A stretch of 64,000 nucleotides of DNA from a virus. A program made the position numbers and the translations under genes. The stretch lies in IMG/VR virus record IMGVR_UViG_3300028844_006278; one strand, given 5' to 3'. The notes under the pieces were generated by a model that was given only the letters and a program-made list of their open reading frames with translations, was not told the origin of the DNA and made no database searches. Below are positions 1 through 64,000 of this stretch, in pieces; within the stretch, counting starts at the first letter, position 1; each line of letters starts with the position of its first letter.

Positions 1-84
1 CCCATAGCGCTCTATGCATCCCGTATTTTTTCGCGTGATCAGGATTGCGATGATCGCCTTGCGATAATTGTTTGGCGGTAAGCA

Positions 85-831
85 TCATTCTCCTGACGCC
101 TCGCTAACCAGGCCATGCTCGCCATGCGGCGAGATGGCCGCGTTCTGCTTCAAAAATTCACGCGCAACGTGCTGCGTATATGCTGGCGGTATCGCTTGGG
201 ATATTTCGTTCATGCTCATCCAGTCGATTCCCATTGCCTCTGACGCTGCCGCTTTGTGTCCGCCATGCCATGCGTCAGCAGTTCCTCGCCCTCCATGCTT
301 GGCTGACCTGTTGCGAGCGTGTCCACCGTAAACGCCGATCACGGGCTTTTCTGTGTGTTGGCATTCCGGTTGTGCGATAGGGAAAGACGACTCGAAAAGC
401 CTGTGCCGTTGTAATTCGTGCCCTTGCGCCCCCAGCCCGAACATTGTGCCGCAGAGTGTCACTGGATTTCGTAGCGGCGCCCCCGGCACGTTCTCAATCA
501 CCCACGGCACGCTGAGCGTTTCGAGAATTGCCCGCACTTCGTTTATGTAACATCGGTAGGTTTTGCCCGTGCGCCCTCTCAGCGCCGTGTGCTGTTGGCA
601 CGGTGGGCTTGCGTGGATCAAGTCGAAATCGTGCCCGAACTCCTCCAGAAACTCCACCGCATCGCATTCGTGGAACGTGTGAGGGTTTCGGGGTTGTGGC
701 TGGATGTCCACCCCGACCACATCAAAACCTTCCCGGCGATAACCTTCCCCGGCACCGCCCGCGCAACAAAACAAATCAAGCAGAACAAACGGATGCTCGC
801 CAATGCCTTCTCTCGTTCCTCGTTCAGTCAT
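85..831 (-). CDS. DNA (cytosine-5)-methyltransferase
   Basis: Motif I DLFCCAGG, catalytic ASPPCQ, motif VI ENV, motif VIII RHRLFES. Confidence 0.9.
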   Translation of the reverse strand: MTERGTREGIGEHPFVLLDLFCCAGGAGEGYRREGFDVVGVDIQPQPRNPHTFHECDAVEFLEEFGHDFDLIHASPPCQQHTALRGRTGKTYRCYINEVRAILETLSVPWVIENVPGAPLRNPVTLCGTMFGLGAQGHELQRHRLFESSFPIAQPECQHTEKPVIGVYGGHARNRSAKHGGRGTADAWHGGHKAAASEAMGIDWMSMNEISQAIPPAYTQHVAREFLKQNAAISPHGEHGLVSEASGE

Positions 832-1082
832 GGGAGATCCTTGGTGTCGTTAGCTCGGCGGTACTCGGCCTCAGGAATGGAGGCGTCGCAATCAGCGCAA
901 ATCACGGTATCCCTGCCATCGACCACCATTACGCGATCCCACTGCCCACCGCATTTTGGGCAAGGCATATCGTCCGGCAATATGTCGCTAACCAGCCCAT
1001 GCTCGGCATCCGCGGAGATGCCCGCGTTAGCTTTTGCTTCAGCAGCCGCCAAAATCGCGGCACAGAGTTCCCCCGGCGTCAA
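828..1082 (-). CDS. Zn-ribbon hypothetical protein (possibly 3' part of a frameshifted gene starting at 1203)
   Basis: CPKC...CADC; coupled to the MTase start. Confidence 0.55.
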   Translation of the reverse strand: MTPGELCAAILAAAEAKANAGISADAEHGLVSDILPDDMPCPKCGGQWDRVMVVDGRDTVICADCDASIPEAEYRRANDTKDLP

Positions 1083-1199
1083 GGTCGCAATGTGCCGCCA
1101 ATGGCCGTGTGCCTCTTCGTCGTTGATGTAAGATCCCGAATAAATCCCTGGCGAGGGGTCGGGCTCCGGCCCACACCTCGCCCATTACGTGATTGCCGC

Positions 1200-1457
1200 T
1201 CATTCCGACACCTCGCCAACCAGCCGCTGCTGCTCATTCGAGCAGAGCTGGTCGTTATCACGTAGCATATCCAATACCTCCGCAACCGGCTGAGCTACGC
1301 GAAATGGCGTCCCACAGTTGAGTAGGATGTTTGACGAAAACTTCTCGCCATTCTGCCCGCCAAGGCTTACCGCATATACGGCGGCAATACTGTCTGCTCT
1401 CACAAACAGGCCCCCAAGGTTCTCGCCATCCTGGTTTAAGTGCTGAAACATCAACAT
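1200..1457 (-). CDS. Small hypothetical protein (weak FlbD-like pattern)
   Basis: AAGGAG SD before ATG 1457; FVRADSIAAV...FRVAQPVAEVLDML. Confidence 0.55.
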   Translation of the reverse strand: MLMFQHLNQDGENLGGLFVRADSIAAVYAVSLGGQNGEKFSSNILLNCGTPFRVAQPVAEVLDMLRDNDQLCSNEQQRLVGEVSE

Positions 1458-1462
1458 CAGTC

Positions 1463-1947
1463 TTCTCCTTGTTCTGAGTTTCGATAACCATCGCGTTCTA
1501 CCAGCTCGCTCCGCTCGTGGCAAACGCGAGCGTTAGCTTGTCTCAAATGCATTCGTTCCTCTCGGTGACATCTCCCTGCCCAGACGTGAATCCGTGCGAG
1601 TAGTATCCGTTATGGCAATTGTATAGGTGTAGGAATTTTTCCTCTCCCCCTTTGCACATGCGGAAAATGACCATGCCTCCCTGATCGAATTCGCCGCCAT
1701 TCACCTCTTCAAAAAAGTCGGGATCAAACAGCCACCCGGCCATTTCCTCCGGCTGAATGGCATCCTCTTGTGTAGTCGACTGTGGTGTGTCTGCGATGAA
1801 CCAGTCGGCATCTTCGCAGCAATACTGATCAGTGTCGAATCCGACAAATCGGTCATTTTCGTCGACGAAATTGACCTTCGAATTCCAAGATTCGGTCTTG
1901 TGAAAAATCCTCATTAGCTTTCTCCTTGTTCTGGGTTCCGATAACCA
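1463..1947. repeat. 28-bp SD-containing direct repeat pair (1463-1490, 1920-1947)
   Basis: ttctccttgttctgRgttYcgataacca, 2 mismatches. Confidence 0.85.
1543..1914 (-). CDS. Conserved phage protein (CCE / HNGYY motifs)
   Basis: DQYCCEDADW and CHNGYYSH motifs; SD present. Confidence 0.75.
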   Translation of the reverse strand: MRIFHKTESWNSKVNFVDENDRFVGFDTDQYCCEDADWFIADTPQSTTQEDAIQPEEMAGWLFDPDFFEEVNGGEFDQGGMVIFRMCKGGEEKFLHLYNCHNGYYSHGFTSGQGDVTERNECI

Positions 1948-2123
1948 GGAGCTTCGCCCGACAAGCGGGCGATCTCCGCGTTATCTGGCTGTATGCCTAA
2001 CATGGTGTTGGTTATGCGCGCCATATTCCATCCGATACGAAAAGCGTCACCGGTCTTGTACCCGATAATCTCTTCGTACTCCTCTATTTTCCTATATGCA
2101 TAATCTGGTGCGGATTCGCTCAC
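1914..2123 (-). CDS. Hypothetical protein
   Basis: Coupled ORF. Confidence 0.6.
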   Translation of the reverse strand: MSESAPDYAYRKIEEYEEIIGYKTGDAFRIGWNMARITNTMLGIQPDNAEIARLSGEAPGYRNPEQGES

Positions 2124-2371
2124 GACTTATCCTCCTCGGTATCTTGTACGGGAAACAGGTGGAAGGGGTATACGGCCACCACTCTCGCATGAGTTCCCCA
2201 CCCTGAATCCGACGGCTCTCCGTACAGGTACTTCTGCGAGATCTTCACTCGAATAGATACTGTGGACTTGTTCACCTTTTCTGCTGTGCCTACAACCACG
2301 TGGTTTTTAGTTGAGTATCCATACTGGCTGCCTAGCACTACTTCTTTACCTAATGCGTCTATTGCTGTCAT
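2120..2371 (-). CDS. Hypothetical protein
   Basis: SD and coupling. Confidence 0.65.
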   Translation of the reverse strand: MTAIDALGKEVVLGSQYGYSTKNHVVVGTAEKVNKSTVSIRVKISQKYLYGEPSDSGWGTHARVVAVYPFHLFPVQDTEEDKS

Positions 2372-2375
2372 CTCG

Positions 2376-2603
2376 CTATTCCTTTATTTGTGTGATTTCG
2401 GTGTCGGCCCGGGCTTCGGGTATAAAGTCTTCCCATCCTGTGTCTCCCGGCTCCCAATCCTCGGTTAATACGCAGGCTCTGTAATACTTTGCCTTCGCTC
2501 GGACTAGCATCTCCTTAGAAACAGGTCCTACGAAGGTTCCTCTAAGTAGCAGTCTACGTTCTAACTGCTTGCTGGACATCGGCACGGTCAGTATCCTCCT
2601 CAT
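2376..2603 (-). CDS. Hypothetical protein
   Basis: ORF in minus-strand array. Confidence 0.5.
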   Translation of the reverse strand: MRRILTVPMSSKQLERRLLLRGTFVGPVSKEMLVRAKAKYYRACVLTEDWEPGDTGWEDFIPEARADTEITQIKE

Positions 2604-2895
2604 CTAGATCGGCTAAGCATTCTGCGTAGAGTCTATCCAAGTATGCTGGCCTATTTCTGAATCTATTATAGCTATTGCGTAGCTTACGATGCTGCTTTAA
2701 CGTCCTTGTCGAGGGCGGATCTGCTGAGTTCGCGAGGGCTATATCTATCTCCAGCAGATACAGAATACTGGCCATCTTCTTGTATTTTTTGTATAGCCTT
2801 CTAGTCATTGAGTACTCTGCACTGTGCCTGATTCCATAATTTTTACATAGTACGGCTCCCATGTCTGAGCGACGATGCCTGCGAATGCCCCCCAC
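2554..2895 (-). CDS. Hypothetical protein (start uncertain)
   Basis: ORF in minus-strand array. Confidence 0.45.
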   Translation of the reverse strand: MGGIRRHRRSDMGAVLCKNYGIRHSAEYSMTRRLYKKYKKMASILYLLEIDIALANSADPPSTRTLKQHRKLRNSYNRFRNRPAYLDRLYAECLADLDEEDTDRADVQQAVRT

Positions 2896-2900
2896 TAGTG

Positions 2901-3092
2901 TCAGTGTAATAGGGATGGAGCTCTGAGTACGGGACTGCGTGTACTACTGCTCCGTGCCCATGTCCAAAGATACCTCGGATGTCCCATTTTTTTTCCATAG
3001 ACATCAGTCATTGGACCTAGCCGTGCCGGAGGTCGATTAAATGTTATCGTTCCTTTCGGTGTCCGTGGTGTCGTGTAGTTCAGGTTAAACAT
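2901..3092 (-). CDS. Hypothetical protein
   Basis: AAGGA SD before ATG. Confidence 0.5.
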   Translation of the reverse strand: MFNLNYTTPRTPKGTITFNRPPARLGPMTDVYGKKMGHPRYLWTWARSSSTRSPVLRAPSLLH

Positions 3093-3267
3093 TGAATTCA
3101 GTGTCCTTGTTTTTTATGCTTCCTGTCCTCTATCGTCGTATCGAACCGCATAGTAGACATTACGCGCTTGTGCCACTTCTTTCGTATGCGGCGTTTCTTC
3201 GACTTAGGTAGAGGGGGTATGTGCATACTGATTGTTATACGTATTGTTGTCGGATCGTCCTCGTTAG

Positions 3268-3462
3268 TCATGATCGCATGAACTTCCTTGTACTAAGCAC
3301 GTCACGAATGATCTGATCCCGGTGAGAGACTCCCTGCGCGAGCAGACTAGCTCCTTCATGGGCCCTGCAGACTCGTCCTCCCGCGCCGTCTGCATACGAC
3401 TTGCGTTTGGATACAGATCTGCCGCAGGCTGCGCATATTACTGTGTTGTTTTCTTTAGCCAT
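3268..3462 (-). CDS. Small Zn-finger protein
   Basis: CAAC...CRAH; likely start MAKENN. Confidence 0.55.
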   Translation of the reverse strand: MAKENNTVICAACGRSVSKRKSYADGAGGRVCRAHEGASLLAQGVSHRDQIIRDVLSTRKFMRS

Positions 3463-3770
3463 CCTTCTGCGCTCATAGGTAGTGTGCGTTGTTTGTCCTC
3501 TAGGGGCGGCGGCCAGGCGTGTCCGCACTCCCTTGCCTCTGTCTCCAGCTCCTCGAAAGGTAATGGATCGTCGAAGTGGAAGCGGTCGCTCAGTTTTCGG
3601 TACAGCTCGTAGCAGGACTTGTGAATTCTGAATCTATCTGGGGCTCCCGCCCAGATGCCGGTGCATTCCATGTAGTGCGTGCTGCGGGTTATCTCGCGAA
3701 AGCAGCACGCACACCTATGTGTCTTGCGCGCCTTTCGGTATACCTCAGTATACACCTCCGGGCTCTCCAT
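3438..3770 (-). CDS. Conserved phage Zn-finger protein
   Basis: RKARKTHRCACC...GIWAG pattern; AGGAG SD. Confidence 0.7.
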   Translation of the reverse strand: MESPEVYTEVYRKARKTHRCACCFREITRSTHYMECTGIWAGAPDRFRIHKSCYELYRKLSDRFHFDDPLPFEELETEARECGHAWPPPLEDKQRTLPMSAEGWLKKTTQ

Positions 3771-3891
3771 GTTTGTTCTCCTTTGTCTGCGGTAGCTCAG
3801 ACAGTCTTACAGCATTGTAGAATATCGATCCCCAGACCGGTAAAGAGACGCTGTGTGCCCCTTTTAAGGATCTGCTTGGGATGTCGACTAC

Positions 3892-4194
3892 TTACTGGAC
3901 GTAGGCTCCTTGCCGTCCTGTTACCTTTAGTGTGTATTCAGGCGTGGTTATTTTATCTCCTCTCCGAGGATCTGTGCGTATCTCTTCTAACGGCCTGGGC
4001 GGGGCTTTGTCAAAGTAACCTATAGGGCCTATCTCCCGACATACCATGCACATAATGATGCGGAATGATCCTGCCGAGTGCTTGCTGTTCCCAGCGCTAT
4101 CGAATACTCGGTACTCTCCCTGCGCCAGCTTAGTCTGGTCTCCTTCCTCCTCTAGCACCCTACCGCACTTAGGGCAGCAAAATCTATGTGCCAT
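3892..4194 (-). CDS. Zn-ribbon hypothetical protein
   Basis: CPKC and CMVC. Confidence 0.6.
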   Translation of the reverse strand: MAHRFCCPKCGRVLEEEGDQTKLAQGEYRVFDSAGNSKHSAGSFRIIMCMVCREIGPIGYFDKAPPRPLEEIRTDPRRGDKITTPEYTLKVTGRQGAYVQ

Positions 4195-4235
4195 CTATGT
4201 GTGCTGTGCTCATTGCTCTACTCCTTTTTTCTGGT

Positions 4236-4730
4236 TTATGCGTATAGCTCTCTGTGGAACTTCTTACGTATCTCAGTCACTATCTGGGAGATCCTGGATA
4301 TCTTCACTCCAAGCTCCTCTGCTATAGCATCCCGCCTGTGTCCCTTAACCAGGTGCTTGACTACTGTCTTCTCTCTGTTTGATAGGGTGCTGTAGGCATA
4401 CGTGGCCGCATCTGCTGCATATAGTGTGCGTAGCTCGAGATTTGTCTTTAGGGCGAATTCGAACTCTCGGTGATCAACCGGGTTGTTGCACCTGTTAATG
4501 GATATCCTAATCTTAGGCAGGGCCGTTATTACGATCTGTCTAACGAAGGTAGACCATTCACCTCGAGAGGGATCGAACCGGTGTTTGTACTTATTTACGT
4601 ATAGTTCGCACTCTTGTACTATGTCCTCGAAGTCTAGGAACTCCGAGAACTTCAAGTCCCCTGCATTCTCCTGTACAATCAGCACAATTAGCCCGGTGGT
4701 CCGCCGGTCAGGCGGTGTGTCGTCTTCCAT
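4236..4730 (-). CDS. Sigma-70-family (region 2 + region 4) RNA polymerase sigma-like factor
   Basis: Region-2-like HRFDPSRGEWSTFV; region-4 HTH LSNREKTVV...IAEELGVKISRISQI. Confidence 0.75.
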   Translation of the reverse strand: MEDDTPPDRRTTGLIVLIVQENAGDLKFSEFLDFEDIVQECELYVNKYKHRFDPSRGEWSTFVRQIVITALPKIRISINRCNNPVDHREFEFALKTNLELRTLYAADAATYAYSTLSNREKTVVKHLVKGHRRDAIAEELGVKISRISQIVTEIRKKFHRELYA

Positions 4731-4748
4731 GTGTGTGATCCTTAGATT

Positions 4749-4764
4749 TAGTATACGTGTGCTA
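4749..4764. promoter_or_regulatory. 16-bp palindromic box, copy 1 (TAGtATACGTgTGCTA)
   Basis: 2 mismatches to TAGCATACGTATGCTA; just upstream of the sigma-like gene. Confidence 0.55.
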
Positions 4765-4775
4765 TTTGTTTGAGC

Positions 4776-6071
4776 CTACACGTAGGCGTATTCGATTCTA
4801 TACGGACCTCTCTTCTTCCCGTATCGAATAGATGTTGCTGCTCGTAACGAGCCTGTGTATCCTTTCCCGGCTGCCCATGCTGATATGGCTGTGAGGCATC
4901 GGAAGTACCGGATGCGTACGCCGTCAATATCCTTTTCGACTTCGTGGTGGATATGTCCCAAGTGCCATTCTCTCCACTGGCTCTTAGCCCACAGTTGCGG
5001 GTAAAGTACTGGGAGAGCCGTGGCTAGTCTGTCAGGGGTTGTTCCGTGGCCGTGTTGGTACCCTATGAGGCAGCTGTGGTGAAGTCGTGCTTTAATGGGA
5101 GCCAGTCCTGCGTCGATTACAACGTCGTCGCATTTAGCAAAGGCATACTGGAGACACTCTGTCATATAGTATGACCGCTCCCCGTCATGGTTGCCTGGAA
5201 TAAGTATAACTTCCACCTCATCTGCGACCTCTCGGCATTTATCGACAACCTCTACTGCTGCAGCGGTGGCGTGTCGGAAGGTATTGAAGAAGTGTCCGTC
5301 CTCGTCCTGCGGGGTACCGTTTGTCGTAGTTCCCGCAGCGTTATCGGAGTTAAGCCAGTCGTGCCCTATAGGCACTACCATCCGCCTAACAGGGGTATCT
5401 CGGAACCCGTCTAGGAGTTCGTCGACTACCTCTAGGAGGTTTTCTCTACACGTCTCCACGTCGTATCTCTGTCCGGTCTCGTCTATGTAAGATCGCAGTC
5501 CGAAGTGTACGTCAGGTAGAGCAAGCTCTCCGATGTCCTCGCTACTGGATAATACCGGTTTGGTAGTACGTCGGGCTCGCGGGATACCTAGCAGTTTACG
5601 GAATGCTTTGGCTAAGTCCTTATCGTGCGCATCCTTTTTGAGTGTGAACTTGCCCCAGCTTGAGAACATAGGGCACTTTGTCATCTGACCTGCGTCCACT
5701 ACGGATCCCGACATGCGGCCTTCGTCGAAGCTAAGGTCTGCTTTCCTGTCTGCTCGGGACGTTTCCCATGAGCGTACCTTAAACTCGACGCACTTCCACT
5801 TACTCATATCGATGCAGAAGTGGCTGGCTAGCTCTGCCTCTGTTACCGGTATTGTTGACGTTAGACATGCCGATGCCTTTTCCCCAGCTATGTGGAAGCC
5901 GTCTGCGGATAAGTCGCCATCGTCTCCCGACACATCCGGCTCTATCCCCCCTGACATCTGCTTACGTATTCTGTTTATTCTTCTCCAGCCTACTCCGAGG
6001 TCTCGTATGATGCTGCGTCCTGAACGTCCTGATTCTAGTGAGGTCTGTATCTGCTGGTCTGTCGCCGCCAT
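4776..6071 (-). CDS. HTH + calcineurin-like metallophosphoesterase
   Basis: PDVHFG, GHDW, GNHD, HGH, GHIH motifs; N-terminal HTH-like segment. Confidence 0.85.
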   Translation of the reverse strand: MAATDQQIQTSLESGRSGRSIIRDLGVGWRRINRIRKQMSGGIEPDVSGDDGDLSADGFHIAGEKASACLTSTIPVTEAELASHFCIDMSKWKCVEFKVRSWETSRADRKADLSFDEGRMSGSVVDAGQMTKCPMFSSWGKFTLKKDAHDKDLAKAFRKLLGIPRARRTTKPVLSSSEDIGELALPDVHFGLRSYIDETGQRYDVETCRENLLEVVDELLDGFRDTPVRRMVVPIGHDWLNSDNAAGTTTNGTPQDEDGHFFNTFRHATAAAVEVVDKCREVADEVEVILIPGNHDGERSYYMTECLQYAFAKCDDVVIDAGLAPIKARLHHSCLIGYQHGHGTTPDRLATALPVLYPQLWAKSQWREWHLGHIHHEVEKDIDGVRIRYFRCLTAISAWAAGKGYTGSLRAATSIRYGKKRGPYRIEYAYV

Positions 6072-6112
6072 GTGGTCTCTCCTGTGGGGGGTGTACTATC
6101 AGATGTGTTCTA

Positions 6113-6141
6113 ATAGTACACCTCACAGGAGTATATGTAAA
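6113..6141 (-). promoter_or_regulatory. Sigma70-type promoter TTTACA-17-TACTAT, overlapping an inverted repeat (6079-6131)
   Basis: Near-consensus -35/-10 with 17-bp spacer upstream of ATG 6071. Confidence 0.7.
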
Positions 6142-6185
6142 GCGAGCTGCTAGGTCCAGAAGGTATAGGAGTTTCTACGTCTTAC

Positions 6186-6749
6186 TCAACAAGGCAGCTG
6201 CTTACAGAATCCACAGACCCTCTCTAAGCTTTCATCATCTATCGGGATGGGCTCGTCCATGTGTTCTGCGCATTCGTCGCACCGCCTAGCAGATGCGCAT
6301 TCTTCGCACATGATGTCTCTAAAGGAGTACGCTATTCCCCCATCGCATACCATATTTACCGGGATGCAGCTATCGGCGTCAGGATATACAGATCCTCCGC
6401 ACGTTCCGCACGTGACCTTCAGGTCCTTAGCTGCGTATCCGGCCCCTACTACTACTAGGTTAAGAATATGCAGTACTAGGGATGCATTATAAATCTCTGA
6501 GAATTCGGCTACGGACTCTTCTGATCCTAGGTGTACCTGATGTGCGTTGTATCCCTCTAGTACGCTGGGACTACCTCCTACCAGGGCGGCTACTGCGTCC
6601 TTTTCGGTGTACAGGCCGGCGTGCCCGGAGGACATTAAATCTACAAAGTCCCCATCTCGGTCTACCAAGAAGGCGTTGTATTCCCATAAGCATCCAGAGT
6701 ATCCTCCGCCCTCATATACTACGACTGTGTTGTTAGGGAAGCCCTCCAT
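6186..6749 (-). CDS. Cys-rich hypothetical protein
   Basis: Start MEGFP coupled by TAATG; several CxxC pairs. Confidence 0.7.
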   Translation of the reverse strand: MEGFPNNTVVVYEGGGYSGCLWEYNAFLVDRDGDFVDLMSSGHAGLYTEKDAVAALVGGSPSVLEGYNAHQVHLGSEESVAEFSEIYNASLVLHILNLVVVGAGYAAKDLKVTCGTCGGSVYPDADSCIPVNMVCDGGIAYSFRDIMCEECASARRCDECAEHMDEPIPIDDESLERVCGFCKQLPC

Positions 6750-6994
6750 TACGATCTCCAGTCGTCGGCTACTTCGAGGATCTGTTTTCGAGAAGACTCG
6801 GGATCTCCCGCTGTGTACTCTCCTACGAAGATCCGGCTGCCTTTTATGAATAGGCCCCATCCTACGTCGGGGGGCGGGGGTTGTTTAGCGGGGTCGAAGA
6901 ACCCTACCTTGACTGTCTTTCCATTGATTGTTCGTACTGTGCCGTGGCGGCGCATATCTGACATGATGTCTGTGTACGTGGTGGCGGGTATCAT
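6749..6994 (-). CDS. Hypothetical protein
   Basis: AAGGACACACA SD; coupled. Confidence 0.65.
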   Translation of the reverse strand: MIPATTYTDIMSDMRRHGTVRTINGKTVKVGFFDPAKQPPPPDVGWGLFIKGSRIFVGEYTAGDPESSRKQILEVADDWRS

Positions 6995-7026
6995 GCTTGT
7001 GTGTCCTTTGTGTTTATATGTGTGTG

Positions 7027-7566
7027 CTAGTTGCAGGATACGGGGCAGTGTACGGATACCTCGTCCAAAAATGCGGCCAGATAGTCTGGCCTAGCCTCCA
7101 TAGAGTCGAAGAAAACCTGTGCGTCCAGTCTCGAGGACGGCGCTAGTAGGCTAACTTGCAGATCGCCGCCCACCTCAGCCTCCTGATCTATGGGCTCTTG
7201 GTCTATGTACGGCGTAGCGGCTTCTTCTTTCCTATTCGGAGTATGTGAGTCTTCTTGTAGGTGGTTATGGAGGTTGTCGGGTATCTCTATTTCCGCGATA
7301 ATTACCGGGGTTTTAGATTCTCGATCCTCATATGCTACAACCTCTACGTATCCTCTCGATCCTTCTGATATAGCCTCTATTGCTACTCTTACCTTGAGAA
7401 GCCCTTCGCGTCCGTCTCCGAGCGTCTCCGAGGTCCAATAGTGTGCTAATATTCCAGGGCCTAGCGATATTACTGATCGTAGGGTTCCTAGATCCCTGTG
7501 GGTCATAATGCCGGGCAGCCTCTCCAGGAAGGCCGACGGCACTACTGGGATGATAACCTCCGTCAT
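7027..7566 (-). CDS. Hypothetical protein
   Basis: ATGA-coupled ORF. Confidence 0.65.
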   Translation of the reverse strand: MTEVIIPVVPSAFLERLPGIMTHRDLGTLRSVISLGPGILAHYWTSETLGDGREGLLKVRVAIEAISEGSRGYVEVVAYEDRESKTPVIIAEIEIPDNLHNHLQEDSHTPNRKEEAATPYIDQEPIDQEAEVGGDLQVSLLAPSSRLDAQVFFDSMEARPDYLAAFLDEVSVHCPVSCN

Positions 7567-8192
7567 GTCTGCGCGTGCGGGATATCGTACAGATATATGT
7601 ATAACTGCCCGTCACGGGAATATATGAAGTCTGCGCCTGTTAGTGCGGATCCCTGCTCTGCTAGATAGAACGTCTTTCGTGTATACGGGTTGTAGGTTAT
7701 TCTGCGTTCTTTTAGTCCGCCCTCCTTGGACTTACACTCAGGAGGTGGGATAGGCGGGGACAGTAGTCCGCGAACAAAGGCGTGTACGTTCTTCTGCTTT
7801 TGCCTAAGCACTCGCTGCCGGCCTTTCTCCGATACTACTAGGTCGGCGTTTCGTACAACAAATTCTTTATCGTACGAGATGTGTCCCTTTACTACTGCTC
7901 CTTGTCGGACAGACCAGCACTGCTTAGTCAGGTTGCGGTATATATCTACTGGCTTCCGTAGGTCCAGTCTATATCTATGGTCTTTCGGATGAGTGAGGGT
8001 AACTAGAGGGTCCTCTTCTACGATATATGTATCGAAGGGCATCCCCGTAGCCTCTACGATCTCATCACCGTTTCTCACAAGGTCCCTTAGGCGTCTAGAC
8101 ATTCCTGCTATTAGCTCGTCTGCTGTCACATCTTCTGCCTTGTTGTCGCTATCTACTGAGAAGGCGATTGTGTATGCGTGGTTGTACTTCAT
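7563..8192 (-). CDS. Conserved phage protein (YRNL...WSVR...GRQRVL...KNVHAFVRG...YNPY)
   Basis: Real start MKYNHAY at 8192 via ATGA overlap; recurrent phage motif set. Confidence 0.75.
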   Translation of the reverse strand: MKYNHAYTIAFSVDSDNKAEDVTADELIAGMSRRLRDLVRNGDEIVEATGMPFDTYIVEEDPLVTLTHPKDHRYRLDLRKPVDIYRNLTKQCWSVRQGAVVKGHISYDKEFVVRNADLVVSEKGRQRVLRQKQKNVHAFVRGLLSPPIPPPECKSKEGGLKERRITYNPYTRKTFYLAEQGSALTGADFIYSRDGQLYIYLYDIPHAQT

Positions 8193-8860
8193 CTTTCTCT
8201 CCGTCGTTCGTCTATCCACTGTTGTGGGATGTCCACTTCTATCTCCGGGGACCTTAGGGGCCTTAGCCGTAGGTCGACACAGGATGCATTCACACAGTGC
8301 GTTCGTCCTAGTGTTCCTTGGCCTCGGGCCTCGTGGATGTGTCCGCACACGAATAGCATCGGATTTATCTCCATTATCCTGTCTCTTAGAGCATAGGATC
8401 CGCACATCTTTCCGTGTTTGTTTTTATCCAGTACGCCTCTAGGAGGCCCATGTGTCACTAGGATGTCTGTGTGGTTTGGAGCTTGTTTGAACTTAGTGTA
8501 GAGGTCATCTTCCTTCTCTACATTGAATGCCCAGTCGTTAAAGAACGGCTGCCACGGAGCTCCGTGGATTAGTAGGCCGTCTAGCTCTACTGAGCTGTCC
8601 TTTAGATAGTGTATTCCTCTGCTCTCGAAGACTTCTTTAGTTAAGGCTCCGTACTCCTCTGCGCATAGGTCATGGTTCCCTGCTATTACTACCTTGTGTC
8701 GGTGCGGCTGGTCCTTCATCCAGTCCGCAAACAACTCCGCCTCGTTTATCCGTCCGCGCAGGGTGAAATCTCCTGCGTGAATTAGCATGTCTCCCGGCGT
8801 CAGGTCGCCTATGTCGTAGTGCATGCTGTGCGTGTCAGATATGCAAATTACCTTCATCAT
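8189..8860 (-). CDS. Metallophosphoesterase (MPPED/239AB-like)
   Basis: ISDTH, AGD, GNHD, THGPP, CGHIHE. Confidence 0.9.
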   Translation of the reverse strand: MMKVICISDTHSMHYDIGDLTPGDMLIHAGDFTLRGRINEAELFADWMKDQPHRHKVVIAGNHDLCAEEYGALTKEVFESRGIHYLKDSSVELDGLLIHGAPWQPFFNDWAFNVEKEDDLYTKFKQAPNHTDILVTHGPPRGVLDKNKHGKMCGSYALRDRIMEINPMLFVCGHIHEARGQGTLGRTHCVNASCVDLRLRPLRSPEIEVDIPQQWIDERRRER

Positions 8861-9306
8861 CCGGCCCGTGCTTCGGAGAGGGTGTCCTCTACTAGTTGTT
8901 CGTACTCTCCGTCTTGTAAATCAGCGTAGGCTTGGGTCTCCTCTAGCATGATCCTTTCCCTGTCGTCTTGCGGTAGGTTGTCGATCCTATACCTGGACAT
9001 ATAGGATACTAGGTCTTGATGGCAGTATTCCCACTCTAACTCGTCGTATGCCTCTTCTAAGACGTCCGGGTCTGCGCCCTCCTCTAGTGTGATTGCGAAG
9101 TCTACGTAGTGCATGGCGTACATAGGATTAGCGCTGCATATGTATGTGACTGACTTTTTGTCATACATGTATCGGCCATGGATTTTCGCTATCTTGTGCT
9201 TCTCTAGGAATCGATCCTCGAAGTAAGTTGTTTCATCTATATCGATTAGCTCAAACTCCGGGGCTATGCGGTGTATAGCCTCGTCCGTCTTACTTAGGTC
9301 TTTCAT
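8857..9306 (-). CDS. Acidic hypothetical protein
   Basis: SD + ATG, coupled. Confidence 0.7.
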   Translation of the reverse strand: MKDLSKTDEAIHRIAPEFELIDIDETTYFEDRFLEKHKIAKIHGRYMYDKKSVTYICSANPMYAMHYVDFAITLEEGADPDVLEEAYDELEWEYCHQDLVSYMSRYRIDNLPQDDRERIMLEETQAYADLQDGEYEQLVEDTLSEARAG

Positions 9307-9883
9307 TGTGTGTCGTTCCTTGTGTTGCCTTTGTTACACTGCCGTGGAGGATAGCGATTGCGTCTTTTACCGCGGCGGACCGTGCGGCGAACTCTGCGGC
9401 GGACCCAGCGGCGGACCCAGCGGCGGACCCAGCGGTGGACCCAGCGGCGGACCCAGCGGCGGAATATGCGGCGGACCGTGTGGCGGACCAGGCGGCGGAC
9501 CGTGCGGCGGACCCAGCGGCGGACCAGGCGGCGGACCCAGCGGCGGACCGTGCGGCGTACTCTGCGTCTTTCCGGTCCTCCTCTCTCCCCTCCCGCAGCC
9601 AGCGAAGAACTACTTCGGGTACTTCTGCCTCCCAGTTCCCGATACATCGGAGCGCTGAGCGTCGCGCTGCAAGACTGCACTGCTTCTCGGACATTAGGCG
9701 ATATAGGGCCCAGAGCTTATCCAGCGGCTGGATCTTGCGCATACGGCCTAGCTGCTCTATACTGATCGGCAGCTTAGGCATCAACCATTCGCCTAGTACC
9801 GTACACGGATATCCCTCTCCGTCGAAGTAGCACGCCTCTTTAGATACTAGCCACTCGTGCGTTATTACCTTATCGTCTTTCAT
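9290..9883 (-). CDS. Ala-rich (SAAx)n repeat protein, cassette copy 1
   Basis: High nucleotide identity to 30344-30961 and 48668-49105; 12-bp repeats at about 9370-9557. Confidence 0.85.
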   Translation of the reverse strand: MKDDKVITHEWLVSKEACYFDGEGYPCTVLGEWLMPKLPISIEQLGRMRKIQPLDKLWALYRLMSEKQCSLAARRSALRCIGNWEAEVPEVVLRWLREGREEDRKDAEYAARSAAGSAAWSAAGSAARSAAWSATRSAAYSAAGSAAGSTAGSAAGSAAGSAAEFAARSAAVKDAIAILHGSVTKATQGTTHNERPK

Positions 9884-9904
9884 TGTGTGTCGTTCCTTGC
9901 GTTG
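9298..9904. mobile_element. Putative mobile gene cassette bounded by 30-bp direct repeats (9298-9327, 9875-9904)
   Basis: gtctttcattgtgtgtcgttccttgYgttg at both ends; the repeat contains SD + ATG AAA GAC. Confidence 0.6.
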
Positions 9905-10062
9905 TAGTCGTCCTCTGCCTCTGCCTCTAGGGCGTCTATTACCTCGTTGTTCCAGTGTTCCGCCAAGATCTCCAGAACTCCTGGAGTATATATGATTGCT
10001 TGTTTGCTCTCGTACTCAAGGATCTCGTCCAGCTTACTGTAGAATCGCTCAGTTTCCGTCAT
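9880..10062 (-). CDS. Hypothetical protein
   Basis: Coupled ORF. Confidence 0.65.
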   Translation of the reverse strand: MTETERFYSKLDEILEYESKQAIIYTPGVLEILAEHWNNEVIDALEAEAEDDYNARNDTQ

Positions 10063-10489
10063 TTCCTGCCTCTGAGTTAGCGTTCCATACTGGGTCTACC
10101 TTTATACGTCTCTTCAGCCCCCCGCCCTTTCCGAACCTCTCCGCGACTAGGACTCTGTCGTGCACCCCTACTAGCCATGGCCGGCGGTAGTCGTTGCACT
10201 CTGCGGATACCTCGATTATCTCGTCCATCTCCGGACTATACGCGAGCCCGGCTCCTGTGATTATCGTCTTGCATATAATCTCTGCTACTATCTGAGGGTC
10301 GGGAAGCCAGGGTCTAGTCAGTAAGCAGTCTATTCTGAGCTTCTGATTGACGTAAAGTTTAAGCCACCCCTTGTTGTGGGCCGCCTCATCTATTCTCCAG
10401 ATCTCTCGTGGTATTCCCCTCGAAGATGCTGCTTGCTCGAAAGCGGTAAGGTCCCTGTCTCCGGGAATGCTGCGGTAAATATCGCTCAT
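10049..10489 (-). CDS. Hypothetical protein
   Basis: AAGGACACACAATG start. Confidence 0.7.
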   Translation of the reverse strand: MSDIYRSIPGDRDLTAFEQAASSRGIPREIWRIDEAAHNKGWLKLYVNQKLRIDCLLTRPWLPDPQIVAEIICKTIITGAGLAYSPEMDEIIEVSAECNDYRRPWLVGVHDRVLVAERFGKGGGLKRRIKVDPVWNANSEAGNDGN

Positions 10490-10517
10490 TGTGTGTCCTT
10501 ATGTTGTTAGATCTTGC

Positions 10518-10754
10518 CTACATGTAGGTATCGGGCCTTAGTAGTCCTCGACGCTCTAGGTTTGCTACGGAGCCGCATTCTATCTTACCTCGACTCCCTG
10601 CGGAGTCGATGAACCATACGTTGCCGTTGAATGCCTGGCTATCTAGTGTCAGCCTCTCTCCTCTACATATAGTTCTCCGATGTGTCGCTGATCGCTGTGT
10701 TGTGCTGCCGTAGTATAGAAAGAACTCATCCTGTACTATGTAGTGCCTGCTCAT
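10518..10754 (-). CDS. Hypothetical protein
   Basis: ATGA-coupled. Confidence 0.6.
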   Translation of the reverse strand: MSRHYIVQDEFFLYYGSTTQRSATHRRTICRGERLTLDSQAFNGNVWFIDSAGSRGKIECGSVANLERRGLLRPDTYM

Positions 10755-11089
10755 ACGAATAGCCTATGGTTCTCCAAGTCCGCAGTCCATTCCTCCCCCA
10801 CCGTAAGGCCTCGGTCTTTATACATCTGACCGAACTCCATTACTAGAAATAGAATATCTCGGTACTCGTAGATATCTTCCGAATCCCCGTACCGAGCGGT
10901 TGCTCTGAACTTCGGCTGCCGGTGCTTGCTTAAGCATGAGGTTTCTAGCGGATATAGTTTGATAAATACAGACTTCGGTATACCTCCTACAGAGAAGTAC
11001 ACTCCTCGCTCATCCGTGCCCCACTCGTAAGCTTTGTCGGCGCACTTCTCCAGTATCTCTAGGTGTCCCGCGGTTAGCTTGCTTAGCAT
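10751..11089 (-). CDS. Hypothetical protein
   Basis: Coupled ORF with SD. Confidence 0.65.
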   Translation of the reverse strand: MLSKLTAGHLEILEKCADKAYEWGTDERGVYFSVGGIPKSVFIKLYPLETSCLSKHRQPKFRATARYGDSEDIYEYRDILFLVMEFGQMYKDRGLTVGEEWTADLENHRLFV

Positions 11090-11415
11090 TTTCCTTCTCC
11101 TAGTTGTCTTTTATAGTAGTTATAGATGGGATGTCTCTCCCCGTCCAAGACGTAGTACCCTTTAGAGATCCCTGCCAGGTACCGGCTGCCTTTTGATACA
11201 ACTACCTTGCCGTGAGCGTCCTTGTGATTTTTTCTAGCTCTGTGGGTCGAGGTCTTGTCCATCCATATCTTCCCCGGAGCGACTTCCGATCCGCAGCAGG
11301 CCGATCCTTCTCCAGATTCGTCGTGCCATGCTCCGACTATGTCCCCGTAGTCGTAGAAGAATCCGTCATTGATTTCAACTACCGAGCACTCTCTCTCGCA
11401 TGCTAGGCAGATCAT
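11083..11415 (-). CDS. Cys-containing hypothetical protein
   Basis: CLAC, SACCG; TAATG coupling. Confidence 0.65.
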   Translation of the reverse strand: MICLACERECSVVEINDGFFYDYGDIVGAWHDESGEGSACCGSEVAPGKIWMDKTSTHRARKNHKDAHGKVVVSKGSRYLAGISKGYYVLDGERHPIYNYYKRQLGEGKC

Positions 11416-12101
11416 TAGACCCTTGCCCCTACATAGATATCTAGTCCGTCCAGCCAGTACTCGACTACGACATCATTACGGCTAGGCATTGAAGATATGA
11501 GATCCTCTGCAGATACCTGCATCCAGAATGGATCTGCGTTATGCGATAGATTTACCGACACAAATACCGATTCCGCGTTCCTCAGGGCGTTGAGGAGAGG
11601 CACCGACTTTGTGTGTGTGCTTAGAGGCTCTGCGTCCTCTGTGATGAACCCGTAGCGAGCTCCAGCTAGGCTGCTGTGACAAATTTCGCAGCTCGACGTG
11701 GAGAACTCTTCCATGTCCGGCTCGCCCGTTACACAGTGCGATAACGGTACGAAATGCTCCAGTCCGTAGGTGACTCCCATTCCGAGTTGGTAGGCGCAGT
11801 CTGTGCAGCAATATCCGTCTGCCTCCAGATATCGGGAAAAGTACACGCTTCCGTCGATCATTTCTATATCCCACGTGGCGTCTCTCCTAGTAACTTCTTG
11901 GCCCAGTACTTGCTCTTCCCAGATCTGCTTCCCGTCGTTCTTCGGTGTAGGAGCCTGCATTGCGCGTATATCTTCGTAGGAGATTCCCATTTTCTGCAAC
12001 ATCTTCTCATACATTCTGGCGAATATTGCTGGGGCCATTAAATCTCTTTGGCCGTTAAATCTTTTGCTACTAACGGCCAGTTTTCGTTCTACGCACGTCA
12101 T
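11415..12101 (-). CDS. Hypothetical protein with CxxC pairs
   Basis: AGGAG SD; CTDC, CEIC. Confidence 0.65.
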   Translation of the reverse strand: MTCVERKLAVSSKRFNGQRDLMAPAIFARMYEKMLQKMGISYEDIRAMQAPTPKNDGKQIWEEQVLGQEVTRRDATWDIEMIDGSVYFSRYLEADGYCCTDCAYQLGMGVTYGLEHFVPLSHCVTGEPDMEEFSTSSCEICHSSLAGARYGFITEDAEPLSTHTKSVPLLNALRNAESVFVSVNLSHNADPFWMQVSAEDLISSMPSRNDVVVEYWLDGLDIYVGARV

Positions 12102-12136
12102 AGTGCCTCTCCTGGTTATTCTTCTTGTTTTTGTAA

Positions 12137-12213
12137 TGCGCGGTCAGGGATCGAACCTGTTACAGACCTTCCGACTGCCGTAGGATTTATTAAGGTCTAG
12201 GCTTACTCGCGCA
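12137..12213 (-). ncRNA. tRNA-like RNA lacking a D-arm
   Basis: Acceptor TGCGCG/CGCGCA, T-arm CAGG-TTCGATC-CCTG, internal stem TAGACCTT/AAGGTCTG with 21-nt loop. Confidence 0.55.
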
Positions 12214-12219
12214 ATAGTT

Positions 12220-12250
12220 TGGTATTCCCGCTCGGATTCGAACCCGCGCC
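12220..12250 (-). other. tRNA 3'-end fragment (T-loop...CGGGAAT-A-CCA)
   Basis: GGGTTCGAATCCGAGCGGGAATACCA; acceptor strand complementary to 12453-12459. Confidence 0.6.
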
Positions 12251-12276
12251 TGAATATTCGACCACAGTGGCATAAA

Positions 12277-12347
12277 AGCGGGTAGAGGGAATCGAACCCT
12301 CTTCTTCAGATTGGAAATCTGAGGTAATACCTATATACGATACCCGC
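12277..12347 (-). tRNA. tRNA-Gly(TCC)
   Basis: Acceptor GCGGGTA/TACCCGC, anticodon arm TCAGA-TTTCCAA-TCTGA, T-arm GAGGG-TTCGATT-CCCTC, U73; CCA not encoded. Confidence 0.93.
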
Positions 12348-12384
12348 AATATAATACTATATACACAAACCATCAAAAAATTTA

Positions 12385-12459
12385 TGGCTCTAGTGGCAAT
12401 ATTCGAACTTGAGACCTTGAAGTTAACAGCTTCTTGCTCTTCCGCTGAGTTACGGGAAT
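12385..12459 (-). pseudogene. tRNA-Asn(GTT)-like chimeric or pseudo tRNA
   Basis: D-arm, anticodon loop CTGTTAA, T-loop GTTCGAAT and terminal GCCA present, but local acceptor and T stems do not pair. Confidence 0.6.
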
Positions 12460-12498
12460 ATATGATTGTTAGCCGATGGCTTGCGGCCTCGTTGACTT

Positions 12499-12726
12499 TT
12501 ATGTAGAGTACATTCTAGCTTCGATATAGCTATCCGAGGCTAGTTCGATAAACTTTAGGAACTCCTCAACTCTGGCCGTGTTGACTGTGTATCGATCGGG
12601 GATGAGTAGTCCTACGGACTCCAAGTATTTGATATCCTCGGTAAGCTCTGAGGAATAGTTGTACGTTCTCGTGGTGAATGTGCCGGAGTATAGAGATAGT
12701 AGGATCTCCAGTCGTCGGGGAGTCAT
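12499..12726 (-). CDS. Hypothetical protein
   Basis: ATGA-coupled start MTPRRL. Confidence 0.55.
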   Translation of the reverse strand: MTPRRLEILLSLYSGTFTTRTYNYSSELTEDIKYLESVGLLIPDRYTVNTARVEEFLKFIELASDSYIEARMYST

Positions 12727-13040
12727 ACGCGTTCCCGGCCTTCCCAGGTAGACTCGAGGGCCGATATGCACCGTTCTATGTCCATCTTTATGTTCTCTAG
12801 AGCCGCGACAGCCTCCGCGACCTGGTTGCGGCTAGATCCCTCGATTCGATAGGACTGGGCCACTTCCTCGATAATCAGCTGGCAGAGCATGTCGTCGGGG
12901 CCTTCTTTTTCCTGTCCTGATAATACTCGAATCTGCTCTCCCGTCATAGCCTCGTGTACCCCGCTATGCTTTTCCCAGTGCGTCCTGAATGCTGGGTACA
13001 TAGCCTTAGATAGTATCTCTAGGATTTCAAATAACTCCAT
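12723..13040 (-). CDS. Hypothetical protein
   Basis: SD, ORF. Confidence 0.65.
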   Translation of the reverse strand: MELFEILEILSKAMYPAFRTHWEKHSGVHEAMTGEQIRVLSGQEKEGPDDMLCQLIIEEVAQSYRIEGSSRNQVAEAVAALENIKMDIERCISALESTWEGRERV

Positions 13041-13041
13041 T

Positions 13042-13434
13042 CTACTTCTCCTCTCTGTGTGTTAAACTCTCCGGGAAGTCTATAGCCATCCGGATGTCCA
13101 TAGCGGTCGACTGGTTGCGGTACATCCAAGGCTCTGGGTTGTTCTTGATCGGGCGTAGCCAGTCCTGTATAGTTGGGATGAACCCAAGCTCCGTAATGAT
13201 GTGATCCTCCACTATATCCCGTACTGAGACATCCTCGCCGGTACTGGTGATGAGAGTGGGTCCGAATTTAGTAACGGCCGCCTCTACACCTTGGGAGTGA
13301 TGACGGAGAGCCTGGTGTGTAAAGTCCCCCGTGTGTCCTTTAGTGGAGTCGAACCAGTTGTGGATTTCATAATAATCCGTGTCGTGTCCTCCAAACTTAG
13401 ATGCCGATACGCATGCGTGGTTGTAGGCGTTCAT
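13042..13434 (-). CDS. DUF6915-like phage protein
   Basis: HA..S.KFGG...DY..IH.WFD.TK...HQALRHH...EDH...LGFIPT..DWL. Confidence 0.75.
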   Translation of the reverse strand: MNAYNHACVSASKFGGHDTDYYEIHNWFDSTKGHTGDFTHQALRHHSQGVEAAVTKFGPTLITSTGEDVSVRDIVEDHIITELGFIPTIQDWLRPIKNNPEPWMYRNQSTAMDIRMAIDFPESLTHREEK

Positions 13435-13664
13435 TCGTCCTCCTCGCAGTTAGTCTCGGCCGACGGGTCCCCGAAGATGTCATCCTGACATGGAGAGCAC
13501 ATCCCTGTTATGAGGAATTCCCGGTCTTCCGGAGATAGTGTAGGAAATGCCCGCTGTACGAGCGCCCCTTGTTCGTAGCTTCGCCATCCATCTTCGTCTA
13601 CGATGAGTTTGCCGACTGTGCTGCAGATCGGGCATGTCTTTAGGATCTCTTTTGATGCAGACAT
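13431..13664 (-). CDS. Small Zn-finger phage protein
   Basis: CPIC...QRAFPTLSPEDREFLITGMCSPC. Confidence 0.7.
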   Translation of the reverse strand: MSASKEILKTCPICSTVGKLIVDEDGWRSYEQGALVQRAFPTLSPEDREFLITGMCSPCQDDIFGDPSAETNCEEDE

Positions 13665-13700
13665 TAGTGTGTGTCCTTAGGTGTGTTGTTTGTGGTACGT

Positions 13701-13740
13701 GAATAGAGGACCTAGCATACGTATGCTAGGTCCTCTATTC
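13701..13740. promoter_or_regulatory. Perfect 40-bp palindrome with core box TAGCATACGTATGCTA (13713-13728); operator and/or terminator
   Basis: gaatagaggacctagcatac|gtatgctaggtcctctattc, intergenic. Confidence 0.75.
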
Positions 13741-13744
13741 TTCT

Positions 13745-15472
13745 CTAGGCGAACGTCGACTCTTCGAACCGAGTCGCCTTGTCTAGTATCTTCTCTGAAG
13801 TCTCCCGGATCTTCTTCAGTCTCTTGGTCTCTCGCCGGCCCATTGTATCGAGGATTCGGGGCAGGTTGTTTGTTCGAAACGCTAGGAACTGTCCGATGAA
13901 GTGCTCGGCGCCGTCGTGGAATCGCTCATAGAACTCCTCCCCATGTACGTGAGTCTCGCATGTAGTGTCTCCGTGTACGTATTCGTGCCACAGAGTAGCC
14001 GCCACTTGTACTGTGTCCTGGATGCTGGCTAAGGACTTGTACTTGAGGTATGCCTCGTCGAAATGGATTAAGTATCTTCCGTCGGTCCATGCACACGCTA
14101 GTCCGAAATGCGTGCCGAGATGTACCGCCCTGTTGGCAGGGGTCTCTGCGTACTGCTTTACTAATGACGAGCAGATGTGGCTTTTGGAGAACTCCCTTAG
14201 TAGCTTCATCCACGTCTGTGTTTCGATAGCCGCCTCCTTTTCTGGGGCATCTCTCCACCCTGAATCATTGTCCGATAATAGGTCGTCAACTTCTACGGAC
14301 TCTATGTCCGGGTTCACTCGGTCGTAGACGTCTGGGCAGTGCTGTTCGAGAGAGGTCAGGAGTGCGTGGACAATCTCGTGGACGTCCTTGTCTTTGAATC
14401 GGTCCGCACAGTCCTTTGATAATACGAAAGCCAGTCCACTCTGCATTACCTTATCACCTCGGGGACATCCCTTAGGAGCCACGGCTATCCGGTTGGAGTA
14501 TTTTTCTCCCAGTACATCAAACAGACGTTTTACGGTATAGGACGATCCCTTAACTGACGTGATGATCTTCAGGGTATTTACATGCTCCGGAAGAGCACGG
14601 TGCGTCCCTAACTCCAGACTGTATCTCTGCTTCGCCGCAGATGTGAGTCGTGCCGCCTTTAGGGCCTTCTTGTGTGCCGTATTACGGATGCTCTCTAGTA
14701 CGCCTACCCATCTATCGCAGTCATATTCCAATACCGCGTTGCGGGCGAAGTTGAGGGAGAATCCATTGACTGCGATGACGTCTCCTCCGGACCCCGTAAG
14801 GTAGGAGGATTTCTCGGACACGAATACCCCTTTGGAGTATATCGTAAGAGGTCCGGTGTCTTTCAGACGTAGGTAGATTTCCCCGTCAGATAGGTCCCAC
14901 TCCTCTGTTGCTGGGTCGACCGAGATGAGCTTGTCGTTTATATACACTTCGATGTTAGGCATGTATTTACATGCCCTTGTCACCTCTCTGACTGTGTCGT
15001 CCACAGCCCAGGTCCGTAGCGGTTTATACAGGTCTATGTCGATGCAGCATCCTGCGCGTCGTGTACGACTAGTGGTCATGTCGTATGAGATGCGTCCTGT
15101 CTCGCCTATGGATTTCTCGACATCCACTCGTAGGGTATATCGTCCGGTATTCCATGTGTTTCTCCCGAAGGAGAACATCTGGCCTCGGCCCATGCGAAAG
15201 GTTCCGTAGACTTTCTCCTCTTCTTCAGCGTGTGGAGCTCCGAATGTACCGAACCACTCCTCCACTTCCTTAGCGTTTTTGAACCCTTTCCCATCGTCTA
15301 GGATCTGGACCTTGTCGCCGTTGATGAGGATATTACAGGCCTTTGCTCCAGCGTCTGCTGAGTTCATCACTCCTTCTACGATCGCCTTAGCTAGGGTTCC
15401 TGCCTGCTTCCGGATTACGTCCAGAAGAAGCTTAGGTGCCATCTTGAATTCAATGTTCTTATTTGCTGCCAT
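13745..15472 (-). CDS. GHKL (HATPase_c) ATPase with C-terminal HExxH zincin-like domain
   Basis: EGVMNSADA, DDGKG, YGTFRMGRG; C-terminal WHEYVH...HVHGEEFYERF. Confidence 0.8.
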   Translation of the reverse strand: MAANKNIEFKMAPKLLLDVIRKQAGTLAKAIVEGVMNSADAGAKACNILINGDKVQILDDGKGFKNAKEVEEWFGTFGAPHAEEEEKVYGTFRMGRGQMFSFGRNTWNTGRYTLRVDVEKSIGETGRISYDMTTSRTRRAGCCIDIDLYKPLRTWAVDDTVREVTRACKYMPNIEVYINDKLISVDPATEEWDLSDGEIYLRLKDTGPLTIYSKGVFVSEKSSYLTGSGGDVIAVNGFSLNFARNAVLEYDCDRWVGVLESIRNTAHKKALKAARLTSAAKQRYSLELGTHRALPEHVNTLKIITSVKGSSYTVKRLFDVLGEKYSNRIAVAPKGCPRGDKVMQSGLAFVLSKDCADRFKDKDVHEIVHALLTSLEQHCPDVYDRVNPDIESVEVDDLLSDNDSGWRDAPEKEAAIETQTWMKLLREFSKSHICSSLVKQYAETPANRAVHLGTHFGLACAWTDGRYLIHFDEAYLKYKSLASIQDTVQVAATLWHEYVHGDTTCETHVHGEEFYERFHDGAEHFIGQFLAFRTNNLPRILDTMGRRETKRLKKIRETSEKILDKATRFEESTFA

Positions 15473-15497
15473 GTTGTTCCTTGGTGTTGTTCGTTGT

Positions 15498-16160
15498 TTA
15501 TAGATTTTGTCGCTTAAGGGACTCTAGTGCGTGCCTCTTAAGGTCCTGCTGTACCGCTATGTCCGATCGGGGTACATCTATCTTCAGTCTCAGAATTCCC
15601 TGCGCTGCGCAGGTTCGAGCTCTCTGAGGGGTCCACTCCTCAGTTTTACGAGAGAGCACATCCCAGTACCAAGACTCGCCTAGCTCAGGATCTTCTTGCG
15701 TATACTCTGTTAGGACAAACTCCCCTTGCTCGGTCTTCTCTAGCTCCATGAATTCATAGACGTGTTTCGGGATCTCCTTAGTCCACGGACCGCGTGCTCC
15801 CCTTCTTGCCCCCTGCAGTCTCGGACCATCTGGGGAGGTCTCTATTTTAAGTTGCCACGTCTGCGGTTGTGAGTAGTGTCCGCGGACCCCTATGTACTCC
15901 TCTAGGGGCTCTTCACCGGTCCGCAATACATGGCGATGATATTCTGACCAGGCCCTCGAGTGCTCCTCACATGTGGGTATCTCGTCCTCCGAGATGTCCT
16001 CAAAATCTCCATCTCCGTACGGAGATACTGAGTAGCCGCTCTCGGACTCCGAGTCGAGGAAGTACGTGGAGAGGTGCCATCCTACCGGACAGTCCCTCTC
16101 CCCGCAGCTCCACGGAGCAGTCATCATATGTTCGCAGAAGTGATGCCCCTTATCGCTCAT
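15498..16160 (-). CDS. Hypothetical protein
   Basis: ATGA-coupled ORF. Confidence 0.7.
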   Translation of the reverse strand: MSDKGHHFCEHMMTAPWSCGERDCPVGWHLSTYFLDSESESGYSVSPYGDGDFEDISEDEIPTCEEHSRAWSEYHRHVLRTGEEPLEEYIGVRGHYSQPQTWQLKIETSPDGPRLQGARRGARGPWTKEIPKHVYEFMELEKTEQGEFVLTEYTQEDPELGESWYWDVLSRKTEEWTPQRARTCAAQGILRLKIDVPRSDIAVQQDLKRHALESLKRQNL

Positions 16161-16357
16161 CCCCGGGCCTCCTGGAGCTCATGTATCTGGTACTCGTAGT
16201 GATTCTGTTTGCAGTGATCGCAGTCCGGCTCAATATCCTTCAGCTTTCGGATGGCGGCCTCTGCGTCCCCTCTAGTACGGTAGAACTTAGGAGACATTCC
16301 AAGCCCGGTGGAGTCCCTGATGATGTTGCTTATCTCTACTATGTATACGGCGTTCAT
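16157..16357 (-). CDS. Hypothetical protein
   Basis: AGGAGG SD. Confidence 0.65.
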   Translation of the reverse strand: MNAVYIVEISNIIRDSTGLGMSPKFYRTRGDAEAAIRKLKDIEPDCDHCKQNHYEYQIHELQEARG

Positions 16358-16378
16358 GGCGCCTCCTTTTTTTGTATA

Positions 16379-16702
16379 CTAAGTGTAAAATATTAGGTCG
16401 AATCCCCAGTAAGTCTCGCAGTATCCCCACGGTCCGTGCAGGTAACTACCTACTGCCCAGTCTGTCGGTCCGGACTCCCAGCATACATGCCAGGCCGATC
16501 CGACGTATCCGTGAATCTCGGAATCTTCTGGGCTTTTTATCCATACCTCGACATCGGGGTGCGTCACCAGACGCGAACCGCCGCTCTCCAAGGCGGCGGC
16601 CTTTAGAATCTTATATGCAAATGCCGCTGCGCCTGCCTTGGTCTTATACTTACCTAGGCCTTTGCCGAGCTCTACTAGCAGCTCTTTTGTTCTATTGCTC
16701 AT
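16379..16702 (-). CDS. Hypothetical phage protein
   Basis: W.V.WESGP.DW pattern; coupled. Confidence 0.65.
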   Translation of the reverse strand: MSNRTKELLVELGKGLGKYKTKAGAAAFAYKILKAAALESGGSRLVTHPDVEVWIKSPEDSEIHGYVGSAWHVCWESGPTDWAVGSYLHGPWGYCETYWGFDLIFYT

Positions 16703-16866
16703 TTTGTGTCTTTGAGCTCCCAGCTCCTTAGTTCGGTGTCCTCCATCTCTCCATCCTCTGAGGAGAAGCTGTAGTCCATATTCTCCATGAGGGTATCCAC
16801 GTCAGTGTCATCGTCCGTGCGGACAACTAGGCGTACCGTGGTGTTGATGTACAGTTTCTTGCTCAT
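16699..16866 (-). CDS. Small acidic hypothetical protein
   Basis: ATGA-coupled start MSKKLY. Confidence 0.6.
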   Translation of the reverse strand: MSKKLYINTTVRLVVRTDDDTDVDTLMENMDYSFSSEDGEMEDTELRSWELKDTK

Positions 16867-17465
16867 CTCTGCAGAGGAGCCGGGTCGCCGGGCTTGCCGT
16901 ACCATGCTGCACGATACTTCTCGAGGACTGTGATTGATAGGGACGACACAAAGTCGTCGGCTTTGAGCTCTCTGATGACTGCGTCCAAAAGGTCTGGGGA
17001 CATAGAGATTCCCGGAAGGCTATGTGGCGGGGCCGGGAGTAGGCTGCCGTACCTTTGGTGCAGTTGCTCCACAGTGGGGAGGTCCTCTACGTATGTCGGA
17101 TCCTGCTCTTCTGATGGGTCGGTATCTTCCTCTGCCGCTGTTGCGGAAAGTAGCAGCCCCGCCTCGCACATGTACTTCACCAACTCAATCAGGTGCGTAG
17201 CGACCGGCACCGTCTTACCTTGACACCAGTTCTGAACTGCTGTGGCGGTGACTCCAATCCTGTCTCCTACGATCCCGCACGCTCGGGTGTTCGGCATGTC
17301 GTTCTCCTTCATCAGGTCGTAGATGTGGTCCTTGAGTGTGCTGTTAATTGCCTGCATGTGGGATTTGCGGGTGCTACGGTACCGAAGCTCACTCGGCGTC
17401 GCGTAGGGTGTGTTCTTCTCGGCCCCGGTCTCGGGGTTATCTGTGATGTTGGTTTCTGTGGTCAC
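16863..17465 (-). CDS. Cro/XRE-like HTH protein
   Basis: VGDRIGVTATAVQNWCQGKTVP HTH pattern. Confidence 0.7.
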   Translation of the reverse strand: MTTETNITDNPETGAEKNTPYATPSELRYRSTRKSHMQAINSTLKDHIYDLMKENDMPNTRACGIVGDRIGVTATAVQNWCQGKTVPVATHLIELVKYMCEAGLLLSATAAEEDTDPSEEQDPTYVEDLPTVEQLHQRYGSLLPAPPHSLPGISMSPDLLDAVIRELKADDFVSSLSITVLEKYRAAWYGKPGDPAPLQR

Positions 17466-17547
17466 GTGGGAATTCTCCTGTTGTGATGTTTATTTTTGTA
17501 GTGAGGGTTTGAGCGTTGTTCTTGTACTAGCTTATAGGCTCTTGCTG

Positions 17548-17736
17548 CTACTCCCTATACTCCTCTACCATCTCTGGATAGAACTGGGAGATGTGTTCGA
17601 GAATCTCAGGCTCCGACATATCCTCAAGGTTGTCTACTATGGTTTCCTCCGCAAATGTCGCTAACGTGCTTATGTCCATTTGCTCCGTGATAGCCTCTGC
17701 GAATTCCTTACATAGGTTGTGTAGCTCTTCTTTCAT
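17548..17736 (-). CDS. Hypothetical protein
   Basis: Acidic small ORF. Confidence 0.6.
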   Translation of the reverse strand: MKEELHNLCKEFAEAITEQMDISTLATFAEETIVDNLEDMSEPEILEHISQFYPEMVEEYRE

Positions 17737-17740
17737 TACG

Positions 17741-18262
17741 CTACGCTGATCGGAGAGCTGTCTCGGCCTCTTCTTCTGGAAGATCTTCCAGAAACGTCAG
17801 AGTCTCTCCGTCGTATTGCTTTCGGATCCGCTTCTTATGTTCGGCGGTGTCTTCTTTGGTCCGTGTAATCTGGTAGACGCCTGGCCCTACGGATGTGGTG
17901 AATAGGAGGTATTTTCGATTCAGTCTCTTGTATTCCTTGCGAATAAGGTGTCGATTCAGAAGCTCGCCACATACTGTTTCCAAGTCCTGCTTCATCGGAT
18001 CCAGTCCGGCCGAATCGAACGTATACGGGGGATACGTTTCACCGATACGAACATTGAGCTCTTGCAGTTCTTTACGTATCTCTCTATAGGTAGCGGTCCC
18101 TGACTTAAGAGGGGAGACATCGTCAGGTCCTCCGCATCCGTGATTAGATGCCATTGCCCATCGTTTCCCGTCCACATATACGGTTGCAGTGTATGCGTGT
18201 GTTTCCTGCGAGAGGCCGTGGTTAATCTTGATGTTCTTCAGTTCTATCTTTGGCTTTTTCAT
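17741..18262 (-). CDS. Conserved phage protein (SQET..YTATVYVDG...N.G.GG)
   Basis: Recurrent phage motif; SD. Confidence 0.7.
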   Translation of the reverse strand: MKKPKIELKNIKINHGLSQETHAYTATVYVDGKRWAMASNHGCGGPDDVSPLKSGTATYREIRKELQELNVRIGETYPPYTFDSAGLDPMKQDLETVCGELLNRHLIRKEYKRLNRKYLLFTTSVGPGVYQITRTKEDTAEHKKRIRKQYDGETLTFLEDLPEEEAETALRSA

Positions 18263-18403
18263 TTATTGTCCTTGAGATGGCGAAGTATGTGCAAGTATCG
18301 CACACTCCTTCTTTGTCTACTGTCGTAGTGGGTGTCAGGCATTCGCATGCCTTGCATGTCACTCTATCGCACCGGAGGAGGAACCCTGTTGTCGGTGTAG
18401 TGC

Positions 18404-18616
18404 TCATTTTTCTATCGGCGGCTTTTTATACACCTTTGCTCGCACTAGCTCTTTGCATAGCTCTGTTGCATGGTCTAGGTACGGATGTGTGCTGTTCCGT
18501 ATCCGCATGTTGCGTAGTAGCCACAGGGGGTCGATCCTGCGCAGGGGTGGAAGATCCATCCCGTCTGTCACTGCCTTTAAGCGCGCGAATAGTTCTCTTG
18601 ACGTATCGGAATCCAT
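18404..18616 (-). CDS. Hypothetical protein
   Basis: SD, coupled. Confidence 0.6.
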   Translation of the reverse strand: MDSDTSRELFARLKAVTDGMDLPPLRRIDPLWLLRNMRIRNSTHPYLDHATELCKELVRAKVYKKPPIEK

Positions 18617-18636
18617 GGTATTCCCGAGCCTCCTTG

Positions 18637-18843
18637 TTATCTTGGCTGTAGTGGTGATCCTGGGATATGTAGGAGTCGTCCTCCTACATATCGATAGTTC
18701 GGCACACCTTCCGGATTATCCGTCACCGTGTAGTTAGTGAGATCGATATCTCTTTCCGATAGGTCGAATACATAGTTGTTCATCTGGTCCTCTGATGGGA
18801 ACGTCAGAACTTCTCCATCAGCTGTTCGTAGAGAAGTAGACAT
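18637..18843 (-). CDS. Hypothetical protein
   Basis: TAATG-coupled start MSTSLR. Confidence 0.55.
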   Translation of the reverse strand: MSTSLRTADGEVLTFPSEDQMNNYVFDLSERDIDLTNYTVTDNPEGVPNYRYVGGRLLHIPGSPLQPR

Positions 18844-19193
18844 TACTTTATCTCTTGCTTCCGGTACGATGTGATCGCTGTAGGGTCTCCTGGTTGAGTC
18901 AGGGCATACATTCGGTCCGATGCATACATACCTTCCATTTGCTTTATGTCCAGGGAATCTACTCTTCGTAAAACTGCGTTTTCTGTGATGTGTCCTCGAG
19001 CTGTGAGAAGGGCACTGGCTAATGAGTTGAACGATAGTACGAGCTTGCATGGCCCTTCATTTTCAATAGGTCCGTCACTAGTCTCGAAGTATATCTCTCT
19101 CTCGTCTTCCAGGGAAGCTGTGTAGAACCTATTACTGCTCTCATCCCATTTAAGTAGCGCCTCAGCCATGTTCGGCTCTGTGTTGTTACTCAC
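18843..19193 (-). CDS. Hypothetical protein
   Basis: AGGAG SD + GTG. Confidence 0.65.
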   Translation of the reverse strand: MSNNTEPNMAEALLKWDESSNRFYTASLEDEREIYFETSDGPIENEGPCKLVLSFNSLASALLTARGHITENAVLRRVDSLDIKQMEGMYASDRMYALTQPGDPTAITSYRKQEIK

Positions 19194-19217
19194 GGATTCT
19201 CTCCTGTGTGTGTGATT

Positions 19218-19538
19218 TTATAAGTAATATGCTCTGTGTATTACGGCATCGCCCTGTAAGGCTATGGATACCTCTGCCTTGGTCGGCATACTATATCCGC
19301 AGTTTGCGCAGAATGTGCCGCTCTTTACTAGTCCGAACCCATGTACGTTGTGTCCTACGTACACACTTCCGTCTTCGCAGTCTGAGCATGCTCTATATAC
19401 GAGTGGCATATCCTCTTTCTTTATGTCGTCGGCGAATTCGAATACGATACTTTCCTTGACTATTCTGGTACGGTCATTTCCAAGACTTAGTAGGATGTCC
19501 CTGGCCTGCTCCGCCTCTGTGATCTTGTATACGGTCAT
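19218..19538 (-). CDS. Zn-ribbon hypothetical protein
   Basis: CSDC, CANC. Confidence 0.65.
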   Translation of the reverse strand: MTVYKITEAEQARDILLSLGNDRTRIVKESIVFEFADDIKKEDMPLVYRACSDCEDGSVYVGHNVHGFGLVKSGTFCANCGYSMPTKAEVSIALQGDAVIHRAYYL

Positions 19539-19544
19539 AGTGAG

Positions 19545-19736
19545 CTACTGTTTTCTATGTTCTTCTTCGGAATTTAGCCACTCTATCACCTCAGGCAGAG
19601 TGCCGACGAACTTTGTTATATGAGACTTATTGAATATCTCAAACATATCGCCTGTGGTGGTCGACCCTGCCTTCCTGTGATGGAGCCCCAGTTTAAGCAG
19701 TCTGTCTTTTATAGACATATGTTTTGTACTTCTCAT
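19545..19736 (-). CDS. Hypothetical protein
   Basis: AGGAG SD. Confidence 0.55.
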   Translation of the reverse strand: MRSTKHMSIKDRLLKLGLHHRKAGSTTTGDMFEIFNKSHITKFVGTLPEVIEWLNSEEEHRKQ

Positions 19737-19922
19737 CGGAAGCTCCTTATCTTAAGATATTGAGGTTATGGTCTCTTCTGCGTGGCAGACCGTGCTATTT
19801 CTCCAGTCGTAGTCGTTTACTATGTCGTCCCACTCATAGCTGCCCTCCTCCACTCCATCCGGGATATCGAACGTATGTTCTCTGCACTCTTCTCTCAAGA
19901 TAGTTACTTTTTGCATTGTATG

Positions 19923-20609
19923 CTACTCCTTTTTATGTATCTTCAAGCAGTGCTCTTCCCACTGCTTAACCATAGCGTCCGCTATACCTTCGTAGGTTTT
20001 AGCTCGCTTGGCTGCTCTGTCCTTCCCGGGCCCTAGTCTGTTCTGACCTGAGTCGGTCTGGTTTGCCCATCTGGGCTTACCGTTTACCATGCGCGGAGGT
20101 ATGTACTTAGTCGGCTTCAGGGGCGGCAGCCCTTTGAGCCATAGTCCGGTCCTCTTAGACGCATCATGTCCGAATTCGTACGGCTGTACGTATTGCGTGG
20201 CCTTCTGTCCTGTGAACCCTCGGTCCTTAGCGAATTTGTCGCCAATCCTAGTCGATATACACCCTGTTGGGTTCTCTACGGCTATGTGCGGGATCGGTGC
20301 CGCCATTATGGACCGCACGAACTCTAGGGCATCCTCCGTAAGCTGCGGGTCTCTCAGTCCTCGGGTAGTCCAGTGTAGTCCTGAGCAACACAGATAGTCG
20401 CAAGGAGGATGGGCGATCAATATATCCCACCTTTTTCGCCGCCTGTCGTTGTGTAGGAGCTCAAGCAGATCTCCTACTATGTGGTTGCCGGCTGACGATG
20501 AGGGCAGGATATCGCAAGACCATGCGTTATGTCCTCTAGCTGCGAAGGCGTCCCGGACAGTTCCGGATGCTTCGCAGCCTACTAATACGTTTAGTTTATC
20601 CCTATGCAT
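19923..20609 (-). CDS. Phage-type DNA cytosine methyltransferase
   Basis: LVGCEASG, SCDILP, AHPPC, ENP, K.TGLWLKGLP, R..R.KTY.GIA.AM..QW. Confidence 0.82.
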   Translation of the reverse strand: MHRDKLNVLVGCEASGTVRDAFAARGHNAWSCDILPSSSAGNHIVGDLLELLHNDRRRKRWDILIAHPPCDYLCCSGLHWTTRGLRDPQLTEDALEFVRSIMAAPIPHIAVENPTGCISTRIGDKFAKDRGFTGQKATQYVQPYEFGHDASKRTGLWLKGLPPLKPTKYIPPRMVNGKPRWANQTDSGQNRLGPGKDRAAKRAKTYEGIADAMVKQWEEHCLKIHKKE

Positions 20610-21321
20610 CTGCTCCTCTGGCTGCTAAAGCAGCCGCTCGGATCAGGGCATCCTGCGCCTCGTTTAGGTCCTGTAGTACTGATCCTTTACCTCGCTTGCC
20701 GGGGCACAGTAGTTTTTTCAGCGCGTGCTGCTGCGCTGGACATGTTACGTCATATGCTCGTAGCACTTCGTATATGTCTATTACACACGATAGGTCCACT
20801 CCTTCGCGGCAATCGTAGATCGTGCGGTGGTATTTAGATCCGCTTGCTTCGGGGGCTTCCAAGTCCGGGGCCTCCGATTCTGGGAGATCTCGTACACATG
20901 TCTTGTGCTTGTTCTTGAATTTCTCATACTCTCCGACTAGGGCGAAGTAGCCTTCTGAGGACGCTGTTAGCTCTCCGCTAAGCGGATTTTCAGAACCAAC
21001 TACTTTGTCTGTCTGCCTGTACGTTAGTTCGACCTCCAGTCCTCCATTAATTCCTTCGTATATGAGGAACTCCTTTACGGCATCTATGAGCGGTTCTCCT
21101 CCCGTATTGCATGTGTATATCTGACTCCACCTTTTTGTTGATAGATTCACTAGTGAATGAGGTTCCACGTACCAGTCTAGCTCCACTACTCCGGTGCGGC
21201 TAGACGGGGGGCCAGTCGATAGCGCTTTTAACAAGCTGCCTTCGGCCTCTGCGCGATGCTCCAGCCTGCTGACTGCAGTACTAGGCCCTGTGATAGATAG
21301 GATGTTCTCGAATATATTCAT
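20602..21321 (-). CDS. Hypothetical fusion: degenerate DUF1281-like N-terminus + DUF3310-like C-terminus
   Basis: N-terminus resembles the neighbour; C-terminal QHALKKLLCPGKRGKGS..QDL.EA. Confidence 0.55.
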   Translation of the reverse strand: MNIFENILSITGPSTAVSRLEHRAEAEGSLLKALSTGPPSSRTGVVELDWYVEPHSLVNLSTKRWSQIYTCNTGGEPLIDAVKEFLIYEGINGGLEVELTYRQTDKVVGSENPLSGELTASSEGYFALVGEYEKFKNKHKTCVRDLPESEAPDLEAPEASGSKYHRTIYDCREGVDLSCVIDIYEVLRAYDVTCPAQQHALKKLLCPGKRGKGSVLQDLNEAQDALIRAAALAARGADA

Positions 21322-21782
21322 GCCGTGAGCTCGCTGTACTGTTGGACTATATCGAAGGCGGAGTCTAGTTCAGCAGGCAGGCGTTTGGCTGTCGTTATCG
21401 ATGAGACTGTGTAGACTGTGTCTCCCTCGTTGTCCCAGATTCCCGCGAAGCTGCAGCCGGGCTCATAGTACAGGGCAAATATCTTCCTACCCTCCTGCTG
21501 ACCGATCCAGTGCGCATATGCACCTGTCGGAGGGCTCCAGGCCGAGTCGAACCTTAGTCGCATCGAGGCCTCTTTGTTTGAATAGCCAGTCTCCAAGATA
21601 TCAGGATGCACGTCCCATTTGCAGTGCCAGTTGTTGCAGCGCCAGTTGTACCAGTCGCCGTTGTGTGTTTCCGGATACAGTACTGACAGGAGTCCTTCTC
21701 CGTCGTATAAGCTGTTGGCTATATGCTCAACGTCCTCTTTCGTAGCTGTAATTTCAACTACGTTCTCGCACCAATTAGGCAT
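21318..21782 (-). CDS. DUF1281/YubB ferredoxin-like domain protein
   Basis: MPNWCEN, WYNWR..NW..KWD, FDSAWSPP, YYEPG..FAG. Confidence 0.85.
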   Translation of the reverse strand: MPNWCENVVEITATKEDVEHIANSLYDGEGLLSVLYPETHNGDWYNWRCNNWHCKWDVHPDILETGYSNKEASMRLRFDSAWSPPTGAYAHWIGQQEGRKIFALYYEPGCSFAGIWDNEGDTVYTVSSITTAKRLPAELDSAFDIVQQYSELTA

Positions 21783-21963
21783 AGTGCTTCGTCCCCTCTT
21801 TTGCTGCTCTCAGGGACTCTGCCCCTTTCTCAGAATCCAGTGCGGATACTACGTCCGCTACTGTCTCATCCAAGTCTACATCCATGGTGATGTTTCTTGG
21901 GGCGGTGGTTGCCAGTTCGGCAATCTTATCCGGCCAGTCCGGTTTCGTACTTTCTTTGCTCAC
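21775..21963 (-). CDS. Hypothetical protein
   Basis: AAGGAG SD + GTG. Confidence 0.55.
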   Translation of the reverse strand: MSKESTKPDWPDKIAELATTAPRNITMDVDLDETVADVVSALDSEKGAESLRAAKEGTKHYA

Positions 21964-22034
21964 GTTCAGTTCTCCTTATATTCTGCTAATGTGCTGCGCT
22001 CTACTCGGTACCTAGTTGTCTCATCTTCCATTCT

Positions 22035-22535
22035 TCAGATAGGCCTGGCTCGGGTATTGTGTTTGCGGTCCCGGTATTTGCGGTCCCGGTATCTCTTGCG
22101 AAGGACTCGAAGCCGTTCCGGGCTATGCTCCGTGCCCTCGGACTGCACTTCTTGGATGGCTAGGTCTACATGTCTGCGGTGTATCCGAAGTGCTCCTCGG
22201 CGTCGCATCTCCGCCGCAGCTAGTTCGTGTACTCTCGCCCCTATGGCGATGTCTTCGTCTGAGATCTTAGAGACAGGCTTCTTTGCCTCTAGGGTACGTG
22301 CCTCGTTTTTTATCCACCCCGGTCGTATGGGGTCTACCGGGATCGGTACGCACTCTTCTTTGCAGGCGTGGCAGTGAGCTACGCTAAGCTGTCGTGTCGG
22401 TTCCAAGTGTCCGAACCTAGCTCCGCACTCAGAGCAGCCGAACAGCGCAGCTGCGTCGTCGCTTGTTGCCCCTAGCTGAGCCCTAACGTATTGGGCGCAG
22501 GAGCGTCTAAATGAATAATCGTCGATATGTGGCAT
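22035..22535 (-). CDS. Zn-ribbon, basic-tail hypothetical protein
   Basis: CSEC, CHAC; Arg/Lys-rich tail with 15-bp duplication. Confidence 0.65.
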   Translation of the reverse strand: MPHIDDYSFRRSCAQYVRAQLGATSDDAAALFGCSECGARFGHLEPTRQLSVAHCHACKEECVPIPVDPIRPGWIKNEARTLEAKKPVSKISDEDIAIGARVHELAAAEMRRRGALRIHRRHVDLAIQEVQSEGTEHSPERLRVLRKRYRDRKYRDRKHNTRARPI

Positions 22536-22555
22536 AGTGTTCTCTTGTGGAAAAA

Positions 22556-22571
22556 TAGCATACGTATGCTA
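22556..22571. promoter_or_regulatory. 16-bp palindromic box (perfect) in divergent intergenic region
   Basis: TAGCATACGTATGCTA. Confidence 0.7.
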
Positions 22572-22627
22572 AATGTTATTGGTTATTGATTCCTGTATAG
22601 GAATCTAGTCTGCCGTCTCTTCGGTCA

Positions 22628-23308
22628 ATGCCCTCTATGCCTATCTGTACAATCTGCCGCGACCACATTCGAGAGAATTGCCTGGAGTGGCTCTCTCTAG
22701 TGCTCTGCTCTACTGATTCTGAGCGGGAGGTGTTCATAGAGCTTATGGAGGAGGATCCGGAGTCCTATCACAAGATGCTGCACAGCCCGCACACCATGCA
22801 GGCCGTCCTGGAGTCAGCGTATGCTGCGGAGGAAGTGGATTTCCATATAGCTACTTATGTAGGACTAAGTCGGCTGCTTCTGCAGAGGGGCGTTGATGAT
22901 GCGTCCCTTGCGGACTATCTGACCGCTATGCTAGGTAAGTTCCTATTTGAGGTAGATTGGGTAGGTACTGAGTTTTCTCGACCCGCCGCATATGTAGACC
23001 ACCTGATAGACGCCATTGCTGCCGAGGCTATGATAGGAGACAAGGCCGCGGTCCTTAGGCTGGAGACCCATCTTGCGAACTATTGCTTGTTCGTCTCCAC
23101 CGTGATGGTTCGGACATTCAGTCCATTGGAGCTAGATGCAGACGGAGAGGAAGCCTTACTGTTGTCCTTGTCTGAGATGTCCCGTGAGAGATTCCTATCA
23201 GTAGCTGCCCAAGACGTGGTTATCCCGCTTGTGTATTCGGCAATAGGTCGGGACTTCGAGGCTGTCTGTGATGCCCTCGTATCGTTTGTAGAGGGTCCCT
23301 TCGTATAG
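22628..23308 (+). CDS. Helical hypothetical protein, possibly host-derived
   Basis: Lone plus-strand gene; LADYL..ML..F and HLANYCLF motifs. Confidence 0.7.
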   Translation: MPSMPICTICRDHIRENCLEWLSLVLCSTDSEREVFIELMEEDPESYHKMLHSPHTMQAVLESAYAAEEVDFHIATYVGLSRLLLQRGVDDASLADYLTAMLGKFLFEVDWVGTEFSRPAAYVDHLIDAIAAEAMIGDKAAVLRLETHLANYCLFVSTVMVRTFSPLELDADGEEALLLSLSEMSRERFLSVAAQDVVIPLVYSAIGRDFEAVCDALVSFVEGPFV

Positions 23309-23310
23309 AG

Positions 23311-23349
23311 AAAAACCCTCCCCCCTGTCTGTTAAGAAGGGAGGAGGGC
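23311..23349. terminator. Intrinsic terminator-like hairpin between convergent genes
   Basis: aaaaa-ccctccccc...gggaggaggg. Confidence 0.55.
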
Positions 23350-23421
23350 CGCATGGAGGCGCAGAGACGGCGACTGTCTCTGTACTCTCTACTAACTACC
23401 CGTCCTGCTGACGCAACGCCA

Positions 23422-23763
23422 CTATGCGAATATGATGGTCTGGCATATGCGCTTGCTCCGCTTTGTCGATAGCAGTGTTAATTTTCCGTCTGCCGGCCTG
23501 GCCACTGCTGTGGGTATACCTAGAGACGATACCAGATAGTCCGGAACTGCTGGTTCCGCATCTGCGGGGGATCTGCTAACTCTGTACAGAAGTACCGGTC
23601 GATGCCCGTCTTTTGACAGTTCTTCGATTGCTGCTTTGTATGCTATTGTATACTTGAGGGAGGATGCTTTTTCCTCGTTGAGCGGCTTATCTACGATTAG
23701 CGGCATGTCGACGATGTCTCCCTGCGTGCCTTGTAGGCAGATTCTATACTCAGTGCAGTCCAT
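23422..23763 (-). CDS. Hypothetical protein
   Basis: Coupled ORF. Confidence 0.6.
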   Translation of the reverse strand: MDCTEYRICLQGTQGDIVDMPLIVDKPLNEEKASSLKYTIAYKAAIEELSKDGHRPVLLYRVSRSPADAEPAVPDYLVSSLGIPTAVARPADGKLTLLSTKRSKRICQTIIFA

Positions 23764-24460
23764 AACTTACCCACGGTTGTTCGGTGTCCCAGCAGGCTCT
23801 GCAGTCGCCGCAGAATCCAAACTCGACGTCTGGCTCCTCTTTGCTTCTGCGAAGCTGTGCTCGCTTATCTTTCGATACGATCTCTCCGCTCTTCAGCGTG
23901 CGGTAGGCCAGGCACTCGTGTGCCGGCTCCGGAGCTTTGGTGCGATGCACTGTAGAGACCGGTAGGTTGCGTACCTTGGCCTTAGGCTCCTCGTCTATGT
24001 AGAAGGCCGATAGCCGGATACATAGGTTGTCAGGTATGTCTCCTGCGTAACGCTTAACGAGGTGTATCTCCTTGGTCGGCAGCCAGTGCTGCACATCAGG
24101 TGTACGCCGACATACCTCGCAGATGTTTGCTAGGTGATCCATAGACTGTAGGTCGCCGGAATCGTGCCATCGGAAATGCGTATATCCCTTGGTCCTGCGG
24201 TATCGGCTAATTAGAAAGACCATGGCCTCCACCCACATCGGGTGTGCGAGCGCAGCTAGTCTCCGATACATAGCATTCTTTACGTTCTCAAACAGGTATC
24301 TGCCCTTTCGCGCATAGCAGTCGAAGCATACCGATCCCTTTAATTTATTGAGTGCGGACCCTACATTACATTCTACGGCCGGTAGATTGTAGCTGTATCC
24401 GGGCATCTTACTGGGGGTGGATAACTTCCCTGTTATATCCTGTGCTTCCTTTACGAGCAT
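23750..24460 (-). CDS. GP88-family (radical-SAM-like Cys-cluster) protein
   Basis: SKMPG.S..LPA..C, GSVCFDCYARKG, FRWHDSGD, CGDCRACW. Confidence 0.85.
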   Translation of the reverse strand: MLVKEAQDITGKLSTPSKMPGYSYNLPAVECNVGSALNKLKGSVCFDCYARKGRYLFENVKNAMYRRLAALAHPMWVEAMVFLISRYRRTKGYTHFRWHDSGDLQSMDHLANICEVCRRTPDVQHWLPTKEIHLVKRYAGDIPDNLCIRLSAFYIDEEPKAKVRNLPVSTVHRTKAPEPAHECLAYRTLKSGEIVSKDKRAQLRRSKEEPDVEFGFCGDCRACWDTEQPWVSYGLH

Positions 24461-24584
24461 GTTGTTGTACCATAGTGCTTTCTCCTTTCCTTGTTTTGGG
24501 ATTCATGTTATTCAGTTCTTAGTTGGTTGTGCCCGGTTCGCCTCCTCCTGCAGCGAAGGTATGTGCGCTGGTGCGGTCGGTTGT

Positions 24585-25355
24585 TTAGCCGACTACCTCG
24601 GTGTACTTCTTCCCCCCGACGATCCCTGCGGTCACGTCTAAGAGCCCTTTAAGGGTCTCCTGGGTTCGAGGCAGTTCGAAGATGTTGCGTCCCTTCTGGA
24701 CCTCCGTGAAGGCGTTTTGGAGGGTCCACAGAGATCCTCCGTCCTCTTCAAGGTGCTCCGGGTATGTCGGTTCCTCGAATTCGGCCAGAACTTTGAGGAT
24801 TTTACTAGGAGGCAGTACGCCTCCTTCAACGGCCCGTACGGTGAGTGCTCGTGCCTCGTCTCCGGACAACATGCGCTGCCGGTAGGCCGTCATGCGGCTC
24901 TCCGTCTCTTCGTAGTGGTCGTTAAGCTGAGACACGCACTGCCATACCAGTCGAGGCAGGTCTCGGTAGATATTCCGAGTATGGCGCCGTCCGATTACAG
25001 CCTCTCCGGAGAAGCAGAGATTATCGCAGACTAGCACTCGGTTGCCGAAGCAGATACCCGCGCGGAAGCGCTTATCGTGGGAGTTCCGCAGACCTACGGT
25101 CATTGTAAACTGCGTATTCGCCCCGTCAGACGGAGCTAAATTCAGGAGGCCGAAGTAGCGGCTACCGTCGTGCGATACGGCGTGTTGCTCGCTATAAACA
25201 GCTGCTCCTGCCTCTTCTAAGGAGTGCATTACTTCTTCATAGAGGTCGTAGTGGGCGATCGGATAGTGTCGTCCGGAGGACATCGGTGTTGTCGAGTTTT
25301 TAAGCTCTTCGATGCTGACGGGTGCGCTCTTAGAGCGTGCAATTGCAAGATCCAT
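24585..25355 (-). CDS. DUF932-family protein
   Basis: GLRNSHDK, G.RVLVCDNL, RRHT, SLWTLQNAFTE. Confidence 0.85.
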   Translation of the reverse strand: MDLAIARSKSAPVSIEELKNSTTPMSSGRHYPIAHYDLYEEVMHSLEEAGAAVYSEQHAVSHDGSRYFGLLNLAPSDGANTQFTMTVGLRNSHDKRFRAGICFGNRVLVCDNLCFSGEAVIGRRHTRNIYRDLPRLVWQCVSQLNDHYEETESRMTAYRQRMLSGDEARALTVRAVEGGVLPPSKILKVLAEFEEPTYPEHLEEDGGSLWTLQNAFTEVQKGRNIFELPRTQETLKGLLDVTAGIVGGKKYTEVVG

Positions 25356-25383
25356 GTGTGTGTGTTGTTCCTGTGTGTTGTGA

Positions 25384-25623
25384 TTACGGCTTGAAGTAGA
25401 CGGATGTGTGCTTGGTTTTGACTCGCTTAATCTGCAGGCTTTCGTCTCCTTCGACCTCGGAGATTGCGGAGACCAAGTCGTCCAATTCTCCGTATGTGGC
25501 GGTTACCAGCTTGTGTGTGCGCTGTGACTTACCGATGATTGTGAAGTTATATAGGTGCGGGGCGAGAAGTTTAGCTGCTTTCTCGAGCGCGGTCGTTATC
25601 TTTAGGTTGTTGGTGGTGCTCAT
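25384..25623 (-). CDS. Hypothetical protein
   Basis: SD + ATG. Confidence 0.6.
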   Translation of the reverse strand: MSTTNNLKITTALEKAAKLLAPHLYNFTIIGKSQRTHKLVTATYGELDDLVSAISEVEGDESLQIKRVKTKHTSVYFKP

Positions 25624-25674
25624 TGGGTTCCTGTGGTGTGTGAATATTATGTCTCCTTTTCCGGTTGTTGTACT

Positions 25675-25857
25675 CTATCTCTTACGTCGGCATCCGCAGC
25701 CTTTCGATCTCCCGCGACCGGTGCGGGGTGGGGAGGCCTTCGCGGACAGCACGTCCTTGCGAACAGACGCCGATCCGCATTTTTCACAGACTGGTGCAGT
25801 CGTCTCCTCTCCGTACCGGTATGCGCGGCAGTCTCTGCAGAATATCCTGACAGTCAC
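25675..25857 (-). CDS. Small Zn-ribbon protein
   Basis: CRDC, CEKC. Confidence 0.55.
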   Translation of the reverse strand: MTVRIFCRDCRAYRYGEETTAPVCEKCGSASVRKDVLSAKASPPRTGRGRSKGCGCRRKR

Positions 25858-25858
25858 T

Positions 25859-26257
25859 CTACGCCTCGACTAACAGCGCATCAGCTACAGCTTCGTACTC
25901 TTTTTCGTACTCCTCAGAGTCCGAATCTTCAGAAGCCGTAGGATCGACGCTAAGGGCCTCTACGTCTTGACCCGCACTCTTGGCCGCCTCCCGCTGCTGC
26001 AGGGCTCCCAGGGCATCCTCATACGTCCCTAGCATGGTACGTACCGTTTTACGCAGACCTAGGAACTCCGAGCTGTTCGGAGGCATCTGTAGTAGGCTAT
26101 CCTGCATGTACTCTATGGCGGATAGCAGCTGCTCGGAATTTAGAGGTACTGCTATGAAGCTATCCTCCGAGAACTGTGCTGTGAACAGCTCTGCAGCGCT
26201 GCTCAGCTGTGAAGGGTCTGTCCCGTCAATCTTACTCATATCTACTCCGTGGTCCAA
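25859..26257 (-). CDS. Acidic hypothetical protein
   Basis: Coupled ORF. Confidence 0.65.
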   Translation of the reverse strand: MDHGVDMSKIDGTDPSQLSSAAELFTAQFSEDSFIAVPLNSEQLLSAIEYMQDSLLQMPPNSSEFLGLRKTVRTMLGTYEDALGALQQREAAKSAGQDVEALSVDPTASEDSDSEEYEKEYEAVADALLVEA

Positions 26258-27327
26258 GGGTGGTCGGCGTAATACTTAGCTTCCCGCTTAGTCCGTACGT
26301 CCGCATATATCTGTTCTGAGATGACCGCGTCTACGGTCAGGTTAACGTGACTGCGGTAATTAAGGATCTGTTTTGTCCATGCTGCATACTCCTCCAAACT
26401 TAGGCCCTCCGCTTGTAGACTTCTCTTCAGGCGTATTAGTGATTGCTTCTGTATGGCCTGCTTACGGGGGTCACGCGGCATATGTTCGTGCTGTATCCCG
26501 AAGACGCATACTACGCGGCAGAAGAGCTGATCGTATAAGGCGTAGTCCTTTTCCTTGTATCGGGCGTGGAACCACTTCTTCAGTGCCAAGACGAGGAGCT
26601 GGCACTTATCCGCGTCGGACTCGCCTCGAAGGGCCCTGCCTCCCCAATACTCTCTTTGCGGGATCAGCGCCCAGTCTACGAACACTGGATAGGACATCGT
26701 ACTCAGCTCCAGCGGCACGTTCTCCTCGAACCACTGCAGGATCTCCCGCCAGGCCGCACCATCCTTCGCCAGTAGCTCCTCCCCAGAAGTAAAACCTCCC
26801 ATCGCAGGCACCGATGGCGGCTTGTCCGCCAGGGGGGTCGGCGATGTTAGTAGTTTTATTGGTGTTATTCCTATAGGATTATAAGATCTATTAGTAATAG
26901 GAGTAATAAGAGTCTTATAAAGAGCAGGTTCCGTGCCAGGTTCTGAAATGGCACAATCATGCCCTTCCGACGGATTAGAGGCAGTGAACGGGCATGGCTG
27001 TGCCTTTTCATTAGGGTCTGAAAGGTCATGATGGTGCTCTTTCACATCCAGCGACAATTGATAAAACTCTCCACGTTTAGATACTGATCCGTCCCTGTTT
27101 ATGCGGCTTAAGAGACCTAAGGCTCGGAGGTGTTTCAGATAGTTCTTCAGCGCCCTATACTTGCAGCCGATCTGCGTAGCGAGTCTGCCCATATCGGCCT
27201 TCACTCGGCCGTTCTCATCAGCCTCTGCGGCCAGATACAGGAGAATGAGCGCCTCCTGTCCCTTAACCTCGAGGGAGTTGAGGATGTACGGAATAGCTCG
27301 GGCTCCGTATTCTGTCAGAACTGACAT
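26242..27327 (-). CDS. wHTH protein, putative replication initiator
   Basis: N-terminal wHTH (LILLYLA...RLATQIGC.YRALK..LK.L...GLL.R); internal AT-rich linker and inverted repeat. Confidence 0.65.
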   Translation of the reverse strand: MSVLTEYGARAIPYILNSLEVKGQEALILLYLAAEADENGRVKADMGRLATQIGCKYRALKNYLKHLRALGLLSRINRDGSVSKRGEFYQLSLDVKEHHHDLSDPNEKAQPCPFTASNPSEGHDCAISEPGTEPALYKTLITPITNRSYNPIGITPIKLLTSPTPLADKPPSVPAMGGFTSGEELLAKDGAAWREILQWFEENVPLELSTMSYPVFVDWALIPQREYWGGRALRGESDADKCQLLVLALKKWFHARYKEKDYALYDQLFCRVVCVFGIQHEHMPRDPRKQAIQKQSLIRLKRSLQAEGLSLEEYAAWTKQILNYRSHVNLTVDAVISEQIYADVRTKREAKYYADHPWTTE

Positions 27328-27662
27328 GTATGTTCCTCCGATCGGCAGCTCTCCTCCTCTTCTTCTTCTTCGAGGTACATCTGCTCAATACCTAGACTTA
27401 GTTGATAGAACTCGCCGCTCTCCGAGACTGATCCGTCCGCACGTACCCGGCGTAACAGTCCATCTTCGTGCAGTGTCTGGAGGATACTCTTAAGTGTGCG
27501 GTATGCACAGCCGACCTGAGCAGCGAGCCTACTTGTATCGGCCTTCGCCCGGCCGTTCTCGTCAGCCTCCGAGGCCAGATACAGGAGAATGAGCGCCTCC
27601 CGCGCGCTAAGTACGAGACAGTCGCGGATATACTGGATAGCCCAGGTAGCATACTGTGTCAT
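27315..27662 (-). CDS. wHTH protein, tandem paralog of the initiator N-terminus
   Basis: Shared DNA ggccagatacaggagaatgagcgcctcc; acidic tail. Confidence 0.75.
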   Translation of the reverse strand: MTQYATWAIQYIRDCLVLSAREALILLYLASEADENGRAKADTSRLAAQVGCAYRTLKSILQTLHEDGLLRRVRADGSVSESGEFYQLSLGIEQMYLEEEEEEESCRSEEHTCQF

Positions 27663-27973
27663 CTCCGTCTCCAGACTAGCACGTTAGGTTGAACAGGTTC
27701 GAATGGCCCGATCCCTAGTCCTGCATTCTCCAGGAGGTCGAGAGGGTCCGGTGTAATAGCGAGCCCGGTGTACCAGCAGTTCTCGCATCCCCGGCCTCGG
27801 CATCGACAGTTGCGCGCAGGTTCTACAGGAGCTGTATTCGGCAGCCGGACGACGCGCTTGCCGACGATCCGAGGTGAGTATCCGATATTTATGGTAGTAT
27901 CCACACGAGGTACTGGTGTGCGTGGCGTAATCCTTAGCCGTCGTGATGTGGTTCCCATTTGGGGGTCCTCCAA
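27659..27973 (-). CDS. Hypothetical protein with Cys cluster
   Basis: CRCRGRGCENCWYTG. Confidence 0.55.
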   Translation of the reverse strand: MEDPQMGTTSRRLRITPRTPVPRVDTTINIGYSPRIVGKRVVRLPNTAPVEPARNCRCRGRGCENCWYTGLAITPDPLDLLENAGLGIGPFEPVQPNVLVWRRR

Positions 27974-28012
27974 TTTTTTAGAACGTCTGTGCCCGATCGG
28001 TCTGGCTGTCCC

Positions 28013-28549
28013 TCATTGCCGTACTCCGTCCAGGCCTTCTCCGCAGAGCTGTTCCGCGCCGTACACCGCAATGGCAAGGGCAGACCACATGTCTCCCTTC
28101 AATCCATACAGCATACCTGGATCTGCCTTTGTGCCTTGTCCCTTCTTTCCGGAGCCATAGTATCCAAAACGCTCGAGCATCCGTGCGCGCACGTTCGTGT
28201 CCTTAGCACGAGAGCTCTGGCAGTGGTGGATCTTTACCTTATTCCGGGTAACCAGTCGGAAGTCCGCACCGTACTCCTTAGCTACTCGTCGGTACTCTCC
28301 GATCCAGAAGCATGTTTCAAATACGTCGTACCCTACTGCAAAGCCCATGTGGGCGATGTCCTCGCAGAATATAGTTAGAGGAATGTCCGCATCAGGGTCG
28401 GACAGCTCCTCTTTCAGCACGCGCACTATATGCTCCCCATCAGTAAGATACTTACTGTCGATCACAAGGCGACCGCCCTCCATACTGAGGAGGACGGCTC
28501 CGTTGTGCGCTTTGTTGCTAGGGTCAATCCCTAGTAAGCGGATCGACAT
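28013..28549 (-). CDS. RuvC-like Holliday junction resolvase
   Basis: LLGIDP, CED, D.WSALAIA RNase H-fold pattern. Confidence 0.78.
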   Translation of the reverse strand: MSIRLLGIDPSNKAHNGAVLLSMEGGRLVIDSKYLTDGEHIVRVLKEELSDPDADIPLTIFCEDIAHMGFAVGYDVFETCFWIGEYRRVAKEYGADFRLVTRNKVKIHHCQSSRAKDTNVRARMLERFGYYGSGKKGQGTKADPGMLYGLKGDMWSALAIAVYGAEQLCGEGLDGVRQ

Positions 28550-28550
28550 T

Positions 28551-29663
28551 CTAACCGATCAGCGCCAGCAGCTGCTGCCGGGCACTTTCATCCAAGTCTA
28601 GTGTCGGTGCAGGAGGCTCTGCGTGCACAGCCTCGAGTGCCTGCAGTACGGACCCCTTGAGATCGTCCAGATCTCCGAGAAGACCTTCGAGGAGCTCAGA
28701 CGGAGTCTTAGGTGTGTCCTCGCCTTCTACCTTAGTCATGGCAGAGACGTCATACCCTTCGTTTTCCAGCAGTTCCTTTGCGTCGCGGAGACGCTCTGCG
28801 TGGATCTCCTCCTTGGTGCGGCGGCGGCGTGTCTTCTTCTCATCGGACGTATTCGGAGAAGAGGCTGTATCGTGGGAGGCTGCGACTGGATTAGGCGAAG
28901 CGGCTGCATCGGAGTTTACGGTAGCGGGTGGCATAGTAGGAGTGTCCTCTGTGTGGTTTTTGGATTGCGCCTTTCCTGCTTCGTGCAGGAAGGCAGTCAC
29001 TGGTTCTGACGGGGCGGCGGGTACTGGGTCGACTACCGCGGCTCCTTGTTTCTTCTGTTTCTCTCGTCGTGCGAGCATTCGCTTTTGCGGCCCTGTTAAG
29101 TTGTTGTAGATGTTAACGATAGTCTCCGAACATCTGCCTCGGAGCAGTACGTCTACTCCATCTCCGCACTGGATGGCATAGCCCAGGTTATCCGGGCCAT
29201 TGTCGGAGTCGGCAAGCACTGACAATCCACAGACGTCAGTAGCCACGTCGTAGCACCAGCTGGCGGGGATCATGTCGTCCTTATTGGTGGACGCGGTAAA
29301 CGTATAGTCGGTCCCATTTACTCTAATAGCCGCCATACCCGGGGTAATCAAGGACACAGCCATCCGCGAGGTGGATGAGAATAGGCCTATACATTCCAGA
29401 AGGACTCGAGAGTCCTCGTGTGACGGTGCGACGATGAATATACTTTCTGTCGACGACTCGCAGGACACCGGAATGGCCCGTGAGATAAACACATCCGAAC
29501 CGCCCGACATCGGCCTGTACAAGCGCTGTAGGTGTAAGTGACGTCCTAGGACATCGAGCTCCAAGTGAAGCTCCTCTTCCTCGGAGTATCCTGGAAGAGT
29601 AGGGAACCCTAGCTCTAGTTCCTCGTCTGTTTGAGTTTTTACAATAATTGAGTTGTTTGTCAT
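28551..29663 (-). CDS. Hypothetical protein with disordered central region
   Basis: 370-aa ORF in operon. Confidence 0.7.
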   Translation of the reverse strand: MTNNSIIVKTQTDEELELGFPTLPGYSEEEELHLELDVLGRHLHLQRLYRPMSGGSDVFISRAIPVSCESSTESIFIVAPSHEDSRVLLECIGLFSSTSRMAVSLITPGMAAIRVNGTDYTFTASTNKDDMIPASWCYDVATDVCGLSVLADSDNGPDNLGYAIQCGDGVDVLLRGRCSETIVNIYNNLTGPQKRMLARREKQKKQGAAVVDPVPAAPSEPVTAFLHEAGKAQSKNHTEDTPTMPPATVNSDAAASPNPVAASHDTASSPNTSDEKKTRRRRTKEEIHAERLRDAKELLENEGYDVSAMTKVEGEDTPKTPSELLEGLLGDLDDLKGSVLQALEAVHAEPPAPTLDLDESARQQLLALIG

Positions 29664-30314
29664 CTACTTCTCCAAAGTTAGGAGGGCGTGATATAGGGCC
29701 CTTAGTTTATATACTTGACGGGTGAGGGCAGGACTCCCTACCCCCATATAGCTGTTTGGTAGGTCTCCGTCAAATGCTGGAATAACTCGCGCACATACCT
29801 CCTCGAATCGATAGCCTCCTTGAATGTATGTAGTACGTCTATTAATCTCGTCCTGCAGCGCTCCTAGAGTGTCTACTGACGGTAGCTCTATCCCCACGCT
29901 CATACACTTATACAGAGCCACCATGTCTAGACAGGGCATGTCGGCTAAGATGGGAAAGTGAGCCTGTATCCAAGGACGGGTGAATCTTGCAGTATGCATC
30001 ACTAAGAATGAACTATCCTTCTTAGCGGTGTTTGCCAAGACCTGGGCCTCTATCACATCCATAGCGTTGTCGTAGTAAGTATCTGAAGACACGCCGGTTA
30101 TATCGATAAGAGACTTTCCTGTACTTCCCAGAGAGGCGCTAGGGTCTGCTCCTTTGATGTACATAGTTCCTATGTCCTGCACATCTGCCGCCCCCGTACA
30201 GGAGACGGCCAGCAGATTGTGTTTTTCCGGGGACAGCCCATCTGTTCCGACGGTTACGCTCAGCGCGCGTGCAGGATCGATCCCACGTGCTGTAAGCCAT
30301 GTGTGTAGGGTCAT
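29664..30314 (-). CDS. Degenerate DnaQ-like (DEDD) exonuclease-fold protein
   Basis: VTVGTDGLSP (ExoI-like, acids lost), DITGVS, LVMH..RF, CLDM. Confidence 0.5.
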   Translation of the reverse strand: MTLHTWLTARGIDPARALSVTVGTDGLSPEKHNLLAVSCTGAADVQDIGTMYIKGADPSASLGSTGKSLIDITGVSSDTYYDNAMDVIEAQVLANTAKKDSSFLVMHTARFTRPWIQAHFPILADMPCLDMVALYKCMSVGIELPSVDTLGALQDEINRRTTYIQGGYRFEEVCARVIPAFDGDLPNSYMGVGSPALTRQVYKLRALYHALLTLEK

Positions 30315-30343
30315 TCAGGTACTCTCCTTCGTATCTCTATATT

Positions 30344-30961
30344 TCATTGCGTTGCCTTTGTTACGCTACCCCGGAGGATAGCGATTGCGTCCTTTACTAA
30401 GGCGGCCCCAGCGACGTGCCACATGGCGGAATATGCGGCGGAATATGCGGCGGAAGTTGAGGCGTACTCTGCGGCGGACCGTGCGGCGTTCCACATGTCG
30501 GAATATGCGGCGGACCGTGCGGCGGACCAGGCGTACTCTGCGGTGGACCCAGCGGCGGACCCCGCGGCGGACCGTGCGGCGTGCCACATGGCGGAATATG
30601 CGGCGGAATATGCGGCGGAAGTTGCGGCGGAATATGCGTCTCCCCGGTCCTGCTCTCTCCCCTCCCGCAGCCAGCGAAGAACTACTTCGGGTACTTCTGC
30701 CTCCCAGTTCCCGATACAGCGGAGAGCAGAGCGCCGAGCTGCAAGGCTGCGCTGCTCTTCAGACATTAGGCGACATAGAGCCCAGAGTTTATCATCCGAT
30801 GGGATCTTTCGCATACGTCCTAACTGCTCTATGCTGATCGGCAGCTTAGGCATCAACCATGCGCCTAGTACCGTACACGGATATCCGCTACATGCGTCAA
30901 AGTAGCAGGCGCTTTTCGATACTAGCCACTCGTGCGTTATTACCTTATCTTCGTCTTTCAT
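30344..30961 (-). CDS. Ala-rich (SAAx)n repeat protein, cassette copy 2
   Basis: Paralog of copies 1 and 3; 13-bp direct repeat tttcattgcgttg at 30342-30354 and 30956-30968. Confidence 0.85.
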   Translation of the reverse strand: MKDEDKVITHEWLVSKSACYFDACSGYPCTVLGAWLMPKLPISIEQLGRMRKIPSDDKLWALCRLMSEEQRSLAARRSALRCIGNWEAEVPEVVLRWLREGREQDRGDAYSAATSAAYSAAYSAMWHAARSAAGSAAGSTAEYAWSAARSAAYSDMWNAARSAAEYASTSAAYSAAYSAMWHVAGAALVKDAIAILRGSVTKATQ

Positions 30962-30994
30962 TGCGTTGTTGTTCCTTGTTATTAAGTGTAGGTA

Positions 30995-31786
30995 CTACAG
31001 AGACACAGATACGTGAGGTAGGTGTAGCTCGTCCGCAGATGTGCGGTACCAGTCTGCGATGTTATGCGGACTAGCCGCCACTACTCCGCTTCCTTGGAAA
31101 TACCGATAAGGCCACGCCTCGCGATCTGATCCGGCATCTAGTACGATAGACTCTCTAAGAGAGTATAGATTTCGAACCAAGTCCAGTCCGTGGTCATATC
31201 CCGGCTGCCTCTGTATCCAATCTATCGCGGATACCCGTTCTCGAAGGAACGGAAGCCGTTGAGAGGAGGATGGGATGGTAATGTACAGCCTCGGAGGCCG
31301 GATCTCCTCGTCCTCAGCAGGTGCTTCCAGCATTCCTTCCAATAGATCAACGATTTCCACATCCCCTCTGCGCCGAAGAGAGATGTTCCAAGCAGCGTCA
31401 CCGATACTTAGCGACTTACTTAGTCCCGTAAGCTGTACACGCTCCTCTGTGGACACATCGTCTGATTCGACTACGAATCCCTTACGAGGTCCGGAGACGA
31501 TACGGCAGGTAGTTTTAGGACTGTACGTTAGGCAGTGCCTCTCTCGCTCCCTGTGTAGAACAGGAGCTCTACGGTGTATTGTAACATCTCCGGAGGACTC
31601 GTCCAACTGCACGACGTTTAGCATCAGCTTATCTCCTCGGATGAACCTGTGAGAGGCAGTATATGCAGTAGCTGACCAGCAGTAGTGATATACTCCAGGT
31701 CCTGCCGCTATTGCCACCTCTCTACATCGTCGTAGGGTCTCCTGCATATCCGACTCATCTTCGTCGGTCACATAATCTTTTTGCAT
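30995..31786 (-). CDS. Hypothetical protein
   Basis: ORF in operon. Confidence 0.7.
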   Translation of the reverse strand: MQKDYVTDEDESDMQETLRRCREVAIAAGPGVYHYCWSATAYTASHRFIRGDKLMLNVVQLDESSGDVTIHRRAPVLHRERERHCLTYSPKTTCRIVSGPRKGFVVESDDVSTEERVQLTGLSKSLSIGDAAWNISLRRRGDVEIVDLLEGMLEAPAEDEEIRPPRLYITIPSSSQRLPFLRERVSAIDWIQRQPGYDHGLDLVRNLYSLRESIVLDAGSDREAWPYRYFQGSGVVAASPHNIADWYRTSADELHLPHVSVSL

Positions 31787-31790
31787 ATAG

Positions 31791-32708
31791 TTATCTTCCT
31801 TTTATCTGACAAGACAGGCACACTACATCTCCGCTATCCGGGAGGAAGAGTCCTCTGTGCTGATATGCACATATCCTGACCTCGCTGTAGGTCCGCTCAA
31901 ATCTTGATAGCGGACACCTGTCCTGACCTATAGGACACGGGGCGCAGGATCTGCCGAAGCGGGGACTGCCGTTAATAGGACAATCCCCCAACCTACCGGC
32001 AGCCAGTCTTTTGTTGTATGTTTTCTGAGACGCGCCTACATCTACGTCCTCTAGTGATAGCCGACCGTTGATTACGCAGACTGTTGCTATAAGCCACATA
32101 CTGCATATGTCGAAATCGGAGTACTTACTGTACTTAGGTGCCCCTATGTCTCGAAGTACCTGCTGTATGTGTCCTCCGGTCATCCCCGCGGACCATTTGT
32201 TGCCGGCCGCTAATCCTGTGTAGGCCTCCAGACTTACATCGTACCTTCTTCCCTTCTTGGAAGGCGCCCGGCGCATTGATAAGACACGAAGCAGGGATCT
32301 AGACGGAGCGGTATTATCCCAGCCACCTAGACTTAGCGAGCCTTCGCGCAGTTCATCGAACTGCCCACACACCCTGATCAACAAGGTACGCAGCTTCTCT
32401 CCGGACAGATGCTCTCCTGCCAAGTCATCCAAGAGGAATCCTACGCATCTCCTGCGAACAGCTAATGCGTAGTCATCCTCAAGAACTTCGTCGAAGTACG
32501 ACCCGTCGCCTATATCCTCTAAGCCAGGGGAGAAGTCCCCCGGCTTGTGGATGAACGATAAGATATACTCTGTAAGCTCCTCTCGAACTTGACCAGTCAC
32601 TAGACCATCAACAAGATCCCTGTCTAGTAGACCTTCATGCAGGCTGTTGCGGAGCTTGCGTAGCTTGGGAAGCGAAGGGCGCCGTATCGAACAGTTCTGG
32701 TTGGTCAT
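31791..32708 (-). CDS. Hypothetical protein with Cys-rich C-terminus
   Basis: Multiple Cys motifs. Confidence 0.72.
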   Translation of the reverse strand: MTNQNCSIRRPSLPKLRKLRNSLHEGLLDRDLVDGLVTGQVREELTEYILSFIHKPGDFSPGLEDIGDGSYFDEVLEDDYALAVRRRCVGFLLDDLAGEHLSGEKLRTLLIRVCGQFDELREGSLSLGGWDNTAPSRSLLRVLSMRRAPSKKGRRYDVSLEAYTGLAAGNKWSAGMTGGHIQQVLRDIGAPKYSKYSDFDICSMWLIATVCVINGRLSLEDVDVGASQKTYNKRLAAGRLGDCPINGSPRFGRSCAPCPIGQDRCPLSRFERTYSEVRICAYQHRGLFLPDSGDVVCLSCQIKGR

Positions 32709-32955
32709 CTACTTTCTCCGGCCCAGACACGAATGTTTGGATCATAGTGGTAAGGATGGTATCGATCTGCCTGAGTAATGCGATCCTCTCCCGGACGCGC
32801 ATAGTTGGAGGGGATTGGGAGAACTCTACGAAGGAAGTAGTCGCCAAAAGGTCAGCAGGGACTTCGCTCATAAGAGAGTCTGCGAGGCCTTCTCGAGAAT
32901 CCTGCAGCTCACTACGCAGCGCTGCGACATCGCCCGCCGTCTGTAGTCTTATCAC
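32635..32955 (-). CDS. Hypothetical protein
   Basis: GTGA-coupled. Confidence 0.55.
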   Translation of the reverse strand: MIRLQTAGDVAALRSELQDSREGLADSLMSEVPADLLATTSFVEFSQSPPTMRVRERIALLRQIDTILTTMIQTFVSGPEKVDDQPELFDTAPFASQATQAPQQPA

Positions 32956-33689
32956 GCGGATTCCTCAGATGTAGCGTCGTCAAAGGCGCTTCGAATAGGC
33001 ACCACCTGCGAACTCAGGTATGCAGACAATCTCACAGCTTCGTCGGAGATAGAGGCAATTAGAGCATCATTCTCGCAATCGCCGTGCACGATGAGGTCGT
33101 AGTCATCGTCAGCCGTTTTATCAGCATCTGCTGCGGTATGCGCAGCTTCCGGGTACTTAAGCATATGGGCCTTAATCTTCTCGAGATCGCTCTCCAGCAT
33201 CTTGAGCATCTTGCGGAACCATCCCTTAGCAGACATGGCGCGAGCTCTAGGGGGACTGGCCGAGGAGTCGTCGGATACTGCCTTATTGACGAGCTCCCGT
33301 ACTTGTCGGACGGTCAGATTAGAGGTCGCGGCCTCTTCGATGACTTGCTCTCTTGTCTCCTCGTCCGGGAGACGAAGAACCTCGCGGGCAGATGACCACT
33401 CGATGGAGAGATCCTCCACGGAGTCCGAGGATGGGAAGGCCTTGAAGAACCTCAACATCTCCTGCAACAGTCTGGGAGTCTTCCCTACCTTCTCTGCAAT
33501 CCGCTCTACAGCTCTGGAGCCATATACGCCCTCGTTTTCCTGGACTGTCGATATGACTTGTCCTACCCTCCAAGCGTAGTTGAGGGCCTTTCGATTACCT
33601 TCGCGCAACAGCGCGTCCACCAGTCCAGCGGCATTGTCCAGATCGCTCGGAGGTATGAAGGTGGTGGTCGTTTGTGTTAGAGATTCCAT
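32952..33689 (-). CDS. DUF1016/YhcG N-terminal-like DNA-binding protein
   Basis: W.VG..I...YG..AVE.IA...G...R.L..M.RF...FP...EWS..R.VL. Confidence 0.65.
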   Translation of the reverse strand: MESLTQTTTTFIPPSDLDNAAGLVDALLREGNRKALNYAWRVGQVISTVQENEGVYGSRAVERIAEKVGKTPRLLQEMLRFFKAFPSSDSVEDLSIEWSSAREVLRLPDEETREQVIEEAATSNLTVRQVRELVNKAVSDDSSASPPRARAMSAKGWFRKMLKMLESDLEKIKAHMLKYPEAAHTAADADKTADDDYDLIVHGDCENDALIASISDEAVRLSAYLSSQVVPIRSAFDDATSEESA

Positions 33690-34240
33690 TATGATCTCTC
33701 CTTTGTTAGTGTGTCTACATCTATGATCTCTAGAGGAGTCCGCTCCAAGGAGGAGGGGACTATAATCCTAGGGTGCGGAACAGCTGTGGGGCGGGATGCA
33801 CTATATGCTTTAAGGACATATGTATGTTTACTGGGAACCCTGAATAGAAGCCAGGGCGGGCTGTGACCTGCTTCGGACATCTGTAGGACATCCCTATACT
33901 TAGCCCACGTCTTTAGAAGAGCGGACGACGTAAAGGAATCCGGCTTCAGTAAGAAGCCGACCAGCTTACTCTGCGAAATCGTCTTATGATACACGAAGAC
34001 GTGATCGACCACTCCTGCGCTAAGTGACTTATAGGAGGAGAGAACGTCCTTCGCATCGAAGGCGTCCCCCCAGAACCTCTGTATATCCTTAGGCTCTACT
34101 CCGAGGGACGGAGCCGCATCCTTCATAAGATCCCTAGACAGTCTCCACCTCTTACGCTGCTTGGTCTTATCGTTTCGCTTCCGCTCAGCCTTTCTAAACC
34201 GCGCGGCAAGCTCCGTCCGCCTATCCTCGTACTCACTCAC
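33689..34240 (-). CDS. Basic hypothetical protein
   Basis: Coupled ORF. Confidence 0.7.
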   Translation of the reverse strand: MSEYEDRRTELAARFRKAERKRNDKTKQRKRWRLSRDLMKDAAPSLGVEPKDIQRFWGDAFDAKDVLSSYKSLSAGVVDHVFVYHKTISQSKLVGFLLKPDSFTSSALLKTWAKYRDVLQMSEAGHSPPWLLFRVPSKHTYVLKAYSASRPTAVPHPRIIVPSSLERTPLEIIDVDTLTKERS

Positions 34241-35499
34241 AACAGGGCCTGCCCTTCGAAGTGAGGCTGACGTGAGACAGACAGAAGATCCTGTAAGTCC
34301 TTTACGAGGTCAGGATCGTTATGGATAGCGTGGCCTAGATCCTTTGGAGTAGCCTCCTTGATGCCGAGACGAGAGCACTTTAGCTTATTGCCAGCTCCGC
34401 CGATGTGGCAGATCTCTTTCAGCTTAGCGCGCTCAATCGTTACCCTGCCCGTCTCTCGAGTTAGCAACTCCACCAAGGACGTATCCCAGTCAATATCTAC
34501 GTGATACCGCTGATAATCCTCCTCGGTCTCTCCCATATGGGATAGGATAAGATCTCGAGAGTGCTTCTCCTTGTCAGGGCCCCGGGTACGCATCTGCACA
34601 CAGATCTTGAGTCCCGTATCGGCCAGGGACGCCTTCAGGGTCTGCATCCATACCTTGGACCGCGCCTCAGACCGCAGTTTATTTCCTCCCTTCTCCCGAA
34701 TCATCTCAATCGTGGCGAAGTTTAGGAAATCTTTATGCGCTCCGCCCGGCGATCCCTTCTCCGGCGCGAAGTTGGCACCGCCTTGTCCTGCAGGCATCTT
34801 CTCCTTCAGGTGATTAATGATCACTAGGGCCATGGGCCGCTCTTGCAGCTTGGTTAGAGTCCATGTCTTCAGATGGTTTGTAAGATCAGAGGCCCGTCGT
34901 GCGGACAGGTACCCGCTTACTGAATTGACGTCGCCCGTCTTGTTAAGGGCCGTTACCTCTTCTTTAGAGACCAATGCGCCCATGCTATCCAATAGGAATA
35001 CCATAGGATGAGACTGGTCCGGCACTACCTGGTCATACTGCGTGGCGTACTCACTCATCGCCAGGGACAGGTCTTCCACCGTCTTTACCGGGACGCGCAT
35101 GATCATCTCGCTGAACAGCACGTCATCGTCGAGAATCCCTCGGACTAGGTTGTCGTTGGTCTTATTCTCCACATCCAGATATACCCCAATGCCCGCGGCA
35201 CGCTCGTACTTTAGGAACTGCGACACTACCCACCATCCCATCTGGGACTTTAAGGATCCCGGCTTACCTACCAAGGACATTGCTTGACGGAGAGGCAGTA
35301 CATCCAAGCCCAGTAGATACTGGAACGGAAGGGCGCCTGTCAACGGAATACCCGTCTTAGGATCTCCCATAGGTCGAGGGGCATGGTTTTTCATCACCTT
35401 ACCGAAGAGGTCTCTAGCAGCAAAGCGAAGGGCGGCGCCGTCTGTTGACTCTTTGGTAGGACTTGCTAGGGCTACTGAGGCCCGTTTACGTGGAGGCAT
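34237..35499 (-). CDS. RecA/UvsX-like recombinase
   Basis: Walker A variant GKPGSLKS, YLDVENK, Walker B FLLDS, INHLKEK, PGG.HKDF. Confidence 0.85.
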   Translation of the reverse strand: MPPRKRASVALASPTKESTDGAALRFAARDLFGKVMKNHAPRPMGDPKTGIPLTGALPFQYLLGLDVLPLRQAMSLVGKPGSLKSQMGWWVVSQFLKYERAAGIGVYLDVENKTNDNLVRGILDDDVLFSEMIMRVPVKTVEDLSLAMSEYATQYDQVVPDQSHPMVFLLDSMGALVSKEEVTALNKTGDVNSVSGYLSARRASDLTNHLKTWTLTKLQERPMALVIINHLKEKMPAGQGGANFAPEKGSPGGAHKDFLNFATIEMIREKGGNKLRSEARSKVWMQTLKASLADTGLKICVQMRTRGPDKEKHSRDLILSHMGETEEDYQRYHVDIDWDTSLVELLTRETGRVTIERAKLKEICHIGGAGNKLKCSRLGIKEATPKDLGHAIHNDPDLVKDLQDLLSVSRQPHFEGQALL

Positions 35500-35520
35500 G
35501 TATATTTTTTCTCCAATTTA

Positions 35521-35550
35521 TAGGAAATAGCATACGTGTGCTATTTCCTA
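35521..35550. promoter_or_regulatory. 30-bp palindrome with core box TAGCATACGTgTGCTA upstream of the recA-like gene
   Basis: taggaaatagcatac|gtgtgctatttccta. Confidence 0.7.
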
Positions 35551-35599
35551 GTGAGTTGTTGTTTGTGCGTCGGATAGTAGCTGACATGGAGTCGAGGTA

Positions 35600-36706
35600 C
35601 TAATATATCTGTTGGTCATTCTTTTTGTCCCTGAAGTCAGTCCCCAGGCAGTCCTTCCATCCCCGGGAATGCCTAGAACATTCTAGCATATCGTTGTCGA
35701 AGGCCTTGCGGTAGGAGTCGACGCAGTTTTCGCAATGCACTGGAGTCTTGGCGGTTAGAGGAGGCTGCAGGGCTGCCAATCTTTTTCTAAGGTAAGTTCG
35801 ACTAGGCTCGGCATCCTTCGCGATCGTAGACCCAGGCTCAGTTCCAGCTAGCATACAATCGAGCACCTCCAGTGCCGCCTCTATCTCTGAGGCCTCCTCC
35901 GCAGCAGGATCGGGCTTTGGAAGCGTCGGTATAGCCGGAGCCTCCATATGCCACTCGCACACGCACTCAGACGGATTCTTCACTAACTGGTGACTGACTC
36001 CTTTGACGTCATCGACCACGGCATATCCCAGATAATACCACCCCGCTACAGATGGGGCTCCCTTTTTCCACTCGGTACGTTGTGGGATAGAATTGCTCGG
36101 TCGAAGTCCTAGCTGTCTGAGGTTCTCCAGATGCTCGGACAATGCCCGAAGCAGCTCCGGTTGATCCGGGTCTCGCCAGTCCACTGGAGACTCCCTTCCG
36201 TATAGGATCTCGAGTGCCCTATTAGATAAAGGCAGATGTTGGAGGAGCGGCGAGGGATCTGGAATGATCTGCTGATGAAGTGCGGCGAAACGAGCGCATA
36301 TGTCCGAATTCTTATCTAGCTCAGACAGGGAATTCTCTATCTCCTTGAGCTCTATCTGCTTATCCGTAAGAGCAGTGAATGGAGCATAGGGCAGCGGAAT
36401 TGGCATGTGGGCAAGCATAGGTATCTCTCTGGAACATTCGTATTCGTCCTCGGGGTGACCAGAATGAAAGTATGTCATCGTCTCCCCAAAAATACTGCGG
36501 ACCCAGTAGTGTCCGGGAGCAGAGGGAGCTCCATGCTCCCATGCTGGATATATATCGCAAATCCGCTCGGCCATCGCAGTTGTGAAATTCGTCGGAGCTC
36601 GTTCTAGCTCTTTGTCGAAGAATCGGTGCACTTCTTCGACGGTTGATCCTGATGATATGGTATTCACCACCCTTCTCCTATTCTTTCTATTTCTTGAATC
36701 TTCCAC
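35600..36706 (-). CDS. Hypothetical protein with internally duplicated DUF551-like modules
   Basis: Two W..GAPS..G.Y...HM motifs, each followed by EIE..L..LD. Confidence 0.6.
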   Translation of the reverse strand: MEDSRNRKNRRRVVNTISSGSTVEEVHRFFDKELERAPTNFTTAMAERICDIYPAWEHGAPSAPGHYWVRSIFGETMTYFHSGHPEDEYECSREIPMLAHMPIPLPYAPFTALTDKQIELKEIENSLSELDKNSDICARFAALHQQIIPDPSPLLQHLPLSNRALEILYGRESPVDWRDPDQPELLRALSEHLENLRQLGLRPSNSIPQRTEWKKGAPSVAGWYYLGYAVVDDVKGVSHQLVKNPSECVCEWHMEAPAIPTLPKPDPAAEEASEIEAALEVLDCMLAGTEPGSTIAKDAEPSRTYLRKRLAALQPPLTAKTPVHCENCVDSYRKAFDNDMLECSRHSRGWKDCLGTDFRDKKNDQQIY

Positions 36707-37140
36707 GCCCTGAGGGCATCGTAGTATCTCGCTTCCTCCAGTTCGTACATCTGTAGTAGCTCCTGGTATCTACGTTCTCGGTCGACATACCTACTCCACG
36801 CAGTCTCGTACTCCCCCTCTGTCATGCGTAGTACGTACGGTACCCTTATATGCGACAAGTCATCCGAGTCTGGGTCGTATGGACAATAGGTCGCCTTAGT
36901 CACATCCCAGGTTCGGTGATGCCGGTCTCCCAGGATTTTAACTAGTTGGCGCTCTTTGTTCAGCATATGCTCATCGACGAATGCCGTAAACTTCTCCTGA
37001 AATTCAGGACATAGCGGACGAAGCTCTTCCGTAAAAGTCGAGGCACTGATTTGCTCCACCATGTGGATGTCTTGCTGAGGCGGCTTCGGAGGCACAGGTT
37101 TTATAGGTGGCTCCGGTTTAGATAGTATCTTTTTGTTCAT
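36664..37140 (-). CDS. Hypothetical protein
   Basis: Pro-rich N-terminus, helical C-terminus. Confidence 0.65.
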   Translation of the reverse strand: MNKKILSKPEPPIKPVPPKPPQQDIHMVEQISASTFTEELRPLCPEFQEKFTAFVDEHMLNKERQLVKILGDRHHRTWDVTKATYCPYDPDSDDLSHIRVPYVLRMTEGEYETAWSRYVDRERRYQELLQMYELEEARYYDALRAWKIQEIERIGEGW

Positions 37141-37195
37141 TTGTAGGTTCTTATATATATAAGTGTTCGTGCTCCGTAGCTCTCCACTACCAGAA

Positions 37196-37236
37196 AGGAC
37201 ACACGCGTCATATATTACTACGACGCGTGTGCCCTA
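37196..37236. terminator. Hairpin downstream of the SSB gene
   Basis: acacgcgtc...gacgcgtgt stem. Confidence 0.55.
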
Positions 37237-37242
37237 GGGATG

Positions 37243-38031
37243 CTAACCGGTAGACAGCCCCTTCAAGGCGTCCGCAAATTTGGCCAGATCAGCGGGGCTT
37301 GTGACAGCCTCCGCTGCTGTGACCGCAACAGGGACGGGCGGAGGAGGCGCTGCTGCGTAGTTAGCAGGAGGCGCTGCGGGAGGCGCTGCTGCGTAGTTAG
37401 CAGGAGGCGCTGCGGGAGGCGCTGCTGCGTAGTTAGCAGGAGGCGTTGCGGGAGGCGTTGCGGGAGGCGCTGCGGTGAACGGAGGAGGAGGCGCAGAGGC
37501 CGCCTTAAATCCCCCCTCTCCTACCGGGTCAAAGCCCGTATGTCCCGCTGCTGGTGCCACGAGCTCTGTGATCTGGATTTGGTTGAGGAACATGCCTACA
37601 CCAGACACAACGCCTGTGGCGTATGCACGGCCCGTGCCGATTGAGAACCGACCACGACTACCGTTGCCGATGAGCCAATTCTCCCCAGCAGGTGCCTTCT
37701 CCCCCGTGGCATCGTAGAGAGCCGGGGGACGGGTGGTCTTGAACTTAAAGACCAAGGTCCCTGCGGCTTCGCCGGGAGTTCCAGGCACGTACTTCTTTGC
37801 CCAGATCTTTTTCTTTTTCTCGGGATCCGGCTCCGCATCAGCAAGAGCCGTGAGACCCGCGTTTACGATCTCCTCCAGAGTCTGCCGAAGGTGTTGCCCT
37901 TCCTCGCCCTCGATTACAATCGAGCATTCGATCTTCGTCGACGACGAGTCGAAATGGGTGTTGGGAACGGTCGTGTCCCCATTGATGCCGCACCAGACCA
38001 AGTCCCCGAAGGGTGTGATAATGTCTGCCAT
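37243..38031 (-). CDS. T7 Gp2.5-like ssDNA-binding protein with Pro/Ala repeat tail
   Basis: TPFG.L.W, FKFK, LYDA.G, IGNGS, GV...LN.IQI.ELV; adjacent to PolA; 36-bp repeats at about 37343-37475. Confidence 0.8.
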   Translation of the reverse strand: MADIITPFGDLVWCGINGDTTVPNTHFDSSSTKIECSIVIEGEEGQHLRQTLEEIVNAGLTALADAEPDPEKKKKIWAKKYVPGTPGEAAGTLVFKFKTTRPPALYDATGEKAPAGENWLIGNGSRGRFSIGTGRAYATGVVSGVGMFLNQIQITELVAPAAGHTGFDPVGEGGFKAASAPPPPFTAAPPATPPATPPANYAAAPPAAPPANYAAAPPAAPPANYAAAPPPPVPVAVTAAEAVTSPADLAKFADALKGLSTG

Positions 38032-38074
38032 TTTATAGTCTCCTAATTTTTGGCGTGTAGTTAATATCGGCGCC

Positions 38075-39946
38075 TCAGATATTTGCTGTAGGCTGCCAGA
38101 GTAATACGTCTCCGTTCTCTCCTAGAACGGGCTCTGCGTCTTTGTACCAGCGGTCCATGAGTGCCCCCTCAACGCTAATCTTAACGTCCGGGATCACTCT
38201 CCGCATACCTTCGACCATTAGTGTGTTGATGCGCTTGATATTGTGCTGAAGGTGCTCGTCGGGGAGAAGCTCTACTATCACCTCGTCATGGATGAAGTTT
38301 ACTACCCGGAACCCCTCTAGAAACAGATACCATAGCGCTATTTTTGCCCCGTCCGCAGACAGCCCTTGGAAGCTATAGTTAGCTGCCGAGCAGTACGGAC
38401 AGGCTCGTCGTATTCTCCCTGTTACAGTTCTACCTATATATAGCGTATCTCCGTCATCGTCCGTATCCGAGCTGGAGTAGTCCACAGGAGGAGACAGGTG
38501 CTGTTTCATCTCAGGAAACGCAGCCAGCCACTTATCCTTTAGGATCCGGCATTCCTCGATAGGTAAAGTAACCCCGTACGAAGATTTAGCCAAAGTGCTA
38601 AAAGTCGCAAGTCCCAGACCTCCCGGGAATCCGAAGTTACAGGCCTTAGCCGTCTGTCGTTCCCCTTTATCAACTAGCGACTGATCTTTATTCAGGATGA
38701 CTCCTGCGAACCACCTGTGTAGATCCTCCCCTGCGTTGATAACATCGGCCATAGTAGATGCCCCGTACCACTGCAGGCAGCTCTGGGCAAGTGCGCATAG
38801 CTCTAGCTGGCTATAGTCCGCCGCATACAGTAGATATCCCTCAGTAGGGATGTACATCCCACGAACCCCCTCTTCCCGAGGCACGTTCTGAAGATTGGGG
38901 CCGGAACAACTGGTTCGTCCGGTCCGCATCAAAGGATTGAACCTAGGGTGCACCCGACCGTCCCCGCATATTAGCTCAGGGTTTATGTAGGTGCTCAATA
39001 TCTTCTGGTCGTGCTGGAAGGACTGGTAGGCCTCGAGGAATGGATGGGATCGATGTCCCATCACGGATAACGAGTCGTCCGTGATCTGTATTGCACCTGT
39101 CTTCTCCGTACGGGAGAACTGGATGTCTTCTGACCCTTCTATAAACTGAAGCTCTTTCTCTATGTAGGCGAGGAGCTTCTGAAGTACAGAAGAGTTGCCG
39201 GCTACTCCAGCATAGTATCCGAAATCTGCCATCACAGCTTCTGTCACACGCTTCTTATCCTCGAACTTGACCTTCATCTGGTCGAAGTACGGACGATCTA
39301 CCCGCATACCATTACGGCTGATGGAGTCCAGGGCGATCGCCCCAAGTAGCTGAATCTGTTCGGTAGGATACGCCTCCGGCATCTCTCGGAACATCAGGAC
39401 AGTTATAGCTGCATCAACTGCTGCATATTTAGCGTGGCGGTCCGTAAGCTCCATATCTCTAGTGAAGGTTAGGCGGATCTCCTCATCCTTAGGCACATCA
39501 ATGTGCAGCAGCCGCTTTGCCACAAAGTCCAACTTCCATCGACGATCTTTAGATCCCCTATTCAGCTGACGAAGCATCCAACGCATCCCAGTATCGACTA
39601 TACGGTTCTCAGTAATCGCATTTACCCATAACTGCTTATGGGGGCCGGATATGCCGAGAACGTGGAGATCAAAGGATGCGTTATGGAAGATCAGCTCTGC
39701 CGTAGGATTGAGCCGCACCATCTCAGGCAGATAGAAGTCTACGTCCCATGCGCGGACTAGGTGGATCTGCCGGGAGACACTGCAGGCGGCCTGCAGTAGT
39801 GCCAGCTCTACGGGCTCGCCCGGGATAATTAGCTTAGTCTCAGTATCCACCCCGATAGCGGGGCGTAGTCCTGAAGTCCGAAGCACAGGAGACCCTGGCT
39901 CCCATACCGTTACAGTGTATATTTCCCTGCCGACTAATACTTCCAC
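38075..39946 (-). CDS. Family A DNA polymerase (3'-5' exonuclease + polymerase)
   Basis: Exo GVDTET/HNASFD/YAAVDA; TGRTSCSGPNLQN; motif A DYSQLEL; motif B RQTAKACNFGFPGG; motif C IHDE. Confidence 0.95.
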   Translation of the reverse strand: MEVLVGREIYTVTVWEPGSPVLRTSGLRPAIGVDTETKLIIPGEPVELALLQAACSVSRQIHLVRAWDVDFYLPEMVRLNPTAELIFHNASFDLHVLGISGPHKQLWVNAITENRIVDTGMRWMLRQLNRGSKDRRWKLDFVAKRLLHIDVPKDEEIRLTFTRDMELTDRHAKYAAVDAAITVLMFREMPEAYPTEQIQLLGAIALDSISRNGMRVDRPYFDQMKVKFEDKKRVTEAVMADFGYYAGVAGNSSVLQKLLAYIEKELQFIEGSEDIQFSRTEKTGAIQITDDSLSVMGHRSHPFLEAYQSFQHDQKILSTYINPELICGDGRVHPRFNPLMRTGRTSCSGPNLQNVPREEGVRGMYIPTEGYLLYAADYSQLELCALAQSCLQWYGASTMADVINAGEDLHRWFAGVILNKDQSLVDKGERQTAKACNFGFPGGLGLATFSTLAKSSYGVTLPIEECRILKDKWLAAFPEMKQHLSPPVDYSSSDTDDDGDTLYIGRTVTGRIRRACPYCSAANYSFQGLSADGAKIALWYLFLEGFRVVNFIHDEVIVELLPDEHLQHNIKRINTLMVEGMRRVIPDVKISVEGALMDRWYKDAEPVLGENGDVLLWQPTANI

Positions 39947-39968
39947 AACCGCTCCTCCTTATCCGTCG

Positions 39969-40733
39969 TCATCCGAATAGCCACTCCACCTGCCGCAGCG
40001 CAGTAGGTTCTTTGAGCTTCTCTAGAATGGCTGACCGTACTTCCGGTACAGGGACGGACTCCTCAGAATGGGAAGCGAGTATATCTACTCTAAGTACTCG
40101 GATCTCCTCCAATACTACCCTCCTCTCCTCCTTCAGGATGTCGAGCTTAGAGTCTATCTGAAGAAGCTGCTTATCTAGCGGTACAAGTCGGTCATCTTCA
40201 ACCTTATCGAACCGCCAGCAATCTAGTGAGGAATATGTCCTGCACATATCTCTCGTAAGTTCCGAGTTGTGTGCAGAGACCTTCGTCTGTATGTTTGCGT
40301 TCAAGTCCTGTAGCATAAACTCTACTGTCAGCTCCGAGATTGCCCTAGCCTGGACTTTATCGCAAATATCGTTATACCGCTTAAGCTTGGCCTCCTCTCC
40401 ACGCAATCCCCGGTAACTAACCGTCTCTTCTACGGAGTAGTAGAATTCTATAAGAGGATGGTTTTCTAGGTGTTTCTGGTTCCGGGGGGTCCGAGAAATA
40501 TAACCGGACCGAGGTGACAACAGCCCCAGGGTCTTGGCGTCTTCTATATCCACCAGTCCGCTGTTGATCTCCACGCGGTATCCTGCGTGTACTCTCGTAC
40601 CGGTGCGTAAAGGGCCGTCCTTGGGCGAACGCATGGCGATCGTCACATCCTCCTCTACAACCGGCCGTGCTTGGAAGAACCTCCCCGTGCGCAGCTTGGT
40701 CGTCTTAAATACGGGCTCTTTCTTATTTTCCAT
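39969..40733 (-). CDS. Hypothetical protein (coiled-coil C-terminus)
   Basis: ORF between primase and polymerase. Confidence 0.7.
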   Translation of the reverse strand: MENKKEPVFKTTKLRTGRFFQARPVVEEDVTIAMRSPKDGPLRTGTRVHAGYRVEINSGLVDIEDAKTLGLLSPRSGYISRTPRNQKHLENHPLIEFYYSVEETVSYRGLRGEEAKLKRYNDICDKVQARAISELTVEFMLQDLNANIQTKVSAHNSELTRDMCRTYSSLDCWRFDKVEDDRLVPLDKQLLQIDSKLDILKEERRVVLEEIRVLRVDILASHSEESVPVPEVRSAILEKLKEPTALRQVEWLFG

Positions 40734-40765
40734 AGTTTGATATCCTGATTTGTGTGATGTGTGTA

Positions 40766-41812
40766 TTATCTAGCGGTCTCAAGTGCTTCAGATATACGCT
40801 TATCCATCTCCCCTTTAGTGAGGGATGCCGGATCTACTCCTGGAGGAAGATGTATTTGAGATACCCCTCTGGGAAACGCCTCTTCTATACGAAGCCTGGA
40901 AACCAGAGCCTCCTGCTCGGACTCGGCATCGGAGTCGAAGCATACGACTGCACGTCCGCTGAAACCCCACAGTGACTTCAGTAAGGATACCTGTCTAGGT
41001 GACGGGGACTTGCCAAATAAGGCAACAGACTTGGGCCCTATGCGCCAGCAATCCGTAACTCCCTCTACAATCACGACATCTCGGTGGAACATAGCCACGT
41101 CGCGATTATATAGGCAATGACTCTTGCGGACCTTGGAGTTCAGGTATTTGTACCTATCCTTCCATATGTCCTTACATCTGCGGGCCTGCCATCCGACTAA
41201 TCTAGCACCCTGTATAAGCGGCACGATCAGCCTGTCGTCGAAGAACGTCCTCTTCTCATCTCCCATTTGATATGAGCTTCCTTTTCGAGCCACATGTATG
41301 AAGTATTCGTTAGCTAGCTCTACAGGATCGAAGCCCCTGCTTCGGACATAGTCTAAGATGTAGGCAGGCACATCCTCGTTTAGAAGAGGCAAACAGTCCT
41401 TAGGAAGAGACGTCTCCTCCATGAGGATGCTGGTAAATGCCTGAGGTTTAGTGGTCAGAACAGGCCTATCGAGGTCCATGCGCTGTATGTATTCAGACAG
41501 GTTGCAGCTTTCGTTATGGCATTTATACACCCGGCCGAAGTAGTACGTGACTGAGTTCTTCTTTACGCTACATAGGAACGTATGAGAGAAGTACAGCCGA
41601 CGACGAGTATCTCCGCATGCAGGACAGTTCAGCACATAGCATTCGCCCCATCCTCCGCATAGATTCACCATCCGCTTAGTCTTTCTCCCTAGATGGGTAC
41701 GGCTAGTTGGAGGACAGGAGAACCCGGCAGCAGTTCCCGGATTAGCTATCTCCGGGTCTTGCTGGAATACCTCACGAAGTGCTTGATATAGATTAGGATT
41801 TAGGAGCGTCAT
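40766..41812 (-). CDS. DNA primase (Zn finger + TOPRIM)
   Basis: CPACGD...CHN, RLIVP..GWQAR, KYLNS, VEGVTD, FDSDA. Confidence 0.9.
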   Translation of the reverse strand: MTLLNPNLYQALREVFQQDPEIANPGTAAGFSCPPTSRTHLGRKTKRMVNLCGGWGECYVLNCPACGDTRRRLYFSHTFLCSVKKNSVTYYFGRVYKCHNESCNLSEYIQRMDLDRPVLTTKPQAFTSILMEETSLPKDCLPLLNEDVPAYILDYVRSRGFDPVELANEYFIHVARKGSSYQMGDEKRTFFDDRLIVPLIQGARLVGWQARRCKDIWKDRYKYLNSKVRKSHCLYNRDVAMFHRDVVIVEGVTDCWRIGPKSVALFGKSPSPRQVSLLKSLWGFSGRAVVCFDSDAESEQEALVSRLRIEEAFPRGVSQIHLPPGVDPASLTKGEMDKRISEALETAR

Positions 41813-43242
41813 CAGAATACCGCCCCGTCGCCGCTTAGCGACTGGAACTCATCCATAAGTGCTCCTGTGTCCGGAGTAGCTATATCCGCCAGATCCACGT
41901 CAGCAGGACCGGCAGAGATGAACTTACAGTACTCCCCTGCTAGCTGAAGTAGTCCCGTAGTGGATGCCGCAGATCGGGCCTTATCGCAGTTGACTTTACA
42001 CTGCTGATCTGAGTTGAGCTTAGACAAGGCGAATCCGAACTCGAAGAGATTATTCAGGTTCTTATCCTCCTGCGCGTCGTGCGTGGTAAGTAGGGCATCT
42101 GGTCCCTTTTGGGCTGCTGCTCCCGAAACCTGATGCAGTACTAGACTTCTGCCTTTCCTCTCTCTCACACCGTCTAGAAACGTATCCATCCAGTCCGAAG
42201 AGGCGTGCCTAAAACGATTATCCGACATACGGTCCTGCTGCATCACAAGGCGGCTACGGAGCCTTCCCCACCAGTCTAGTATCACCAGACTGGGGCGCTT
42301 GCCCTGCTCTAGTAGAGCGTCTATCGGAGAGAAGAGATCGTCAATACACGTGATGGCCCTGGTGGACTTTCGACAATCCACGAAGTGGAAATACTCCAGC
42401 CACTGGTCTTTAACCGAATCTAGCCGGCTCAGGACCTCTTTAGATAATCCCGAATATCCTCGAGCAAATTCTCGACGAGACGCCCCGGTTCCTAGGACGA
42501 ATTGGCGGATAGCCATATCCCCCTGCAGGCGCTGCTCAGTGGATAGATACACCACGTGCTTCTGGCTAGCTACCTGTGCCGCCGCGCACTGCATCCCCAG
42601 GGTGGTCTTTCCTCCGCCGCTGGGTGCCACCAGAAGCACAGCCTCTCCTGGAGCGGAACCTCCGTCTAGTGCAGTGTCGATAAAGGATTGACCTAGTCGC
42701 TCCTTTTTCATCTCTCGCATAGATCCGGCCACGTCAGTCCACGCTGTCTCTACAGCCAGAGAATCGAACACGTCCGATGAGAAGTCTCGTTCTGCCCTCT
42801 GCAGATATGTCTGAATCTCCCCTATATCGTCATTGTCTGTGACCTGGGCTACCAGCTCCTCCTTGGCCACCATGCGGGCAGACTCGGTTATCAGGGACTT
42901 GACGTACTCGTCCGCCCAGTCATCCGACTCGTACCATACGTCAAAGACTTCACCGAATCCCTGCAGTAGAGAGGATGCAAATGGTGACGAGCTTTGCTGG
43001 TTTAGGCCATCCATCTCCATCAGCAGAACCTCTTTGCTAGGCAGCTGCTGAAATTCTTGGAAGTACATCTCAACAACCTTGAAGACGAACTCCAGATCGG
43101 GATATTCCTTGAAGTAGCGTATACGCATCAGCAGCCTATGAGAAGGCTGTAGGATATGAGCGCGACGGACGAGATGCTTACATACAAGCGTTTTCGTCCT
43201 CCTATCAGTCTCCCGACCAGGGAAACAAGTGTCTGGCAGCAT
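41812..43242 (-). CDS. Replicative (DnaB-like/SF4) helicase
   Basis: APSGGGKTT, YLSTEQ, LVILD, LHQ, KAR. Confidence 0.85.
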   Translation of the reverse strand: MLPDTCFPGRETDRRTKTLVCKHLVRRAHILQPSHRLLMRIRYFKEYPDLEFVFKVVEMYFQEFQQLPSKEVLLMEMDGLNQQSSSPFASSLLQGFGEVFDVWYESDDWADEYVKSLITESARMVAKEELVAQVTDNDDIGEIQTYLQRAERDFSSDVFDSLAVETAWTDVAGSMREMKKERLGQSFIDTALDGGSAPGEAVLLVAPSGGGKTTLGMQCAAAQVASQKHVVYLSTEQRLQGDMAIRQFVLGTGASRREFARGYSGLSKEVLSRLDSVKDQWLEYFHFVDCRKSTRAITCIDDLFSPIDALLEQGKRPSLVILDWWGRLRSRLVMQQDRMSDNRFRHASSDWMDTFLDGVRERKGRSLVLHQVSGAAAQKGPDALLTTHDAQEDKNLNNLFEFGFALSKLNSDQQCKVNCDKARSAASTTGLLQLAGEYCKFISAGPADVDLADIATPDTGALMDEFQSLSGDGAVF

Positions 43243-43831
43243 AAGAGTCCTCCTCTTTTAGCGCGTTTATTGTTGTAGGCAGATGTAGTGCGATCTGTGG
43301 AAGTCCCAATAAGACCTCTCCGGCTCGCAATCCCCACATCTGGATGATATCGGCGTACTCCGGACGCCCGATCCTAAGCATCTTCAGGGCAGACTCTACT
43401 CTAAGAGAGGGGCCTACTTCGAAATAAGGATGCTTGAGAACATAGTGCAGGCCGTTGGTCCTTGTCGATGAATTTAGGATATCTCGCTGTAGACGCATGT
43501 TTACGTCCAGCTCCAATGGGAGGCCTGACTTAAAGACCAAGAACCCTCTCCACATCTTATCACTCACGCAGACGTTCTTAATCGCAAGAGTAGCTACAGA
43601 GGACTTCATCCCAGAATCTCGCTGCGAATGGACAGCGATGTAGTATATGTATTCGAAGGGACTGAATCCAGCAGATCTAAGCCTACACTCCATGTTCGTC
43701 CATATAGGATCGTTCGCCACAGGAAGGACAGTGCCTCCTGTGAGGTAGTGCAGACTATCCCATATATCTAGGTCAGGAATAGGCAGGGACCCATCCGTCC
43801 CTGATTCTCCATCCTTTTTTCTCATACTCAT
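43205..43831 (-). CDS. Hypothetical protein (start uncertain)
   Basis: ORF between the two helicases. Confidence 0.6.
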   Translation of the reverse strand: MSMRKKDGESGTDGSLPIPDLDIWDSLHYLTGGTVLPVANDPIWTNMECRLRSAGFSPFEYIYYIAVHSQRDSGMKSSVATLAIKNVCVSDKMWRGFLVFKSGLPLELDVNMRLQRDILNSSTRTNGLHYVLKHPYFEVGPSLRVESALKMLRIGRPEYADIIQMWGLRAGEVLLGLPQIALHLPTTINALKEEDSYAARHLFPWSGD

Positions 43832-45203
43832 CTCTCCTTTTGTCCGATCTACGGACAAACCATGGGTCGAAGTTATCCTGGAAGTCTACTAGGACCCCCT
43901 GGGGTTTGTTGTCGGATATTCGTGAAAGTCGTCCAACTATCTGCGTGCATGGGATGCTGGACGTCTGCCCGTCCCCTCGGATTAGGACCGATAGTTCAGG
44001 AAAATCAACTCCCTTGTTCCAGCAGGTAGTGCAGATTGCTTTCTTAACCTCGCCCGTCTCGAATCGCTTACGTATATCGTCTGCGTCCGGAGACTTTAGA
44101 TCCGTGCGCTCTGGATCTACAATGCCCATATCGACAAACGCTTTCCAGTACTGGTCTCCGACTCCTCCGTGAACTACTTCGAACTCCGGAAGCCGGTGCT
44201 TTAGACGCAGGGCATGTTCTGTCTTCTCCACGAATACCAATACTTGGTGATCCTCGAACGATTTCGCAGCCCTTGCGATCAGGTCATTTCTATGGGAGTT
44301 CTGCCAGTACCCTTCTTTCTTGCGCGCTATCTCCGACCCCACCAGAGGAGACCTATCCTCATTTACAGAAATGAAGCGACACTCTATTGGAACAACCAAC
44401 CCTGCCTCTTCGGCATCCTGGTAGCCCACCTCAGCAATCACTGGTCCGAATAGAGCTTCTATGAACTTATCGGCTCTATCTGAGCGACCAGTAGGAGATG
44501 CGGAAAACCCGAATCTACGGCACTGCGAGAATCCTAGCACGGCAGTTACAGCAGTAGTGCTGCCGGCCTCGTGAGCCTCGTCATATATTAACAGGTCGGG
44601 CCACTCTGAAGGTATCTTATATAGGACACCTACTGTAGAAACGCATACTTCGCTCTCCTCCAGAAACCTATGGGATCCGGAGTGCTTAGACACCTTCTTT
44701 TCAGGACATGCCCGGCAGATTCTGTCGTATATGGAATTCACCACGGGGCGCGACCCAGACACCACTAATATCTTTGCAGACGGATAGATACGACACAGCT
44801 GCTCGATCATGTAGGTTTTACCCATCCCGGTGGCGCAGTTCACCACCCCCATGTAGGAACTACATATCTTGGCAAGTACCTCCGGTTGATGGGTCCTAAG
44901 GGGCCCTACATTATCGAAGGACGGAGTAGGCAGCGGGTCCCGATGATCCTTTATCTCGAAGGGCACGCGGGCGGCCTGGAGAGAGGAACAAAGAGAAGTC
45001 AGGAGCCCAGCGTGGGTAAAGATCCCGCCGGACGCTACGTCATCGTATAGGGGAATCTTCTCGAATATGAAATTGCCCTTACTAGTGGACGATCGCATAT
45101 TCCACGGCTTTTTCTTCATGCGAGTAGCTGTCAGCGGAGCAGCCATACATGGGTGGAATGAGGAAGCCGTTAATATGTTTCCTCGAAGCTCTAGCAATAT
45201 CAT
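43773..45203 (-). CDS. SF2 DNA helicase (UvsW-like)
   Basis: ATGMGKT, DEAH, SASP, GVDFP, QIVGRLSR. Confidence 0.9.
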   Translation of the reverse strand: MILLELRGNILTASSFHPCMAAPLTATRMKKKPWNMRSSTSKGNFIFEKIPLYDDVASGGIFTHAGLLTSLCSSLQAARVPFEIKDHRDPLPTPSFDNVGPLRTHQPEVLAKICSSYMGVVNCATGMGKTYMIEQLCRIYPSAKILVVSGSRPVVNSIYDRICRACPEKKVSKHSGSHRFLEESEVCVSTVGVLYKIPSEWPDLLIYDEAHEAGSTTAVTAVLGFSQCRRFGFSASPTGRSDRADKFIEALFGPVIAEVGYQDAEEAGLVVPIECRFISVNEDRSPLVGSEIARKKEGYWQNSHRNDLIARAAKSFEDHQVLVFVEKTEHALRLKHRLPEFEVVHGGVGDQYWKAFVDMGIVDPERTDLKSPDADDIRKRFETGEVKKAICTTCWNKGVDFPELSVLIRGDGQTSSIPCTQIVGRLSRISDNKPQGVLVDFQDNFDPWFVRRSDKRRDEYEKKGWRIRDGWVPAYS

Positions 45204-45254
45204 ACTGCGCGGCCTCCTTGTTGTTGGTGTTGTTGTTGATCCGAGTGAGCCTCC

Positions 45255-47318
45255 CTATACAGCATAGGCTCCGGACGCAGACACGTCCTTGATTCGGCTA
45301 AAGGCTGGCATCAGTGCCGGCTCGTGTGTTGCGATCAGCACTTCAGATGACGTACGCTCGGTGATACTCTTAGCCTTGGAGAGGATAGATGCAAGCTTTG
45401 GTTTATTGATATCATCCAGCCACACAGTAGGCTCGTCAAGAACCAGCAGAGGCACGCGGAAAGCCAACAGGTCGGCAGCCGCAAACTTAAAGGCAAGGGC
45501 TAGAGCTACCATTTGTCCTCCGCTAAGTGCTCGAGAAGATACGTTGCTCTTATGAGGGAACGACACCATAAAGTCGAACTCCTCGCTGATGTACGCCGTG
45601 AAGTTGGTATCGAATAAGGATAGGTATGAATCCAGCTGAGCATTCAGCCCCACTAGCATTTTCTGCATAACTAGCTTAGGTAGGTTGTCCCGATGCAAGA
45701 CTGTGCGTGCCTCAGCTAAGAATGATGAGACCTTCTCTGCCTTATTCCGAAGGGACTGCTCTTCCTGGGCCGCAGAGAGTCGTTCCCGACTGGCTGCTAA
45801 GGTTGCGTCGGCGGCCGCTTTTGTTTCAATAGCCTTTAGCCGAACGCTCTCTAGTTCCTTCAGATTGGAGATGAACTCCTCGCACTTCTCCCTAGACTCT
45901 TCCGAGCAGGCGACCTGTGCCTCTGCTTGGAGTAGGGAGTCCCTAGCATCGTCTAGCTTGCGCTGTACTGGGGATATCTGAGCCTCTGCGCGGGCCTGTA
46001 GCTGTAGGTACTGCGTGAATTTAGCATACGCGTTCTTTTTCTGCATATACTTATCCTTATCGAACCCCTGCAGCGATTCCTGCATAGTCCGCACAGATTC
46101 CAAAAGATGTCCGACCTGCCTCTCGGCGGAAGCTATCTCCGCCTTGTACCCACTTCTTTTTATGTAGTTGTTATTAAAAGCCCTGTTGCTCTCCTCCCAC
46201 TCCTCAGACAGCTTTTCCAATTCCTTCCGAGCAGCATCCAGCGATGCCTCGGCCTCGTCCTTTTCTTCGTCCTTTGCGTCGTGGAGTCTCAGGCACGTGG
46301 GACACACCCCAGCAACGCATAGATCGTGCTGCGCGCTGAGCTTGGCCACGATGGCCCGCTTATCGGAGAATAGTCCGTCCCCGGGAGAGGGAACGGTAGG
46401 TAGCTGTCTTAGTTGATTTCGAAGATCCTCCAATCGATCTGACGCGGACAGGAGTGACGAGGATGTCAGATCCAGTCTATCCTTCTGACGATATAGGTTT
46501 TCTTCCTCTTCTGTAGGAGGATCGCAAGGTGGACACGGCTCCGGGGTGTGCTGGGACTGCAGGTCCGCCAGCGTCTTGGACAGATAAGCAACTTGCGCCA
46601 CGGCCTGGGCCACCTTCTTCGACTTCTCGTCCTCGGTCGGAGACGACAGAAGGGCCTGAACTTCCGGAAGTTGTTTTCTATACTCCTCTTCCAGAGCCTC
46701 CGAGTCGGCGATAGTCTTGGCCGATTGTTCCCTGACCTGCGTCTGATGCTTGATTGTCTCGGACAGCGTGCCCACCTCCTCGGATCGGTCCAGATATAGA
46801 GGAATTTTAGACCGTGCGTCAGATATCTTTGCTCGGATCCGCTCTACAGTGCTGTGCTGAACCAGACGTTGGAAGAACGCCATTCGCTGCGCATGGCCCA
46901 TAGTCAGGATGGAGATAAGACCCCCCTGTGGTGTGAAGCAGGTTTCGTACATACCGGAAAAGGACGTACCTAGCGCGTCCTCCATAAAGGCATTGGCCTC
47001 TTTACTTCGAAGGGGTTTCTCCATATCTGGCGACGACAGCGTCACAGCGGATGAGTCTACCCGACGCTTCAGGGTAAATGTCCGACCACCGTGCTCGAAG
47101 ACAAGAGTCGTGCTGCCGGACGAGGCTGCCCACCCGAGCATATCCGCCTTCGCCGTATCTGACGAGGTCTTTCCGGATATTGCAAAATATAGCGCATCCA
47201 AAAAGTTAGACTTCCCAGATCCGTTGCGACCCACTACTCCTGTAATTCCAGGCTGGAACTCGTGGTAGAGGTCCTTGTGCTGGAATATGTTATCCAGCGT
47301 CAGTGATACAAACTTCAT
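45255..47318 (-). CDS. sbcC: SbcC/Rad50-like SMC ATPase (gp46-like)
   Basis: GRNGSGKS, Q-loop, Zn hook CPTC, LSGGQ, LDEPT, ATH. Confidence 0.92.
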   Translation of the reverse strand: MKFVSLTLDNIFQHKDLYHEFQPGITGVVGRNGSGKSNFLDALYFAISGKTSSDTAKADMLGWAASSGSTTLVFEHGGRTFTLKRRVDSSAVTLSSPDMEKPLRSKEANAFMEDALGTSFSGMYETCFTPQGGLISILTMGHAQRMAFFQRLVQHSTVERIRAKISDARSKIPLYLDRSEEVGTLSETIKHQTQVREQSAKTIADSEALEEEYRKQLPEVQALLSSPTEDEKSKKVAQAVAQVAYLSKTLADLQSQHTPEPCPPCDPPTEEEENLYRQKDRLDLTSSSLLSASDRLEDLRNQLRQLPTVPSPGDGLFSDKRAIVAKLSAQHDLCVAGVCPTCLRLHDAKDEEKDEAEASLDAARKELEKLSEEWEESNRAFNNNYIKRSGYKAEIASAERQVGHLLESVRTMQESLQGFDKDKYMQKKNAYAKFTQYLQLQARAEAQISPVQRKLDDARDSLLQAEAQVACSEESREKCEEFISNLKELESVRLKAIETKAAADATLAASRERLSAAQEEQSLRNKAEKVSSFLAEARTVLHRDNLPKLVMQKMLVGLNAQLDSYLSLFDTNFTAYISEEFDFMVSFPHKSNVSSRALSGGQMVALALAFKFAAADLLAFRVPLLVLDEPTVWLDDINKPKLASILSKAKSITERTSSEVLIATHEPALMPAFSRIKDVSASGAYAV

Positions 47319-48396
47319 CGGGTACTCCTTTATCTACTATCCGCTGAATCTCTATGTCCTCATTCCCCGCGAGACATCCGGATAGAAAGTCGTATAGGGG
47401 CCGCTTATCTGCAGGATCGCAGAATACGGATAGAGAGGACTGCAGCGATAAGTCGCTCATGCTCTTACGAGCTTGGATCAAGTGATCCTCCGATACTAAT
47501 CCGGTAGCGAGAGGGCGGGAGAACACCTTAACATTAGATGCCACACCTAGTACCTCGCCCACCTCATTCGCTAGTTTTGTCGGATACCGAACCTCTACTA
47601 TAGGCTCTAGCCCGTCCGCCTCTGCTGGAGAACCTGCCAGCTCCTTTAGAAGAGCACATACCTCCTCTAGATCTTCTACTACCTGTACGGAAAATCTGTG
47701 TATACGTCTTGTAGCGTGCGGGACAAATTCCCACTCCGCGGCACCCTCCTCGAGAATATACGCCCCGTGCGGTCCTCCTTGCTCTATGTTGCAGGGCTGA
47801 AGAGGTCCTGGAGATATGCAGACTCCGGATCCGCGCAGGCTGGTAATGTCTCGTACATGCACGTCCCCGACTAATACATTGCCCACATGCAAGGGAATGT
47901 CGTCTAGGGATAGGTCAGCAGCTGCCTCGAAATGCACTAAGTGTTCAAACATCTGGTGCAGTATTAGGAAATCGCAGGCAGGCACAGAGTCCAGCGCTAG
48001 TGGCAGATCCGTCTTACATTGCCAATCCAGTCCGTAGATTACTTTCCCGTCCAGCTCTACAGACCTGCCGTGTATGTGCGTAGCTCCCTGTACTGATGGA
48101 AGAGGCTCTACTGCGTCAAAGTCGTGATTGCCTTGAACGAAGTATACTTCAACTCCTTCTTTGTATAGGTCGTCAACAAACGAGGTAAACGCATGCAGTG
48201 TAGCTCCGTCTACTCTCTTCTCGTCGAATATGTCTCCGCCTAGGATTACATGCAGATCCGGATCTGGGCTAGATCTCCACCTGCGTATAAGAGAGTCCCG
48301 CATAGACGCTAAGGCGTGAAACCCGTCCCCATCCATATCTCTACGAGACCGCCACATAAAACGACGGAGATGTAAGTCAGCAGAGAACGCTATCAT
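47290..48396 (-). CDS. sbcD: SbcD/Mre11-like nuclease (gp47-like)
   Basis: ADLHL, GGDIFD, GNHD, HQ, GDVH; adjacent to sbcC. Confidence 0.9.
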   Translation of the reverse strand: MIAFSADLHLRRFMWRSRRDMDGDGFHALASMRDSLIRRWRSSPDPDLHVILGGDIFDEKRVDGATLHAFTSFVDDLYKEGVEVYFVQGNHDFDAVEPLPSVQGATHIHGRSVELDGKVIYGLDWQCKTDLPLALDSVPACDFLILHQMFEHLVHFEAAADLSLDDIPLHVGNVLVGDVHVRDITSLRGSGVCISPGPLQPCNIEQGGPHGAYILEEGAAEWEFVPHATRRIHRFSVQVVEDLEEVCALLKELAGSPAEADGLEPIVEVRYPTKLANEVGEVLGVASNVKVFSRPLATGLVSEDHLIQARKSMSDLSLQSSLSVFCDPADKRPLYDFLSGCLAGNEDIEIQRIVDKGVPDEVCITDAG

Positions 48397-48671
48397 GGAT
48401 CCACCTGCCGTTTCAGACTCTCCGCTACCCAGTGCGCTAATGCACCTGCGCTGGCGGCGTCTTCGAAGTCGTGAAACACCTCCGGACGGTCCGGTAGCTT
48501 CCTACCATCCGGGGCAGTAACTTTCCTATATCCTAGGACTACCAAGTTGGTATACAGCTTTAGGTCAGGGCAGGTTACCCGAAGACGCTGTACGGACATC
48601 TTTATAGGGCCTGCGGCAGGCGCCTTCTTACGAGTATTCTTCTTCTTACGAGTATTATTCTTCTTACTCAT
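48393..48671 (-). CDS. Basic hypothetical protein
   Basis: ATGA-coupled to cassette copy 3; 18-bp duplication at N-terminus. Confidence 0.65.
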   Translation of the reverse strand: MSKKNNTRKKKNTRKKAPAAGPIKMSVQRLRVTCPDLKLYTNLVVLGYRKVTAPDGRKLPDRPEVFHDFEDAASAGALAHWVAESLKRQVDP

Positions 48672-49105
48672 TGTGTTGCCTTTGTTATGCTACCTTGGAG
48701 GATAGCGATTGCGTCTTTTACCGCGGCGGACCGTGCGGCGGACCGTGCGGCGAACTCTGCGGCGGACCCAGCGGCGTACTCTGCGTCTTTCCGGTCCTCC
48801 TCTCTCCCCTCCCGCAGCCAGCGAAGAACTACTTCGGGTACTTCTGCCTCCCAGTTCCCGATACATCGGAGCGCTGAGCGTCGCGCTGCAAGACTGCACT
48901 GCTCTTCAGACATTAGGCGATATAGAGCCCAGAGCTTATCCCGTGCGGGGATCTTGCGCATACGGCCTAGCTGCTCTATACTGATCGGCAGCTTAGGCAG
49001 AAGCCATCTTCCTAGAGCCGTGTCAGGCTCTCCCTCTTCGTCGAAGTAGCACGCCCCTTTCGAGACTAGCCACTCGTGCGTTATTACCTTATCTTCGTCT
49101 TTCAT
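48668..49105 (-). CDS. Ala-rich (SAAx)n repeat protein, cassette copy 3 (short array)
   Basis: Start MKDEDK at 49105 after AAGGA SD; tcattgYgttg at 48668-48678 and 49102-49112. Confidence 0.85.
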   Translation of the reverse strand: MKDEDKVITHEWLVSKGACYFDEEGEPDTALGRWLLPKLPISIEQLGRMRKIPARDKLWALYRLMSEEQCSLAARRSALRCIGNWEAEVPEVVLRWLREGREEDRKDAEYAAGSAAEFAARSAARSAAVKDAIAILQGSITKATQ

Positions 49106-49143
49106 TGCGTTGTTGTTCCTTGTTATTAAGTATGGGAGGGCAT

Positions 49144-49551
49144 CTAGCGGTGGATATGGTCCCGCACCATGCAGTATATGCAGTACGTACCTCTTATCAG
49201 CGGGTATGCCAGTAGATATCCTGCACCTATCAGCGATGTCATATCCATCGCACACCCTAATCCCGTGTCAAAGTTAAAGTAGTACACTAGGAGTAGGGCA
49301 CATAGCGCAGCACCTCCCGCTATGTATGTGAATTCCCCAGCCGCATTCACACGGCGGTTCCTTCCTTTGTTTCCATATGCGAGTAGTAGGGCGAGAGGAA
49401 TAAAGAGCCAATAGAACAATAGCCCTACCGCCGCGATTAGGCTAACGGATAAGGCCCTATGCAACGGCTCAGATATCTTGGCGTCCTGTGTAAGACGATT
49501 GTGTGGGGTGTATGTTCTTGTGATGTCGGACGATGGTATTCTGCTATTCAT
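49144..49551 (-). CDS. Membrane protein
   Basis: About three hydrophobic segments. Confidence 0.65.
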   Translation of the reverse strand: MNSRIPSSDITRTYTPHNRLTQDAKISEPLHRALSVSLIAAVGLLFYWLFIPLALLLAYGNKGRNRRVNAAGEFTYIAGGAALCALLLVYYFNFDTGLGCAMDMTSLIGAGYLLAYPLIRGTYCIYCMVRDHIHR

Positions 49552-49863
49552 TTCCTTCTGTAGTGAGACCCCTAGTAGAAGGATCGTCGTCTGGTTCCTT
49601 ATTCCTAGGGACCTCGACAGGACGGCGGTGGGAATGTAGGATCCCCGTAACGTAACGTGTTTTGTTCTTTATCACGGGGCCCTGATTCACTCGATCTTCA
49701 AATAGGTCAGTCTTCATTTAAGTATCCTGCGGTGGGTGTAGTCCTTATTATATGTTACCTGGTTGTTGTACACTCATTTATTGGAGCTATGTCGCAGTCC
49801 TCCTTGCTGCGGCAAGTTATATCTAAAAAAAATACATAGGGTGGGTGGCGTCCGACTATGAAA

Positions 49864-49906
49864 TCCCTCCCCTGCTCCCCGACCTAAGCCAGGAGCAGGG
49901 GAGGGA
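49864..49906. terminator. Strong hairpin after ORF 49911-50192
   Basis: tccctcccctgctcc...ggagcaggggaggga. Confidence 0.65.
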
Positions 49907-49910
49907 GACA

Positions 49911-50192
49911 TCAGGCGGGGTCCAGCAGCAGCAGATTGAAATCTGCCACTGCTCCAAATGCCACCGCGGCCAGGAGGTCGTTACCCTCCTCCGCGGCGGT
50001 TGAGGCCCACTGGAAGCACTTCCGCTTCCAGCTTTCTATGCGCCGAAGCGCATCGGGGCGCCCCTCTTCTATTCCCTCCGCCTCGCGGCGGAGGACCTGT
50101 TGCAGCAGCATCTCTGCTGCTGCATGAACTTCTTCTGGGGCATCCGCCCCAAAATAAACCTGCAGGCGTCCCTGCAATTCGACTTGAGTCAT
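49911..50192 (-). CDS. Hypothetical protein
   Basis: GAGGAG SD. Confidence 0.65.
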   Translation of the reverse strand: MTQVELQGRLQVYFGADAPEEVHAAAEMLLQQVLRREAEGIEEGRPDALRRIESWKRKCFQWASTAAEEGNDLLAAVAFGAVADFNLLLLDPA

Positions 50193-50355
50193 GTGACTCT
50201 CCTCAGGCCGTCGTTATGGTGAGTTAGGGCAGCTGACGGCCGCGGGCTACCACTAACTGAGAGACTAGCACCACCTAGCACTACTCAGGTATATATGCCC
50301 TAAAAACCTCCTAAAATTAAGGTATTTGTGGAGTATCTATATCTAAACAGGGATG

Positions 50356-50383
50356 TTGACTATGGGCCGCTGACGGGTACTAT
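50356..50383 (+). promoter_or_regulatory. Possible sigma70-type promoter TTGACT-16-TACTAT
   Basis: At strand switch, about 40 bp upstream of the terminase ATG. Confidence 0.45.
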
Positions 50384-50423
50384 TCTACGCCCCTCATGCA
50401 TCCCTTAGGTACATATACGCGCA

Positions 50424-52172
50424 ATGCAGGACCCCAGTAGATCAACCCTATTCAGCAAGATGCGGAAACGTATCCTGGAGAGCAAGAGCCGACATAAACT
50501 GCTCGCCGCGCTGACCTTATTCCGGCTGAAGGGTAAGAGCTACAACCTGTCTGACCACTACTTCTTTCGCCCACTGTTCCGTATAGACCTGCCGAGAAAG
50601 GTTCTGTATAAGTGTGCCAGGCAGGTAGGCAAGTCGCAGAATATGTCGGTAGCCAAGCTGTCTAGGACTATATCTACTCCGTACTACAACTCACTGTTCG
50701 TATGTCCGCGGTTCGAGCAGATAAAACGTATTAGCAATAACAACATGCGTCCCCTGATAGCGGAGTCTCCGTGTAAGGAGCTATTTCTTGAGAAGGGTGT
50801 AGGTAAGGAGCAATCTGTTCTGCAGCGCACGTTTCGGAACGGGTCTATACACTATTACTCGTTCGCATTTCTTGACGCGGAGCGTATCCGATCGATAGCC
50901 TGTAATAACGTCAACTACGACGAGGTGCAGGACATATTGTGGGAATTCCTTCCCGTCATCGCGGAGACGATGTCTGGGTCTAAGCTATACCGAGACGAGC
51001 TGTTCACAGGTACTCCGAAGACGTTCGATAACACTATCGATAAGCTGTGGAATGAGTCCTCTATGGCGGCGTGGACCACTCAATGCCAAGCATGTAACTA
51101 CTGGAACATAGCCTCTGCTGAGCACGACCTTCTGAAGATGCTTGGGAAGAAGGGAGTAAGCTGTGCTAAATGCGGCCGGGTCATAAATCCACGAGAAGGG
51201 GGATGGGTGCACGCCAATCCCAGCAAGCAGTCTGAATTTGTAGGATACCACGTTCCGCAGGCCATACATCCCGTGCACTTCGAGTCCGAGGACAACTGGC
51301 GGGACCTGCTCAATAAGATGCGCCTATATCCCACTTCCAAGTTCTGGAACGAGTGCTTAGGGGAGTCATACGACAGCGCCACTAAACTTATGTCCTTGAA
51401 CGACATCCGACGTGTAAGCACAGAGGATAAGCCGAACACCCTACGAGACGCCCTGTTCCGTAAGCGGGACTACAGTATGCTGTGCATGGGCATCGACTGG
51501 GGCGGGGGCGGCGATGAGTCAGAATCATATACCGCGGTTGTCATAGCAGGTACTCCTCGATCAGGAGGAGATGCCGTAGATGTCCTGTACGCTACCAAGC
51601 TGAACAGGAATATGCCTCCGCACGAGGAAACACAGCTAATACTGGATCTGATAACCAGATTCAATCCCGACCTTATTGCTCACGATTACGGCGGCGCGGG
51701 TAATCTAAGAGAGGTGATGCTAATACAGGCTGGAGTACCTCCTGAGAAGCTTATCCCGTATACATACTCGGTGACAGGAAATAAAGACGTCATCTACTTC
51801 AATGGAGGGGCCGCCCACGGCTCTCGGTCTAGCTATACAATAGACAAGCCCCGCTCTCTGGTCACCCTGTGTGCAATGATAAAGGGAGGAAAGGTACGGC
51901 TGCCTGAGTACGAAAGCAGCGTGGACTGCTTCTCAGACTTCGTTAACCTGGTAGAGCACCTTCAAGAGCGCCCTAGAGGCAGCGATGTGTTTCTAATATC
52001 GAAGGCTGCCGGCACCTGCGATGACATATGCCACGCCACCAACTACGCATGCAGCTGTATATGGTACAGCAAGCAGCAGTACCCGAACCTAGCCGAGGCC
52101 TTGGCTATAAAGCTATCACATTCTGACGCCGATATGATCGCTCCGAGAGGGGCCTCGGTCGACTGGCGCTAA
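50424..52172 (+). CDS. terL: Terminase large subunit (GpA-like)
   Basis: Walker A ARQVGKS, Walker B YDEVQ, GTPK, CxxC..CxxC, nuclease GIDWG and DD..HA. Confidence 0.9.
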   Translation: MQDPSRSTLFSKMRKRILESKSRHKLLAALTLFRLKGKSYNLSDHYFFRPLFRIDLPRKVLYKCARQVGKSQNMSVAKLSRTISTPYYNSLFVCPRFEQIKRISNNNMRPLIAESPCKELFLEKGVGKEQSVLQRTFRNGSIHYYSFAFLDAERIRSIACNNVNYDEVQDILWEFLPVIAETMSGSKLYRDELFTGTPKTFDNTIDKLWNESSMAAWTTQCQACNYWNIASAEHDLLKMLGKKGVSCAKCGRVINPREGGWVHANPSKQSEFVGYHVPQAIHPVHFESEDNWRDLLNKMRLYPTSKFWNECLGESYDSATKLMSLNDIRRVSTEDKPNTLRDALFRKRDYSMLCMGIDWGGGGDESESYTAVVIAGTPRSGGDAVDVLYATKLNRNMPPHEETQLILDLITRFNPDLIAHDYGGAGNLREVMLIQAGVPPEKLIPYTYSVTGNKDVIYFNGGAAHGSRSSYTIDKPRSLVTLCAMIKGGKVRLPEYESSVDCFSDFVNLVEHLQERPRGSDVFLISKAAGTCDDICHATNYACSCIWYSKQQYPNLAEALAIKLSHSDADMIAPRGASVDWR

Positions 52173-52203
52173 CGACTACCCTATAACCCCTACGTAATTA
52201 CCT

Positions 52204-52572
52204 ATGGATATACATTCCCGCAGAGAAGCACTAGCCGAGAAGATAGAGGCATTAAAAGAGGATGCACCTACTGCAGAGCATCCGTCTCTCCTTAAATTGG
52301 CTAAGAACCTTGCCCGATCAGCATCGGCAGCCTTAGAGCATGCTTTAGACACAGGAGATGTCTTGGTGGAGGAAGAAGAGTTCCTTGACAGGATGGAGAC
52401 CTGCGTTACATGTACGCTGTTTGATCCACAAGAGGTGAGATGCTCTCACGAGTCTTGCGGCTGCTTTTTGGAGCTAAAGGCCCGGATGGCGTCGACATAC
52501 TGCCCTCTACATTTATGGGTAGGTGATCTGGAGAAAGCTCAACTATACGGCCACGAAGAAGAGGAGAACTGA
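52204..52572 (+). CDS. DUF6171-like Cys-cluster protein
   Basis: R.ETC..C...C...CGCFL..KARM....CP...W. Confidence 0.7.
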   Translation: MDIHSRREALAEKIEALKEDAPTAEHPSLLKLAKNLARSASAALEHALDTGDVLVEEEEFLDRMETCVTCTLFDPQEVRCSHESCGCFLELKARMASTYCPLHLWVGDLEKAQLYGHEEEEN

Positions 52573-52574
52573 CA

Positions 52575-53153
52575 ATGTCCCGTTCCAAGAAAAAGACCAA
52601 GTCCCGGACACGCCGCAAGGCATCCTTCAATATCGGCAAGTCTAAGGACGAGTCGTTCATCACATATGATACGATGTGGGCGGAGAACGGGATCGTGTAC
52701 ATCCGAGGCAAAGACGGAATAGTATCCACCATGACCACGCTGGAGGCAGCAAATAGAGCTAAAGGCCTGAACGAGATGCTGGGAAATCCTAAAATCACTA
52801 AATCCAGCAGAGACCACTATGTGCGCTTCGTCGAGAAGGTGATCAAGGTTATCCACGCTGCCAAGGCTCAGCTGGAGACCCCGGGCAATAGCACTTCCTC
52901 CATAATCTCCAATGTCATGGCAGGTAAGACTGCGGACGGCAAGGAGATCAAGATGACCCAGGAGAGCCGGCTCGAGCTATTGGAGTTCAAATTCCCCATG
53001 CTCACCTCAGAGGAAATCCGCACAGTGTGTAACGAGCGAAGCTTGTCAATGGCGGAGAAGATTGAGATGCTCCGTACTATCAATCAAGACCGAATGGCAG
53101 ACAAATACCGACAGGCTGAGGCGGCCGGCGGGGTAGTATCCGGCCTAACTTAG
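52575..53153 (+). CDS. Hypothetical protein
   Basis: GAGGAG SD, 192 aa. Confidence 0.72.
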   Translation: MSRSKKKTKSRTRRKASFNIGKSKDESFITYDTMWAENGIVYIRGKDGIVSTMTTLEAANRAKGLNEMLGNPKITKSSRDHYVRFVEKVIKVIHAAKAQLETPGNSTSSIISNVMAGKTADGKEIKMTQESRLELLEFKFPMLTSEEIRTVCNERSLSMAEKIEMLRTINQDRMADKYRQAEAAGGVVSGLT

Positions 53154-53821
53154 GACGCCTCGCGCATAGTAGCAGATAGCTGACTCTTGATCTGCTCTAC
53201 ATCCCCGTACCGGAGAGGTAGGCGAGTCAGCTGCTGGAAGAGGGACAGGAGTCGAGCATTGTTCTCGGCCTCTAGTCCCTCTTTTTCTTCCGCACGTCTT
53301 GTGAAGTATACCTGAGACTCCACCTCGTCTGAAAAGGCCTCTGACTCTATTCCTTGTGTCCTCTCGTCTCTCTCAGCGAACCCGAGGATAGCGGGAGGAT
53401 CCTGAACCCCCTCCTGGTCTAGCAACTGTCCGACGTATCTGGCTATGTTATGGCTGAACTCTGTTTCGTCCGCAAACTCCCCTAGCAGAACCCGCGATTC
53501 GGAGACTCCCCATAGCACATCGTCCAGGTCCGCCGGCAGGAATACCTCTGAGGACACTACTCCGAAGTTTAGGGCGTTGCATACTGCAGAGAAGGTCTCC
53601 AGAGATAGGTAGAATAGGTTAGAGTTAAACAAAGAGACTGCTGCATTTACCCGGTCCAGTAGCTCAGGAGTCGGATCGATCCCGAAGGTCGTAGCCAGCT
53701 CCATCTCAATGGTTGCAGGATCCCATTCAAAGAACTTTGAACCCCACGCATCCACTAGAAGCACTATAGCGGAAGTCGAGAACAGGGTAGGGTCTTGTAG
53801 CCAGTCTCTAGCAGTCTTCAT
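53150..53821 (-). CDS. Hypothetical phage protein
   Basis: Likely start MKTARDW after GAGGT SD. Confidence 0.7.
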   Translation of the reverse strand: MKTARDWLQDPTLFSTSAIVLLVDAWGSKFFEWDPATIEMELATTFGIDPTPELLDRVNAAVSLFNSNLFYLSLETFSAVCNALNFGVVSSEVFLPADLDDVLWGVSESRVLLGEFADETEFSHNIARYVGQLLDQEGVQDPPAILGFAERDERTQGIESEAFSDEVESQVYFTRRAEEKEGLEAENNARLLSLFQQLTRLPLRYGDVEQIKSQLSATMREAS

Positions 53822-53822
53822 A

Positions 53823-54881
53823 CTAGCCCGACACCTCGTCAACGGCGGATCGGATGTGAGAATACAGGATTTCCGACCGTCTGGAAGACATGGCCTTCAC
53901 GGCGTCTACTAGCTCGTCCTCGTTAGCGGTCTTCTCACCAAAGCAGCGCTCCAGCCACGCCCCGGCCTTCGCTACCCGGAGATCTTGTCGAGAAATAACT
54001 TCCCCGCATCTCAGCTCTACGGCCTCTTTGGCGAAAGAGTCTACATCATGGGTAGTTGTCTGGAATATCTGTTCGTATCCTGGGCGGAAAGTATCCGTAT
54101 ATCGATCGCACATCGATGTGACTCGATCGACCGCGTCGAGCATAGCCGCCGTCTTACTGAGAAGCTCTGGGCCTAAAAGGTTGCCTGTCTCCTCGGATGC
54201 GGCTGCCTTAAGGATGCCGTCAAGCTCATCCATCTCTACTCCAACGCTCTTCAGTGGGCCCTGCATAGCGTTGCGGCGCTGACGGACTGCGCGACGGGCA
54301 GCCTCCAGCGTCCCTACTCCGTAGCCGGCAAGTTTGTGAAGCGAGCACATCACTTCATTGGTGATGTCTCCCTTCATAGCTGCTGGAGCGGCGATTACTT
54401 GTCTCGCAGACGCCTGTCGCGCCATATAGGGATAGTCGTCGTTCTCCACGATATGGGCGGCCACCTTAGTCATCTCCTCGGGTGAGGATACATAGGTAGT
54501 ATGTGTGTCTCCGCCTACATCGAATACAACGGAGTATGCCGAGGCAGGCTCTTCGATACTGGCCTCCTTAGGCGTGTCGAAGCGTGGGAGGTCTACCCCC
54601 CATAGCTCGGCAGCGCTCTCCACGGCAGCTTGGATGCCCTGGAAGGTGCACGGAGAGAGGGCTGAGGCACTCTTGTGAAGATACGCAGCGGACAGCCATA
54701 TATCGGCCTTTGTGTGAATAGGGAATCGACGCATCTCTGGATATGCGAACCCAGCCGGAGGAAGATCCTTCAGGCTGTCTGCATCCGGCAGGGAGGCTTC
54801 CTTAACGAATTCCGGAAGGTTGACTTCTTGGCTGATTTGGTACAGTGTGGCGTTATTGGTGTCGGAGACATGATCGAACAT
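53823..54881 (-). CDS. Probable virion/head protein with repeated K-x-A motifs
   Basis: Start MFDHV after AGGAG; KEAS, KSAS, TKVA, KLAG, SKTA, EKTA. Confidence 0.65.
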   Translation of the reverse strand: MFDHVSDTNNATLYQISQEVNLPEFVKEASLPDADSLKDLPPAGFAYPEMRRFPIHTKADIWLSAAYLHKSASALSPCTFQGIQAAVESAAELWGVDLPRFDTPKEASIEEPASAYSVVFDVGGDTHTTYVSSPEEMTKVAAHIVENDDYPYMARQASARQVIAAPAAMKGDITNEVMCSLHKLAGYGVGTLEAARRAVRQRRNAMQGPLKSVGVEMDELDGILKAAASEETGNLLGPELLSKTAAMLDAVDRVTSMCDRYTDTFRPGYEQIFQTTTHDVDSFAKEAVELRCGEVISRQDLRVAKAGAWLERCFGEKTANEDELVDAVKAMSSRRSEILYSHIRSAVDEVSG

Positions 54882-54908
54882 AGGACTAACTCCTAGGGTA
54901 GTTGGAAT

Positions 54909-55616
54909 ATGGGTAGAGGCAAAGATGAGCAAGCGCAGAAGAGCGTAGTTCCCAGGATAATTGAGAAATGTCCTAGATGTGCTGAGCGCACGTGCGGGAG
55001 ATTCGGGAGAATAAAAGCTCCGTGGTTCTACTGCTATAGCTGCTTGGCCTCTGGGTCTAAGGGATGGATGTACCATAATAACAGCAACGGCATGCAAACA
55101 CAACTCAGCATTAGAAAATACCTACAGCAAGCCCGAAGGGCTTATCTTGATGATGGATTTCCGGACTCCGTAGATAGGGCGAGATACGGGGTCCCGGGTA
55201 TGCGATGGGATGCACTACACCATTCACTATTCGAAGGCCTACTGTTCCGGGGATCTAAGGCCGGCCTGGAGAGCGTAATGAGAGATAACCACGGGTTCTG
55301 CAGATCGAGCTCTAAGCTATTGCCGGAGACTGAGCGACCGTTCCTGGTTATAGAGCAGTACCCCGGCCTAGTATGTGGCGTCTGCTTCCTCACGCCCGAC
55401 GGGCCTGTATCTACCTATCTGTCCACTATACGAAGAGGCAGCGCGACTCCGGCTATTATACTGTATATGCCGAATAGCTTCACAGGACTGATAAGCGTGC
55501 CGGGCGGCTTAGATAAAGCACTGCCTGTGGCTAAAGAGTACGCAGCCTTTAATCTACCAACATGCGTTGTCGCAGATTTGTCGGAGGATTACGGAAGAGC
55601 GAATAAGGCGTTGTAG
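54909..55616 (+). CDS. Zn-finger hypothetical protein
   Basis: CPRC...CYSC. Confidence 0.6.
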   Translation: MGRGKDEQAQKSVVPRIIEKCPRCAERTCGRFGRIKAPWFYCYSCLASGSKGWMYHNNSNGMQTQLSIRKYLQQARRAYLDDGFPDSVDRARYGVPGMRWDALHHSLFEGLLFRGSKAGLESVMRDNHGFCRSSSKLLPETERPFLVIEQYPGLVCGVCFLTPDGPVSTYLSTIRRGSATPAIILYMPNSFTGLISVPGGLDKALPVAKEYAAFNLPTCVVADLSEDYGRANKAL

Positions 55617-56065
55617 ATATCTCGAATAGCCAAGGGAGCCGTCCAGAATGCGACGTTGATGTTAGTTCTACCCTCGTACCACTCAGATGCCAGGCTATCT
55701 CCGGTAATATCGTCAGACACATAAATTCTGTGTAGGATGGCCATAATCAGGGCATCCCGCTCTTCGTAGTTAAGGGCATCTACAGCATCCGCAGCAGCGT
55801 CTCTAATCGCTTGTCGGCCGTCCGCTGCATTTATGTCCCTCAATGCTTGTAGAGCATCAGTGCACGCCGATGCACTATCTAGCATACGAGCGTACAGGGG
55901 ATCTCCCGGCGCCTGCTGCCAGTCCCCCTCAAGTAGGCTAGACCCAGTATCGTTGAACAGGAAGATATATTCGATAATCTTATCGGACATAGCAACTAGC
56001 TCTTCTTCGTGAAGAGTGGCCAATGCTCCTACGGCCGCCATTCTTATTTGAGTACGATCTGCCAT
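55589..56065 (-). CDS. Hypothetical protein
   Basis: AGGAG SD, 158 aa. Confidence 0.7.
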   Translation of the reverse strand: MADRTQIRMAAVGALATLHEEELVAMSDKIIEYIFLFNDTGSSLLEGDWQQAPGDPLYARMLDSASACTDALQALRDINAADGRQAIRDAAADAVDALNYEERDALIMAILHRIYVSDDITGDSLASEWYEGRTNINVAFWTAPLAIRDIYNALFALP

Positions 56066-56078
56066 ACCTTATCTCCTA

Positions 56079-58415
56079 TTAGTGGGGGTCGCATTCGTCG
56101 TAGTCGAATAGAGATACCCCTGCCTGAGCAGTAGCGTCCTCTCCGTTCCCGCTCTGGTCCGGAACATCAGTAAGGGTAGACTGGTTGCCGACATAGTGGA
56201 ACAGTGCTCCGGCTGGGGGCTCCTTAAAGCATCCTGCCGCGTAGAAGTCGGACGGCGTCTCGTATGAGTCGTACATACATATGTGATCCAAATACCCGTC
56301 GACAGTGCCCATGCGTCCGGCGGAAGTAAGTACCGATATCCCGGTACCGGGCCAGCTAGTGCTGGTAGACTCGGAGTACATACTAGTCCCGTCGCTCAGC
56401 CATAGCTGCGCTGTGTTAGTAGAGGACTGGTATCTCCACACAAGCTGCCTCCAGACATTATCGTCCCACCCCAATGTAGAAGAGTACATACGGACATCGC
56501 CTACACTCGGATGGTGGCTGATGATTCTAATCTTAGTGCCGTCGCGGTCCCACCATACGTTCTGGATTGATCCGGACGACGGGCGATAGAACGCTGTGAA
56601 GCTGGCGGTGGAGTCCCATCGAAACCGGCCCGCTATTGTAAGATCTGTGAATGTGCTCCAGGTCGGTGTAGCATCCATTGTAATATACCCGGACCCTATG
56701 TCAAACGCCTGAAGTTGGGGAGCCGGGGCGGCGGCTACTAGGCTCGAAATCTCGTAGAGGCTAGACACATCGACCGGGCTAGACACATCCACAGGGCTCG
56801 ACACATCGACCGGGCTAGACACATCGACCGGGCTAGACACATCGACCGGGCTCGATACATCGACCGGGCTCGATACATCGACCGGGCTCGAAATCTCGTA
56901 GAGGCTCGAAATCTCGTAGAGGCTCGAAATCTCGTATAGGCTAGACACATCTACAGGGCTAGACACATCGACCGGGCTCGATACATCCACAGGGCTCGAC
57001 ACATCTACAGGGCTAGACACATCTACAGGGCTAGACACATCTACAGGGCTCGACACATCGACCGGGCTCGAAATCTCGTATAGGCTCGAAATCTCGTATA
57101 GGCTCGAAATCTCGTATAGGCTCGAAATCTCGTAGAGGCTAGACACATCTACAGGGCTAGACACATCGACAGGGCTAGACACATCGACCGGGCTCGATAC
57201 ATCGACCGGGCTCGACACATCTACAGGGCTCGAAATCTCGTATAGGCTCGAAATCTCGTAGAGGCTCGACACATCTACAGGGCTAGACACATCGACCGGG
57301 CTCGAAATCTCGTATAGGCTCGACACATCGACCGGGCTAGACACATCCACAGGGCTCGAAATCTCGTATAGGCTCGAAATCTCGTATAGGCTAGACACAT
57401 CTACAGGGCTCGACACATCTACAGGGCTAGACACATCTACAGGGCTCGACACATCCACAGGGCTCGACACATCCACAGGGCTCGACACATCCACAGGGCT
57501 CGACACATCCACAGGGCTAGACACATCTACAGGGCTAGACACATCTACAGGGCTAGACACATCTACAGGGCTCGACACATCTACAGGGCTAGACACATCT
57601 ACAGGGCTCGACACATCTACAGGGCTAGACACATCGACAGGGCTCGACACATCGACAGGGCTCGATACATCCACCGGGCTAGATACATCCACCGGGCTAG
57701 AAATCTCGTAGAGGCTCGAAATCTCGTATAGGCTCGAAATCTCGTATAGGCTAGACACATCTACAGGGCTAGACACATCTACAGGGCTCGACACATCTAC
57801 AGTGCTAGATACATCGACCGGGCTCGAAATCTCGTAGAGGCTCGAAATCTCGTAGAGGCTAGACACATCGACCGGGCTAGACACATCCACAGGGCTCGAC
57901 ACATCTACAGGGCTAGACACATCTACAGGGCTCGACACATCCACAGGGCTCGACACATCTACAGGGCTAGACACATCCACAGGGCTCGACACATCCACAG
58001 GGCTAGACACATCTACAGGGCTCGACACATCGACCGGGCTAGACACATCCACAGGGCTCGACACATCTACAGGGCTCGACACATCTACAGGGCTCGATAC
58101 ATCCTCAGCAAATGGATTATCGGAAGATGCAAATCTATCAGATAAGCTAGACATCTCCTGAGCCGTAAGAGATATTGCATAAGAGCTGCTGGAAGGAGTG
58201 AATGCAACAGAGACGCCCTGGGCGGCGATGGAAGATGCGCCGAGTAGCGAACTAGAGGAGCTGGTACCTAGGCAGTCCGCGCACGTTTCGTACGTAGGCA
58301 CGCCCCCCGCTTCAGGCGAGTTGGGGACAGTAGTCACGTATCTGGCAAACGAGAAGCACTTCCCGTCTATCTTGACTACTTCTCCGGCAAACTCAGGTAA
58401 TATACGATGGTCCAT
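56079..58415 (-). CDS. Modular protein: Cys-rich module + hexapeptide repeat stalk + LamG/ConA-like domain
   Basis: N-terminal GEVVKIDGKCF...YETCADC; C-terminal DNVWRQLVW.Y...DGYLDHICMYD...DQSGNG. Confidence 0.8.
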   Translation of the reverse strand: MDHRILPEFAGEVVKIDGKCFSFARYVTTVPNSPEAGGVPTYETCADCLGTSSSSSLLGASSIAAQGVSVAFTPSSSSYAISLTAQEMSSLSDRFASSDNPFAEDVSSPVDVSSPVDVSSPVDVSSPVDVSSPVDVSSPVDVSSPVDVSSPVDVSSPVDVSSPVDVSSPVDVSSPVDVSSPVDVSSLYEISSLYEISSPVDVSSTVDVSSPVDVSSPVDVSSLYEISSLYEISSLYEISSPVDVSSPVDVSSPVDVSSPVDVSSPVDVSSPVDVSSPVDVSSPVDVSSPVDVSSPVDVSSPVDVSSPVDVSSPVDVSSPVDVSSPVDVSSPVDVSSPVDVSSLYEISSLYEISSPVDVSSPVDVSSLYEISSPVDVSSPVDVSSLYEISSLYEISSPVDVSSPVDVSSPVDVSSPVDVSSPVDVSSLYEISSLYEISSLYEISSLYEISSPVDVSSPVDVSSPVDVSSPVDVSSPVDVSSPVDVSSPVDVSSLYEISSLYEISSLYEISSPVDVSSPVDVSSPVDVSSPVDVSSPVDVSSPVDVSSPVDVSSLYEISSLVAAAPAPQLQAFDIGSGYITMDATPTWSTFTDLTIAGRFRWDSTASFTAFYRPSSGSIQNVWWDRDGTKIRIISHHPSVGDVRMYSSTLGWDDNVWRQLVWRYQSSTNTAQLWLSDGTSMYSESTSTSWPGTGISVLTSAGRMGTVDGYLDHICMYDSYETPSDFYAAGCFKEPPAGALFHYVGNQSTLTDVPDQSGNGEDATAQAGVSLFDYDECDPH
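56743..58092 (-). repeat. About 75 x 18-bp tandem repeat of two unit types (PVDVSS / LYEISS)
   Basis: ctMgacacatcBacMggg and ctcgaaatctcgtaKagg units. Confidence 0.97.
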
Positions 58416-58428
58416 AACGTCCTTCTGG

Positions 58429-60261
58429 TTACTCTAGCGTAAGGGTCTCGCCGTCTTCTGTTATGAAGTTCTCCCCGGTCTCGAGAACTAACCCGAATTC
58501 TTCCGCAGATGACGAGGACGGTGACGTATCTAATACAGCTCCTACACAATCTAAGCAATCGAAGTACGGTCCGAGGACATTAATGGGAGGAGAGAGGAAG
58601 TCGAATACCACGTCGCAATACGGACTGGATGATCCCTCCTCTAGCATCGTAAAGCACGCGCTGCTGCTTACATCGAAATGAACTTCAAAAGTCTCGCCCG
58701 GAATAAACTGGTCTATGTAGTAGGAAGGAATGCACCACACTTCCTCGTCTTGGCAGTGAAGGGCCAGAGTCATATCAGGCATCGCCGCATCGTCGTTGAT
58801 AAGAGTCACTCGGCCGGATAGGTCTAAGACAGAACTGTCAGAGGAGGACGAGTTCTCTTCTATTGGCCTCTGGTCTACAAGAGCCTGCTGTCCGTCATCC
58901 TTCGCAGACAGCAGAGGATCCAATACATCGTCCGGTAGGCCACTAGCGCAGTCGAAGCACCCGTCGAATACATCATCCAAGGTCGGGGAAGACAGCACAC
59001 GCGTGCTACCTGAGGAGCAGGATGGAAGAGAGTCCGACGGGCCTGTATGTACGTCGATGAATGAATAGCAGACTCCGTCAATCTTAAGGACATCCCCGTC
59101 TACGAACCCGGCTACGCTAGAAGAGGCTCCGTTAAGCAGGTCATCCATACATGCCCACGTACAGCTGTAAATAGGCACGGTAGGCATTCCATATACCTCG
59201 TGTATGCCTCGGACGTCTTCGTAGGACTTAACAAGCCCGCCACCGCCCCACGATTTATCCAGCCGACCTGCTCCGTATATGTGCGAACGATTAACGACTG
59301 TGGGAAACAATACGGACTTATAGGAATGAGTAGCGTATACCGGAGTGCCCTTAAAGGATTCGTTGTGCTTAAATCCTAGAGAATGTCCTATCTCATGCGC
59401 AGCTACATAAGCTATGCTATATGAGTTAGTATCCCCTCTGTGCTTGTTAGAAGAGTCCTTAGACCAAGGACTGCCTCTATCAAAATGTAAGACAGTCCCT
59501 CCAGCTCCGTTCCCTATCTTAGCGTACCTAAGCGGATAGGAGGCGTGAGCTAGTGCGGACAGATCCTCCATGCCGAACCGGAAATCTCCTCTAGTTAGTG
59601 AGGGATTGCTATTCTCGTCACCCGTGTACGTGAACTCCACCGTAAGTTGGTTGGAGAACCCGAACGATGGGCTATATGCGAACTCAAACGCAGCCTTCCA
59701 TTGGTCGAACGCGGATTGTATCTCTGCGAGAAATTCAGCCTTCGTTACTGGATTTCCTGTAGTGCTGCGCTCTGCGCTAACATCCGCAACCGGGTCCTCT
59801 TTTAGCTCGAAGATAGGGGCATGCCACGGAGAGCCTCTGGTATATTTCTGAAGTGTCCACGTGAAGGAAATAGTCTGGGGACCCTCCGCTAGGTCATCTA
59901 CAGCATCCTTCAGCTCGTACCAGTATCCGCCCTCTTCACCGGTCCAGGCACCTTCGTACGTATAGGGCTCTGTTGCCACAAAGCAGTTATCGAGCCGCGC
60001 CCACTCCAAGCATTCGTACAAGCTGATAGATACAGAGCTCGAGCTTACAACCAATGTACTAGGTGTCGTGGAGCTAGGGACCTCAGAGACTGCTATAGCC
60101 GAACAATCTTCGCACGTATCATACCTAGATGCATCGGAGTCTAGGATATCCGGCTCTCCTGACGAGGCGTACCCGTCAAAGATATAGCATACGCCGTCTA
60201 TCTTCACCACATCTCCGGAGTAATCCGGGAGTAAGTATTCTCTGTCTCCGTATATAGGCAT
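58429..60261 (-). CDS. Matrixin/M10-like metzincin with Cys-rich modules
   Basis: AF..W, D.RFG, LAHASYP, HFD...W, HEIGHSLGFKH; three Cys-rich modules. Confidence 0.85.
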   Translation of the reverse strand: MPIYGDREYLLPDYSGDVVKIDGVCYIFDGYASSGEPDILDSDASRYDTCEDCSAIAVSEVPSSTTPSTLVVSSSSVSISLYECLEWARLDNCFVATEPYTYEGAWTGEEGGYWYELKDAVDDLAEGPQTISFTWTLQKYTRGSPWHAPIFELKEDPVADVSAERSTTGNPVTKAEFLAEIQSAFDQWKAAFEFAYSPSFGFSNQLTVEFTYTGDENSNPSLTRGDFRFGMEDLSALAHASYPLRYAKIGNGAGGTVLHFDRGSPWSKDSSNKHRGDTNSYSIAYVAAHEIGHSLGFKHNESFKGTPVYATHSYKSVLFPTVVNRSHIYGAGRLDKSWGGGGLVKSYEDVRGIHEVYGMPTVPIYSCTWACMDDLLNGASSSVAGFVDGDVLKIDGVCYSFIDVHTGPSDSLPSCSSGSTRVLSSPTLDDVFDGCFDCASGLPDDVLDPLLSAKDDGQQALVDQRPIEENSSSSDSSVLDLSGRVTLINDDAAMPDMTLALHCQDEEVWCIPSYYIDQFIPGETFEVHFDVSSSACFTMLEEGSSSPYCDVVFDFLSPPINVLGPYFDCLDCVGAVLDTSPSSSSAEEFGLVLETGENFITEDGETLTLE

Positions 60262-60346
60262 AAAGCGGTCTCTGGTGTTTACAGGCAGTCAGGCGGCTGT
60301 GGGGAATACACTGGTGTAAGCACTTTAGTACAGTAAATCATAGAGG

Positions 60347-60781
60347 CTAGGTGGATATGCTGTCAGACGATGAGCTATCCGGCAAGGAAGACGATGAGTC
60401 TTTGCTTGAAGACGATGAGCTATCCGGCAAGGCAGACGATGAGCTATCCGGCAAGGCAGACGATAAGTCTTCGATTAAAGACGATGATCTATCCGGCAAG
60501 GCAGACGATGAGCTATCCGACAAGGCAGACGATGAGTCTTTGCTTGAAGACGATGAGCTATCCGGCAAGGCAGACGATGAGTCTTCGCTTGAAGACGAAG
60601 TAGACGAACAATCATCACACGTCTCGTAGGCCACAAGCTCGTCTAAGTCTATGTCGTCAGCAGCGGCGCTAGACTCGAAGCCTCGGAATTTATAGCAAAT
60701 TCCGTCAATCTTCACGACCTCGCCTACGTAGTGCGGTAATCGGTAATTTCTGTCTCCATATATGGGAGGGGGTATAGGCAT
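60347..60781 (-). CDS. Single Cys-rich module + Ser-rich repeat tail
   Basis: PIYGDR.Y.LP.Y.GEVVKIDGICY...YETCDDC; SSSALPD 21-bp repeats at about 60364-60598. Confidence 0.75.
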   Translation of the reverse strand: MPIPPPIYGDRNYRLPHYVGEVVKIDGICYKFRGFESSAAADDIDLDELVAYETCDDCSSTSSSSEDSSSALPDSSSSSSKDSSSALSDSSSSALPDRSSSLIEDLSSALPDSSSSALPDSSSSSSKDSSSSLPDSSSSDSIST

Positions 60782-60796
60782 GGTGCTGTTTCTCTT

Positions 60797-63700
60797 TTAT
60801 CCTATCGCTATGAGGTCTATAAACTCAGGTCCGTCTCCGCACCGTATTTGGTCCCTGTAGTATCTACCTTCCGGAGATGATCCACACACTTGGACGCCAT
60901 ACCATGACGTATCCAAGCTCGGACTAAGAAGCGTCATCTTCAGCTCCCATATACCTGTAGATGGCAGGTCTCCATCGGCCACGAACCGTACGTAGGTCTC
61001 GTCAAAGTACATCCGAGCATCTCTAGTGGGGCTATACTCTACTCTGTCCGCGGGCGTAGGATCTACTCCGCGGTCTGGGTTCCACTGATCGGTTCCGTTA
61101 AAGTAAAAGTCCCCTGACCAAGCATACAGAGAGGACTGGTCGAGGTCGTACGCTGAACACCCTGGAGCATTCAGCATAGTTCCTACATCTTGTACTGTCT
61201 CTAAGATGGAAGACGCGGAGCCGTCCCAGTACCCTATGCAGTTCGTACTGCTATCTGCCGGGGGAGCCGATCCGACGGTATGAGTAGAGGACGAGGAACT
61301 TGTCGGAGATACCTCGGAGGACGAGGAACTTGTCGGAGATACCGCGGAGGACGAGGAACTTGTCGGAGATACCGCGGAGGACGAGGAGGAGGAGTTAAAC
61401 ACATCGCAGGGTATATATCTCGCTAGACGCCTAGATGATATGGTCGAAGATGATGACACAAGAACAGAGCTCGAAGACGGACTAATAGAGGGCACAGATG
61501 AGCTGGACGGCAGTATCGACGAGCTGGACAGCATTATCGACGAGCTGGACAGTGTCACGGATGAGGACGAAGAGACGTCACATGGCTCATATACCGCGAT
61601 TAGCTGACTACTTACTGCGCTGCTACTGCTCTGCTCGCAGGTACGGCAGTCAGCGTAGGGGCCCGACACAAAGGTAGGAGTAAGTTCCAGAACAGTCCAC
61701 GTATCCGGACAGGATGTATCCATAGCACAGTCTGATATAGAGTAGCAGCGTCCGTCCAAGCTAAGAATATCTCCGACTTCCGCGTCGAATGGAATATTAG
61801 ACTTTGCCACAAATGTACACTTCTCCAACACGTCTGGAAAGCATGGAGAAAGCCTATAATACTCGCAGCAGTCGTCGCAATCCGCGTACGGACCTTTGAC
61901 CTCTGCCGGCTGAGGCAGTACTACGACAGTCGGCCATATGCAGTCTACCCCATCCCCTATGTATGTCTTCTTCCTACCCTTTATACGATAGCACTTAGGT
62001 CCGTAGTTCGGGCTCTCTGGATCTGTCTCAGGAAGCGTGATACTTATCGTATCTCCTATATCATACTCTACTGTGACGTAGGATTCGCAGATAAACCAGC
62101 AAGACTCCAGAATGTACGGGAAGCATGGCTCTAACTCCAGATATTCTGTGCATGGCGAGGACGAGGACGATGACGTAGCTCCTACACAATCTAAGCAATC
62201 CGCGTACGGACCTTTGACCTCTTCCGGTTGAGGCAGGACTTTGACTGTAGGCCATCTGCAGTCTGGCGCAGCCCCTATGTCTGTCTCCGTCCTATCCGCT
62301 ATACGATAGCACCTAGGGCTCTCCGGAGCCTCTCCAGGAAGCCTGATATTTATCGTATCTCCTATATCATACTCTACTGTGACGTAGGATTCGCAGATAA
62401 ACCAGCAAGACTCAAAAATGTGCGGGAAGCATGGCTCTAACCCCAGATATGCTGTGCATGACGGGAGCGATGGGGAGGAAATAGACGGCGCGCTGCTGCT
62501 GCTACTACTTATTACGTCAGAAGATGATGACGAGACCGTGTCGCACGGCTCGTATACAGCAATCACGGACACACTGCTCTCGCTAGTGCTTATGCTGCTC
62601 TCGCTGGTGCTTATGCTGCTCTCGCTGGTGCTTATGCTGCTCTCGCTGGTGCTTATGCTGCTCTCGCTGGTGCTTATGCTGCTCTCGCTGATGCTTATGC
62701 TGCTCTCGCTGGTGCTTATGCTGCTCTCAGAGGACACAGTAGAGCTAGACGACCCCGCACATGCTGAGATATACGCACGCGCCTCGTACGCGTAGCAATA
62801 CTCCCCTTCTACGCAGGGATGCGCAACGCCCGGCTCAGTACCTATACCGCACTGCTCTTCTCCGTACAGGCCTGCCGTCACTGACGGAAAATCATCCCCT
62901 CGTACGACCAGCCACCCGGTAGATAGGCCTGACCTATATGTAGCGAAGATGATCCACCAGTCCGGATCAGATACACCTCTATAGGCCGGGAAGGAGTTAA
63001 ATGTACCAACATGTGCGTACTGCTGATCTGCGCCTGCGTACTTGTCTGGGTTTTCGTTAACCGAAAACGACAGTGAGTAGCAGGTTTCGAACGCGCACCG
63101 TCGGGCGGCCGTAGATCCTGTAAGTGAAGACAGCTTGGCGGCACATGCTGAATAGTCCGAGTACGGGCCCTCGACCTGTAGTCCTCCCAGGGACGGCACT
63201 ATAAGCTCGCATCCGTCTCCTTGGCCCTGATAGTCGGCGACTTCGTCAAGTATCTCGTAGCACTCTGTTCCTGCTATAAACGTGTCTCCGATCTGAGCTC
63301 CGAGCGGCGCCTCGAATGCACTGATATAGAAGCACTGGTAAGGGGAGCCCCCTTCTATATCTGCTGGCAGAAGATTAGGAGGTCCACCATCGTCCTCGAA
63401 TGCCGGGTTGGATATTTTGAAGAAGGTCTCCTCGCACGGCAGATATAAGGGGTACACCTCTGCTGAGGACTCTACTAGCGGGACTGCCGTTATACACCAC
63501 GACGCGGTCAGAGAGTAATATCCAGGCGTCTGCTCGATCAGCGTGTGGTCGAACCCGCATAGGATTCCACCCTCCTCTTCCGTTATCTCAACAGCGCTGG
63601 AGGACAGGCGCAGGACCACTTCCGACACGTCCGCGCCCTCTCGATACAGGCATTCGTCGGTGAGTTCTCTGAAATCGCCTCCCGGACATCCTATGTAATG

Positions 63701-63892
63701 GCAGGGGCCGTGGACTTCCTGCCCGGAGGAGCTCGTAGGGCATCCCACGGCATCGTCAGGGCCGGTACTAGCAGGCAGGTTCTTAACCACAAAAATATCC
63801 GGATCCTCGCCCTCTCTAGTAGGGGAGACTTCCAGGACAGCCAAGTAGCTATGCACCGCCCGATTATACACCTTGTGTATAATCAGTTCCAC
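60797..63892 (-). CDS. Large acidic Cys-rich modular protein with Ser-rich linkers
   Basis: AGGAGG SD + GTG; four GD...CY.I...GPY.D modules. Confidence 0.85.
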   Translation of the reverse strand: MELIIHKVYNRAVHSYLAVLEVSPTREGEDPDIFVVKNLPASTGPDDAVGCPTSSSGQEVHGPCHYIGCPGGDFRELTDECLYREGADVSEVVLRLSSSAVEITEEEGGILCGFDHTLIEQTPGYYSLTASWCITAVPLVESSAEVYPLYLPCEETFFKISNPAFEDDGGPPNLLPADIEGGSPYQCFYISAFEAPLGAQIGDTFIAGTECYEILDEVADYQGQGDGCELIVPSLGGLQVEGPYSDYSACAAKLSSLTGSTAARRCAFETCYSLSFSVNENPDKYAGADQQYAHVGTFNSFPAYRGVSDPDWWIIFATYRSGLSTGWLVVRGDDFPSVTAGLYGEEQCGIGTEPGVAHPCVEGEYCYAYEARAYISACAGSSSSTVSSESSISTSESSISISESSISTSESSISTSESSISTSESSISTSESSISTSESSVSVIAVYEPCDTVSSSSSDVISSSSSSAPSISSPSLPSCTAYLGLEPCFPHIFESCWFICESYVTVEYDIGDTINIRLPGEAPESPRCYRIADRTETDIGAAPDCRWPTVKVLPQPEEVKGPYADCLDCVGATSSSSSSPCTEYLELEPCFPYILESCWFICESYVTVEYDIGDTISITLPETDPESPNYGPKCYRIKGRKKTYIGDGVDCIWPTVVVLPQPAEVKGPYADCDDCCEYYRLSPCFPDVLEKCTFVAKSNIPFDAEVGDILSLDGRCYSISDCAMDTSCPDTWTVLELTPTFVSGPYADCRTCEQSSSSAVSSQLIAVYEPCDVSSSSSVTLSSSSIMLSSSSILPSSSSVPSISPSSSSVLVSSSSTISSRRLARYIPCDVFNSSSSSSAVSPTSSSSSAVSPTSSSSSEVSPTSSSSSTHTVGSAPPADSSTNCIGYWDGSASSILETVQDVGTMLNAPGCSAYDLDQSSLYAWSGDFYFNGTDQWNPDRGVDPTPADRVEYSPTRDARMYFDETYVRFVADGDLPSTGIWELKMTLLSPSLDTSWYGVQVCGSSPEGRYYRDQIRCGDGPEFIDLIAIG
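61287..61386 (-). repeat. 30-bp tandem repeat x3 (VSPTSSSSS[AE])
   Basis: gaggacgaggaacttgtcggagatacc units. Confidence 0.85.
62574..62727 (-). repeat. 21-bp tandem repeat x about 7 (ISTSESS)
   Basis: ctgctctcgctggtgcttatg units. Confidence 0.9.
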
Positions 63893-64000
63893 TTATACAT
63901 CCTCCTGCTCATCGTGAGTATCTGTCCGCCGAGGACGCTAGGGTAAGATAAACATATCGCCGTCTCCTAGAATATACCCAGGATCTGTGATATTAACCAC

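Follow-up and report, generated by a model that had tools for sequence, protein, structure and literature searches.

The 64-kb stretch of DNA that was analysed (the window) belongs to a marine phage contig of ~165 kb and carries three copies of a small gene, all on the minus strand: copy 1 (9290..9883, 197 aa), copy 2 (30344..30961, 205 aa) and copy 3 (48668..49105, 145 aa from MKDEDK). The three open reading frames lie exactly where the original prediction had placed them. Each copy encodes a conserved N-terminal domain, an Imm5-like helical module and a 12-nt tandem array that specifies AAxS units and varies in length. In copy 1 the array (approximate limits 9371..9565, minus strand) gives ~16 units and is followed by a C-terminal extension that reads through a repeated start site, while copy 2 has ~19-20 units and copy 3 has four. 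The copies had been described as near-identical, and long identical runs are indeed present (66 nt in all three, at 9581..9646 on the minus strand in copy 1; a 122-nt run shared by copies 1 and 3; and a 67-nt run shared by copies 2 and 3, of which 26 nt are 5' UTR); overall, however, the N-terminal domain is only 86-92% identical in nucleotide sequence over the first ~320 nt, and the description was overstated. All three copies end in AACAAAGGCAACRCAA, as predicted. The unit that is repeated is one gene only; homology stops at its ends and the flanks are unrelated among the copies, in agreement with the claim that the contexts are unrelated. The GC content of the N-terminal domain (54-56%, versus 52% in other genes) gives no sign of foreign composition, and the sole match in an Rfam scan was a tRNA. 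A count of copies, which had been suggested as a check, returned at least four on the contig: the fourth lies elsewhere than the three read within the window, and 30 nt of its 3' flank are seen as a loose end in Logan contigs. The copies form a lineage-specific set of dispersed paralogs.

The three copies are bracketed by direct repeats, all on the minus strand, that fall on start sites. The upstream repeat of copy 1 (9875..9904, 30 bp) contains an SD-like AAGGAA, a spacer, and ATG with two further codons (MKD), and it overlaps the stop (ATGA) of an upstream 60-aa gene. Its downstream partner (9298..9327), identical at 29 of 30 positions, supplies the SD, the ATG and the MKD of a downstream 149-aa ORFan gene (8857-9306) that had no homolog anywhere searched. 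The exact part of this pair, 25 bp, extends 9 nt into both coding regions, and the unrelated ORFan receives the same MKD start. For copy 2, the 13-bp upstream repeat (30956..30968) comprises a spacer, ATG and one further codon (AAA), and the downstream repeat (30342..30354) comprises the last codons followed by an ATGA stop/start overlap. As read from the sequence, a mini-ORF, MKYRDTKEST* (30315..30347, minus strand), starts in this overlap, ends directly before the ATG of a 216-aa gene (29664-30314), and holds the SD of that gene. For copy 3, the 11-bp repeats (49102..49112 upstream and 48668..48678 downstream) differ at one position, and the ATGA of the downstream repeat opens the gene for a basic protein of 92 aa (48393-48671), which lies ahead of sbcD. 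The repeats of copies 2 and 3 match the original prediction to the base, the copy 1 pair is an addition to those it listed, and its caveat that these two copies also share 5' UTR outside the repeat was confirmed: 26 nt with an SD (30962..30987 for copy 2; 49106..49131 for copy 3, both minus strand) are identical and belong to the copied unit. Copies 2 and 3 carry the same repeat and the same 26-nt UTR at two different targets; therefore the repeat moves with the unit, and the repeats of these copies are not target-site duplications.

The motif CAACRCAATGA, allowing up to one mismatch, occurs in the 64 kb only at the six cassette junctions (0.99 matches expected; none of 100 shuffles reached six). 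As a control, the longest match between a gene's own 5' and 3' junctions was 4-8 nt in 69 other genes, compared with 30, 13 and 11 bp in the copies. Initiation regions of the AAGGA type with CA-rich spacers are nevertheless common in the genes of this phage, and a 12-nt piece of the copy 1 repeat recurs at the start of the gene at 10049-10489; given such starts, part of the likeness between the two ends could reflect functional convergence. These observations would suit a different account, in which the copies are ordinary paralogs, duplicated or acquired by the generic illegitimate recombination behind all phage mosaics, and the two ends are alike because each has to work as a strong CA-rich initiation site with ATGA coupling, either by convergence or through a single translational regulator that recognises both. 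The flanking repeats are conserved at 52 of 54 positions, above the synonymous sites of the genes, which also fits selection acting on the repeats. On the other hand, the exact motif is found at none of ~70 other junctions, and convergence does not predict perfect identity at positions outside the SD and the ATG. The 25-nt exact repeat of copy 1, running into two coding regions and giving an ORFan the shared MKD, argues in the same direction, as does copy 2, whose terminal ATGA starts only a 10-codon mini-ORF rather than a pre-existing gene. We regard the ordinary-paralog account as somewhat unlikely.

That the copies are assembly artefacts, with one gene collapsed or misplaced three times, had been named as an outcome that would undo the prediction. 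The sequence does come from a short-read metagenome assembly, and the interior of the copies breaks Logan contigs. However, Logan contigs of the source runs span both junctions of copy 1 and the 3' junction of copy 2, joining unique flanks to copies, and the shared domain has ~3.5x the depth of its flanks. The same proteins were recovered in two separate assemblies, and the 3' junction of copy 1 is also present, at the same position, in an independent freshwater run. The copies, moreover, differ from one another in their substitutions and in the number of repeat units. An artefact is thus extremely improbable.

The original prediction would likewise have failed if the positions were fixed and syntenic in all relatives, and this is contradicted by relatives that keep the gene order and have no copy. 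The family gene is absent from the copy 3 site in two syntenic relatives and from the copy 2 site in one. The more distant relative (L028/L029) has the same order of ~15 genes, with only 25 nt at the place of copy 2 and no family member at that of copy 3. In the closer relative (L030/L032), a membrane protein gene is followed by a terminator and a separate SD, then by the basic protein gene and SbcD, with no cassette between them; this relative retains a diverged family member at another locus. The modules were probably inserted between pre-existing neighbours of conserved gene order. The comparison of empty and filled sites holds at the level of gene order, the relatives being too diverged for nucleotide-level alignment or for placing the insertion boundaries.

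Among the copies, dS is 0.17-0.38 and dN/dS is 0.24-0.37, values that indicate purifying selection on all copies and that also suit the ordinary-paralog account. Synonymous divergence to the closest relative is saturated (pS 0.6-0.87) and far exceeds that among the copies; therefore the copies spread in this lineage and, judged by these distances, are much younger than its split from L030/L032. The copies are 8-14% diverged, however, so the spread is not recent on the population scale. The patchy identity of the 66-, 122- and 67-nt runs (P from 1e-4 to 5e-3; P ~1e-4 by column shuffle for the 66-nt run) suggests later gene conversion between the copies, and the 66-nt invariant run is itself either such a patch or a product of nucleotide-level constraint. 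Neither a cassette-less nor a circular joint at copy 1 was present in the Logan contigs of three runs, which are blind to rare forms. Altogether, the designation of the cassette as a mobile element is supported for spread within the lineage, by the empty sites and the low dS among copies; current movement draws no support from the divergence and conservation of the copies, from the unchanged position of the copy 1 3' junction in the independent run, or from the contigs lacking either joint.

Beyond this lineage, no DNA or protein match was found in 50,697 GenBank phages, and a pattern search did not find the family in IMG/VR or JGI contigs. A homolog that is 59% identical is located on an unrelated phage contig (L001), where it is flanked by a different, perfect 16-bp repeat running from SD to ATGA; this repeat is absent from 18 other junctions of that contig, and no relatives of this phage turned up in a search for an empty site. 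An unrelated yet perfect 16-mer at both ends counts against the ordinary-paralog account. Such flanking repeats are missing from about 25 further family members in other phages; among these are 18 AAxS/DUF7666 genes in IMG/VR loci, the remote N-domain homologs P0037, P0039 and P0041, and L037, and the lone exception is a 10-nt in-register match in L012. Repeat flanking as a family-wide trait was rejected, most members in other phages being repeat-free. In other phages the homologs belong to operons with tight ATGA coupling, and this setting, together with the general lack of repeats there, is what ordinary paralogs would lead one to expect.

The claim that the cassette is recombinase-free was upheld: no transposase, recombinase or endonuclease domain was detected with Pfam or PHROGs, the only PHROG matches being of unknown function. 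The cassette protein contains no LAGLIDADG, GIY-YIG, HNH or similar nuclease domain, and its model is all-helical. Neither terminal nor 3' inverted repeats of >=10 nt nor an attC-like imperfect palindrome were found in the cassette; around copies 2 and 3 no promoter or terminator exceeded shuffle expectation, and there was none in the repeats. The ~28 window proteins scanned, a subset of the window ORFs, included no transposase, endonuclease or IntI. An alternative is that a transposable or homing element was moved in trans by an enzyme of the 165 kb genome or of the host, the repeats being target-site duplications of the start site. Insertion exactly at gene starts fits this alternative, as do the flanking direct repeats and their different sequence in L001. 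It is hard to reconcile, however, with a repeat length that varies (11, 13, 16 and 30 bp), with the identical repeat and UTR of copies 2 and 3 at different targets, with the missing terminal inverted repeats, and with the missing endonuclease or transposase domain in the cassette and the ~28 scanned proteins; we consider it highly improbable.

The best explanation as a whole, and one that we hold to be somewhat probable, is that dispersed paralog modules were spread by the phage's own short-homology recombination at start-site repeats. Each copy is a module of one gene that has no promoter, terminator or recombinase but arrives with a ribosome-binding site. At its other end, the final codons (…TKATQ, then TGA) recreate a look-alike of the initiation region, with AAAGG, a CA-rich spacer and ATGA. 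Because the 3' end mimics an initiation region, ribosomes that finish the module could restart on whatever follows downstream, by a presumed translational coupling. Insertion most likely proceeded through the homologous or short-homology machinery of the phage, acting on start-site repeats of 11-30 bp; candidates for this machinery in trans are a UvsX-like recombinase (34237..35499) and a Gp2.5-like ssDNA-binding/annealing protein (37243..38031), and a Holliday-junction resolvase-like protein (28013..28549; all minus strand) and SbcCD may also take part. The right end of every copy partly duplicates its left end, so the route may have passed through a tandem or circular intermediate. A point against this route is that RecA-type recombination usually needs repeats longer than 11-13 bp. 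A bolder version, which we consider unlikely, is a recombinase-free 'translational cassette': a single ORF whose ends are copies of one start site, which would form a circle by looping out, or a tandem duplicate, re-enter other gene starts by short-homology annealing, arrive coupled to the operon, and re-prime the gene behind it.

The closest known counterparts are the PeSL (promoter-early stem-loop) cassettes of T4-type phages, in which short repeated expression signals flank non-essential ORFs without a recombinase dedicated to them (Arbiol et al. 2010, PMC2839356; Comeau et al. 2014, PMC4122927). Recombination by the phage machinery at PeSL repeats inserts, deletes and swaps single genes, with mini-circles possible (PMC2839356; PMC4122927). 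Here, too, direct repeats (30, 13 and 11 bp) surround a single accessory ORF that has no recombinase of its own. The repeat, however, is made up of translational signals (SD, spacer, ATGA); it spans 11-30 bp, is partly coding and is bound to one gene family, whereas the PeSL repeat is a sigma70 promoter with a terminator hairpin and accompanies a range of unrelated ORFs. PeSLs are also marked by mini-circles and by indels that separate near-identical phages; the assembled contigs of the present runs list no circle joint. The original prediction is thus partly supported, with the cassette read as a variant of PeSL-type shuffling.

Other systems share fewer features. A 1994 study by Repoila et al. 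is said to have found a common 5' leader at the T-even internal-protein (ip) loci, where unrelated genes reportedly have a conserved start (initiation region and first codons) that may be a recombination site. Similarly, SD, ATG and MKD are common to copy 1 and the ORFan next to it, but the shared codons number only three, so a capsid-targeting peptide is not encoded. Integron gene cassettes have an attC imperfect inverted repeat at the 3' end, an IntI tyrosine recombinase and an attI site. The present unit resembles them as a promoterless single ORF in one orientation, expressed by read-through and with a plausible circular intermediate; it differs in having no attC-like palindrome, in the lack of IntI from the cassette and the ~28 scanned window proteins, and in its dispersed sites, integron cassettes being inserted at one attI. 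A phage moron comes with a promoter and a terminator. Like a moron, the cassette is an extra accessory gene that separates two genes found side by side in relatives, but it lacks both signals and, from its junctions, would be translationally coupled at both ends. Unlike IS elements, MITEs and transposons, the cassette has no inverted repeats, and its direct repeats are not of fixed length (11, 13 and 30 bp, and 16 bp in L001); unlike homing endonuclease genes and mobile introns, it has no nuclease domain.

It has long been asked how phages gain genes exactly at gene boundaries while keeping their operons intact, and the usual answer is random illegitimate recombination followed by selection. 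The cassette locus offers a concrete, testable alternative, with four copies (three of them read and bracketed by start-site repeats), relatives whose sites are empty, and a separate instance in another phage. Were circles or exact deletions to be demonstrated at the repeats, short translational signals could be counted with PeSLs among the recombination seams of phages, and the AAxS-repeat family, which is common in uncultured phages and has no known function, would gain a well-defined model locus. Should the 'translational cassette' prove true, it would provide large phages with a general route for gaining ORFans at gene junctions, a counterpart of PeSL mini-circles that works through translation signals. 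Otherwise, the locus is a clean case of lineage-specific paralog expansion with concerted evolution.

The protein itself was also characterised. Copies 1-3 have no Pfam match at E<=0.1, whereas the remote relative P0035 does match the Imm5_like (PF21805) model. The confident model of copy 3 (pLDDT 87.8) is all-helical with a fold that appears to be of Imm5_like type; it has no PDB match. In comparisons with Atlas clusters in which ~20% of the members carry Imm5_like, the feature score is 0.94 and the model reaches a TM of 0.67 (21% of members in the cluster that gave this TM). The copy 2 model, built from six sequences, is of low confidence. The likeness to Imm5_like, which may lie in the helical fold, comes with neither a Pfam match of the copies nor a polymorphic toxin neighbour, the neighbours being replication and recombination genes and ORFans. 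By hhalign (99.8%), homology links the middle helices and the AAxS array with the C-terminal part of DUF7666 (PF24703) proteins, but the N-terminal DUF7666 domain is absent from the copies by Pfam, and only the C-terminal helices and AAxS repeats are held in common. The family protein probably serves in binding or inhibition, with a helical repeat that can be tuned. The N-terminal ITHEWLV..ACY domain forms a separate small family, with 32 representatives at E<=1e-3 among 1.8 billion proteins, some of them spurious (e.g., P0040), and seven at E<=1e-10.

Three minus-strand genes of 197, 205 and 145 residues were confirmed at 9290-9883 (copy 1), 30344-30961 (copy 2) and 48668-49105 (copy 3), exactly the coordinates of the original prediction. 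They lie in part of a phage genome with a GC content of 52.5%, in which the minus strand carries nearly all genes, among them those for a family-A DNA polymerase, helicases, a primase, SbcC, SbcD and the large terminase, as well as a UvsX-like recombinase, a Gp2.5-like single-strand binding/annealing protein and a Holliday-junction resolvase. These proteins are also encoded in each of two ~165 kb assemblies, and no close relative was found among sequenced phages. An N-terminal part of 105 residues is common to the three copies (80-88% amino-acid and 86-92% nucleotide identity); between it and a conserved C-terminal tail ending TKATQ lies a 12-nt tandem array encoding about 16, 19-20 and 4 AAxS units in copies 1, 2 and 3, respectively. 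A fourth paralog of 216 aa (P0003) is encoded on the same contig outside the window, and no other fragments of the cassette unit were found within the 64 kb. Values of dN/dS among the copies were 0.24-0.37, with dS of 0.17-0.38, and the cassette genes are functional. Differences among the copies cluster: all three are identical over a run of 66 nt (P about 1e-4), 122 identical nucleotides are common to copies 1 and 3, and a different segment is common to copies 1 and 2; this mosaic of identities fits gene conversion. The earlier description of the copies as near-identical holds for these long runs, but not for the N-terminal part as a whole.

That the copies are assembly artefacts was ruled out. 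In Logan contigs of the source runs, unique flanking sequence continues into both ends of copy 1 and the 3' end of copy 2, and depth over the shared domain is about 3.5x that of the flanks; moreover, an independent freshwater run contains a near-identical phage, with the copy-1 3' junction included.

Read along the coding strand, every copy opens with AAGGAA (SD-like), a CA-rich spacer and ATG AAA GAC. It closes with AAAGG, then CAACRCA, then ATGA, in which the TGA stop overlaps the ATG; as originally proposed, this 3' end resembles the initiation region of the copy's own gene, and in all three the right-hand end partly copies the left-hand one. The motif CAACRCAATGA (up to one mismatch) has six matches in 64 kb, all of them at copy junctions; 0.99 matches would be expected by chance, and no shuffle out of 100 gave as many as six. 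The flanking direct repeat of copy 1 measures 30 bp with one mismatch (25 exact), and those of copy 2 (13 bp) and copy 3 (11 bp with one mismatch) are present as first described; with a 5-nt gap, the latter two reach further upstream (ATAACAA(A)GG). When the 5' junction of each of 69 other window genes was compared with its 3' junction, the longest shared word was 4-8 nt. These data indicate that the start-site repeats are real and not due to chance. The genes flanking the copies are unrelated to one another, and similarity among the copies stops at the repeat-marked ends, in agreement with the unrelated contexts noted earlier; the exception, also noted then, is a 26-nt stretch of 5' UTR common to copies 2 and 3, which falls within a run of 67 consecutive identical nucleotides. 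Classical target duplications were rejected, because the repeat lengths differ and because copies 2 and 3 bring one repeat and UTR to different targets.

The right-hand repeat of copy 1 duplicates the cassette's SD, ATG and first two codons before an ORFan for which no homologs were found anywhere, and this ORFan therefore also begins MKD. The terminal ATGA of copy 2 opens only a 10-codon mini-ORF, which takes in the native SD of the following gene and terminates immediately upstream of that gene's ATG. The main alternative is that the copies are ordinary paralogs whose two ends converged because both have to be strong coupled start sites or to bind one regulator. Such convergence would account for the good conservation of the repeats and for CA-rich start sites elsewhere in the phage; however, it leaves unexplained why the motif is exclusive to the junctions, why the 25-nt exact repeat of copy 1 extends into two coding regions, and why copy 2 ends in a mini-ORF. 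Between the window and the independent freshwater sample, 9217-9362 differs at only two positions (9312 and 9316), both inside the downstream 30-bp repeat of copy 1.

A 59%-identical homolog (P0004) is encoded on L001, an unrelated 28.6 kb phage contig that has nothing else in common with the window. On either side of it lies a perfect 16-bp repeat, GAGGCGGGGCTATGAG; this repeat extends from the SD through the ATGA overlap, and none of the contig's 18 other gene junctions contains it. This is an independent instance of bracketing by start-site repeats, and the perfect 16-mer is likewise left unexplained by convergence. Flanking repeats are not a family-wide trait: none were found in 18 AAxS/DUF7666 genes on IMG/VR contigs or in three remote N-domain homologs. 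A DUF7666/AAxS gene on an IMG/VR contig (L012, 124-789) carries a borderline repeat of 10 nt (GCCGTGACCG), in register at its start and stop overlaps, which might count as a second, weak case. In the fourth paralog, the 3' end reads …GGCAATGATGTAG, followed by an AT-rich spacer (a loose end at window 9325); its CAACRCA part is 5 nt shorter, the TGA is out of frame, the protein ends …TEAMM, and this copy has lost the coupled end.

Positions fixed and syntenic in all relatives were not found. In a 200 kb relative (L028/L029; polymerase 51% identical), the order of about 15 replication/recombination genes is conserved; at the copy-2 site just 25 nt separate the homologs of the flanking genes, and at the copy-3 site a membrane protein gene is followed directly by the basic protein gene upstream of sbcD, with no family member in 22 kb. 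A closer relative (L030/L032), with 71-83% identity in SbcD and 93% in a neighbouring protein of 58 aa, also lacks the cassette at the copy-3 site. There, the membrane protein gene is followed by 113 nt of spacer, with a terminator hairpin and a separate SD, before the genes for the basic protein and SbcD. Synonymous divergence of the window from this relative has reached saturation (pS 0.6-0.87, against dS of 0.17-0.38 among the copies), and the copies therefore coalesce much later than that split. The positions of copies 2 and 3, the two testable sites, are not ancestral. The closer relative's lineage has a diverged family member without AAxS repeats beside its polymerase module, where the window has a different ORF. 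In its empty copy-3 site (L032, 721-833), a GC-rich hairpin precedes a T-run in a terminator-like arrangement, and the basic protein has a GGAG start site of its own; copy 3 stands in place of this signal. The neighbourhood of P0037, a family member in a close relative, varies within the population: among four samples (L023-L026), the gene after it encodes 120 or 136 aa and the gene before it 240 or 257 aa.

Taken together, the best-supported reading is that a self-contained, translationally coupled one-gene module spread in a lineage-specific manner, probably through short start-site repeats on which the phage's own recombination system acted, and that the copies then underwent concerted evolution. 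The unit may have arisen from a head-to-tail dimer or circle, which would give a right end that is a partial copy of the left. No terminal inverted repeats were found in the cassette unit, nor any promoter or terminator above chance. Of the proposal that the cassettes are a mobile element, lineage-specific spread is supported by empty sites and young copies; the designation itself is still hypothetical, because movement was not observed. In T4-type phages, PeSLs mediate the shuffling of modules and the formation of mini-circles (PMC2839356), the closest parallel to the spread of the cassette; in the window phage, however, a translation signal serves as the seam, and it belongs to a single gene family. 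A second study on T4-type phages, by Comeau et al. in 2014, reportedly also concerns PeSL cassettes.

The cassette proteins have no Pfam match, and no enzyme domain was found in them, consistent with the reported lack of a recombinase-type motif. A structure model of copy 3, built from a 29-sequence alignment, is all-helical and confident (pLDDT 87.8); it matched no solved structure, and its superposition on an ESM Atlas cluster, 21% of whose members carry Imm5_like, has a TM of 0.67. A language-model search again returned Imm5_like, in mostly viral clusters. By hhalign (99.8%), the middle helices and the repeats share homology with the C-terminal region of DUF7666 proteins, and the N-terminal ITHEWLV..ACY domain is rare, with 32 representatives at E<=1e-3, some of them spurious (e.g., P0040), and 7 at E<=1e-10 in 1.8 billion proteins. 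Our guess is that the protein might act in binding or inhibition, with a helical repeat whose length can be tuned.

Other features of the window were also recorded. The phage's tRNA-Gly gene (anticodon TCC; 12277-12347, minus strand) shows read depth 4x that of its flanks and numerous loose ends, owing to tRNA genes from other organisms that map there. A 154-nt local duplication (77% identity; 27164-27317 and 27508-27661) lies across the adjacent ORFs 26242-27327 and 27315-27662. Structural-looking proteins that bear repeats are numerous in the phage. About 70-75 tandem 18-nt units (56669-58100, minus strand) lie within ORF 56079-58415, which encodes a 778-aa protein with DUF1388 repeat matches; a matrixin-like (M10) metallopeptidase is the product of the gene that follows (58429-60261). 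Further in-frame tandem or local repeats, with units of 21-45 nt and 300-nt duplications (85-86% identity), occur on the minus strand at 60319-60626, 61287-61387, 61877-62484 and 62553-62749, in ORFs of 144 and 1031 aa.
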